Assembly: GCA_003990765.1 (NCBI GenBank) | Contig: RBNJ01000051.1 | Location: 1-46,862 of the forward strand | Reading direction: 5' to 3' | Length of the DNA: 46,862 nucleotides | DNA from: Jimgerdemannia flammicorona | Lineage: Eukaryota | Shown here: positions 1 through 46,862 of the stretch, piece after piece | Layout: every line of letters begins with the position of its first letter | How positions within the stretch are numbered: the first letter of the stretch is position 1 | Translations under genes and position numbers: made by a program | Notes under the pieces: generated by a model | Told to the model about the DNA's origin: nothing | The model's input: the letters and a program-made list of their open reading frames with translations, nothing else | Databases searched by the model: none

Positions 1-240
1 GATGCTCTTCGGTCGTGCTGCAGTGTTCTCATTTAGTGTCTGTGGCGAGGTGAAGGGGAAAAGAGAATCGAGTGTACCAAACAATGGAGCGTGAAAAAAA
101 AAAAGAGCAAATGACGCAATATAATACCTTCAATTTTGGTGGCCCAGGATAGGCCGAGTGGGGTGCCAAGGATGACTGTTATTTGGAGAAGAAAACCGAT
201 CCAGGTCCTCTAAGCCCCGCGCGAAGCACGGAAAATAAAA
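1..240. other. CpG-retaining segment (possible unmethylated promoter or gene 5' region)
   Basis: About a dozen CpGs in 240 bp (e.g. ccccgcgcgaagcacgg) versus about one in 241-780 and strong depletion elsewhere. Confidence 0.5.
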
Positions 241-254
241 ATAAATAAAATAAA

Positions 255-372
255 GTGGTACCCTGCATTAACTAAGCATGCTAGGGTACCACATCCACCT
301 GACTTTTAAGCCTGCAACTGGTACCCTAGGGCCAAACTAATCAATTATCACGACTCAGGGTACTAAAGTCAG
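255..372. repeat. Short inverted repeats/hairpins
   Basis: gtggtaccct (255-264)/agggtaccac (283-292); gtaccct (321-327)/agggtac (357-363); ctgacttt (299-306)/aaagtcag (365-372). Confidence 0.6.
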
Positions 373-638
373 ATGATCAGAGTACTATGAGAAAATACTG
401 CAGAAAATTCTGCTCATAGTTGCTCTATATATCTATCTGTAAAATATACTATATACTATATATTTCTTTAGATATTTTAACTATTATATAATAGAATTAT
501 TATAGATAAATTTTTTTATAACATTAAATGTATATAAGTCTTATATAATTTTTTGAAAAAATTTTATATCAATATTGGTTTAGTTCTCATATTTTCTGAT
601 CTAATCTCATAGCTGAAACAGATTGCAGATAAGATTGA

Positions 639-1840
639 CAGCTCCTTTCTCCACTACCTTACCAGTCACAAGGTTTGGTAGGTGACCTTCTGAGTCTCCT
701 TCCCTCTAATATTATCCCCTTTACCTTGGGTTGGTTTGCTATACCTATAGGGGTATAGTGGGAGGAGGGCAATAGTGATGAGTTGCTCCTTTATTGGTGT
801 CGGATCTGTGCTTCCTCCACTTTTTCACGGATTCTGGTGCCTTCAGCTGCATCTGAGGTATACTTGTTTTGGTGCAGTGCTTTCTTCCTTTTGTCGATGC
901 CAACAAGGTGCTATCTCAGTGTATCTCAGGCTACATAGGAAGTCGGCCAACCTTGGGTATCAAGTGCTCAGTGTAAGTTATCTGCAGGTTCTCGATATCT
1001 GTGGTGGGGCCCTCTGGCTTTGGCGAGCTTCCTGGTGAGTGTAGTTCTGGCATAGGTGACTGTTTTTCAGATATTGTTGGAATGGGAGGGGAGATGGCCA
1101 TTATAGATAGGAGGAAGGGTGATTATAGTGAATCAGTGGGGTGCCAGACTGGGGGCGGTCATCAGGGCTGGGGCGGGTACTGCTTTGGTGGGGCCTTTTG
1201 ATTGGTACAGTATGGTTAGGTGGTAGGTATCACTCTTGACTTCTTTTGGCAATTTGTGGGGTTGGGCCCCAGTCGTTGGGGGGGGTCGTGGGGCCCAAGG
1301 CTACCTATTTCAGGTGTCTTGGTTGCACTCAACTGGAATCAGGAGCTGACATAGCAATGTGATCGAGGCCCACAGGCTTGAGTAATGGGGTATTGGGGGT
1401 CTCCTCCTGCCTCACATATAAGTTCTCTACTCACCTCGACTGAGAGAACCAGGCCCTACCCACCATGTTGTGCTTTGATGAGAGTTTTTTCTTTGCCTGT
1501 CATTCTCTTTGGGGTAGCAGAGGCTATTCTATTCAGCTCGGGCATAGCCTTGTATATACATTGGGTTCTCAGGCATATGCTTTCAGTCATTGGCATATGA
1601 CTGGGTTTTCCCTGGGTGGTAGAGAGAGCATGGTGTGCAGAATGAGGTGTGGGCTTCTTTGCCCTACTGTGCCTGGCATGGTCGAGCTGCTGGACAATAG
1701 CTAGCCTAGGTTAATAGGGGGATAGTGCTTGATAGGTGGTGGGGGAGGGTTTTGGCCTATATAGTCTAGGTTCTCTTCCAATAAAAATCTGTGAGACATA
1801 GAGTCCATTAAACAAAAACAAAAAAAAAAAAAAAAAAAAA
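639..1840 (+). mobile_element. Poly(A)-tailed non-LTR retroposon (LINE 3' tail or SINE-like), 1.2 kb
   Basis: AATAAA at ~1780 and A-tail at 1810-1840; 14-bp TSD gcagataagattga at 625-638 and 1841-1854; the 3' ~400 bp has a second copy at 6597-7002. Confidence 0.85.
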
Positions 1841-2285
1841 GCAGATAAGATTGAGTCAAGAAAGATAAGAATATTAAGAAGAATAATAGACAGCTTGAAG
1901 TATAGATAAGACAGTTAGGATAGATATAAATACTAAAGAGAATAATAGAAAAATATCAAGCTGAAGTAGTATTTCTAACTCTTTTGAATTAATACCTAAC
2001 CCTAGTCCTAGCTCTGAGTTGGGTTGGATGTAGATATGAATATCAAGAAGAATGATAGACAGATGCTACTTTAGTTTAAATTGCAGATGAAATCAGATAG
2101 GGCTGGATATGAATATTAAGAAGAATAATAAATATATATTACTTTAATTGAAATTATAGATGAGATTAAGTTGGAGTAGATGTGAATTTCAAAAAAAATA
2201 ATAAACAGATACCACTTTAGCTTGAATCACAGATAAGATTAGATTAGGGTAGATGATAGAGAATAATAGATATTAAGAATATATT
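1841..2285 (+). repeat. Degenerate ~73-bp satellite, block 1
   Basis: Units start at 2031, 2104 and 2177; consensus approx. gtggatgtgaatgccaaggagaatgatagacagatgccacttcagcttgaattgcagatgagat. Confidence 0.8.
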
Positions 2286-2319
2286 AGTTTTGAAGAAATA
2301 CTATTTCTTCTATTATATT

Positions 2320-3505
2320 CATTTAAGCTTATTTTTTATTTAATTCTATTCTAATCAACTCTGATCTCCTCTACAATTCTAGCTAAAGTAATATCTGTCT
2401 ATCATTCTTCTAGATATTCACTATCTATCTTGATCTTGTCTACATTTTAAGCTAAAGTAGCATTACTTAATCTTGTTTATAATTTAAGCTAAAGTAAAAT
2501 TTTTCTATAATTCATCTGATCTTATCTGCAAATTAAGCTAAAGTGATATATATCTATCATTTTTCTTAGCATCTTGATCTTGTCTGCAATTTCAGCTAAA
2601 ATAGCATCTGTTTATTATTCTCTTTAGTATTTATATCCATCTTAATATGATCTTAAGCTAAAGTGATATTTATCTATTATTCACCTAATCTCATCTACAA
2701 TTTAAGCTGAAGCAGTATCTGTCTATCATTTGCCTTAACATTTATAACTACTCTAATCTCATCTTTATTTTATTTACTATATAAGCTATCTGTCTATTGT
2801 CTATCTGATTCTTGTCTGCAATTCAAGCTGAAGTGATATTTTTACAATTTTAGCTAAAGTAGTATCTATCTATCATTTACTTGATCTTATCTATAATTTA
2901 AGCTAAAGTAGTATATGTCTATTATTTTTCTTGGCTTTTACATCTACTCTGATCTCATCTATAATTCCAACTAACAAAATTTATCTATCATTCTTCTTAG
3001 TATTTATATCTATTCTGGTCTCATCTTGATCTCATCTGCCATATAAGCTATCTATCTATTATTCACCAAATTCTTATCTACAATTCAAGCTGAAGAAGTA
3101 TATGTCCTTGGTATTCATATCCACCCTAATCTCATTTATAATTTCAGTCTATTGTTTACCTTAGTATTTATATCCACCCTAATCTCATCTGTATTTCAAG
3201 CTGAAGTAATATCATATTTACTCTAACTCAATCTTATTTGCAATTTCAGCTAAAGTAGTATCTTTCCATTATTCTTCTTGATATTCACATCTACCCTAAT
3301 CTCATCTGTATTTCAAACTAAAGAGTATTATATCCACTCTGACCCAATCTCAAGCTAAAGTAGTATCTGATTATTATTTATACAATCTTATCTACAATTT
3401 AAGCTAAAGCTATATATGTCTAATATTCATATTGACTTTTATATCTATCTTAACCTAGTTTTGTCTACAATATAAGCTGAAGTAGTATCTGTCTATCATT
3501 CTCTC
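2320..3505 (-). repeat. Same satellite, block 2 (reverse orientation)
   Basis: Many copies of atctcatctgcaattcaagctgaagtagtatctgtctatcatt, with internal deletions. Confidence 0.85.
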
Positions 3506-3579
3506 CTCAAAGTATATAAAATAGATATTGATGAAAAATAAAATAAAATCATTAAATTTATTAAATTATTTATATATTA

Positions 3580-3850
3580 ATTTTCTCCAAAACTCCTCTT
3601 CCTATAAAGTTAGGTAAAATTGTCTCTGACTCTTTGTTTTATATCATAATCATTTATCAAATAATGAAAAATAGTTATACTATCAAATTCTTTACTTTAT
3701 CTATTCTATTTACAAATTGCACCAATTTACTTTGATAGATCTATATAGTAATAATAGTATTGATACCCACTATATTAAATAAAGAGTACTATATAAATAC
3801 TACTTTGCAATTTTAATAGTTTATAAATTATATTCAAACTGATATTTAAA
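3580..3850 (-). pseudogene. Possible decayed SF2/SNF2-like helicase C-terminus
   Basis: Minus strand reads FNIVGINTIITI*IYQSKLVQFVNRIDKVKEFDSITIFHYLINDYDIKQRV; reverting G->A gives QFVGRIDRVG, resembling helicase motif VI (QxxGRxxRxG). Confidence 0.3.
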
Positions 3851-4254
3851 AGATTTATATCTCAGTGTAAGATATAAATTAAGATAGTTAATCCAATTTA
3901 CTAATAGAAAAAAAAAACCAGCTAAAGTTTCATAAAAATATCTCTAATTGAGAAAAACTTGTATAAGATAGAGATATTTATTGTAGTCATTTCAATAAAG
4001 AGTAAATAAATAAATATTAATAATTTTAAATATATTCTTTTATACTTATTACCTTTCTAAGCTATTTTGTAAAAATTCAATATTAAAATAATAAACTTTT
4101 TTCTATATTTAATATTTGTTTAATAAATATTCAGTACTTTTTCTCCATGAAGAAGATATAGATAGACAAATAGTACTATTAAATATAATTTTAAAACTTA
4201 TTAGTAATTATTCTAATTTTTAATAAAATTTATTAAATCGATATCTATCCTCAT

Positions 4255-4935
4255 TACTGGAATTGTAAATAAGATCAGAGTAGATATAAATTGAATGATA
4301 GACAGATTCCTCTTCAGCTTTAATTATAGATGAGATCAGTTAAAGTAGATGTGATGCTACTTTAGCTTAAAATATACATAAGATTGGGATAGATATAAAT
4401 ACTAAAGAAAATGATAGATATATAATATTTCAGCTTAAATTATAGACAAGATTGAGTAAATGATAGAGAGATACTACTTCAGCTTGAATCATAGATAAGA
4501 TTGAGTGGATGTAATACTGCTTTAGCTTAAATCACAGATGAGATTAAGTGGATATGATACTACTTTAGCTTGAAATATAGATGATATTGAAGTAGATATA
4601 GATATCAAGGAGAATAATAAATAGATACCACTTTAGCTAGAATTGTAGATGAGATTAGATAAATAATAGATAGATTCTACTTCAGCTTAAAATATAGATA
4701 ATATCAAGGTGGCCATAAATGCCAAGGAAAATAATGAACATATGCCACTTCAGCTTAAATTATAGATGAGATCAGATAAATAATAGACAGATTCCACTTT
4801 AGTTTGAATCATAGATAAATTTGAATCAAGGTGGGTATGATATTACTTTAGCTTGAAATACAGACAAGATTAGAATAAATTAGGTAAATGTGAATACTAC
4901 TACTTAAGCTTAAATTACAGACTGAGTTGAGATAT
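4255..4935 (+). repeat. Same satellite, block 3
   Basis: Repeats of gatgctactttagcttgaattatagatgagatt; e.g. 4708-4760 reads VAINAKENNEHMPLQL. Confidence 0.85.
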
Positions 4936-5364
4936 CTCATCAATATATAATTGTCTGGAACTTATCAATGTACTTATTTATTATATAGAGTTGATATTTC
5001 ATTGTACTCATTTTTAATACATTGTCATGTAGTGGTTGCTGAGTCCTTCAAATACACCAGATTCTCTTCAAGGTATATCTCTTAGACTAACTCAAGTTTA
5101 TTATAAGCAAGTTCTTATTGGAGTGCCTTCCCAAGGTCTTATAGTCCTCAAACTTCTTATCTTTAACTGTCTTGTTATCTCTTAGATTGCTTGCAAGGAA
5201 GTGTGTATAAGTGAAACCGGAACTGACTTTATTTCAGAGGAAATAAGAGGGGTATTTACATAAAATATAATTCAATAGTTACTAAGATATAAAGCTAAAT
5301 ATAAATTCCAATAACTAAAACTACTAAGTTCCAGGGCTGGCATTGATGGTTGTACAGGTTCAGG

Positions 5365-5490
5365 ATGCTGGCATTATTTAGTGTCACATCAAAATGCCAG
5401 TGCTGGAATAATTTCGCATCACCTCAGAATACTAGTGCTGGCATTATCCAGTATTACATAAGAATACTGGTGCTGGCATTATCCAGTGTA
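5365..5490. repeat. 35-bp tandem repeat (x4) inside the LTR
   Basis: (g/a)tgctgg at 5365, 5400, 5435 and 5470; contains the near-palindrome CCAGTGCTGG. Confidence 0.85.
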
Positions 5491-5499
5491 ACAAAGAAC

Positions 5500-6318
5500 T
5501 TAGAGCAGAAAGTTCAAGATTATGGGGGCTTCATCATCATCATCACTGAAGGAGATGATATCCGCGAATTCGTCATGTAGATCACGCATTTCACATACTT
5601 CAGGTATGTCATGCAGGATGACATCATCGATGACATCATCATGTTCGGCTGTGGCAGGGAAATCGGGGACAAGGTCTGGAGCTCTCCAGTCTATGAGGTT
5701 CTCTTCCACAAAATAAGGAACAAATGTAGGGTCTTGGGGAGATCTAACCCGGATGCTTGGGCCTTGGAATACTGAGATTAATCCTTGAAGGAATTGATCT
5801 GGGTTGTCCTGAAGGATAGGGTGCCAGAAGTCTTCTACTTCTTCACTGTTGAGGGTGATAGTGGACTGGGCTTCTGTAGCCACTCTGGCTTCTAGCACAT
5901 TGATTCAGTGGGATGACAGATCTCTGAAGTCTGAAACTCTAACATACTCCAAGTTGGGGATTGACCATGATACATGTCTGAAGATCTGATAGATCTTCTT
6001 AGCTGTCCTCGTTTTGCATATATCCATGAGAGTGGCATCTTGTAGCTCTTGGGTGCTGGTCTCTGGGAACTCCTGGCAAAGGAGGTTTCCTATTTCATAC
6101 TCCTGCCACATTTGGAGGCATTTGGTAGTAATGGTGATCCTTGTTTCCATTTTGTGGTGGTAGAGAATAAAGTGATAAGGGTCTGCAGTACCCAGGTTAA
6201 CACTAGGAGTCCTTCTTGAGCAGGTCCCCATGGCTCTTCTGATATCTTGGAACATCCTTTCCTCAACTGAGATACCTTGGTGATTCCTTGACCTGGAGGT
6301 TTGGCAGGTAGCAGGCAT
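5500..6318 (-). pseudogene. LTR(U3)-encoded ORF of family 1, ~272 aa, unknown function
   Basis: ORFs 5905-6318 and 5500-5898 are in frame, split by one TGA; homologous coding sequence in all five family-1 LTRs; acidic C-terminus. Confidence 0.8.
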
Positions 6319-6560
6319 TTCATTTGTGATAAGTCTTTGAGCTATTTTGGGATTGGTGGTTCTTGTTGGTTGCTGCTACTGCAGTTCTTTGATCCTTCTT
6401 TTATATTCTTCAGGATACTTGTGCTGTGATCACAATAACTCACAGTTAGTCATCATTGCTCATCTTGTATACCATATAATCTTCTTGTGCTTCAATCTGG
6501 TGGCTTGCAAGGAAAGGCTGTCTCCTGTACTAATATCATCCTTCTAAGGTCACCATTATA

Positions 6561-6570
6561 TCTTCCTCCT
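6561..6570 (-). promoter_or_regulatory. Polypurine tract of copy A
   Basis: AGGAGGAAGA immediately 5' of the 3' LTR; equivalent at 16570-16579 in B. Confidence 0.9.
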
Positions 6571-6596
6571 GAATAAGGATCTTCCTGAGCATCCTT

Positions 6597-7002
6597 TTTT
6601 TGTTTTAACAGACTCATGTCCCATGGAATTTTATTGGAAGAGAACCTAGACTATATAGGCCAAAACCCTCCCCCACCACCCACCAAGCACTGCCACCCCA
6701 TTAACCTAGGCTAGCTATTGTCCAGCAGCTCAACTATGCCAGGTGCAGCAGGGCCAATAGGCCCACACCTCATTCTGCACATTATGCTCTCCCTACTACC
6801 AGGGGAAACCCAACCATATGCCAATGACTAAAAGTGCATGCCTGAGAACCCAATGTATGTACAAGGCCATGCCCGAGCCAAATAGAATAGCCCCTGCCAC
6901 CCCAAAGAGAATGACAGGCAAAGAAAAAACCCTCATCAAAGCACAACACAGTGGATAGGGCCTGGTTCTCCCAGTCGAGATGAGTAAAGGACTTACACAT
7001 GA
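6597..7002 (-). mobile_element. 5'-truncated poly(A) retroposon nested in copy A
   Basis: Reverse complement of ~1412-1820; T-rich tail; 16-bp TSD cttcctgagcatcctt (6581-6596)/ctttctgagcatcctt (7003-7018); absent from copy B. Confidence 0.92.
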
Positions 7003-7295
7003 CTTTCTGAGCATCCTTATTCATTGGCCCAGTCCTGAAAAATTTGCTGATCCCATAACCTCTGGCAAAGGGTCGAAAACTAGTGTTTATGGGCTGGCAT
7101 CTTCCCTTTGTATTTTGGTGTGATGGTGAAGGGTTGCTCCCTTCATATAGAGCAAGGGCCTGATTCTGATCTTGACCAATCAGTTGACAGTTCAAACTCC
7201 TTTGACTTCAAAAGTCTCACAGATGAGTAGTTGCCAGTGTCGTTTCCCTTAGAGAATGGTCCAGATAGATAGCCTGCTGGTCACAGAACATGCTG

Positions 7296-8340
7296 TTACA
7301 ATTCACAGACTAGAACCTCACAGGTAGTCATCACATTATACTTTTCTTGTATAGGTTTATGGTACTTCTTGAGTCTGTTCCTATGTACTGTAGTGGGCAG
7401 TATGGTCCCTGAGATTTTTCTAAGCCAGAAGGTAGTTCCCTTGATATCTTGCACATAGAAGGGTTCTTCCCATTTGGGCTCCAGTTTTCATGACCATGAA
7501 GCTTCTACCATATTTCGATACAGTAGAACCTTTTCTCCAATTCAGATGGGTTCTAGAGCCTTGTGATTCTTTTCCACATTCTTCCTTGTCAGTGCTTGTG
7601 ACTTGGTGTAGTCTCTGGATTTCTGCATCAATCCATCTCCAAGTTAGGTCTAGATTTGTGGCTGAGGTTCCATTAGAATCTTCTTCTCTGAAGAGCAGCT
7701 CTCTTGGGGTAAAATGTGTGCTCTGTGACCATATATCTTGTAGGACAGAGAGGGCGGTTGGGAGATAGTTATCCCAATTCTCATATGTCTCTGAGATCTT
7801 CGCTAGGATGTTCTTGAGGGTCTTGTTGGTTCTCTCTATCTGTCCATTTCCTTGAGGGTGGTACACAGTGGTCTTGATGTGCTGGATCTTGTATTTCTGA
7901 TACATTATCTCATGGAATCCATTGATGAATTCCATTCCATGGTCTGTTGTGATTTGCTTTGGTGTCTTGTAGTGGCAGATGATTTCTCGGTGTAGAAAGT
8001 CAGCTATAGAGAGGGCATTGGCTTCTTGTAATGCTCCTGCCTCTATCTATTTGGTGAAGAGGTCTACAATAACTATAATATAGCAGTTTCCTGATAGTGT
8101 TACTGGTAGTGGTCCAATGATATCCATTGTAATATGGTGGAAGGGGATAGGCTCAATTCTTGATGACTCGGGTGCCTGGTCTTGCTGATCTTGTTTCTGT
8201 TTTGGCACTTGTCACACCCTTTGACAAATTGGTGCAGGTCTTCTTCCATCTTGGGCCACCATATGGTTCTTCTTGTCTTGTTATATGTATTAGTTCCTTC
8301 TAAATATCCTTGCTTGTATACTTCCTTCATTACTTGATAC
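7296..8340 (-). pseudogene. Integrase, copy A (no chromodomain)
   Basis: WWPKMEED...CDKCQ, MDIIGPLP, TDHGMEF, YHPQGNGQIERTNKTLK, GPY/F-like KWEEPF. Confidence 0.92.
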
Positions 8341-8599
8341 TTCTTGTATTTGGATATTACTAGCTTTCCTCCTTTTCTGAGTGTAATGTTGTCTAATTCA
8401 AACTGTTTCTAAGTCCAGTTGATGATGGTGATTATCCAGGGTTCAAGGTGGTTGGGCATCTTCCACTGCCTAAGGTAGCTGATTAATCCATAGTATAGCT
8501 CCTTATTCATGTTGAATAGTCTTGATGGGGGTATTTCAGAGTATCCTTGAGAGTGCATTGGCATTGGTGTTGGTCTTTTCTGAGCGGTGCTTAACAGTA

Positions 8600-9740
8600 C
8601 AGTCATACTCTTGCAGTCTGTAGATCGATCTGGCATATATTCCTTTGGGGTTCAGAGTGTGGAATAGTCAGGTGAGAGCAGAATGGTCTGTTTGAATGGT
8701 GAAGTGTTTCCCAGCTAGGTAGTAGTGAAACTTGTCTACTGCCCAGACTACTGCTAAGCATTCAAGCTTGTATGACTCGTAGTTCTGTTCTGCTCCACAG
8801 GTACCTCGGCTTGCATAGGAGATGACATATTTATGTCTATCTTTCTTCTGAGCTAGGACTGCTCCAAGTCCTATAGCACTCGCATCTGTCTGCAGGTTGA
8901 ATTCTAGGTTCCAGTCTGGTCTTCTGAGGATGGGTGCTTAGGTCAACCTGGTCTTGAGTTTATTGAAGGTTTCTTAGTGCTCCTTGGTCCATTCAAATTT
9001 GGCCTCCTTCTTCAGTAGCTCATAGATAGGAGCTGCAATATTGGAGTATCCTTTGATGAATCTCCTATAGTAGCTGCCCAGTCCAAGGAAGGTGTGAACT
9101 TCTGTAGTTGTTCTGGGTCTTGGGTAGGCTGCAACAGCCTCAATCTTCATGGGGTCTGTATGGATTCTGGTCTGGTTGATGAGGTGTCCTAGATAGGCAA
9201 TTTCCTGAGCTGCAAACTTGCATTTCTTGGGCTTGATGTAGAGGCCATACTCCTTGAGCCTCTTGAGGGCTAGCTGGATGTGATTGATATGTTCCCGTAC
9301 TATGTTGCTGAAGATAATTACATTATTGATATAGACAAAGAGCCATTTTCCAATCTCATTGCTGAAGACTCTGTTCATCATTTGCTGGAAACTTGCTGGG
9401 GCATTGCACACTCCAAATGGCATTCACAAGTAGATATAGGTGGCATCAGGTGTAATGAAGGCTGATTTCTCACTGGCATCTTGAGTGAGACTGATCTGAT
9501 GGAAGCCTGAGAACAGATCCAAGATAGTGTAGTATTTGGCTTCACTTCCAAGGGTGGTAAGGATTTCTTGAATATTCAGCAAGGGCTGCCTATCCTTCTT
9601 GGTGATGGCATTGAGTTTCCTGTAGTCAATGCAGAGTCTTGGTGTAAACTCTCCAGGCTTGCTTCCTTTCTTCAGGGCTAGAACAATGGGTGAGGCCCAG
9701 GGGCTGATAGCTTGCTTGATAATTCCAGCTTCTTCCATTT
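8600..9740 (-). pseudogene. Reverse transcriptase and RNase H, copy A
   Basis: SPWASPIVL, RLCIDYRKLN, LDLFSGFHQI, MPFGVCNAPASFQ, YINN (decayed YIDD), QTDASAIGLGAVL, TDHSAL. Confidence 0.95.
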
Positions 9741-10019
9741 CCTTGAGTTCTGCTCGCAGCCACTCTCTATAGGCAGGTGGTATGGGTCTGGCTTTCTGGT
9801 AGATAGGCTTGGTATCACTGGTGTCAACTTTGTGGTAGTACTTGGGTTCTTGATTGTGGATATCTCTAAAGTCTGTAGCAAGTACTCCTTTGTTCTGGTA
9901 CAGGATCTTGAGAAGTTTTTCCTCCAGGGGAAAGTTTTCTCCAATGGTATATATGTATTTGTTCTGGCCCTTGTCTTTCTTGTGCTCAAGTTCAGTAATC
10001 TTGGTGGCAGCATAGGCTC

Positions 10020-10440
10020 CTCTTCCAGTAGATCCAAAGTCTTGTTCTCCTCTCTTGGTCTTGATGAGTTCAATGGCTTCTATGATCTTGGGCTTCTTAA
10101 CTTCATGGATCAGTATCTGGCCAATCCTGTCATGCTTCTTGACTTCAAAGGGGATGGTGTGGTTGTGATTTCTGACTATGAGGAAAATCTTACCAGTGTA
10201 ATCAGGGTTAATTACTCCTCCTTCAACTGAGATTTCGCTTTTGACTAGACTGCTCCTAGTCTTGATAATTCCGGCATAGTTTTCTGGTAACTTGACTCCA
10301 ATTCCAGTGCCAAGTAGGGTGGTGGTCTGTAGTTCGAGGGTAGCATCTTGAATGCTGGCAAGGTCTATTTCTATGGCTCCTTCAGTCTTATATTCTGGGA
10401 TCTTGACTTCAGGGTGAAACTTCTTGACCTTGAGGGTGAT
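10020..10440 (-). pseudogene. dUTPase domain, copy A
   Basis: KVKKFHPE..IPEYKTEGAI.IDL, TGIGVKLPENYAGIIKTRSSL, VEGGVI(D)PDYTG, DRIGQ, (G)FGSTG: trimeric dUTPase motifs I-V. Confidence 0.9.
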
Positions 10441-10564
10441 GTCTGATTCTTGTTCCTCCTCATCATCACTATCAGCTTGAAGCTCTGGGGGCTGGTCATC
10501 CTCTTTGGCTTTCCTTTTTGCTTCGGCAGCTTCTTGCTCATGTTTCTATTGGTGGATTTTCCTG

Positions 10565-10680
10565 ACTTCACTGATACAGGACCAGTAGTCATTCAGGTGT
10601 TCAGAGTAGTACATTCTAGTACCATGGGGACATCTTCCTTGAGGGGCATAGCCATCAATGATCTTGTTGTACCACTGCTT
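10565..10680 (-). other. C-x-H-x12-C-x2-C putative zinc-binding module, copy A
   Basis: Consensus of A/B/C: EQWYNKIIDGYAPQGRCPHGTRMYCSEHLNDCWSCISEV. Confidence 0.7.
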
Positions 10681-10789
10681 CTGTGAGCTTGGGTGTCTTG
10701 TTCTTGTTCTTGTTCACTGAGTGCATGAAGACCTCTATGTCTTCTTCATTTCCTTCCTCCATATCTGGTAGGACTCCTTTGTGGACTTT

Positions 10790-11150
10790 GATAGAGACTT
10801 GTACCTTTCTTCCTCTATAGTTGATCTGTATCTTCTGGGCATTGAGGTAAATGATGGCCTTGGCCTTATGAAGCCATTGGTTGCCAATGAGGATGTCATA
10901 GTTGGTGGCGCTTGTAACAATCATGTCTACTAGAATGGTAGCTCCTCCTATCTTGATGGGGACTTCTCAGATTTTGCCAAGGGGGGTAGCTTGTGTACTG
11001 TCTGCTGTGACATAGACTATCTTGGTGGACTCATCAATATCCCAACCTAGGTGGTCAATTGCCTTCTTGCTCATGAGGCATCCTCCAGCACCAGTATCAA
11101 TGATGGCATCAAAGATACAGTCTTTGATCTGGTAGGGGGTATAGGCTGAT
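10790..11150 (-). pseudogene. Aspartic protease, copy A
   Basis: DAIIDTGAGGCLMS and YDILIGNQWL motifs. Confidence 0.9.
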
Positions 11151-11295
11151 GTCTTATGCTGGTCTTCAGATTCTTTACCTGAGTTCTCGGGTTCTTCCTG
11201 TACATTGTGAGCTTCTACAATTTATACTCTTGATTCTTGGCAGTAGTTGCAAGTCCTACTCTCAACTGCAGACTGAAGGGAGGGACTTCAGCTAG

Positions 11296-12525
11296 CTATC
11301 TAAAAGTGGCATTGACCTTCTGTTCCTTGAGGTCCTTGTAGATGTCATACTGGTGGATCTTGGTCTTGCGCAGCTTCTGTTCTTTCTTGCTTTCACTTTC
11401 TTCTGAGACTGGAGTAGTGCCTTCAATAATTTGGCAGACAGCTTCATCTAACTCCATGTCTTGATCAATCTCCTTGGGTTGGGTCTTGCTTTGAATAGTG
11501 ACAGCTGGGGTCTTCTTTGGTCTTCCAACCAGCTTGCTGTTGCTCTTCTTATCATAGGGCTTGGACCAGGTTCTGGTACCTTCAGTAGCAGGGTAGAATT
11601 TGAGTTCCTCATAGTATTCTTCATCATCAGTATCACCAATCTCCTCAATGACTACTGCATTGGTTTGTTCTCTAGTTCTGCTAGCATTGCTTGATTGGGC
11701 TTTGCATCTTGTTTTGGTCATACAACTCTTTGCATAGTGGCCTTCTTCTTCACATCTGAAGTATGTAATATTGCATTCTTCTGTAGTAGCTGCAAATCTC
11801 TGCACTGGTCTCCTGTTGGCACTTTGGACTTCTCTAACAACATCACCAAGATGTGCAGTCATCTTAGCAAACTGCTTGGCAAGTTCTTCCACTGGGTCAG
11901 CTTTGGCTGTCTTGGGGGTAGGTGGGATTGGTTGTCTGTTTACAACTGTGACAGGTAAGATACTAGTTGGCTTTGATGGCTCCATCTTGATGCCAGTTAT
12001 TTTCTCCATTGAGTGTTTGGCAGGGTGTCTGGCTGTCCAATATCTCTGTGCAAAGACCACTTTCTGATCAAGGGTCAGTGCAGCTGGGGTAGACTGGATT
12101 GCTAGAGCAATTTCAGGGTGAACTCCTTTGAGGAAGGTTGAATCCACTATTTGTTCCTTGAGGCAGTCATCATAGCCAGCCAAGACAATCTGGTGGCAAA
12201 TTCAGATATAGAATGAGTTGGGATCTTTACTAAGTCTCTGGCAGATAGTTTTGAGTTGATCCTTGAGAGCTTGCTTGATCTCTTTGGTATAATATGTTGT
12301 TCTGAGGAAGATCTTCATGTTGGTAAGTTTGGCTGCACCAGCATCAGCAATGGTGGCTGTATTGAACTTGTCTCTGGCAGATCCTCTAAGGCTGACTGGT
12401 AGAAGGGCCAATTGAGCATCTACACCAAGGGCTTGTATGACAGCAAATTGTTCAAAGTCTTCAATGAAGGTCAGGATTGACTCTTCAGTAGTATATTTAT
12501 AGAATGTGGGGGGACACATTTCCAT
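11296..12525 (-). pseudogene. Gag with decayed CCHC knuckle, copy A
   Basis: PPTF...FIEDFE...SLRGSARDKF capsid-like region; ITYFRCEEEGHYAKSC. Confidence 0.85.
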
Positions 12526-12624
12526 CTTGTCTTGAATTCTTGCAGGGGTGACTCTTGTAGTCAGAGTAGTTGTTGTGGGGGTTGTTCGTTTTTCAGCTTA
12601 AAAGTGAGGGATTCATCTTGAATC

Positions 12625-12642
12625 ACCAGCCAATGGGCACCA
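12625..12642 (-). promoter_or_regulatory. Primer-binding site of copy A
   Basis: TGGTGCCCATTGGCTGGT, 3 nt after the 5' LTR; conserved in B (22247-22264) and decayed in C (33815-33832). Confidence 0.85.
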
Positions 12643-12645
12643 AGT

Positions 12646-14183
12646 TGTCATGTAGTGGTCGCTGAGTCCTTCAAATATGCCAGATTCTCTTCAAGGTATA
12701 TCTCTTAGACTAACTCAAGTTTGTTATAAGCAAGTTCTTATTGGAGTGCCTTCCCAAGATCTTATAGTCCTCAAACTTCTTATCTTTAACTATCTTGTTA
12801 TCTCTTAGATTGCTTGCAAGGAAGTGTGTGTAAGTGAAACTGGAACTGACTTTATTTCAGAGGAAATAAGAGGGGTATTTATACAAAATATAATTCAATG
12901 GTTGCTAAGATATAAAGCTAAATATAAATTCCATTAACTAAAACTACTAAGTTCCAGGGCTGGCTTTGATAGTTGTACAGGTTCAGGATGCTGACATTAT
13001 TTAGTATCACATCAAAATGCCGGTGCTGGAACAATTTTGCATCACCTCAGAATACCAGTGCTGGCATTATCCAGTGTTATATGAGAATACCGGTGCTGGC
13101 ATTATCCAGTATAACAAAGAACTTAGAGCAGAAAGTTCAAGATCATGGGGGCTTCATTATCATCATCACTGAAGGAGATGAGATCTATGAATTCATCATG
13201 TAGGTCACATGTTTTGTATACTTCAGGTATGTTGTGCGGGATGACATCATCAATGATGTTATCACATTCGGCTGTGGTGGGGAAATCAGAGACAAGGTCT
13301 GGAGCTCTCTAGTCTATGAGGTTCTCTTCTACAAAATAAGGAACAAATGTGGGGTCTTGGGGAGATCTAACCCAGATACTTGGGCCTTGGAATACTGAGA
13401 TCAATTCTTGCAGAAATTAATCTGGGTTGTCCTGAAGGATAGGATGCCAGAAGTCTTCTACTTCTTCACTGTTGAGGGTGATAGTGAACTGGGCTTCTGT
13501 AGCCACCCTGGCTTCTAGCGCATTGATTTGGCAAGATGACAGGTCTCTGAAGTCCAAGACTCTAACATACTCCAAGTTGGGGATCAACTATAGTGTATGC
13601 CTGAAGATCTGATGGATCTTCTTAGCTATCCTCATTTCGCATATATCCATAGGAGTGGCATCTTATAGCTCTTGGGTGCTGGCCTCTGGGAACTCCTGGC
13701 AGAGGAGGTTTCCTATTTCATACTCCTGCTACATTTGGAGGCATTCGGTAGCAATGGTGATCCTTGTTTTCATTTTGTGGCAGTAGAGAATAAAGTGATA
13801 AGGGTCTGCAGTACCCAGGTTGACACTAGGAGTCCTTCTTGAGCGGGTCCCCATGGCTCTTCTGATGTCTTGGAACATCCTTTCCTCAACTGAGATACCT
13901 TGGTGATTCCTTGACCTTGAGGTTTGGTGGATAGCAGGCATTTCATTTATGATAAGTCTTTGAGCTATTTAGGGATTAGTGGTTCTTATTAGTTGCTGCT
14001 ACTGTGGTTCCTTGATCCTTCTTTTATATTCTTCAGGATGTTTGTGCTGTGGTCACAATGACTCACAGTTGGTCATCATTACTCATCTTGTATACTGTAT
14101 GATCTTCTTGTACTTCGATTTGGTGACTTGCAAGAAAAGGCTGTCTCCTGTGCTGATATCATCATTCTGGGATCACTATTACA
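12646..14183 (-). repeat. 5' LTR of copy A (1538 bp), with U3 ORF remnant
   Basis: Plus strand tgtca...ttaca; adjacent to the PBS; TATAAA at ~12877-12882 (minus). Confidence 0.95.
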
Positions 14184-14357
14184 ATATATATCAGAGAAAT
14201 ATAAAAGATAACAATACTTACATATTGGTAGATAACAATTTCTCTATTTTTCTATTAATAATAATATAAATATTTTATATGTATCTTCTCACTTCAAAAT
14301 ATGTACAGACTTTATAGCTTCTCTATTTTGAGTTTTTCTTTTTCAAAGACTTTATAT

Positions 14358-14977
14358 ATATTTACTAACTTTATAAGATAAATATGAATTTCTATTCTAT
14401 TTATCTTGTTAAAGTGAAATCTTTAATCAGAATATTGTATAATTCTACTATAATGTCAATTAACAGCTGAGCAAATTATCATTATAGTTAAATACTATAA
14501 TTTTAAATAAATAATATAATAATTTAATTAATAAAATATTAAATAAACAAATCATACTTACTATTCTATCTTAGTAGTCTAATATATTATCTTATTTATC
14601 TATCTTGTCTAAAAAATGATATTATTGAAATATATATATAAAAATATCTAAAAGTGTTCTTGTTGTTATAATATTATAATTGAATATCTAATCAAAGAGC
14701 TTGTTATATCTTTTTGCTTAAAATTCTTTATATATTCTAAATTCTAAATATATTTAAAAAAAAAAAATTTATAAATATAAATCTCTTTATAATTATTTAG
14801 TTTAATTATTATTTATATTTAATATTTAACTTATATATTGAGTAAGAATATGTGAAGCAATATTATGAATCTATTCTCATACTATATAGTAAGCATAGTT
14901 AAATCTAATAGCTTTTCTAGAATTCTCAAAAATAGCTTCTGTAAGAATTGCATCAGAATATAGAGTATTTTGTCTAT
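14358..14977. repeat. AT-rich duplicated sequence, copy 1 (continues at 23775-24053 after element B)
   Basis: Inverted match to 31327-32231. Confidence 0.85.
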
Positions 14978-16569
14978 TGTTATATAGTGGTCGCTGAGTC
15001 CTTCAAATATACCAGATTCTCTTCAAGGTATATCTCTTAGACTAACTCAAGTTTGTTATAAGTAAGTTCTTATTGAAGTACCTTTCCAAGGTCTTATAGT
15101 TCTCAAACTTCTTATCTTTAAACTGTCTTGTTATCTCTTAGATTGCTTGCAAGGAAGTATATATATTGTACTGAGAGAGACTGACTTTATTTCAAAGAAA
15201 ATAAGAAGGGTATTTATATAAAATATATATAATTCGATGGTTGCTAAGATATAAAGCTAAATATAAATTCCAATAACTAAAATAAAATGCCAGAACAGGA
15301 AAAACTGCTAAGTTCCAGAGTCAGCACTAATGGTTGTATAGGTTCAGGATGCTGGTATAATTTTGGTAGTACAGAAAAATGGTGCTGGAATAATTCAGTA
15401 TTACATCAGAATACTAGTGCTGGCATAATTTAATATTATATCAGAATGCCAGTGCTGGTATAATTCAGTGTAACCAAAGGACTTTTAGAGTAGAATGTTC
15501 AAGACCATAGGGGCTTCATCCTCATCAGAGGTCAGGATATCTTCAAAGGAGATGAGGTCCACAAATTCATCATTATTACATAGGTTATATATTTTATATA
15601 TATCATACATCTCATGTATGTCACATGTGATGATGTTATCGCCAATGATGTCATCATGTTTAGCAGCAGCAGGAACAAGGAGGTCTGAGGCTCTTCAGTC
15701 TATGAGATTTTCTTCTACAAAATAGGAGACAAATGTGGGATCTTGGAGAGATCTGATCTGGATACTTGAGTCTTGGAATACTGAGATCAATCCTTGCAGG
15801 AATTGGTCTGGGTTGTCCTGGAGGATGGAATGCCAGAAGTCTTCTACTTCATCACTATTGAGGATGATAGTAGACTGGGCTTCTGTAGTCACCCTGGCTT
15901 CTAGTGTATTGATATAGTGGGCTGACAGGTCTCTGAAGTCTGAGACTTTAATATACTCCAAGTTGAGGATTGAGCATAGTGTATGCCTGAAGATCTGATA
16001 GATCTTCTTAGCTGTCTTTGTTTTATATATATCTATAAGAGTGGCATCTTGTAGCTCTTGAGTGCTGGCCTGTAGAAACTCCCAGCAGAGGAGGTTTCCT
16101 ATTTCATACTCCTGCCACATTTGGAGGTATTCAGTAGCAATGGTGATCCTTGTTTCCATTTCATAGCAGTAGAGAATGTAATGATAAGGGTCACCAGTAC
16201 TCAGGTTGACACTAGGAGTCCTTCTTGAGTGGGTCCTCATGGCTCTTCTGATGTCTTGGAACATCCTTTCTTTGACTGAGATACCTTGGTAATTCTTTGA
16301 CCTTGAGGTTTGGTAAGTAGCAGGCATTTTGTTTATAGTAAGTCTTTGAGCTATTTTGGGATTGGTGGATCTTATTGGTTGCTGCTACTGTGGTTTCTTG
16401 ATCCTTCTTTTATATTTCTCAAGATACCCATACTGTGGTCACAATGACTCACAGTTGGTCATCATTGCTCATCTTGTATACCATATAATCTTCTTGTACT
16501 CTGATCTGGTGGCTTACAAGAAAAGGCTGTCTCTTGTACTGATGTCATCATTCTGGGGTCACTATTACA
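14978..16569 (-). repeat. 3' LTR of copy B
   Basis: tgtta...ttaca, adjacent to the PPT; contains the 210-aa open stretch 15695-16327. Confidence 0.95.
15485..16327 (-). pseudogene. U3 ORF in copy B
   Basis: 210 aa uninterrupted, reading through the stop seen in A; continues into the acidic tail. Confidence 0.8.
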
Positions 16570-16882
16570 TCTTTCTCCTAAATAAGGATCTTCTTGAATG
16601 TCCTTGTTCATTGGTCTAGTCCTGAAAAATTTGCTGATCCCATAACCTCTGACAAGGGGTCAAAAAGTGGTATTTATGAGCTGGCATCTTCTCTTTGTAT
16701 TTTGGTGTAATGGTGAAGAGTCACTCTCTTCATATAGAACAAGAGCTTGATTCTGATCTTGACCAATCAGTTGATGGTTCAAACTCCTCTGGCTTCAAAA
16801 GTCTCATGGATGAGTAGTTGCTGGTGCTATATCTCTTAGAGAATGGTCCAAACAGATAGCCTACTAGTCATGAAATATACTG

Positions 16883-19800
16883 TTATAATTCACAGACTAG
16901 AACCTCATGAGTGGTCATCATATTTTGCTTCTCTTATATAGGTTCATGGTACTTCTTGAGTCTGTTCCTATATACTATAGTAGGCAGTATAGTCTCTAAG
17001 ATTTTTCTAAGCCAGCAGGTAGTTCTCTTAATATCTTGCATATAGAAGAGTCCTTTCTATTTAGGCTCTAGTTTTTGTAACTATAAGACTTCTACCATAT
17101 TTCAATACAGTAGGACCTTTTCTTCAATTTGGATGGGTTCTAGGATCTTGTGATTCTTTTCTGCATTCTTCTTTGTCAGTACTTGTAACTTGATGATATA
17201 ATCATCAGCCTTCTCTCTGATTTGGTGTAGTCTCCAGATTTCTGCATCTACTTATCTCCAAGTTAGGTCTAGATTTGTAGCTGAGACTCCATCAGAATCT
17301 TCTTCTCTGAAGAGCAGTTCTCTTGGGGTAAAGTGTGTGCTCTGTGACTGTATGTCTTGTAGGATAGAGGGGATAGTTGAGAGGTAGTTATCTCAAATTC
17401 TTGTATTTGTCTAAGATCTTCACCAGGATGTTCTTGAGGGTCTTATTGGTTCTCTCTATCTGTCTGTTTCCTTGAGGGTGGTACATGGTAGTCTTGATGT
17501 ACTGAATCCTATATTTCTGATATATTATCTCATAGAATCCATTGACAAATTCTGTGCCACAGTCTGTTGTAATTTGCTTCAGTATCTTGTAGCAGCAGAT
17601 GATTTCTCAGTGCAGGAAGTCAGCTATAGAGAGGGCATTGGCTTCTTGTAATACTCTTGCTTCTATCTATTTAGTAAAGAGGTCTATAATATGTAACTAT
17701 AATATAGCAGTTTCCTGATAGTGTTACTAGTAGTAGTCCAATGATATCCATTGCAATGTGGTAGAAGGGGATAGGCTCAATTCTTGATAACCCAGATATC
17801 TAGTCTTACTGATCTTGTTTCTGTTTTAGGCACTTATTACACCCTTTGACAAATTGGCATAGGTCTTCTTCTATTTTGGGCCACTACATGGTTCTTATTA
17901 CTTTATTATATATATGTATTGGTTCCTCCTAAGTATCCTTATTCATATACTTTCTTCATTACTTGATACTTCTTATGTTTGGGTATTACTAGCTTTTCTT
18001 CTTTTCTGAGTATAGTATTGTCTAGTTCAAACTGTTTCCAAGTCCAGTTGATGATAGTGATTATCCAGAGTTTGAGGTGGTTGAGCATCTTCCACTGCCT
18101 AAGATAGCTAATTAATCCATAGTATAACTTCTTATTTATGTTGAATAGTCTTGATGGGGGTGTTTTGGGGTATCCTTGAGAGTGCATCAGCATTGGTATT
18201 GGTTCTTTCTGAGTGGTGCTTGACAGTACAGTCATACTATTGCAGTCTGTAGATCCATCTGGCATATATTCCTTTGGGGTTCAAAGTGTGGAATAGCCAG
18301 ACAAGAGCGGAATGGTCTGTTTGAACAGTGAAGTGTTTCCCAGCTAGGTAGTAGTGGAAATTGTCTACTGCCCAAACTACTGCTATGTATTTGAGCTTGC
18401 ATGACTTATAGTTCTGTTCTGCTCTATGGGTACCTTGGCTTGCATAGGAGATGACATATTTATTTCCATCTTTCTTCTGAGCTAGGACTGCTCCAAGTCC
18501 TATAGCACTTACATCTGTCTGCAGGATAAATTCTAGGTTCCAATCTGATCTTCTGAGGATAGGTGCTTGGGTCAATCTGGTCTTGAGTTCATTGAAGATT
18601 TCTTGGCATTTCTTGGTCTATTTGAATTTGGTTTCCTTCTTCAGTAGCTCATAGATAGGTGCTGAAATGTTAGAGTATCCTTTGATGAATCTTCTATAAT
18701 AGCTGGCCAGTTCAAGGAAGACATGGACTTCTGTAGTTGTTCTGGGTCTCAGATAGGCTGCAATAGTCTCAATCTTTATAGAGTCTATATGGGTTTCGGT
18801 CTGGTTGATAAGGTGTCCTAGGTAGGTAATTTTCTGAGCTACAAACTTACATTTCTTTGGCTTGATATAGAGGCCATGCTCCTTGAGCTTCTTGTAAGCT
18901 AGCTGTATGTGATTGACATGTTCCCATGCAGTATTGCTGAAGATGATCACATCATCAATATGGATAAAGAGCTATTTTCCAATCTCATTGCTGAAGACTC
19001 TGTTCATCATTCACTAGAAACTTGCTGGGGCATTGTACATTCCAAATGGCATTTGCAAGTAGATATAGATGGCATCAGGTATGATGAAGGCTGATTTCTC
19101 ACTGGTATCTTGAGTGAGACCAATCTGATGGAAGTCTGAGAACAGATCTAAGGTAGTATAGTATTTGGCTTTGCTTCCAAAGGTAGTAAGGATTTCTTGA
19201 ATATTTGGCAAGGGCTGTCTATCCTTCTTGGTGATTACATTGAGCTTTCTGTAGTCAATGCAGAGTCTTAGTGCAAATTCTCCAGACTTGCTTTCTTTCT
19301 TTAGGGCAAGGACAATGGGTAAAGCCCAGGGACTGATAGCTTGCTTGATGATTCTGGCTTCTTCCATTTCCTTGAGTTCTGCTCACAGCCATTCTCTGTA
19401 GGCAAGTGGTATAGGTCTGACTTTCTGGTAGATGGGCTTGGTATCACCAGTGTCAACTTCATAGTAGTACTTGGGTTCTTGATTGTGGATATCCCTGAAG
19501 TCTGTAGCAAGTACTCCTTCATTCTGATACAGGACCTTGAGAAATTGTTCTTCTAGAGGAAGGTTTTCTCCAATAGTATATGTGTACTTATTCTTGTCTC
19601 TGTTTTTCTTATACTTAAGTTCGGTAATCTTGGTGATGGTATAGACTCCTCTTCCAGTAAATCCAAAGCCTTGTTATTCTCTCTTAGTCTTGATGAGTTC
19701 AATGGCTTCAGTTATCTTGGGCTTCTTGATTTCATGGATCAGCATCTGGTCAATCCTATCATGCTTCTTGACTTCAAATGGGGTGGTGGGGTTGTGATTC

Positions 19801-22152
19801 CTGACTATGAGGAAGATCTTGCTATGTAATCAGGGTCAATTACTCCTCCTTCAACTGAGATTTCACTTTTGGTCAGACTGCTCCTGGTCTTAATAATTCT
19901 GGTATAGTTCTCTGGCAACTTGACTCTAATTCCAGTACCAAGTAGGATTGTGGTCTGTGGTTTGAGGGTAGCATCTTGAATGTTGGCAAGGTCTATTCCT
20001 ATGGCTCCTTCAGTCTTGTATTCTGAGATCTTGGCTTCAGAGTGAAACTTCTTGACCTTGAGAGTGATATCTGATTCTTGTTCCTCCTCATCATTACTGT
20101 CAGCTTGAAGCTTGGGGGGACTTGTCATCTACTTTAGCTTTTCTTTTTGCTTCAGTGGCTTCTTGCTCATATTTCTGTTGACAGATTTTCCTGACTTTAC
20201 TGGTACAGGACCAGCAGTCATTCAGGTGTACCATGGGGGCATCTTCCTTAAGGGGTATAGTCATTGATGATCTTGTTGTACCACTGCTCATCTGTGAGCT
20301 TGGGTATCTTATTCTTGTTCTTGTTCACCAAGTACATGAAGACTTCTGTGTCCTCTTCATCTCCTTTCTTCATATCTTGTAGAACTCCTTTGTGGATATT
20401 GATAGAGACTCATACCTTTCTTCCTCTATAGTTGATCTGCATCTTCTGGGCATTGAGGTCAATGATGGCCTTGGCCTTGTGAAGCCATTGGTTGCCAATG
20501 AGGATATGTATCATAGTTGGTGGTGCTTATAACAATCACATCTACTGAGATGGTAGCTCCTCCTACCTTGATGGAGACTTCTCAGATTTTGCCAAAGAGG
20601 GTAGCTCATATACCATCTGCTGTAACATAGACCATCTTGATGGACTCTTCAATGTCTCAGCCCAGGCAGTCAATTGTCTTCTTGCTTATAAGATATCCTC
20701 CAGCACTAGTATCAATGATGGCATCCAAGATACAATCTTTGATCTGATATGGGGTATAGGCTGATATCTTATGCTGGTCTTTGGATTCTTTACCTGAGTC
20801 TTCTGATTCTTTCTGTACATTGTGAGCTTCTATAATCTTATACTCTTGATTCTTGGCAGTAGTTGCAAGTCCTACTCTCAACTGCTATCTGAAGGCAGGG
20901 ACTTCAGCTAACTGTCCAAAAGTAGTATTGATCTTCTGTTCCTTGAGGTCCTTGTAGATATTATACTGGTGGATCTTGGTCTTGCACAGCTTCTATTTCT
21001 TCTTACTTTTGCTTTCTCCTGAAACTGGAATAGTGCCTTTAATGATTTGGTGGACAGCTTCATCTAACTCCATATCTTGAATAATCTTCTCTGGTTGAGT
21101 CTTACTTTGGATAGTAATAGCTGGGGTCTTCTTTAGTCTTCCAACTAGTTTACTATTGCTCTTCTCAATATAGGGCTTTGACCAGGTTCTGGTACCTTCA
21201 GGAGCAGGATAGAATTTGAGCTCCTCATAGTATTCTTCATCATCAGTATCACTAATCTCCTCAATGACTACTGTATTGGTATGTTCTCTGGTTCTGCTAG
21301 AATTGCTTGGTTGGGCTTTGTGTCATGTTTCGGTCATACAATTCTTTGCATAGTGGCCTTCTTCTCTACATCTAAAGCATATGATATTGCATTCTTCTGT
21401 AGTAGCTGCAAATCTCTGCACAGATCTCCTGTTGGTACTTCAGACTTCTCTAACAATATTACCAAGGTGTCTAGTCATCTTAGTGAACTACTTGGCAAGT
21501 TCCTCCACTGGGTCGGCTTTGGTTATCTTGGGGGTAGGTGGGGAAGGTTGTCTGTTTACAACTGTGGCAGATATGATACTAGTTGGCTATGATAGCTCTA
21601 TCTTAATACCAGTTATTTTCTCCATTGAGTGTTCAGCAGGATGTCTGGCAGTCTAATATCTCTGTGCAAAGACTACTTTCTGATCAAGGGTCAGTGTAGC
21701 TGGGGTAGACTGGATTGTTAGGGCAAATTCAGAGTGAACTCCTTTGAGGAAGGTTGAATCTGCTATTTGTTCCTTGAGGGCATCATCATAGCTAGCCAAG
21801 ACAATCTGGGGGCAGATTCAGGTATAGAATGAGTTGGGATCTTCACTAAGTCTCTAGCAGATATGTAGTATTGAGTTGATCCTTAAGAGCTTGCTTGATC
21901 TCTTTAGTATAGTATATTGTTCTGAGAAAGGCCTTCATATTGGAAAGTTTGGTGCACTATTAACAGCAATAGTGACTGTATTGAACTTGTCTCTGGCAGA
22001 TCCTCTGAGGCTGATGGGTAGAAGGGCCAATTGTGCATCCACACCAAGGGCATGTATAGTAGTGAATTGTTCAAAGTCTTCAATAAAGATCAGGATTGAC
22101 TCTTTAGTAGTATATATATCTATAGAATGTGGGGGGGTATATTTCTATCTTG
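16883..22152 (-). pseudogene. gag-PR-Zn module-dUTPase-RT-RH-IN of copy B
   Basis: Fragments 20657-20881 (PR, IIDTSAGG), 19805-20128 (dUTPase), 19014-19367 and 18618-18950 (RT), 18237-18575 (RNase H). Confidence 0.93.
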
Positions 22153-22267
22153 TCTTGAATTCTTGCAGGGATGACTCTTGTAGTCAGGGTAATTGTTGTG
22201 GGGTTTTTCATTTTTCAGCTTGAAAGTGAGGGATTCATCTTGAATCACCAGCCAATGGGCACCAAGT

Positions 22268-23774
22268 TATCATGTAGTGGTCACTGAGTTCTTCAAATAT
22301 ACTAGATTCTCTTCAAGGTATATCTTTTAGACTAACTCAAGTTTGTTATAAGCAAGTTCTTATTAGAGTACCTTTCCAAGGTCTTATAGACCTCAAACGT
22401 CTTATCTTTAAACTATCTTATTATCTCTTAGATTGCTTGCAAGGAAGTGTGTATATTGCACTGAGAGGAACTGACTTTATTTTAGAGGAAATAAAAGGGG
22501 TATATATACAAAATATAATTCAATTGTTGCTAAGATATAAAGCTAAATATAAATTCTAATAACTAAAATAAAATGCCAGAACAGGAAAAACTGCTAAGTT
22601 CCAGGATCAGTACTAATGGTTGTACAGGTTCAGGATACTGGTATAATTTCAATAGTATAGAAAAATGATGCTAAAATAATTCAGTGTTACATCAGAATAC
22701 CAGTACTGGTATAATTCAGTATAACCAAAGAACTTTTAGAGTAGAATGTTCAAGACCATAGAGACTTCATCCTCATCAGAGATCAGGATGTCTTCGAAGG
22801 AGATGAGGTCTATAAATTCATCATCATCATATAGGTCATGTGTTTCATATATATCACATGTCTCATGTATGTCACATATGATGATGTCATTGGTAATGAC
22901 ATCATCACATTTGGTGGCAGTGGGAACAAGGAGGTCTGGGGCTCTCCAGTCTATGAGGTTCTCTTTTACAAAATAGGGGACAAATGTGGGGTCTTAGAGA
23001 GGTCTGACCTGGATGCTTGGATCTTGGAATACTGAGATCAATCCTTGCAGGAATTGGTCTGAGTTGTCCTGGAGAATGGGATGCCAGAAGTCTTCTACTT
23101 CATCACTATTGAGGGTTATAGTAGACTGACAGGTCTCTGAAGTCTGAGACTCTAACATACTCCAAGTTGGGAATTAATCATAGTACATGCCTGAAGATCT
23201 GATAGATCTTCTTAGCTGTCCTTATTTCACATATATCTATGGGAGTGGTATCTTGTAGCTCTTGAGTGCTGGCCTGTGGGAACTTTCAGCAGAGGAGGTT
23301 TCCTATTTCATACTCCTGCCATATTTGGAGGCATTTGGTAGCAATAGTGATCCTTGTTTCCATTTCACAATAGTAGAGGATATAATAATAAGAGTCACTA
23401 GTATCTAGGTTGACACTAGGAGTTCTTTTTGAGTGGGTCCTCATGGCTCTTCTGATGTCTTAGAACATTCTTTCTTTGACTGAGGTGTCTTGGTAGTTCT
23501 TTGACCTTGAGGTTTGGTGAGCAGCAGGCATTTCATTTGTAGTAAGTCTTTGAGCTCTTTTTGGGATTGGTGGGTCTTGTTGGTTGCTACTACTGTGGTT
23601 CCTTGATCCTTCTTTTAAATTTCTCAAGATACCCATACTGTGGTCACAATAACTCACAGTTGGTCATCATTACTCATCTTGTATACTGTATGATCTTTTT
23701 GTGCTCTGATCTGGTAGCTTGTAAGAAAAAGCTGTCTCCTGTGCTAATGTCATCATTCTGGGATCACTATTACA
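22268..23774 (-). repeat. 5' LTR of copy B
   Basis: tatca (decayed tgtca)...ttaca; lacks one tandem unit and has an internal deletion near 23127. Confidence 0.93.
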
Positions 23775-24159
23775 CTATTAAATATATCTTATTCTGTAAT
23801 CTTATCTTTATTATCTAAAAGATCTGATCCAACTATAGCCTGCTCTTCTTCAAGTAGTTTTTGTATAATAAAATCAGATATTTTTGATCTAAAATATAAA
23901 AAATAATAAATTATAATTATTAAATATATATATTATTCTTGAATATCTGCCTTAGTATATACTTGTCTAATTTCAATTTTTGAGATTAGTTATTGATAAC
24001 TAATTTTTTAATTAGTGGCAAATCTATAATTAGTATATAGAAGAAGAAAATCTTTACTATAGACTATATATTTATTGTATAATTTCTATAACAAAAAATA
24101 CAATTGATTGGTTAGTTATTTAGTTTAAGAAATTAATTAATATAGGCTCCAACCCAATT

Positions 24160-24590
24160 TCATCTATAATATAAGCTAAGTTTGAAGCAATATAGATTTG
24201 GAGTATTGATAAGTTTGAGAGCTATCTGTAATTTAAGCTGAAGTAGTATCTGTCTATTATTCTCTTTGGCATTCATGTCTATCCTGATCTTATTTATAAT
24301 TCAAGCTGAATCACTTTATATCTGTAATTCAAGCTGAAGTAGCATCTGTTCATCATTCAAATTCAACTCAATCTCATCTATAATTCAAGCTTAAGTGTAG
24401 CATCTGTCTATTATTTATATTTACCTTATCTATAATTCAAACTATCCATTATTCTTCTTGACATTTATATCTATCCTAATCTTGTTTGAAATTCAAGATC
24501 TGTCTATTATTTACATATATCTTATCTGTAATTCAAACTGTCTATTATTCTATTATTTACATCAACTCTGATCTGATCTTTACTCTACTA
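24160..24590 (-). repeat. Satellite block 4
   Basis: Repeats of atctgtaattcaagctgaagtagcatctgt; minus strand reads DMNAKENNRQILLQL near 24235-24280. Confidence 0.8.
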
Positions 24591-25254
24591 TATTATTATA
24601 ATAGATTTTTAGCTTATCTTACATTCATTAACTATTTTCTTTATTGATTTTCAAGCCTTCTTGTTTCTGCTATATTTTTCTAATAAGCTACTTTCAACTT
24701 AAAATATTGTATCCTCTATAGTATATAAAGTTGGTACTTTTGGAAGAAAATGTAGTATTGTTGATATTGATAACTCTGGTGATTTTATAATAGTTGACTT
24801 TATAGTTAGTATTTGTACTGCTGTCTTTATTGATACTTCTCTCCAAACTTTACCTCTATAACTTAAACATAAATAATCTGAAAATGACTTTTTATCTAAT
24901 AGTCTATTTTACCATTTTTCTACATCTTTTCATCTAAAATCAATTGCTGTAAGCTTTTTAGTTTGATTTTACAGTTGCTGATCTTTTGAAATTGGCTGCA
25001 CCATTCACTCATAATTAGGAACTTTATAAAGATCAAACAAACTGTCTAATAAATTCTACTTTTTTCCTATTTTATATAATTTCTTCATTTCTGGTAATAG
25101 ATATTTGTTGATAATATCTATAATAGCCTTAAGTTTACTAATAGAAGGTTGAGAACATACTAAGTCAAGATCAATACCATAAAGTCTTACAAGCTTAGAT
25201 AGATTATTGAGATTATTAAAAGATAACAAGAAAGCAGCAGACATTAAGGAGACA

Positions 25255-25538
25255 CCAGATGATAGTAGTGACAATAGTGATAATAGTGACAATGGTAATA
25301 ATAGTAATAAGAAAGAAATAGAGTATTATAATGGTAAAGAGACAGAGGATCAAAATATATTTAGACAGATAGTAGAGACTAATAATAACAGATAGTAGAT
25401 ATAATAGATAATAATAATAATAATAATACTAAATATAGTAACAGCAGTGATGGATATATTGATAAGTTTGAGGCAGATAGATATATTGATAAGTTCAAGA
25501 AAGATAGGTATATTGATGAGTTTGGTGCAGATAGGTAC
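25255..25538. repeat. Low-complexity tract and 28-bp tandem repeat (x3)
   Basis: (gatagtagt/gacaatagt)n and (aat)n; gatatattgataagtttgaggcagatag units at ~25452-25538. Confidence 0.7.
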
Positions 25539-26760
25539 TATAAGTATATAATCTCCAAGCTACTGAATTGTATGTCACCCTCAGAATAAATTCAGAAATC
25601 ACATATAAGATTATGAAGCTAAGTCAAACAGAAGTTATAGATTATGAAGCTGAGTTTACTCAAAGTTATAGAATACAAGATTTATATTAACAGAACCTTA
25701 CCAATCAGAACTAAAAGTATATATACTGAATATATATGTAGTTCATCAAAACAGAGAATTATAACAAATCAAAAAAACAACTGCAACTCTCAAATATGAC
25801 TACTGAAATCTACAACTATATATATACTGATATTTGAAATGATATTATCAACCAAGCTATAGTATCTCTGCTTCTTATGAATATCTATAGTCTAGTACTC
25901 CTCTATTTTGTAGAAGTCTGATAGAATGTCCTAAACATGCTTAGTGAGGCCCACTGAATTGAATAAATCTCAAGCTACTATCAGATTGACTGCTTACTAG
26001 AAGATATGATTAATCACCACTATGATACAGATATTACTGAAATATCTCAACACCAGAAACTCATTACTCATAAATACCAAGAACTCTTTTATGAGTACAG
26101 TATCTTTATTTCCTATCTCTGAGTTACTACTACTATAATGGTTGTCACTTTAATCTATGGCCAAATCAATAATATGATATAAGAACTCAACTACAAATAT
26201 ATCAAGTATACTTAAATCACAGACAGACCCTTCCTCTATCTAGATAATCATATCCTACAAATTCTCCAAGTTAGATATACTATGAAGGATATCTATAATA
26301 TAATCCAGTTTAACAATAATAAAGTAAAAGATAATAATCTCTCCAATACTAATATGACCTCCAGACAAGGATCCCTACCAATGTCAATCATTCTGCCAAC
26401 CTTACTGATAAACTTATAATAGTTCATAACTATATATAAGACTTATTGGAATAATGACCACTATCATGAGTATTAACCTACATTCATATCTGACTACTTT
26501 AACTATAATGAAGAGACTGAAGAATATAATCTATACCTCCAGATAATTCTCAAAATAGAACCAACAACTCTATCTCATAAGTATGAGTGAAATGAACAAC
26601 AGCTATCAGTATACTACAACTCTATTACACATAGTACCATAACCTGCCGAAGGTATGCTGACATTAAATCTAATAAAAATAAAGATAATACACTCCGTCT
26701 CTGCCCACTGACACCCTATTCAGCATATGAGACAGATGATGTAATCCTATGAGATGGGGA
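25539..26760 (+). mobile_element. Partial LTR of family 2, with U3 ORF remnant from 25796
   Basis: Starts tataag (decayed tgtaag); matches the reverse complement of 40221 down to ~38975; cut by a LINE. Confidence 0.88.
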
Positions 26761-29700
26761 CTCTGGAGAGATAGAAGGGTATATATATACTGGGCAAATG
26801 GTCTGAGAATAAGGATTGATAGGATGCTGATAGTGGACTGCTGAGGTTTGGATATTTGGAAGTTACTGGAGGCTAAGTGGTATCTATGGTCTAATTACTG
26901 GAGCTGTTGGAGCAGGGTCATTTCAGGGGGAGTGGGGATGGGCCTGGACATTGGTGCCTCAATTCCTCTTTATTGGCTAAGAAGGTGTTGTGGGATAAGT
27001 GAGTGGAGGACATTCAGTAGAGAATAGAGGGTTGGGTATAGGAGGGTACCATAGTTGGTATCTAATAAATGAGGTTGAAGGAGGCTGCTAGGTTTACTGG
27101 AATAAATCTGGCAAGGCAACAGGAAGGCAGAAGAGGAGGAGGGTAGCCTGGGCTTCTGCTAGATTAGCTGGGCTTTTGAAAGATTGGGCAGAGCTCTTGG
27201 CCCTGGAGGGGGTGGAAGACTGGAGGGTGATGTAGGTGAAGCTAGTGGTTGCAAAGTTACAACAGGTGTTAAGAGAGGAAAAAGAGATATAAGTGTGGAG
27301 TTTGGCTACATAGCTATGCTGGCATGGGCCAAAGGAGGGGGAGAGGCCCTCTAAGTGCCTTTCAAGGACCCTTTGGATGAGGAGAGTAAGGTAGAGATGG
27401 GAGGGGGTTCTTGATTCTGATGATCTGTTGGTGCATAGTTTATAAGATATTCTAGACTTATTGAAGGAGAGGTGGAGTGGTTTGTGGAGTGAGGAGGAGG
27501 GTGGGGCAGATGCTGCCACTGTAGAACATTAGAGGAATGGTACTCACTATAAGTAAATAGGCAGAGCAGCTTGATAGTGCCAGTTCAGGAGGAGAAAATT
27601 TGCCAGGTTCTTGCCATAACTATGCTAGGCATGGTACCAGGAGAGGATGGTCTGGGACTTTTGGAAGAAGATGGTAGATATCCCTGAAGTGCTGGAAGAG
27701 TTGATAGCACTTTGTGACTTGGTACTGTAGTCAGGAAGATAGGTGGGTGAGCAGGACCTGGGGCTGGTGGCTCTGCTTTTTAAGGACAAGAGTAAGAGGG
27801 AGAACTGGAAGAACTGGTAGCCCATTATGCTTCTGGACATGGACAGGAAGTTGGTCACTAAGATTGTGGTGGCAAGGCTGCAGAAGGTGGCCCAGCAAGT
27901 CTTGGGTGAGGAGTAGTAAGGTTTTGTAGAGGGCTAGCTCATTAGGGATGGCATGGCCTGGGTGCATGGTGTTATTGGAGGGGCTTGAGCCTGTGGACTA
28001 GATGGGAGATTGGTCTTCTTAGATTGAAAGAAAGCATATGATTGTATTTGGTGGGTCTGACTGGCAAAGATTCTGGATAGGATTAGTATCTCTCAGTAGT
28101 TCCAAGTAATAATAATCAGTCTGCTAGAAGGGAGTAGAGCAGTACTCATATATAATGAGTATAGAGGGGTAGCATTCTCTCTAGAGAGGGGTGTTCCCCA
28201 GAGAGACCCACTGTCTCCTATTTTATATACTCTGTTCTTGGAGCCATTGATGGATAGAATTTGGCAGAAGATAGTAGAGCTCTTGGTATTCAGTATTGTG
28301 TGGAAAGTTGGAGCCTTTGTAGATGATATAGTGATTGGTCTAGAATTGATTGCTGATGTCAAGAAACTCTGAAAATCAGTGGAGTGGTATGAGGTACACT
28401 CTGGAGCTAAACTTAACTGATATAAGTGTGAAATAATAGTGTTAGGCAATAGTCTGGTGGGAGGGGATGCCATTGGAACAATTGTCCCTACTGGAGAGAC
28501 TGTGAGATACTTGGGTATCTATCTTTCAGTATATGGGTCAGTCCTATCAAGATCTTAGTAGAAGTAATGAGTGGCTATCTGGGGGGAGGTCTTGTGAAGT
28601 TGGAGTGGCTGCCAATTATCTTTGGCAGGGCACATTACAATTTTGAATGTCTACTGGCTGCCAAAGTTATGGTATTTGGCATATCATCTGGACTTTCCAG
28701 CCTAGGTGGTAAAGAGACTATTGAAGTTAACCAAAGATTGGATCTGGGCTGGGAGGAGGAGTCAGATTAGCTGGGAAATCTTATCATTATCAGTGGCTAG
28801 AAGAGGCCTTAGGCTGGTTGACTTCTCAAAGAGGTTGTATTGTCTGAGAGTATGGTGGCTAAAGAGAGCAGTGGAACTGAGGGGTAGTAGCTGGGTTTTG
28901 CTGATAAAGAGGGTCTGAGAGATGAGGTGCTCATTGAGAGGATCTACCAGGGATCTACTATCTTTGGTTGGGCTTTAAAATAGTGATTGCATGAGGTTTA
29001 AGGACTTCTGGTGAGGAGTAGTTAATGCTCACTACATCAGAATTCACTGACAGAGAGATTAAGGAAAGATATCTTGGAGCCTAGCAATGTAGAGATGAGA
29101 TCGAGTATGACTGTGGAGTACTCTCCTTATAGACTTTGATATTGGTGATAGAGTCAAGTACCAGAGGGGGTTGGGACAAGATGTATGGCCTAGTAGTTGG
29201 CAGATAGTTGATATTGACAAGGAGTGGAACTGGAATAGAGTCTGGGCCTAGAGTGTAGAGATAAGGTAATAGTTGCCACTTAAGTACTGGGTGGTTTAGT
29301 GGTATATACTGCAGAGGAATATCATACTCAACTTTCACTCAGATCACCTTATAGAGAGGGGGAGCTTTGACTGTGAGGAGTGCTATAATATAGAATAGGA
29401 AGAAGAGTTTGTACAGATGTTAGAATATTGGCTGAGAGAGTGTAAGGTACTTGGCAATTTTTGGTTAATAGTTGAAAATAGATTGGATGTGATGTATAAG
29501 AGGGATGATGAGAGGGGTTGATGGGAGAATCTGAGGGATAGATTGATAGAGGGGGGGTAGAAGGAGTGGCTCACTTTAGGTAGAGTATTAGCTATATGAG
29601 TGGGGCTGGCAGGTAACTGGCTGTTTGTTTTTAAGAAAGAGAAGCATTTGAGTTTGGAAGAGTAGTTTTTGAGATGGGAAGGGTTGATGGAGGATATCTT

Positions 29701-29876
29701 AACAGGCTGGTGGCTGGGATGGGGTCTACAGAGAGGTTGGTGGTACTATTTAGTAGAGAAAATTTGTGGGCAGAGTGAGGGAAAAGTTGAAGTAGTGAGT
29801 GGCAAGGTGGTATTCAAGTATGAGGGTGTGGGGGGGTGGGCCCCCTAGGGTATTGGATAGTAGGAGGGAGTAATAT
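26761..29876 (+). mobile_element. LINE ORF2 fragment (APE C-terminus and RT; L1/Tx1-like), degenerate
   Basis: RIDR and decayed WSDH; NW*PIMLLDMDRKLVTK, GFVEG*LI, LD*KKAYD, RGVPQRDPLSPILY, AFVDD, VRYLGIYL. Confidence 0.9.
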
Positions 29877-29904
29877 AATTATATTTGATAGATTAGTAAT
29901 AAAT

Positions 29905-30660
29905 GGTAAAAGTACACCATAGGGACCACTACTTCCCTGACCACTACTCCAGTCTTCAGAGCCTCATCAAGTGGGCCTGCCTCCTCAAAGCCCACTTCAA
30001 TACCCTCAAGACTCTTCAGGAACTTCACCAAAGTGGCCTCAGCCACCTGCTTTGAGATAAGCCCCAGAACCATCCTTGCCATCACTGCCAAGCTTCAGAA
30101 GTACAAGGTAGCCACATACTCCAAGATTGACTTCTTGAGCAATGGTGCTTCTGCCAGCCCCATCATACTATCTGCCAGATCCCCCTTCTGCATCAGGAAC
30201 CCCTGTCCCACCTTGTCATCAGCCATTACATCTCTTTTTTTTTTCTAATTCCCTGTCATACTCCTATCAGTAGTCTCACCTCCAGCCATAGCACCTCTAG
30301 CCCCTATACTTACATCCCTCACCTGGGTACTGCCTCTCCTACCAATAGTAGCCTTGTCCTTCCCCTCAGCAGCACCAGCTCTTGCTCCAACCAGCCATCC
30401 ACTTTCCTTCACCTTGTCTGCAAAGCTAGGGAGGCCAGACCTTCCCCTATTTCCACTCAATACCAGTCCTCCTCCAGAGCCCTCTCTACCCTTCAACCCT
30501 CCAAGACCCCCATCTCCAGGCCATAACCTCTCCCCACATACTGCCTCAGATCTATCTGATCCAGCATACTCATTAGAACTTTTACTCAATGATATTTTTA
30601 TAGTACCTTTTCTCTGAGTTGGATTGAAAACTGTTGCTTGAAGTTGGTGTAATGTGAATT
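29905..30660 (-). mobile_element. 5' end/ORF1 of putative LINE, subfamily b
   Basis: Homologous to 46431-46862 from the same start point; Gly-rich N-terminus with SFADKVK. Confidence 0.65.
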
Positions 30661-31326
30661 ATACAGGAGAAAGGTAGTGATGGCCACCTGCTTAGTAATA
30701 AGCCCTAGCATCATTTTCACTATTACTGCTAGACCCTGGAAGTACAGCATAACTACAAATACCAAGATCAACTTTTTGAGTAATGGGGCTACCATCAGGC
30801 CCATCACACTATCTGCCAAATTCCCCTACCTTTCAAGCCCCAACTGCTCAGCCTTGCCATCAGCAGTTACATCTGGATTTTTTTCTAGATTGGCAGTCCT
30901 GTCACCATCAGCTATCACATTCACCCCAGCTACTACACCCCCAGCTCTACTGCTCCCACCACCAAGGGCTACTCCTCTATGTACTGCCACCTTCTCCATA
31001 TTCTTGCCTTTTCTCAGCCACCCCTCCAGTCCAGACACCTGCTGTCTCTCTTTCACTATCTCTGTAAAGCTCACTCTTCCCAACCCCTGTCCTCTACCAC
31101 TGCTTTCTTCCCTTCTGTATCCTCCTGCCAGCAGCTCCCTCATATTTCCCCCCAGGTCAGGGCCTCTCTCCACATGCTGCCAGTTGAATGTACTTGAGTC
31201 ACTCTGCTCAATATGTACCTCAGATTGCCTATCAGTCATTATGTTGCTAGTCTCTTTTCTCCAAGAACAATATTGTAAGTACTTTCCAAAGATTATGTAA
31301 CCTAAATGATACTAGAGAAAGATGTG
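30661..31326 (-). mobile_element. 5' end/ORF1 of putative LINE, subfamily a
   Basis: Same start (catctttctct...) and homology as 37143-38172. Confidence 0.65.
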
Positions 31327-32231
31327 AGATTTTCTTCTTCTATATAATGATTATGGATTTGCTACTAATCATGGATTTAATACTAATTATGGATTTGCTA
31401 CTTATATGGATTTGCCACTGATCAAAAAATTAGTTATTAACAACTGATCTCAAAAATTGAAAATAAATAAATATAGACTAAGACAGATATTTATTATTTT
31501 TATATATTTTAGATCAAAAATATACATCATACTTCTGATTTTGTTGTACAAAAACTACTTGAAGAAGAGCAGACTATAGTTAGATGAGATCTTTTAGATA
31601 ATGAAGTTAAGATTGCAGAATAAGATATATTTAATAGATAAAATATATTATATTCTGATACAATTCTTATAGAAGCTATTTTAGAGAATTCTAAAAAAGC
31701 TATTAGATTTGACTATGCTCAATATGTAATATGAGAAGAGATTCATAATATTGCTCTATATACTCTTACTCAATATATAAGGTAAATATTAAATATAAAT
31801 AATAATTAACTCAATAATTATAAAGAGATTTATTTTTATATAATTTTTTTTTTTTTTTTAAATATATTTAGAATCTGAAACATATAAAGAATTTCAAGCA
31901 AAAAATATATAAAGAGCTCTTTGATGAGATATTCAATCTCAATATTATAATAGCAAGAATACTTTTAGATATTTGAATATAAATATATTTCAACAATGTG
32001 ATTTTTTAGACAAGACAGATGAATAAGATAATATTTTAGACTATCAGGATAGAACAGTGAGTATAATTTATTTATTTAAAATTATAGTATTTAACCAAAA
32101 TAATAATTTGCTCAGCTGTCAGTTGATATTATAGTAGAATTATTCAATATTCTGATCAAAGATTTCACTTTGATTCTCTGTAAGATAAATAGAATGAAAA
32201 TCTATCTTTATCTTATAAAGTTAGTAGATAT
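31327..32231. repeat. Inverted copy 2 of the AT-rich duplicated sequence, containing the empty site for element B and an 18-bp tandem repeat at ~31350-31420
   Basis: Reverse complement joins 14358-14977 directly to 23779-24053 with a single ctat; decayed reading frames with gt..ag intron-like gaps (e.g. ~31782-31871). Confidence 0.85.
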
Positions 32232-33811
32232 TGTAATAGTGACCTCAGAATGATGATATCAGTACAGGAGACAGCCTTTTCTTACAAGCTACCAGATCAG
32301 AGCACAAGAAGATTATACAGCATTACTTACCCAGACTATAAAAAAAGCAATAATGACTAACTGTAAGTCATTGTGACTATAAGACAGACATCTTGAGGAA
32401 TATAAAAGAAGGATCAAGAAACTAATAGCAGCAATTCAAACAAGACTCATAGAAATAGTTCAAAAGACTTATTATAAATAAATGTCTGCTGCTTACCAAA
32501 CCTCAAGGTCCAGGAACCACCAAGGTCTCTCAGTCCAGGATAGGATGTTTCAAGACATCAGAAGAGCCATGGAGACCTACATAAGAAGGACTCCCAGCCT
32601 CAACCTGGGTACTAGTGATCCTTATCATTATATCCTCTACTGCTATGAAATGGAAACAAGGATCAACATTACCACTAAATACCTCTGAATATAGCAGAAG
32701 TATGAAATAGGAAATCTCCTCTGCTGGGAATTCCCTCAGGCCAGTCTCCAAGAAATATAAGATACTACTCCCATAGATATATATAAAATAAGGACAGTGA
32801 AGAAGATTCATTAGATCTTTCGACATACACTATGGTCAATCTCTAACTTGAAGTATACTAGAATCTCAGACTTCAAGGAACTATTAGCTTGCTGCACAAA
32901 TACATTGGAGACCATGGTGGCCACAGAAGTCCAGTCCACTATCACCCTCAATAGTGATAAAGTAGAAGACTTCTAGTATCCTATTCTCTAGGACAATCCA
33001 GATCAATTTATACAAAGATTGATCTCAGCATTCTAAGGCCCCAGCATCTAGGTTAGATCTCCCCAAGACCCCACATTTATTCCTTATTTTGTAGAAGAGA
33101 ACCTCATAGACTAGAGAGCTCTAGACCTCCTTACTCTCTCTACTGCTAAATGTGATGATATCATTGGCAATGATATCATCCTGCACAATATGTACATAGT
33201 ACACAAAATGTGTGATAAATATAATGAGATAGACAAAACATTCACAGATCTCTTTTCCTTCAGCAGTAATGAAGATGAAGCCCCCATGATCTTGAATATT
33301 CTGCTCTAAGATTCTTGGTAATACTGAAATCTTCTGACATCCTTTTTATGTGTAACTGAGTTCTACCAGCATCCTTTTTCTATGATATCTGAATCTTTGA
33401 GCACTCTTTTCCTATACTACCAAAATCTACTAGCATCCTAAACTTGTGTAACCATTTGTATAGATACTCAAATTTGTACTTATAATCATAGTTTTCTGTA
33501 TTCTAGTATTTTATTTGGTTATTGGAATTTATATTTAGCTTTATAACTTAGCAATCATTGAATTATATTTTATATAAATACTCCTCTTATTTCCTTTGAA
33601 ATAAAGTCAGTTCCAGTTCACTTATACTCAATTCCATATAAGCAATCTAAGAGATAATAAGACAGTTTAAAGATAAGAATTTTGAGGACTATAAGATTTT
33701 AGGAAGGTACTCCAATAAGAACTTACTTATAACAAACTTGTGGTTAGTCTAAGAGATATACCTTGAAGAGAATCTGATATATTTGAAGGACTCAACAACT
33801 ACTACATGACA
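32232..33811 (+). repeat. 5' LTR of copy C, with U3 ORF remnant 32482-~33310
   Basis: MSAAYQTSRSRNHQG...; TATAAA at 33573-33578, AATAAA at 33600-33605. Confidence 0.92.
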
Positions 33812-36800
33812 ACTTTGTGCTCATTGACTAGTGATTTAAGACAAATCCCTCACTTTCAAGCTGAAAAATGAACCACTACCACAATAACTACTCTGACTAC
33901 AAGAGTCACCCCTGCAAGAATTCAAGATAAGATAAAAATGCATCCCTACACATTCTATGGATATACTACTGAAGAGTCAATCCTGACCTTTATTGAAGAC
34001 TTAGAATAATTTGCTGTCATATGAGCTCTTGTCATGGATGTACAATTGGTCCTTCTACCTGTCAGCCTCAGAGGACATGCCAGAGATAAGTTTAATGCAA
34101 TCACAATTGCTAATACTGATGAAGCCAAACTTGTCAACATAAAGACCTTCTACAGAACTACATACTATATTAAAGAGATCAAGCAAGCTCTCAAGATCAA
34201 CTCAATACTATCTGTCAGAGACTTAGTAAAGACTTCAACTTATTCTACATCCAAATCTGCCACTAAATTGTCTTGGCTGACTATGATGATGCCCTTAAGG
34301 AACAAATAGCTAATTCAACCTTTGTTAAAGGAGTTTACTCTGAAATTGTCCTAGCAATTCAGTTTACGAGATATTGAACTGCCAGACACCCTGCTAAATA
34401 CTCAATGGAGAACATAACTGGCATTAAGATAGAGCCATCAAAGCCAACCAGTATCATACCCACCATAGTCATAAACAGACAACCCTCCCCACCTACTCCT
34501 AAGATAGTGAAAGCAGATCCAGTGGAGGAACTCACCAAGCAGTTTGCCAAGATGACTGCATATCTTGGTGATATTATTAGAGAAGTCTGAAGCACCAACA
34601 GGAGACCAGTATAGAGATTTGCAGTTGCTATAGAAGAATACAATATCACATACTTCAGATGTAGAGAAGAAGGCCACTATATAAAGAGTTGCATAATCAA
34701 AACAAGATGCAAAGCCCAACTAAGCAATACTACTAGAACCAGAGAATAAACCAATATAGTAGTCATCAAGGAGATTGGTAATACTGATGATGAAGAATAT
34801 TATAAAGAGTTCGAATTCTACTCTATTACTGAAGGTACCAGAACCTGGTCCAAGCCCTATGACAAGAAGAGCAACATCAAGCCAGTTGGAAGACTAAAGA
34901 AGACTCCAGTTGTCACTATTCAAAGCAAAACCCAACCTGAGGAGATTGATCAAGACATGAAGTTAGATGAAGCTGCCTACTAAATTATTAAAGGCACTAC
35001 TCCAGTCTCAGGAGAAAGTGAAAGTAAGAAAGAACAGAAGCTGCATAAGACCAAGATCCACCAGTATGATATCTACAAGGATCTCAAGGAACAGAAGGTC
35101 AATACTACTTTTGAACAACTAGCTGAAGTCTCCACCTTCAGACAGCAGTTGAGAGTAGGACTTGTAACCACTGTCAAGAACCAAGAGTACAGGATTGTAG
35201 AAGCTCACAAGGCACAAGAAGAATCTGAAGACTCAGGTAAAGAATCTGAAGATAAGTACAAGATATCAGCCTATACTCCATGTCAGATTGAAGATTGTAT
35301 CTTTGATGCCATCATTGATACCAGTGTTGGAGGATACCTCATGAGCAAGAAGACAATTGACTGCCTAGACTGGGATATTGAAGAGTCTACCAAAATGGTC
35401 TATGTTATAGTAGATGATATATGAGCTACTCTCTAGGTAAGATCCAAGAAGTTCCCATCAAGATAGAAGGAGCTACCATTCCAGTAGATATAATTGTTAT
35501 AAGTATCAGCAACTATAACATCCTTATTGGCAACTAATGGCTTCACAAGGCCAAGGCTGTCATTGATCTCAATGTCCAAAAGATGCAGATCAACTATAGA
35601 GGAAGAAAGATACAAGTCTCCATCAATGTCCACAAAGGAGTACTACTAGATATAGAGGAAGGAGATGAAGAGGACACAGAAGTCTTCATATACTTAGTGT
35701 ACAAGAACAAGAGCAAGACACCCAAGCTTATAGATGAGCAGTGGTACAACAAGATCATTGATGGCTATGCCCCTCAAGAAAGATACCTCCATGGTACTAG
35801 GATGTACTGCTCCAAATATCTGAATGACTGCTGGTCATATATCTGTAAAGTCAGGAAAATTCATTAATAAAAGTATGAGAAAGAAGCTGCTGAAGCAAAA
35901 AGGAAAGCTGAAGAAGATGACCAGCCCCCAGAGCTTCAAGCTGATAGTGAGATAATGAGGAGGAATAAGAACCAGACATCACTCTCAAGGTCAAGAAGTT
36001 TTACCCCAAAGCCAAGATTCCAGAATATAGACTGAAGGAGTCATAGGAATGGACCTTGCCAGTATTCAAGATACTATCCTTGAACAACAGACCACTACTC
36101 TACTTAGCACTGGAATTGGAGTCAAGTTGCTAGAGAACCATACTGGAATTATCAAGACCAGGAGCAGTCTGGCCAAAAGTAAAATCTCAGCTGAATGAGG
36201 AGTAATTGACTCTAATTATACTGGCAAGATCTTCCTCATAGTCAGGAATCACAACCTCACCACCCTATTTGAAGTTAAGAAGTATGATAGAATTGGCCAG
36301 ATGCTGATCCATGAAGTCCAGAAGCCTAAGATTACTGAAGTCATCAAACTCATCAAGACTAAGAGAGAACAAGGCTTTGGATCTACTGGAAGAGGAGTCT
36401 ATACTGCCACCAAGATTACCAAACTTGAGCAAAAGAAAGATAAAGACCAAAACAAGTACATATATACCATTAGAGAAAACCTTTCCCAAGAAGGACAACT
36501 TCTCAAGATTCTATACCAGAATGAAGGAGTACTTACTACAGACTTCAGGGACATCTACAATCAAGAACCCAAGTACTACTATGAGGTTGATACTAATGAT
36601 ACCAAGCCTATCTACCAGAAAGCCAGGTCTATACCACCTGCCAACAGAGAATAGCTATAAGCAGAACTCAAGAAAATGGAAGAAGCTGAAATCATCAAGC
36701 AAGCTATCAGTTCCTGGGCTTCATACATTGTCCTCACCCCAAAGAAAGAAAGTAAGTCTGGAGATTTTGCACCATGACTCTGCATCAATTACAGGAAGCT

Positions 36801-37142
36801 CAATATAATCACCAAAAAGGATAAACAGCCCTTGCCAAATATTTAAGAAATTCTTACTACTCTTGAAAGCAAAGTCAAATACTATACTATCTTAGATCTG
36901 TTCTCAGGCTTTCATCAGATTGGTCTCACTTAAAATATCAGTGGAAATCAGCCTTCATTATACCTGACATCACATATGTCTATCTGCAAATACCATTTGG
37001 AATGTGTAATACCTCTGTAAGTTTTTAGTAAATAATAAACAGAGTCTTTAGCAATGAGATTGGAAAATAGCTCTTTGTCTATGTTGATGATGTAATCATC
37101 TTCAGCAATACTATATGGGAATATATCAATTACATACAGCTA
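32232..37142 (+). mobile_element. Ty3/Gypsy family 1, copy C (5' LTR to mid-RT, interrupted)
   Basis: LTR 32232-33811 (tgtaa...tgaca), PBS, gag, PR (IIDTSVGG), Zn module ~35735-35855, dUTPase ~35985-36392, RT with YVDD at 37080-37091. Confidence 0.95.
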
Positions 37143-38172
37143 CATCTTTCTCTGGTAATATTCAGGTTATACAACCTTTTGGCAGTACTTTCAACACAGT
37201 TTCTGGAGAAACGCTACTAGTATCATAGCAACTGATAAGCATTCTGAGGTGCATACTGGACAGGGTGGCCTGGGTACATTTGACTGACAGTATGTGAGGA
37301 GGGGCTCTGGCTTGGGGGGAAGTATGAGGGGCCTGCTAGCAGGTGGACATAGTAGGGGAGAGGGCAGTACTGGAGGTCAGAGAACAGAGAGGGTGAGCTT
37401 TATAGACAAGGTGAGGTCAGCAGAGAGCTGGGCTGGAGGGCTGGCTTAGAAGGTGCAAGGAGATAGTGAAAACTGCAGGGCAGTAGCCTCAAGAGGGAGT
37501 CTTTCTGGGGGGCCAGAGTAGTGGGGCTGGTAGTGTAGAGGCTGAGGGGGTAACTACTGATGGGAGCATGATAGGTAATCAGGAAAAAAATCTAGATAGA
37601 ACTGCTGATGGTGGACCAAGAAGTGGGAGAGGTATGAGGTCTAGTAATCTGGCTAATAGTGTAATAGGACTAGCAGTGGCACCATTACTCAAGAAGTTGA
37701 TCTTGGAGTTCACAGTTGCCTTATACTTCCAGGGCTTAGTAGTGATAGTAAAAATTGTCCTGGGGCTGATTGCTAAGCAGGTGACTGGAGCAGTATCTGT
37801 GAAGTTTCTGAAGGGACTAGAAGGAGTGAAGGTTGGCTTTGAGGAGGCTGGAACATTAGAGGAGGCTCTGAAGGCAGGGTTGACAGTTGGAGAGGTAAGT
37901 GTTCTGATAGCACATTGCTTGAGGTGGGACTCCAGGGTGGTGCAGTTATTGGTAAATGGGGTGCCCATAGTGACCACTGAGAAGATAAGGAGGAGAGTTG
38001 TGGAAGTCATGACTGAGTATAGTGAGGTAGTAAATGTTGGATTCTAGGTCTGAGAGGGGACCTCTTTCAGTACTGGGGATGTTGATGTTCAAATTCAGTT
38101 GGCAGGGAAGAAAGCTACTAGAAAGGCTAGGAACTGGCCTTCAGTAATGGTCTGGGGGGCTTTCTTGTATAA
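37143..38172 (+). mobile_element. 5' end/ORF1 of putative LINE, subfamily a, inserted in copy C
   Basis: Homology with 30661-31326; ORF 37568-38047; interrupted by the LTR of D. Confidence 0.65.
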
Positions 38173-40221
38173 TGTAAGAGAGTTACTTGTTATTGTAACT
38201 ATTATGTAGTTCTCTGGAAGTTCTGGATGTTCTGGAAGACCGTTTTCTCAAGGTCAAGATCAATTTCATATGGAGTATGTCCTCTATACTTATTGATTTC
38301 AAGATCGGGTTGATGTCTTAACCAAAGTCCTTTTTTTGAACTAGTTCTGAATATTTAGGAGTTTCCATATTTCAGGAAGTTCAAGAAACTAAGACAAGCT
38401 TAGTTGAATTGGTATATTGCTACAGACAATATCCAATTAGGAAATTTTGTAATGGGGTTAGAAGTGGGACCTAATGGGGAGCAGATTTACTTAAGAGTAG
38501 TTTGTAAGTTATTAAATAGATTTATTTGCTATTCATGATATTACTATACTAGAAGTAGTTGTGTGAAGGAGTATTGTGAGAAAGTGCTCAGGAATGTTCT
38601 TATATATTTGAGTCTGAGATTCTGAGGTCTGGGGGAGGGAGTATTTATACCAGTGAGGGGCTATCTGGGCTATGCTGAATATAGATGTAGCACTTAGTGC
38701 CTTGCTGAGTCAGAATGCAGTCATGCAGTATAAGTGTGATCTGATATGTCAAGAGATTGTCTGACTGCTGAGTCAGTTCACAGTTATATCATACAAGGCT
38801 AATCTAACTATACTATGACTGCTAAGCTATTTATAGCTTTAGACACTGTCTGGATAGTTTTTGATGACATCACTATCAATAACATTATCTCTGATGAAGT
38901 AGTCATTTAGAAAGAGTTGTTCACAGATTAATTCTCTCTGTTTGCTGAGGTAATAATATATTGAGACTTCATCACCATCTGACAGGATAGCATCATCTGT
39001 CTTATATGCTAAGTATGGAGTTGGTAGGCAAAGGAGGGGTGCATCATCTTTGCTTTCCTCGGATTTGCTGTCTGCATATCTTTTATAAGTTATGGCACTA
39101 TGAGTTGCTGGATTGTAGTAAGCTAGTGGCTGTAGTTCATGTTGCTTGTACTCAGATGGCAGAGTTGTTGGTTCAATCTCAAGAGTTGTCTGAAGGTACA
39201 GGTTGTGTTCTCCAGTCTCTTCATTATAGTTAAAGTAATCAGGGGTGAATGTGGACTAGTACTCATGCCAGTGGTCATTGTTCCAATAAGTTTCATAAGT
39301 GGTTATGAACTGTTGTAAGTTCATCAGCAGGATTGGTAGAGTGATCAGGGTTGACAGGGATCCTTAGCTTGAGGTCATATTGGTGTCAGAGAGATCATTG
39401 TCTTCTGCTTCATCTTCATCAAATCAGATTATATCATAGATATCCTTCATAGTGTATCTGACTTGAGGCATTTGCAAGATATAATCATTGGGGTGTAGGA
39501 AGGTTCTGTCTGTGGTCTGAACATATTTGAGGTACTTTTTGTATTATATCATTGATTTGGCCATAGAACAGAGTAGCAACCATTTTAGTAGTAATAACTC
39601 AGAGGTGGGGGATAATAGTACTATACTCATAGAAGAGTTCTTGATGTTTCCAGGCAATGAGTTTCTGGTGTTGAGACATCTGGGTAATATCTATATCATG
39701 ATGGTGTTTGACTATGTCTTTCTGGAGGCAGCTAATCTGGTAGTAGCTTGAGATTTATCCAATTTGGTGAACTTTGCTAAGTAAGTTCAGGGCATTCTAT
39801 CAGGCTTTCACAAAGTAGAGAGGTGCTAAGCTATGGATATTCATAAGGGACAGAGGGGGTGTGGCTCAGTTGATAATAGCATTCCAAATGTCAGCATAGA
39901 TGTGGTTGTAGATCTTAGTGGTCATATTTATATATGTTCAGAAGTTATAGTTATTTGTTTGGTTTGTTTTAGTTCTCTGTTTCAATGCATCTTAGTACTC
40001 AGTATATATACATTTGGTCCTGATTGGTAAGATTCTGTTTGTGTAAATCTTGTATTCTGTGACTTCATATTGACTCAGCTTTGTGTGCTGTGACTTTGGT
40101 TTGACTCAGCTTCGTGATCTTGCAGATGATTTCCAGATTTGTTCAGAGGTCACATGTGATTTCAGTGGCTTGTTCTGAAGGTGACATATGATTTCAGTAA
40201 CTTGAAGGTTGTGGGCTTACA
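38173..40221 (-). repeat. 3' LTR of D (2049 bp)
   Basis: Terminal inverted repeats tgtaag...cttaca; adjacent PPT; TATAAA at ~38643-38648 (minus); homologue at 25539-26760. Confidence 0.88.
38839..39925 (-). pseudogene. LTR(U3)-encoded ORF of family 2, ~360 codons
   Basis: MTTKIYNHIYADIWNAII...ISSYYQI(G)CL...LIA(R)KHQELFYEYSTIIPHL...DNVIDSDVIKNYPDSV*; transition-type stops and one frameshifting deletion near 39540. Confidence 0.72.
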
Positions 40222-40236
40222 ACTCTCCCCTTCTTA
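40222..40236 (-). promoter_or_regulatory. Polypurine tract of D
   Basis: AAGAAGGGGAGAG directly before TGTAAG. Confidence 0.9.
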
Positions 40237-40677
40237 GCTTTTGATATCCCCATCAGGGCCTTCTAATTTGTTCTAGTGTTGTTATACCATTTGGAAGATC
40301 AAAAGTCCAGTGAAGTCCATTTTCTCAGAAAGTGGCATGCTTGTAGTATAGTTGCCTAATGCATTAGATTCACATGTTAAAGGGTCATGTGTTCAATACT
40401 ATGTGCCAGAAGTGATTCTGACATTATTCACTACTAGAGAATTTCCTCTAAGGAATCTTCTTAAATATCTACACCTCATTTCCCATCAGTAGTATGGAGA
40501 GAATAGGCTTGCTTTCAGTTTTGCTATTTTTCTAGAGAGTCAGTATTCTTTGTCTTGACATGCTGAGTTCTTGATTTTGATCATGATAATTATAATATTT
40601 GAGAGTGTAATATATAGTATGTACTAATAGGTGCAGAGTGTTCAGGTTTCAGTTGTTTAAGGAATCATACTCCTAAA

Positions 40678-41960
40678 CTAAGTCAGTAGCATTCTGGAGA
40701 TTGGTCTTGGGTTTCCATATTGTATTATAGATTGGATAACCTTTCTATTTAACAAGATACTCAGGGTGGTTCTTGTGGCTATGTTTGTTGAGGATTTTCT
40801 CAACTTCATATTCTTCTTGGTTATTAATAATAACAGGTGCAGGTGGTTTGGTAGTCTGGTTGGGAAATAGCTCATCATCATTTTCATTATATTACTTGAG
40901 ACATTGGATATTAAATACTGAGTGGACCTTAATGGTGTCTGGTAGTGCCAATTTGTAGGAAGTAGAAGAGAATTGTGCAATGACTTCAAATGGTCCAATA
41001 AACTTACTGTTCAGCTTTGTAGAAGGTCTGTACTTGAGGTTATCAATTTGGTATCCTTGGATGTCCAATAGAACTTTTTCTCTAATATCAAAAGTTTCCT
41101 CTCAGTAGTACTGATTAATATACTATGACTGTTGTTCTTGAGCTTACAATAAATTCTCAATTGCAATCTGGCTTAGATTGCACATTCAGAGTAGGAATTC
41201 TTCAACAGCTTTAACTGTAGAGAGTTCATCAGTGATTTGGATAAGTGTCAGAAGGGTGTTTGGGTTTTGTCCAATATTGGTGAAGAATAGGGTCATTCCA
41301 AGAGAGGCTTGCTTACTGTTGTTGTAGGTGAACTCAACTGTGATGAGGTGTTTATATCAATCATCTTATCTGTAGAAAACATAGTTCCTTAGTATTTGTT
41401 CCAGAGTTCAGTTCATTCTTTTAGTTTGGCCATCTGTTTCAGGGTAAAAGGCTGTGGATAGTGCAAGTTTTGTTCCAAAGTATACATGGAGGGCTTTCCA
41501 AAATAGCTGGTGAATTTTGGATCTCAGTTACTAATAATGATCTTAGGAAGACCATGATAGTGGAAGATATTGTCAAACAAGAGTGTGACTATATCTGGTG
41601 CTATTGTAGTAGTAGTAGTTGGTACAAAGTAGACTTGTTTGCTGAGATAGTCTACAAAGACAATAATTGTATCTTTCCCATTCTTGGTCTAGGGTAGTTG
41701 TATAATGAAGTCCATAGAGATTTGTTCCCAATTAGCAGATGGTACTGGGATAGGGTGTAGTAAGCCAGGTTTTGCTAGTGTTGAGGACTTGTTCCATTGA
41801 TAGGCATTACAGGAAGTGATGTAGATCTTTAGCTGATCTGCCATGTTGGGCCAATAGAAATTTTGGGAGATAACTTCATATATAGCATTTATCAAATCCT
41901 AAATGTTTAGCAGTAGGGACATCATGATATTCAAATAGGATAGTCCTTCAGAGGTCTTGG
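40678..41960 (-). pseudogene. Integrase with C-terminal chromodomain (40678-40815), D
   Basis: YHD...[50 protein letters not shown]...YLVK*KGYP...WKP..NL. Confidence 0.93.
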
Positions 41961-42179
41961 TTATTTGGAACATACAATCTGTCCTTGTAGTAGATAGCAT
42001 TATCCTTCAGTTGGTATTGGTTGTATCAGATATACTTGTCAGTATCATCACTGTACAGAATTTCTCTGAGTACTTGAGCTTTCTTATCATTGGCACATGC
42101 TGCAATAATTTGTTCCATGATAGTGTTGGTAACTAAGGTGAGAGTTTGGATAACTCTTCAATTGGTAGTCTGGAGATTA

Positions 42180-43430
42180 CATCAGCAACAATATTTTCCT
42201 TGCCAGGCCAATACTGGATTTTATAGTCAAAGTTGGTGAGGACTTTCATCTATCTGGCTTGCTTTCGGAAAAGGGTAGCCTGGGTCTTGATGTTGACTAA
42301 TGACTTGTGGTCAGTCAATATGGTGAAGTGTACTCCTTCTAGGTATGGTTGCCATTTGATCAGAGTGTCTATGATGGCTAACATTTTTTTTTCATAAGTT
42401 GTGTAGTTGATTTCAGCATCATTGAACTTGTGAGAGTGGTAGGCCACAGGGTGTCCTTCTTGCATCCAAGGGCTAGGTCAGAGGCATCAGTAGTAACTTC
42501 ATATAGTAATCCAGAGTTTGCTGCTTGAAGTACTGGAGTAGTTATCAAGGTATCCTTCAGTACTTGAAAGGTGGTATCTTGCTCAGGTCACCAATTTATA
42601 AGATTGTTGAAGTCTTTTTCTTATTTCAGGATTCAGGGCTGTTCTTCTTTCTTATTGTGCTTGGTCATTTGGATGAGGGCAGTAGTGATTTTGGCAAAGT
42701 TGGCAACAAATCATCTGTAATAGTTTGCTAATCCCAGAAATGACTGGAGGTCTTTCAGCTTCTTGGGTCTGGGCCAATCCTTGATTACAGAGATTTTACT
42801 GTGGTCTACTTTGATTCCATTTGGTATGACAATGTGTCTAAGGAATTAAATTTCTTTTAGAAGAAATTTACATTTGCTAAGTTTTGTAAAGAGTCAGTTC
42901 TCTTGGAGTTTCAGTAGTACTAGTTCAAGGTGTTGAAGATGTTCCTCCAGGGTTTTGCTAAAGACTAGGATGTTGTCAATATAAACAACAACAAATTTGT
43001 CTAGATATGAGTACAGGACAGTATTCATCAGTATCCAAAAGGTTATAGGAGCATTAGTTAAGCCAAAAGGTATAACCAGAAACTTGAAGTATCTATAGCA
43101 AGTTCAAAATACTGTCTTGTAGATGTCTTCTTCTTTTATGGCAATTTGCCAATAGCCATTTCACAGATCAAAAGAGCTCATGAATTGTGGGTTGGTAAGC
43201 CTATCGAATATTTCATCAGTTCTGAGCAGTGGGTAACAGTTCTTGATAGTCTGTTTATTGAGATTACAGTAATCAATGCATATTCATAAATCTTCTCCTT
43301 TCTTGACAACAGAGAGGACTGATGCACTATAGGGTGATACACTGGGTCTGATGAATCCTTGTTCTAGGAGTTCATCGATTTCTTTCTTGAGTACATCAAT
43401 TTCTCTTAGAGATACATATGTGGTAGATTG
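42180..43430 (-). pseudogene. RT and RNase H, D
   Basis: GFIRPSVSPYSASVL, CIDY, IPFGLTNAP, VVVYIDNILVF, TTDAS, HPVAYHSHKF, TDHKSL. Confidence 0.93.
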
Positions 43431-43759
43431 ACTTGAAGGCTGGCTTAGCATCTGGAATGGTCTTGATTGCATAGTCAACTGCTCATTTAGGTGGTAGGCC
43501 TTTCAGAAGTTTCTTTGAAAATATGTCTCAGAATTTCTAGAGTAGTGGTCTGACATGGCTGTCAACTTTGGAAAAATTTTCTTCAGAGTTCTCAGGTTCT
43601 TCTTTGGAAGAGCAGACAGAGATGGCAAAGAGAGGATATTTCTTGGCCAATTTCTTGAGCTATAGCTTATTGATGTAAGTGATCTTTGGTCCAGGGTCAC
43701 TGGAGCTGAGTGGGTCCTTTTCGCCTTATAGTTTGAAGTTGTGGTATTCTTTCTTGATG

Positions 43760-44070
43760 GTCAGAGAATGGTTTACCCAATCGATTATAGGGTTCTCTTG
43801 TTTTAACCATAGAGTCCCAAGGACGATTTTATTGTCAGAGAGTAGTATAATCTGTAGAGTAACATGTACTTGGTAGTCACCAATTCAGAAGAGCAGATTG
43901 CAGACTTCCTTACTAATGACATGGGAGGTTCCATCAGCTGTGACAACTGCTTGAGTTTGTTGTACCGGAGAGGTGAAAACCTTGAGTCTGTTGGCTGTTT
44001 CTTCATTGATGAAGTTGCCTGAGGCACTACTGTCTATCATAATCTTGACAGGTGCTCAGTTGATAAAAGC
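43760..44070 (-). pseudogene. Aspartic protease, D
   Basis: IMIDS(G)ASGNFI and IVLGTLWL motifs. Confidence 0.85.
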
Positions 44071-44154
44071 TTGAAGTGTAAGTAGTTTATCTGATCCAAT
44101 GGTAGTGATTTCAGTTGTAGGAGCTTTCCTTCTATTGGCTCTTCTTTGAGCCAG

Positions 44155-44272
44155 TTCATTGACACAAGAGAAGCAATCATCTATTATTTGAGAAGAGTAC
44201 ATTCTAATACCATGGAGGCATTGGCCACTTGGTATATATCCATCTTTGATTTTCTTATAGAATTGTTCTTCT
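44155..44272 (-). other. C-x-H-x12-C-x2-C module, D
   Basis: EQFYKKIKDGYIPSGQCLHGIRMYSSQIIDDCFSCVNEL (ORF 44056-44280). Confidence 0.75.
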
Positions 44273-44309
44273 TTATTCATGGTAGGTTTGGCTGGAGCCT
44301 TGTTTGATG

Positions 44310-44715
44310 AGTCAAATCCTTTGAATCCTTGGATGGTGGGTAGTAGTTCAGGGACTTCCTTGACTGTCAGAGTTGACTCAATTTTCTCAAATAGGATCTG
44401 GGCAATGCAGAAACCAGTGGAGATTTTGAAAGGTGTCCAACTATGGTTTCAGATGAGGACAATAATTTCACCTGTATAATCTTCATCAATAACTCCTCCT
44501 TCTACTGAGAGTTCTTTCAATACTAGGCTGCTGTGATAGTATATTCTTCCAACATGTCTTTCAGGGATTTGGATATTAATTCCTATATAGACTTGCTTAA
44601 CTTCTCAGTTGGAAACTATAGCTTCTTTGGCTGCATACAGGTTATATCCAGCTGCTTTTTGACTTTCTTTAGTTGGGGCCTTTGCAGTTTGCCTTAACTT
44701 GACAAAGTCCAGTAT
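44310..44715 (-). pseudogene. dUTPase domain, D
   Basis: AKAPTK..KAAGY(D)LYA, IPERHVGRI..(R)SSL, VEGGVIDEDYTGEI, IAQ, (R)GFKGF(G)SS. Confidence 0.88.
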
Positions 44716-44759
44716 TCTGGTGATCAGGTTATTGAGGTGGTACAGAGTAGTAACAGTTG

Positions 44760-46430
44760 CTCATATTGCTGTTCAGGGTTTTCAGTTAGGACAGGTACTG
44801 GCCATGTGTCCTGTCTTTCAGCAATAGAAGTATGCTCCACTTCTTCAAAATTTATTCCTTTCTCCTTTAGTGAATTTCTTAAAGGTACTTGGCTGGGTGA
44901 GTTCATGATTTCTGGAAGTTCATAAGATAGACATTGAGAGAGCTCGAGATGCTTCATGCTTGAGTTCTTCTTTCTTGGTTCAAGTCTTTTTCTTGTTGTT
45001 GAATTGTCTTTGGGGCAGAATTGGTCCAGCTGTTAGGATTCACTTAACCATGGTCTTGATTCTTGCCAGGCACCATTGTTGGTAGTTGCAACCAACTGGG
45101 CATCCTTGTTCTCAGATTTTTCTTATAAGCCATTCAGGTAGTGCATCAAATAGATGGTCTGCTCTTGTACCATTTTATGCTTCATCATTGGCAATATACC
45201 CTAGGCCAACAGTGTTCAGAAGTGACTTGAGTTTTGTACAGAAGGTTTCAAATTCTTCCTTGTCATATACATTAAATTTGAGATTGCAGAGTTTTACTTG
45301 AGATTCAGCAATCATAGTTTCACTGTGATATTGAGCAATCATGAGTTGTTTGAGTCCAGGGGCTGCAGGATGGGCTCTATATCCTGGGGTATTATTTGCT
45401 GCATTCTGAGTGGCTACTGCAGGTCGGGTGTCCCATGTGAGGAGTTTTTCAGGAAGGGTTTACCACCATTCTTCAGTAGGTCCTTGGAAGAATGTAACAA
45501 CTTGGCAGACATAGGCTGTAGTAATAGCAAAGAGTTGTTCCAGAGTGTGGTCTTGATTGTTTGTCAGAAGGCAGTCAGCAACTTGCTCATTTGTCTATTG
45601 ATTGGCTTCAAAGTTAGTATCAATTACACTAATGAAGCTTTAGACTTCTTGTGTAGTATCATTGAAGATAAATAGCCTCAGATTTTTGGTAGGTCAGGTC
45701 TGTTCAGCTAAGTCAGTAATGATTGCTGCCATTTTTTCTACCTAGGCTATAAGGTCTAGAATCTATTAGTTTGCTATATTGTTTACTAGAGATGGTTGGA
45801 CTGCTGGTAGGGGTGTTACTGGTACTACTTGAGGTACTGGTGCAGAGTGTGATGGGGTTCTTTGAGTCTGTGTAAGTTGTTAGAGTAATAGTTGTGGGTC
45901 TGGAGTAAGGGCTTGATTGATAGCTGTCTGTTACTATATAGATATATTCTGTCCTGATGGAGGTGTGTCTCCTTTGGTGGTATATCTGGGATTGAATTTA
46001 CTGAGATACTTCTCCTCCTCTTCAGCTTGGTTCCTGTGTAGTTGGGTTTGCTCAGTATCGAAGTAGACAGAATCAGTTGTATATCTGATTTCAGATAGAC
46101 TTAATTCAAAGTCAAGTTTAGATTCGATATTGGTTTCAGGTTTAGATAGAGCTGTAGCAAGGCCTGCATCAGGTTTAGGGTCAGGTTGTTGATGAAGGGT
46201 TTCTCTTGCTTCTTCCTTAAGAATATAGCAGACCTTGCTATTTTGGAAACAGTAGTATAATGTGGTTTTAGTTCTGATATAGTGATAGTCAGTAGAGTTG
46301 AGCCACTTGGCTACAGAGGCTTGGACTTTGTGAGGAACTAAGGCTAGAAAGACTGCTGATAGTTGTCCTAGGTTACTTGGATTTGTGGAGCTGACAAAAC
46401 TCTTATTGAGAAGAGTAAAGAAGGAGTACA
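44760..46430 (-). pseudogene. Gag of D with long N-terminal region and CCHC knuckle
   Basis: Frame continues from ORF 45934-46431 through transition-type stops; FFQGPTEEWW; AYFYC*KTGHMASTCP at ~44790-44840. Confidence 0.75.
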
Positions 46431-46862
46431 ATTCATGTTACACCAATCTCAAGCAATGGTTTTCAGTACAATTTGGAGAAAAGGTATTATAAAAATATCA
46501 TCGAGCAAGTGTTCTGATGAGCATACTGGGTCAGGTGGACCTGAGGCTTTTGGCTGGCAGAATGTTGGGAGGGGTTATGGCCTGGAGATGGGGGCCTTTG
46601 GAGGGTCGAAGGGTGGCAAGGGCTCTGGAGGTGGACTGGTGTCTGGTGGCAATGGGAGGAGGCTGGGCCCCCCAAGTTTTGGAGATAAGGTGAAGGGGAG
46701 TGGGTGGCTGACTGGGTCAAGAGCAGGTGCTGCTGTGGAAAAAGACAAGGAGAGCCTAGAGAGAGGGGGAGGTACTAAGGTGGGGGATGCGAGCATAGGT
46801 GCTGGAGGGGCTGTGACTGGAGGTGAGACTGCTGATGGCAGTGTGATGGGCAAATAGGAAAA
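46431..46862 (+). mobile_element. 5' end/ORF1 of putative LINE, subfamily b, inserted in D (runs off the window)
   Basis: Homologous to the reverse complement of 30660-30245; PSFGDKVK. Confidence 0.65.

Follow-up and report, generated by a model that had tools for sequence, protein, structure and literature searches.

The sag gene of MMTV lies wholly within the U3 region of a betaretrovirus LTR, the Tas and Bet genes of foamy viruses have an internal promoter, and nef of HIV and SIV overlaps U3; to our knowledge, genes inside LTRs are textbook for a few complex retroviruses of this kind, not for LTR retrotransposons. Judged by title and the start of the abstract among the matches listed, most of which concerned MMTV, the literature held no description of a gene inside the LTR of a fungal Ty3/Gypsy element, in agreement with the initial annotation of the DNA studied here, which had called such a gene non-standard for these elements. 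One fungal match to the term "LTR ORF" was set aside, as the term there denotes pol ORFs. Fungal chromoviruses that bear a dUTPase include PosPlaTy3 of Postia, the Phanerochaete elements and Tmt1 of Tuber, according to portions of PMC2864245, in which the legend to Figure 3 names an "add. ORF" of unknown function. The additional ORF3s of rotifer elements are, according to part of PMC5408684, expressed as a rule from spliced messages.

The DNA analysed here, referred to as the window, is the 46,862-nt stretch at positions 1 to 46,862 of contig RBNJ01000051.1 of Jimgerdemannia flammicorona. We read the window as a nest of Ty3/Gypsy elements that are old and transition-decayed and belong to two distantly related, dUTPase-bearing families; all copies of the LTR genes within it are dead. 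Self-BLASTN and alignment recovered the five family-1 and two family-2 LTR copies first reported, and self-BLASTN of the window found no match between the families at E<=1e-10, consistent with the earlier impression that they lack obvious nucleotide similarity. The family-1 LTRs, each approximately 1.5 kb long, start with TGTAAT, with the PPT AGGAGGAAGA directly before them and the PBS-like TTGGTGCCCATTGG after them. Element 1 (5022-14183, minus strand) is bounded by its 3' LTR L1a (5022..6560), which follows the PPT, and its 5' LTR L1b (12645..14183), placed by alignment and 91.2% identical to L1a; the internal region (6561..12644, minus strand) comprises gag CCHC, PR, dUTPase, RT, RNase H and integrase, and contains a 414-nt insert at 6600-7013. 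Element 2 (14977-23774, minus strand) has L1c (14977..16569) as its 3' LTR and L1d (22267..23774) as its 5' LTR, and alignment placed the 4-bp ATAG at both flanks. Element 3, whose 5' LTR is L1e (32232..33812, plus strand), is cut at 37142.

The two family-2 LTR copies, L2a (25539..26760, plus strand) and L2b (38641..40221, minus strand, given here from the LTR start to its second TATA motif), are 73.8% identical to each other over 1216 nt (25556-26760 versus 40172-38972). Their 5' ends coincide, with TGTAAG at 40221 after the PPT AAGAAGGGGAGAG in L2b and its decayed form TATAAG at 25539 in L2a. As the DNA upstream of this common start point differs, being PPT and pol for L2b and an unrelated satellite for L2a, the coincidence supports the 5' boundary of the family-2 LTR. 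Comparison of the two window copies does not fix the 3' end; L2a is interrupted at 26760 by a LINE-like RT insert. The internal region adjoining L2b (40222..46862, minus strand) comprises gag CCHC, dUTPase, PR, RT, RNase H, integrase, SH3 and chromodomain, and runs off the window. Family 1 displays the signs of Ty3/Gypsy elements (Metaviridae): its LTRs are paired and start with TG, the 3' LTR is preceded by a PPT and the 5' LTR is followed by a PBS. Of these LTR signs, family 2 shows just the PPT and the 5' boundary. By Pfam matches, both families have a gag CCHC knuckle and the pol order PR-RT-RNase H-integrase, and their pol identity is only 34-42%. Six-frame Pfam scans of the flanks identified no host gene. 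Portions of PMC12581995 describe Gypsy elements alongside Tad1 LINEs, together with methylation, in truffles, to which the window bears no more than a resemblance.

In both families a sense-strand ORF occupies each LTR, as the initial annotation had it, and lies between the LTR start and a conserved TATA/AATAAA pair downstream. The best-preserved family-1 copy, in L1a (5500..6318, minus strand), has 272 codons plus a stop with one internal TGA, and is 88% identical to the intact relative P0001. The remaining copies are in L1b (13123-13941, minus strand, five internal stops), L1c (15485-16327, minus strand), L1d (22736-23531, minus strand, with a 47-nt deletion) and L1e (32482-33309, plus strand, nine internal stops). 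On comparative grounds, the family-1 LTRs hold a genuine accessory gene of 272 codons that was formerly maintained by selection, and a chance ORF is ruled out. Intact relatives occur in public environmental data at 27-88% identity, six of them at E<=0.01 among 383 candidates; a profile search of 1.84 billion representatives returned five proteins, and a 12-sequence alignment (A3) displays conserved blocks at 27-80% identity. The ORF comparisons used natural sequences, with X at stops. Among the window copies and two relative loci with readable DNA, L001 and L002, pS was 0.70-0.76 (saturated) versus a pN of 0.28-0.41, codon-position differences ran third > first > second (e.g. 138/98/64), and the best-conserved part of the LTR was the ORF core, at 65-78% identity versus 25-40% downstream. 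Phasing by LTR pairs within the window did not clearly separate changes made before insertion from those made after it (omega 0.29 versus 0.39-0.51); NG86 under strong transition bias gives approximately 0.4-0.5 even for post-insertion decay. The damage itself points to decay of a coding sequence: 18 of the 20 in-frame stops in the five window copies are C>T or G>A changes from a sense codon present in another copy, and all ORF indels are multiples of three except the 47-nt deletion in L1d.

The same ORF might instead be a fragment of a captured host gene, a passive cargo without a role for the element. Host-gene capture is a frequent origin of accessory ORFs in LTR elements, and part of PMC5408684 reports it in rotifers. 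We consider this very improbable for family 1, given that no non-element relative was found, with five representatives among 1.84 billion proteins, that both relative loci with readable DNA look like LTR or element context, that the protein matched no Pfam family, and that the purifying selection seen across lineages with 27-80% identity favours a function in the element.

The family-1 ORF is preceded by a TATA box, TATAAAAG (TATA1), that lies 87 nt upstream of the ATG in L1a (6398..6405, minus strand) and 65-87 nt upstream across the family; it is at 14021-14028 in L1b. The box is intact in four of the five window LTRs as well as in L001 and L002, and together with the leader AAGACT...ATGCCTGC it forms invariant columns in all seven sequences of a further alignment (A4), except that L1d reads TTTAAAAG. 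Box and leader are kept before the ATG even in L002, at 43% identity. Downstream of the ORF come 35-nt tandem repeats (12989-13099 in L1b), then a second TATA motif (TATA2; 12873-12883 in L1b) and AATAAA (12851-12856). This pair is spaced 26-27 nt apart in four window LTRs and L001; in L1a (5228..5260, minus strand), TATA2 has decayed to TGTAAATACC, with AATAAA 27 nt later. We infer from this arrangement that the family-1 gene is a self-contained unit within the LTR, in the order TATAAAAG box, conserved leader, ORF, tandem repeats, presumed element promoter GTATAAATACCCC and, 26-27 nt on, AATAAA. An RNA begun at the first TATA would receive its poly(A) tail at the signal within the LTR, and any LTR, solo LTRs included, could thus make the protein without relying on gag-pol. 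With the second TATA as the start of genomic RNA, the ORF would be placed in U3; the position of the ORF inside the LTR is directly observed, and its assignment to U3 hinges on the putative role of TATA2 as the genomic promoter.

Were TATA1 the genomic promoter instead, the ORF would sit in a very long R/U5 leader, where it would open the genomic RNA as its first cistron. The strong conservation of TATA1 and its leader is compatible with this arrangement, but it requires an R region of approximately 1.1-1.2 kb, and TATA2, with AATAAA 26-27 nt on and tandem repeats just upstream, resembles a standard U3/R junction. The L002 locus, a single 1535-nt contig, also bears on the question, as there the gene appears just upstream of the PPT and LTR start and cannot be in R. 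Taken together, we find a genomic start at TATA1 improbable. The L002 stop codon precedes AAGGAGGGAGGAT|TGTAATAAG, the window counterpart being AGGAGGAAGA|TGTAAT, and this locus has a 33-nt motif upstream of the ORF's TATA that recurs in the LTR that follows. That its TATA, leader and ORF end together at the PPT and LTR start suggests, from this one contig, that the module is older than its LTR location, and it may have entered U3 when the PPT/LTR boundary shifted. Of the two relative loci, L001 has the TATA2/AATAAA pair of the window LTRs, and the L002 gene apparently lies outside the LTR.

Family 2 repeats this layout. From the LTR start there are approximately 180-210 nt to a TATA-like box (TATATATAC at 40002-40010, minus strand, in L2b), then 78-85 nt to the ATG, and beyond the ORF a second TATA motif nearly identical to that of family 1 (GGTATAAATACTCC at 38641-38649, minus strand); in both families, then, the LTR start is 150-210 nt from a TATA-like box, the ATG comes 65-87 nt after the box and a second motif GTATAAATAC(C/T)CC lies downstream. 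The L2b ORF (38839..39925, minus strand, its ATG at 39925 being the end coordinate of the initial annotation) spans approximately 362 codons with internal stops and an 11-nt deletion near 39520, and the L2a ORF starts from 25796 (plus strand). An intact partial relative, P0016, matches the C-terminal 226 codons of L2b at 58% identity with 99% query coverage, and in this C-terminal part L2a and L2b differ at 42/32/65 sites by codon position, with 3/5/22 transversions. Comparison of the two copies thus shows that family 2, too, has a gene at the matching place, bearing the signature of coding sequence. In line with the original reading, both ORFs have the look of true coding sequence, through relatives and codon-position bias in both and pS above pN in family 1. 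P0016 is the one family-2 relative found, and as a query it retrieved itself alone among 81 candidates. The N-terminal 113 codons may be non-coding: known from the two decayed copies only, they differ at 33/21/42 sites by codon position and carry stops at four positions common to L2a and L2b, and P0016, the sole intact relative, begins at a Met just past them.

It is in these 113 codons that all three sequence blocks lie on which the initial annotation had founded a homology between the two LTR proteins. The blocks are indeed present in the translations, although a G (from AGC/GAC) and an R (from TGG) are inferred residues and the "HASW" of one block is "HAPW" in intact relatives. HMMER and hhalign independently returned the same collinear alignment as the blocks: L2b, the less decayed copy, aligned with family 1 over 119 columns (hhalign P 0.021, probability 2.3%), and its N-terminus scored 10.5 bits in HMMER, which none of 300 shuffles and one of 5000 attained. 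Within a six-frame scan of 2112 windows, the L2b N-terminus was the best non-family-1 match, at E 0.26. Under the refuting condition attached to the claim, lack of a significant profile alignment, homology is not confirmed, nor is it excluded; the weak collinear signal is confined to L2b. BLASTP between the families gave a best E of 0.16, not significant and on an alignment other than the claimed one, and alignment-versus-alignment hhalign was likewise not significant (probability 1% and 0.09%). L2a scored -0.9 against family 1, matched by 70 of 300 shuffles, and the L2b C-terminal part and P0016 scored at shuffle level.

These results bear on the alternative that the two ORFs are unrelated, were gained separately in the same permissive U3 niche, and share the three blocks by chance. 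Alongside the non-significant BLASTP and hhalign results and the shuffle-level scores, it would account for a reciprocal test that was positive for three of six family-1 proteins and negative for the other three, for the absence of P0016 from the family-1 profile matches among 1.84 billion representatives, and for the most conserved family-1 core (residues 136-212) having no significant family-2 counterpart. The dUTPase, moreover, follows PR in family 1 and precedes it in family 2, and parts of PMC2864245 infer independent dUTPase acquisitions among fungal elements. Against separate gain stand the collinear full-length alignment of the L2b N-terminus, equalled by 1 of 5000 shuffles, and its rank among the six-frame windows, as well as the shared spacing of LTR start, TATA and ATG and the near-identical second TATA motif. 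Since pol is itself only 34-42% identical, similarity between the accessory genes would be expected near the detection limit even under common descent. We therefore regard common descent of the two LTR proteins, as far as these alignments reach, as plausible and on balance the better account, and separate gain as a serious but less likely one. The further suggestion of a shared cassette of U3 protein, dUTPase and Zn module has been weakened, because the dUTPase positions differ; the Zn modules proved to be the usual CCHC knuckle of gag and H2C2 of integrase.

Composition bore out the acidic C-terminal regions described at the outset, with 20-22 D+E versus 2-4 K+R in the last 70 residues. Of five full-length family-1 proteins examined, four have a basic N-terminus, their first 40 residues carrying a net charge of +5 to +8. 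No Pfam family matched four of the five LTR proteins at E<=1, and GAE_BBS1, proposed for the fifth, was discarded as a chance-level match (E 0.23). PDB sequence searches gave no match at E<=10. An AF2 model of the family-1 protein has a mean pLDDT of 51, and at that confidence VIA-align against 48,161 chains found none at Z>=5, with only single long-helix matches. The suggested likeness to abundant helical proteins of Glomeromycota found no support; the family is small, with five representatives. The basic N-terminus, helical core and strongly acidic, hydrophobic-studded C-terminal tail hint, tentatively, at a nuclear regulator of the LTR promoter or of host silencing.

Overall, a nest of decayed Ty3/Gypsy elements with a real, self-contained gene in the family-1 LTR and a similarly placed gene in family 2 is probably the best explanation of the window. 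If a conserved, self-promoted LTR gene is real, solo LTRs, which are usually far commoner than full elements, could stay protein-expressing, the length and conservation of LTRs in such families would have a coding explanation, and retrotransposons whose hosts methylate heavily may encode regulators or factors that counter silencing. Should the arrangement in L002 hold, a PPT shift would be a concrete route from an internal accessory gene to a U3 gene. Such LTR ORFs are likely masked as repeats in annotation or labelled "hypothetical protein". One source uses that name for these proteins.

Pfam and PDB sequence searches placed the LTR proteins in none of the sag, nef and bel/bet families, and the likeness to described systems is one of arrangement. 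As with MMTV sag, a complete sense ORF lies inside the LTR, and hence in every LTR; there is no sequence relation (no Pfam or PDB sequence match), the setting is Ty3/Gypsy and not a vertebrate retrovirus, and the protein, by eye, lacks a membrane segment and has a basic N-terminus and acidic tail. Like foamy virus Tas/Bet and HIV/SIV nef, it is a 3'-end accessory gene with its own promoter-like element, here predicted; the acidic C-terminus is by composition compatible with an activation domain, and the repeated 33-nt motif of L002 is reminiscent of shared activator sites. It differs from these genes in having no homology to them and in lying wholly inside the LTR instead of merely overlapping it. 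The plant aORFs and rotifer ORF3, in portions of PMC7264820 and PMC5408684, are likewise lineage-specific extra ORFs beyond gag-pol with unknown function; they lie between pol and the 3' LTR, as in L002, whereas the window ORF is inside the LTR with its own TATA, and a phrase search of the PMC7264820 text gave no mention of an in-LTR location for aORFs. PosPlaTy3, the Phanerochaete elements and Tmt1, as covered in part by PMC2864245, share the Ty3/Gypsy backbone and carry the dUTPase either ahead of PR or between PR and RT; the window has elements of each arrangement. A bolder history, which we think unlikely on present sequence comparisons, would give a dUTPase-bearing Ty3/Gypsy clade a self-promoted accessory gene that predates the split of families 1 and 2 and was taken into the LTR in some lineages by a PPT shift, making every LTR, solo LTRs included, an autonomous gene for a Tas/Tat-like LTR activator or an antagonist of methylation-based silencing. 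If that were true, this ancestral, self-promoted LTR gene would be the retrotransposon counterpart of the regulatory genes of complex retroviruses.

Each of the five family-1 LTRs in the window carries a sense ORF that starts ~240-250 nt into the LTR, the best-kept copy of which (6318 to 5500, reverse strand) comprises 272 codons with one internal stop. A protein search recovered six relatives of this ORF with 57-88% identity among 383 candidates, all on short contigs from two sources, and a profile search of 1,835,955,588 representatives returned five proteins, three of them more distant. An alignment of 12 family-1 sequences (27-80% identity to the first) contains strongly conserved blocks, and the best-conserved stretch of the LTR is the ORF core. 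The DNA of two relatives, L001 and L002, was recovered (85 pattern matches, 2 confirmed). When these are compared with the window copies, synonymous sites have reached saturation (pS 0.70-0.76), against a pN of 0.28-0.41, and differences by codon position fall in the order third > first > second.

The window as a whole is very poor in CpG (observed/expected 0.06), and of 280 changes private to a single family-1 LTR copy, 176 are C>T or G>A; such changes continue in CpA, CpC and CpT contexts too. For 18 of the 20 in-frame stops in the five ORF copies, another copy has a sense codon from which the stop derives by C>T or G>A, and all ORF indels are multiples of three except one 47-nt deletion. 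The same stop codon has arisen independently in different copies, for example at codons 71, 93 and 211, the last being a stop in three of the five copies, among them only one of the two LTRs of element 1. Judging from the relatives, the substitution pattern and these stops, we conclude that the family-1 ORF was once a working gene, maintained by purifying selection, and that every window copy of it is now dead.

Self-comparison and alignment place these LTRs in three Ty3/Gypsy elements: element 1 (5022-14183, reverse strand; LTR pair 91.2% identical), element 2 (14977-23774, reverse strand; LTR pair 84.3% identical, ATAG on both flanks) and element 3 (32232-37142, forward strand), which is cut inside RT. 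Their LTRs are 1.5-1.6 kb long and begin with TGTAAT; the PPT AGGAGGAAGA stands before them and TTGGTGCCCATTGG after them, and the gene order is gag(CCHC)-PR-dUTPase-RT-RNase H-integrase. A 414-nt insert at 6600-7013 (reverse strand), between integrase and PPT of element 1 and missing from element 2, matches 1419-1818 (forward strand) over ~400 nt at 88% in inverted orientation, and thus represents a small dispersed repeat. The flanks of element 2 (14358-14978 and 23775-24033) match 31398-32231, upstream of the element 3 LTR, inverted and at 75-81%, so that family-1 elements sit in copies of another repeat. AT-rich, satellite-like arrays (GC 0.25-0.29) occupy 2000-5000 and 24200-25537, with units of ~123-169 nt at 2487-4821 and a different short unit upstream of the family-2 LTR copy L2a. 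Six-frame Pfam scans of flanking sequence found no host gene.

Recognizable signals surround the family-1 gene. A TATAAAAG box (TATA1) lies 65-87 nt upstream of the ATG, and the columns of this box and of the leader AAGACT..A..AAA..ATGCCTGC do not vary among the five LTRs, L001 and L002, apart from a single decayed copy that has TTTAAAAG. Downstream of the ORF are three 35-nt tandem repeats (12989-13099, and at the same place in the other family-1 LTRs) followed by GTATAAATACCCC (TATA2), with AATAAA 26-27 nt further on; the placement of the repeats upstream of TATA2 is like that of an enhancer. We infer from this arrangement that TATA2 may be the genomic promoter of the element, which would place the ORF in U3, and that TATA1 may be a dedicated promoter of the ORF, giving a transcript for which the LTR itself would supply the poly(A) signal.

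In L002, a relative at 43% protein identity, the stop codon of the ORF stands directly before AAGGAGGGAGGAT, which is joined to TGTAATAAG; this junction closely resembles the PPT/LTR junction of the window. The 375 nt upstream of this ORF contain the same TATA and leader and no LTR start. If the junction is real, the TATA-ORF module would predate its position in the LTR and may have entered U3 when the PPT boundary shifted, as suggested by this one contig. L002 also contains a 33-nt direct repeat (170-202 and 1481-1513, 82% identical), located ~125 nt upstream of the TATA box of the ORF and again ~220 nt into the LTR-like sequence past the ORF; the two copies are either a candidate regulatory site held in common or a product of chance.

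The family-2 element (46862 to 40222, reverse strand) has the order gag(CCHC)-dUTPase-PR-RT-RNase H-integrase-SH3-chromodomain; comparison of 7014-12644 with 40222-46862 (both reverse strand) found the chromodomain and Tf2-type SH3 domain in family 2 only. With 34-42% identity in RT/RNase H and 34% (43/127) in dUTPase, families 1 and 2 are by these measures distant lineages. The two family-2 LTR copies share their first base (TGTAAG at 40221 in L2b, decayed to TATAAG at 25539 in L2a), with PPT and pol upstream of one and interrupted satellite upstream of the other, so this base marks the 5' boundary of the LTR; the 3' end was not located in either copy. A TATA-like box lies 180-210 nt into the LTR, with an ATG 78-85 nt after it. 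The ORF of L2b (39925 to 38839, reverse strand) spans ~362 codons with an 11-nt deletion, and GGTATAAATACTCC occurs ~190 nt beyond its stop. A G-rich LINE-like element (26761-~29948, forward strand; RVT_1 domain, E 2.3e-21) is inserted in L2a at 26760, where ~1.1 kb of LTR found in L2b (38972 to 37879) is missing. A C/T-rich repeat of 440-730 nt is present in four copies (29949-30673 and 30685-31325, forward strand; 37878-37143 and 46862-46426, reverse strand), three of which end in a PBS-like TTGGTGTAAC..TGAAT and then a PPT-like AGAGAAAGATG. This repeat follows both family-2 LTR copies and recurs ~730 nt before the gag of family 2; it may represent a segment of the leader, a portion of a very long LTR or a deletion derivative.

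The sole relative of the family-2 ORF to be found was P0016, an intact protein of 247 aa with 58% identity to the C-terminal two thirds; a search with P0016 as query returned only itself. In this C-terminal part, L2a and L2b differ at 42/32/65 sites by codon position, with transversions at 3/5/22, which is a coding pattern. The pattern is weaker in the N-terminal part (33/21/42), whose 113 codons hold all three blocks that the initial annotation had matched between the two ORFs and contain stops at four positions common to both copies; P0016 begins at a Met just past them. As codon 227 is also a stop in both copies and a Q in P0016, shared stops are no proof of non-coding status, and the coding status of the N-terminal part appears less secure.

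Homology between the two LTR proteins, as claimed in the initial annotation, is not established by ordinary standards. BLASTP gave a best E of 0.16, on an alignment other than the three blocks; hhalign of the family alignments gave probabilities of 1.0% (E 0.054, 13 columns) and 0.09%; and P0016 was not among the proteins that the family-1 profile recovered from the 1,835,955,588 representatives. When scored against a family-1 profile, L2a (-0.9 bits, 70/300 shuffles as good), the C-terminal part of L2b (202/300) and P0016 (245/300) are at noise level. The less decayed N-terminus of L2b, however, scores 10.5 bits in a single collinear alignment (profile positions 18-143 with residues 6-129), a score reached by 0/300 and 1/5000 shuffles, with -1.8 for the reversed sequence. 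This alignment reproduces all three blocks, and hhalign against L2b alone aligns 119 columns at 15% identity (P 0.021, probability 2.3%). Across 2112 windows of a six-frame scan, the best matches outside family-1 LTRs were to the family-2 ORF, in the correct strand and frame (E 0.26). When the two family-2 copies were made into a profile, it beat shuffles for P0019 (0/1000) and for P0008 (0/1000) and P0010 (1/1000), which are close relatives of one another, but gave no score for P0002, and 524/1000 and 106/1000 shuffles were as good for P0001 and P0017. Given the weak similarity of L2b and the shared LTR architecture, we lean slightly towards common descent of the two proteins. The proposed shared cassette of LTR protein, dUTPase and zinc module is likewise not established, since dUTPase lies on opposite sides of PR, after it in family 1 and before it in family 2; both positions are reported for fungal chromoviruses in passages of PMC2864245.

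Searches for a function found no Pfam family, no PDB sequence match and no informative protein-atlas neighbour, and the predicted structure (pLDDT 51; best Z 4.8 in a fold search) yielded no usable fold. Family-1 proteins have a basic N-terminus, which carries +5 to +8 in four of five full-length sequences examined and +1 in P0019; further along, helices are predicted, and the tail is very acidic. Family 2 has only the acidic C-terminal half in common with them, and acidic C-terminal regions had been correctly noted for both families. A reasonable, if tentative, guess is that the LTR protein may act in the nucleus as a regulator, either of the LTR or of silencing by the host.

A few retroviruses, such as MMTV, have complete genes in U3. 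The in-LTR genes of the window are real. Among LTR retrotransposons, extra ORFs are known outside the LTR (PMC7264820, PMC5408684), and a figure legend in PMC2864245 gives "add. ORF" in fungal elements; no phrase locating extra ORFs in an LTR was found in PMC7264820. The genes of the window lie inside the LTR.

Follow-up and report, generated by a model that had tools for sequence, protein, structure and literature searches.

dUTPases have been acquired many times by retroviruses and retrotransposons, and to our knowledge the way in which the enzyme reaches the site of reverse transcription is understood only for betaretroviruses. The junction between protease (PR) and reverse transcriptase (RT) tolerates extra sequence, as in yeast Ty3, where it holds the J (junction) domain, a small region of unassigned function in which we know of no Cys/His motif. 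In Mason-Pfizer monkey virus the enzyme occurs as an NC-dUTPase fusion, and the authors argue that this fusion brings the enzyme to the polynucleotide while reverse transcription proceeds (PMC1802613). The bdelloid rotifer Adineta vaga carries Juno LTR retrotransposons, whose dUTPase is positioned between PR and RT and followed by an "extra Zn knuckle" (PMC5408684). The dUTPase-bearing Ty3/gypsy elements described from fungi include PosPlaTy3-3, -4, and -5 of Postia placenta, elements of Phanerochaete chrysosporium, and Tmt1 of Tuber, and the published position of their dUTPase varies among the Pol N-terminus, the interval between PR and RT, and the C-terminus (PMC2864245). The text of that paper uses the word "zinc" 0 times, and its passages on these elements name only CCHC and HHCC motifs and describe no Cys/His domain beside dUTPase (PMC2864245).

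The window analyzed here, meaning the whole 46,862-nt stretch of DNA, contains four decayed Ty3/gypsy LTR retrotransposons, three of one family (family 1, copies A, B, and C) and one of another (family 2, copy D), and all of these copies are dead (Table 1). Between their protease and dUTPase we found a conserved unit of ~47 residues with the core C-P-H-G...C-x2-C, which we call the module. Three-frame reading and Pfam matches gave the order CCHC knuckle, PR (DTG), module, dUTPase, RT, RNase H, and integrase (IN) for family 1 and CCHC knuckle, dUTPase, module, PR (decayed DSG), RT, and RNase H for family 2, confirming the opposite domain orders that a first-pass annotation of the sequence had proposed. 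The Pfam series of copy A (RVP_2/Asp_protease_2, RVT_1, RT_RNaseH, Integrase_H2C2, and rve) places integrase after RT, the order of Ty3/gypsy elements (Metaviridae), and flanking LTRs are present in copy A (a pair 91% identical) and in copy B. A trimeric-type dUTPase (PF00692) was found inside the polyprotein in all four copies, with E values of 4e-23 to 3e-4, and also in intact relatives, and the best PDB matches of the element dUTPases are cellular and viral dUTPases. As in PosPlaTy3-type elements, the enzyme lies inside pol of LTR retrotransposons; compared by layout only, family 2 has the Pol N-terminus arrangement and family 1 the PR-RT arrangement (PMC2864245). The likeness of copy C to copies A and B stops at 37142. 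In the intact relative P0001, Pfam matches PR at the position corresponding to the copy D protease.

Table 1. Features of the four retrotransposon copies, with positions counted along the window.
Feature	Position	Strand	Remarks
Copy A 5' LTR	12645..14181	-	Partner 3' LTR 5022-6558, 91% identical
Copy A 3' LTR	5022..6558	-	Pairs with 5' LTR
Copy A Gag CCHC knuckle	11722..11763	-	First C decayed to Y
Copy A protease	10820..11134	-	IIDTGAG 11084-11104, ILIGNQWL 10871-10894; upstream of module
Copy A module (family 1)	10576..10680	-	3 decayed residues, two of them C-to-Y
Copy A dUTPase	10024..10410	-	PF00692, E 4e-23; downstream of module past acidic linker
Copy A reverse transcriptase	8977..9645	-	PF00078
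Copy A RNase H and integrase	7423..8937	-	RNase H 8671-8937; HHCC 8103-8408; core 7423-8046; Pfam
Copy B CCHC knuckle	21338-21379	-	
Copy B PR motifs	20699-20719 and 20482-20505	-	
Copy B module remnant (family 1)	20205..20288	-	20-nt internal deletion and frameshift
Copy B dUTPase, N-terminal part by Pfam	19823..20038	-	
Copy C knuckle	34651-34692	+	
Copy C PR motifs	35311-35331 and 35520-35543	+	
Copy C module (family 1)	35736..35840	+	6 decayed residues; in frame with PR C-terminus
Copy C dUTPase, C-terminal half by Pfam	36199..36390	+	
Copy D Gag CCHC knuckle	44791..44832	-	Decayed
Copy D dUTPase	44305..44655	-	Motif 1 44635-44655, motif 3 44473-44499, motif 5 44305-44319; upstream of module
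Copy D module (family 2)	44164..44268	-	C/H/C/C positions all intact
Copy D protease	43804..44040	-	MIDSSAS (decayed DSG) 44020-44040, IVLGTLWL 43804-43827; downstream of module
Copy D RT together with RNase H	42253..43067	-	FGLTNAP 43047-43067, YIDNI 42969-42983; RNase H 42253-42477

When a module HMM was run against the six-frame translation of the window, it matched copies A to D and no further copy. The motif string given for family 2 in the first-pass annotation reads verbatim from copy D. The family 1 module is likewise real in copies A and C, but the string given for it is a composite that is exact in no copy, since A differs from it at 3 of 35 residues and C at 6 of 35; by eye, it differs at one residue from the intact relative P0002. 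The remnant in copy B was absent from the earlier listing, and in copy A a 2-nt deletion just upstream of the module breaks the frame from PR. The ungapped alignment claimed between the two families was reproduced by BLASTP of the intact relatives P0001 and P0002, in which the module aligns without gaps at 22/47 identical residues (E = 7e-14 for the pair), so the similarity between families is not due to chance.

In full, the module reads E-E/Q-x-W/F-Y ... C-P-H-G ... C-x2-C and then continues into a helix. Across 13 diverged sequences that are 30 to 58% identical to the first of them, C24 and C42 are invariant and conservation at P20, P25, H26, M30, and C39 is 90% or higher, while the linkers on either side of the module cannot be aligned. 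The four proposed ligands C, H, C, and C are retained in 21, 20, 19, and 20 of 22 aligned rows, respectively, and the exceptions, which are only C-to-Y, H-to-Y, or C-to-G changes, are confined to decayed copies or to database fragments that show other such changes. The module could be a structured spacer without activity of its own that keeps two enzymes of the polyprotein apart, the trimeric dUTPase and the dimeric protease, and its constant position between two oligomeric enzymes, with flexible linkers on either side, would suit such a part. A plain spacer, however, would have no need to keep Cys/His and aromatic residues invariant in sequences this diverged, the linkers that flank the module are themselves unalignable, and we regard this explanation as very improbable.

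We found no match for the module among named domains, in agreement with the first-pass annotation, which had not recognized it: Pfam, PDB sequences, and three fold libraries gave none, and no description was found in the literature. Pfam searches with three module pieces at E values up to 10 returned only BDHCT (E 0.099), and searches with 13 relatives singly returned no family in more than two members. Against PDB sequences, a single module piece had one match (E 0.7) and the module profile none. Two small Cys/His units that bind zinc, the Gag CCHC knuckle (PF00098) and the integrase HHCC (PF17921), occur in the same polyproteins with other ligand spacing (C-x2-C-x4-H-x4-C and H-x(3-7)-H-x(23-32)-C-x2-C, respectively, versus C-x-H-x12-C-x2-C in the module), and neither was matched by the 3 pieces or the 13 relatives at E values up to 10. 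Aligned with copy A's own HHCC region, the module profile gave an hhalign probability of 0.2% over 7 columns. In the Gag of relative P0017, no second match beyond the module itself was found.

An AlphaFold2 prediction for the module alone, a check that the first-pass annotation had called for, gave a confident model (pLDDT 87.2). In this model the C-P-H-G segment (C24/H26) spans the turn of a beta-hairpin formed by strands 22-23 and 29-30, and C39 and C42 of the C-x2-C lie at the start of the last helix, 40-50. In a model of a 320-residue relative, the module (about residues 211 to 265) scores 84 to 87 and its flanks (192 to 209 and 268 to 282) score below 50; the module is thus predicted to fold on its own between low-confidence linkers. 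The predicted secondary structure fits a treble-clef-like layout, with a hairpin knuckle and ligands at the helix start, but no matching fold was found: the best hits were E 2.2 in Foldseek against PDB, Z 3.0 in VIA-align against 48,161 chains, and E 0.9 in BFVD, none of these three identifying a known nucleic-acid-binding fold, and the best ESM Atlas score, 0.82, was to an unnamed cluster, with no usable match there for the frame of metagenome locus L001. The conserved pattern and the predicted fold make it plausible that the module binds zinc through C, H, C, and C.

Outside the window, the module was found in only 20 sequences. An exhaustive profile search of 1.84 billion representatives gave 12 true matches, 9 of them with dUTPase, and a word-index search of a 5.8-billion-cluster index gave 15 matches, 14 with dUTPase. 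Scanning metagenome contigs yielded two loci, L001 and L002, among 20 pattern matches, while viral contigs (one pattern match) and prokaryote genome contigs (three) yielded no relatives; two soil-metagenome DNA runs share 0.15 and 0.06 of sampled words, and no RNA run was listed. The module is statistically associated with dUTPase, which adjoins it in 16 of the 20 outside sequences, L002 among them (dUTPase-module in 13, module-dUTPase in 3), and in all four copies of the window. The dUTPase motifs of undecayed relatives look intact in the alignment. No dUTPase is visible in 4 of the 20, of which three are short (P0007, 157 amino acids; P0009, 63; P0011, 82). On the 1.1-kb contig of L001, 106 residues precede the module and about 240 follow it, and they include neither dUTPase nor protease; a C-x2-C-x6-C stretch in the part that follows did not match Pfam Zn_clus at E values up to 1.

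Wherever a protease is visible, the module lies between it and dUTPase. It adjoins the protease in the dUTPase-module order in P0001, P0005, P0006, P0015, P0017, L002, and copy D and in the module-dUTPase order in P0002, P0013, and copies A to C. The claim that the module travels with dUTPase, for which an HMM search and a tabulation of neighbors had been suggested, is supported by the counts but weakened by an equally adjacent protease and by L001, which lacks both enzymes. Because the module stands between the two wherever both are visible, traveling with dUTPase is inseparable from sitting at the protease border, and its partner is ambiguous. We consider it unlikely that the module belongs to the protease, as a zinc-stabilized flank that regulates dimerization or activation or presents cleavage sites, with dUTPase inserted on the far side in both lineages. 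Such a role would account for the adjacency in every sequence with a visible protease, the mirror-image orders are easily explained if the module marks the protease border, and the family 2 module occupies the position of the transframe region that precedes PR in retroviruses. For a fixed protease accessory, however, it is odd that the module follows PR in one order and precedes it in the other. By our own sequence reading, it also lies nearer to dUTPase motif 5 (roughly 10 to 40 residues) than to the PR catalytic Asp (45 to 85 residues) in the dUTPase-module order, and neither the exhaustive profile search nor the word-index search revealed a module beside a protease without dUTPase.

Our best guess, which we hold at slightly less than even chances, is that the module is a zinc knuckle tethering dUTPase to the replication complex, by analogy with betaretroviral NC-dUTPase and rotifer Juno. 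The module is a real ~47-residue domain, predicted to fold independently, that is encoded within Gag-Pol of dUTPase-carrying Ty3/gypsy elements of a fungus. It most likely coordinates a single zinc ion with its C, H, C, and C residues, and flexible linkers string it like a bead between protease and dUTPase. After protease processing, the mature protein that keeps it would presumably be dUTPase, so that the module stays joined to the trimer and may anchor it, inside the virus-like particle, to the nucleic acid or nucleoprotein where reverse transcription takes place. dUTP could then be cleared on the spot. Zinc knuckle, flexible linker, and trimeric dUTPase are likewise combined in betaretroviral NC-dUTPase, and family 2 also has the order NC-dUTPase-...-PR; the betaretroviral knuckles, however, are the nucleocapsid's own CCHC (PMC1802613), whereas here a separate C-x-H-x12-C-x2-C domain exists besides the Gag CCHC. 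The betaretroviral dUTPase is described as basic (PMC1802613), while the element dUTPase domains are not uniformly so, with a pI of 5.7 to 9.4. Unlike in NC-dUTPase, the module follows the enzyme in family 2 and precedes it in family 1. Juno independently pairs a retrotransposon dUTPase with an additional zinc motif (PMC5408684); it is likened here by description only, and its order, PR-dut-knuckle-RT, occurs in neither family.

Charge gave no clear signal on tethering, either for the module or for the dUTPase pI: the net charge of the module in 18 sequences averages +1.4 (range, -3 to +7), which is only mildly basic, and a typical nucleocapsid is far more basic. These charge values, the ambiguous partner, the four outside sequences without visible dUTPase, L001, and the want of a matching nucleic-acid-binding fold all count against tethering. 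Without binding nucleic acid, the module might instead dock on dUTPase and modulate the enzyme, for example through its flexible C-terminal arm or the stability of the trimer, a reading we find improbable. It would fit the strong association with dUTPase and the short distance past motif 5 of that arm in the dUTPase-module order, and the domain fused to the enzyme in NC-dUTPase changes the conformation of terminal segments (PMC1802613). Docking is harder to reconcile with family 1, where the module lies ~45 residues upstream of dUTPase across an acidic, probably disordered linker, with the gap of about 90 residues in P0013, and with the low confidence of the linkers in the model.

The first-pass annotation had further suggested that the module was shuffled between lineages, and our trees, which contained no cellular dUTPase outgroup, do not establish this. 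In the dUTPase tree, a single branch of weak support (85/30) separates the two domain orders, a pattern compatible with one ancient split and vertical inheritance thereafter. The arrangements PR-module-dUTPase and dUTPase-module-PR mirror each other, and moving a fixed dUTPase-plus-module block cannot convert one into the other. That Gag and PR are dissimilar in the two families proves little, since both regions change rapidly in elements of this kind. Raw dUTPase similarity was tried as a test of one capture versus two and rejected: the P0002 dUTPase scores 52 to 82 bits against dUTPases of the other order and 85.8 bits against the best PDB dUTPase, and that of P0012 scores 79 bits against P0002 and 109 bits against the best PDB dUTPase. 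These values did not settle the matter because rapidly evolving copies can each remain nearer to slowly changing cellular enzymes than to one another.

For the sequences with the module-dUTPase order, monophyly is marginally rejected by the module tree (p-AU 0.0375 and 0.0215), whereas the dUTPase tree holds that group together. Such a conflict could point to a zinc domain that moves independently and has its own function, for example in targeting DNA or chromatin; it would possibly have been exchanged with host genes and have come to adjoin dUTPase by accident, where polyproteins tolerate inserts. L001, P0007, and P0011, which have other Cys-rich motifs downstream of the module and no dUTPase or protease in view, would agree with this, and published elements show that additional domains can be accommodated at the PR-RT junction (PMC2864245, PMC5408684). 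The module tree, however, comprises 50 columns with long branches, sequences without visible dUTPase are few and mostly short, and the 12 true matches in the exhaustive profile search include no abundant host family; we judge this possibility rather remote.

In the literature we found, the module is an undescribed domain; elements of this kind, with a dUTPase whose position varies, were already known, and the gain is incremental. The module merits a profile of its own for the correct annotation of such elements, and it is a small, tractable target for work on zinc binding, nucleic-acid binding, and processing. A further, unlikely reading is that the module represents a new retroelement-specific zinc-finger family joined to dUTPase at least twice, in mirror image and always facing the protease. 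If so, there would be selection for the PR-finger-dUTPase junction, and processing by the protease would be functionally connected, in a way not known before, to the supply of dUTPase to the reverse-transcription complex. This would be a third independent solution beside the betaretroviral NC-dUTPase and the rotifer dut-knuckle arrangement. A conserved, unnamed zinc-type domain that accompanies dUTPase in two families of fungal Gypsy elements as diverged as these would add to the NC-dUTPase and Juno cases, and a further combination of knuckle and dUTPase would suggest a recurring functional need rather than an accident.

By self-comparison, Pfam searches, and three-frame reading, we found four decayed Ty3/gypsy LTR retrotransposons inside the window: copies A, B, and C, which make up family 1, and copy D, which belongs to family 2. 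Pfam searches of 61 stop-to-stop frames detected protease (PR), dUTPase, reverse transcriptase (RT), RNase H, and integrase (IN) on copies A and B; on copy C they detected dUTPase, and on copy D dUTPase and RNase H. Three-frame reading and motif mapping placed the module, a C-x-H-x12-C-x2-C domain, between protease and dUTPase in both families. The family 1 order is Gag with a CCHC knuckle, PR (IIDTGAG), module, acidic linker, dUTPase, RT, RNase H, and IN, and the family 2 order is Gag with a CCHC knuckle, dUTPase, module, PR (MIDSSAS, a decayed DSG), RT, and RNase H. Between copies A and B (positions 7599-12943 and 17218-22568), we counted 539 transitions and 75 transversions, with C/T transitions before A in 112 of 238 cases and G/A transitions after T in 160 of 301. 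This skew is an RIP-like CpA-to-TpA pattern, which accounts for the copies' stop codons and for their C-to-Y and H-to-Y substitutions. Open frames without a Pfam family and two inverted repeat pairs were also present, and the edge of one repeat coincides exactly with the point where the likeness of copy C to copies A and B stops.

Coordinates of retrotransposon copies, module copies, and other features in the window
Feature	Position	Strand	Remarks
Copy A	5022-14181	minus	LTRs 5022-6558 and 12645-14181, 91% identical (self-comparison)
Copy B	~14977-23778	minus	87% identical to copy A over 5.4 kb (self-comparison)
Copy C	from ~32225	plus	Likeness to copies A and B stops at 37142 (self-comparison)
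Copy D	~42000 to past window end	minus	Different family (self-comparison)
Module, copy A	10576-10680	minus	3/35 residues differ from first-pass family 1 sequence
Module remnant, copy B	20205-20288		20-nt deletion inside module
Module, copy C	35736-35840	plus	6/35 residues differ from first-pass family 1 sequence
Module, copy D	44164-44268	minus	Exact match to first-pass family 2 sequence
Gag stretch G-x-C-P-H-x2-W-C, copy D	~45070-45111	minus	Decayed
Open frames inside 3' LTRs of copies A and B	5908-6375, 5503-5904, 15698-16384	minus	134-229 residues; no Pfam family
Open frame between integrase and 3' LTR of copy A	6785-7207	minus	141 residues; no Pfam family
Fragment of the 6785-7207 region	1419-1818		Inverted, 88% identical
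First inverted repeat pair	30685-31325 and 37142-37783		71% identical; long open frames on both strands; no Pfam family
Second inverted repeat pair	25556-26760 and 38972-40172		75% identical over 1.2 kb

A module HMM run on the six-frame translation of the window found these four module copies only. The family 1 sequence given in the first-pass annotation proved to be a composite of a module that is present in the copies, and the intact family 1 relative P0002 matches this composite except at one residue. When P0002 was compared by BLASTP with the intact family 2 relative P0001, the modules aligned without gaps (22/47 identical; E, 7e-14), a likeness between families that is far beyond chance. 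The same two proteins are 38% identical over 144 residues of RT and 42% identical over 92 residues of dUTPase, and their proteases hardly align (E, 0.17). The feature is real and had been accurately described. In Gag of the family 2 relatives P0017 and P0008, we also observed a conserved G-x-C-P-H-x2-W-C stretch reminiscent of the C-P-H of the module, on which the module profile gives no match.

The suggestion that the module is not a named domain was borne out in Pfam, PDB sequences, and fold libraries. Pfam gave no convincing match for the module in three window pieces or 13 relatives at E values up to 10, and a PDB sequence search found none. Compared as profiles, the module and the HHCC domain of the element's integrase gave a probability of 0.2%. 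A model of the module was likewise unmatched in fold-library searches (Foldseek against PDB, best E of 2.2; VIA-align, best Z of 3.0 over 48,161 chains; BFVD, best E of 0.9). This AlphaFold2 model, built from a 13-sequence alignment, is a small, confidently predicted fold (mean pLDDT, 87.2; pTM, 0.63) with a helix at residues 7 to 15, a hairpin of residues 22-23 and 29-30, a short helix at 33 to 38, and a last helix at 40 to 50. C24-P-H26-G lies across the hairpin turn, and C39 and C42 lie at the start of the last helix, which is how a zinc knuckle with a helix cap would appear, with zinc binding putative. When P0005, a relative of 320 residues, was modeled, the module (residues ~211 to 265) scores 84 to 87 and the dUTPase core (60 to 170) mostly 80 to 92, with one ten-residue block at 67, while segments 192-209 and 268-282 score below 50. 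These predicted scores therefore depict the module as an autonomous bead between flexible linkers. The least probable reading, in our estimate, is that the module is a mere structured spacer.

The module is rare among database sequences. A profile search of all 1.84 billion representative proteins gave 13 matches at E values up to 0.001, among which P0014, a repetitive protein with a match spanning 13 positions, was taken as false. A Pfam dUTPase is present in 9 of the remaining 12 proteins, and the three that lack it are all short (P0007, 157 amino acids; P0009, 63; P0011, 82). With the 13-sequence profile as query, a word-index search across 5.8 billion clusters found 15 proteins, and PF00692 is present in 14. 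A metagenome contig scan added two loci, L001 and L002, the latter a decayed family 2-like copy with the order dUTPase-module-PR-RT, and no module relatives turned up among the viral or prokaryote contigs scanned. Among the 20 sequences outside the window, the order is dUTPase-module in 13 and module-dUTPase in 3 (P0002, P0010, and P0013), and 4 show no dUTPase. Protease lies downstream of the module in P0001, P0005, P0006, P0015, P0017, and L002 and upstream of it in P0002 and P0013, and in no sequence does the module lie on the far side of dUTPase from protease. Thus, the proposal that the module travels with dUTPase is supported as an association, but this link is confounded with one to protease. 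A domain that docks on dUTPase would share the association, and we consider that reading quite improbable. The Gag-NC-dUTPase-module protein P0008 (485 amino acids) ends a few residues past the module, so the first reading frame in its family may stop there, with protease in the next frame.

L001, a 1,122-bp metagenome contig, is an exception to the dUTPase association. Its module lies in a long frame whose flanks, 106 residues upstream and ~240 downstream, contain neither protease nor dUTPase. W-C-x-C-x-E-C and C-x2-C-x6-C motifs occur downstream, and the module is flanked by an internal repeat (residues 43 to 95 versus 41 to 97 of the last frame). The likeness of P0007 and P0011 to L001 extends past the module, and the linker of P0013 (PR-module-long linker-dUTPase) has a short stretch in common with it. 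These shared features suggest that this third context may come from module-dUTPase elements, or it may be something else. A zinc domain that acts independently or is host related could be found in such a setting; weighed against the association counts, we regard this reading as very improbable.

The two orders, PR-module-dUTPase and dUTPase-module-PR, are mirror images and not cyclic permutations. One cannot be converted to the other by a single move of one unit or a two-unit block or by tandem duplication with loss, so the change takes two events or more. In the simplest schemes, either a two-unit cassette entered before PR in one lineage and, permuted, after PR in the other, or dUTPase was captured twice next to a module that already bordered protease. 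In a dUTPase tree (15 rows, 138 columns), the two orders fall on opposite sides of one branch, which has weak support (85/30) and was found in 84% of 200 bootstrap trees sampled. The module tree is poorly resolved; with few columns (50) and several long branches limiting how its values should be read, it marginally rejected a monophyletic module-dUTPase group (p-AU, 0.0375 for 21 rows; 0.0215 for the 18 rows left once the window copies and P0009 were removed) and did not reject a monophyletic dUTPase-module group (p-AU, 0.101). By bit score, the two dUTPase types are no closer to each other than each is to PDB dUTPases of cellular or viral origin; we rejected these scores as a test of one versus two captures, since rate differences can give the same pattern. 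Because the trees and bit scores do not decide, the earlier proposal that the module was shuffled between lineages is not demonstrated.

Fungal Gypsy elements with dUTPase have been published, with the enzyme at the N terminus of Pol, in the PR-RT interval, or at the C terminus, and independent acquisition was suggested (PMC2864245); dUTPase together with retroviral protease domains is also reported to be enriched in an entomophthoralean fungus (bioRxiv 10.1101/2023.09.13.557621). Full-text literature searches found the Cys/His module nowhere described, although the supplement of PMC2864245 or other papers may still do so. The module is a new, unnamed domain family within an already known kind of element.

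Two published systems are precedents for a zinc knuckle joined to a retroelement dUTPase. In Mason-Pfizer monkey virus, dUTPase is fused to the nucleocapsid knuckles, which its authors argue puts the enzyme at the polynucleotide while reverse transcription runs (PMC1802613), and in rotifer Juno elements, dUTPase sits in the PR-RT interval, with "an extra Zn knuckle" after it (PMC5408684). Counting against a similar tethering role here, the module is no more than mildly basic (mean net charge, +1.4; range, -3 to +7), the dUTPase domains are not all basic (pI, 5.7 to 9.4), and protease is an equally constant neighbor of the module. This last point would fit a regulatory domain flanking protease, which we think unlikely. 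Because of those association counts, the bead-on-linker architecture, and the two precedents, we tentatively favor a reading in which the module is a putative zinc knuckle that would stay on dUTPase after processing and would tether the trimeric enzyme to nucleic acid or nucleoprotein within the particle.
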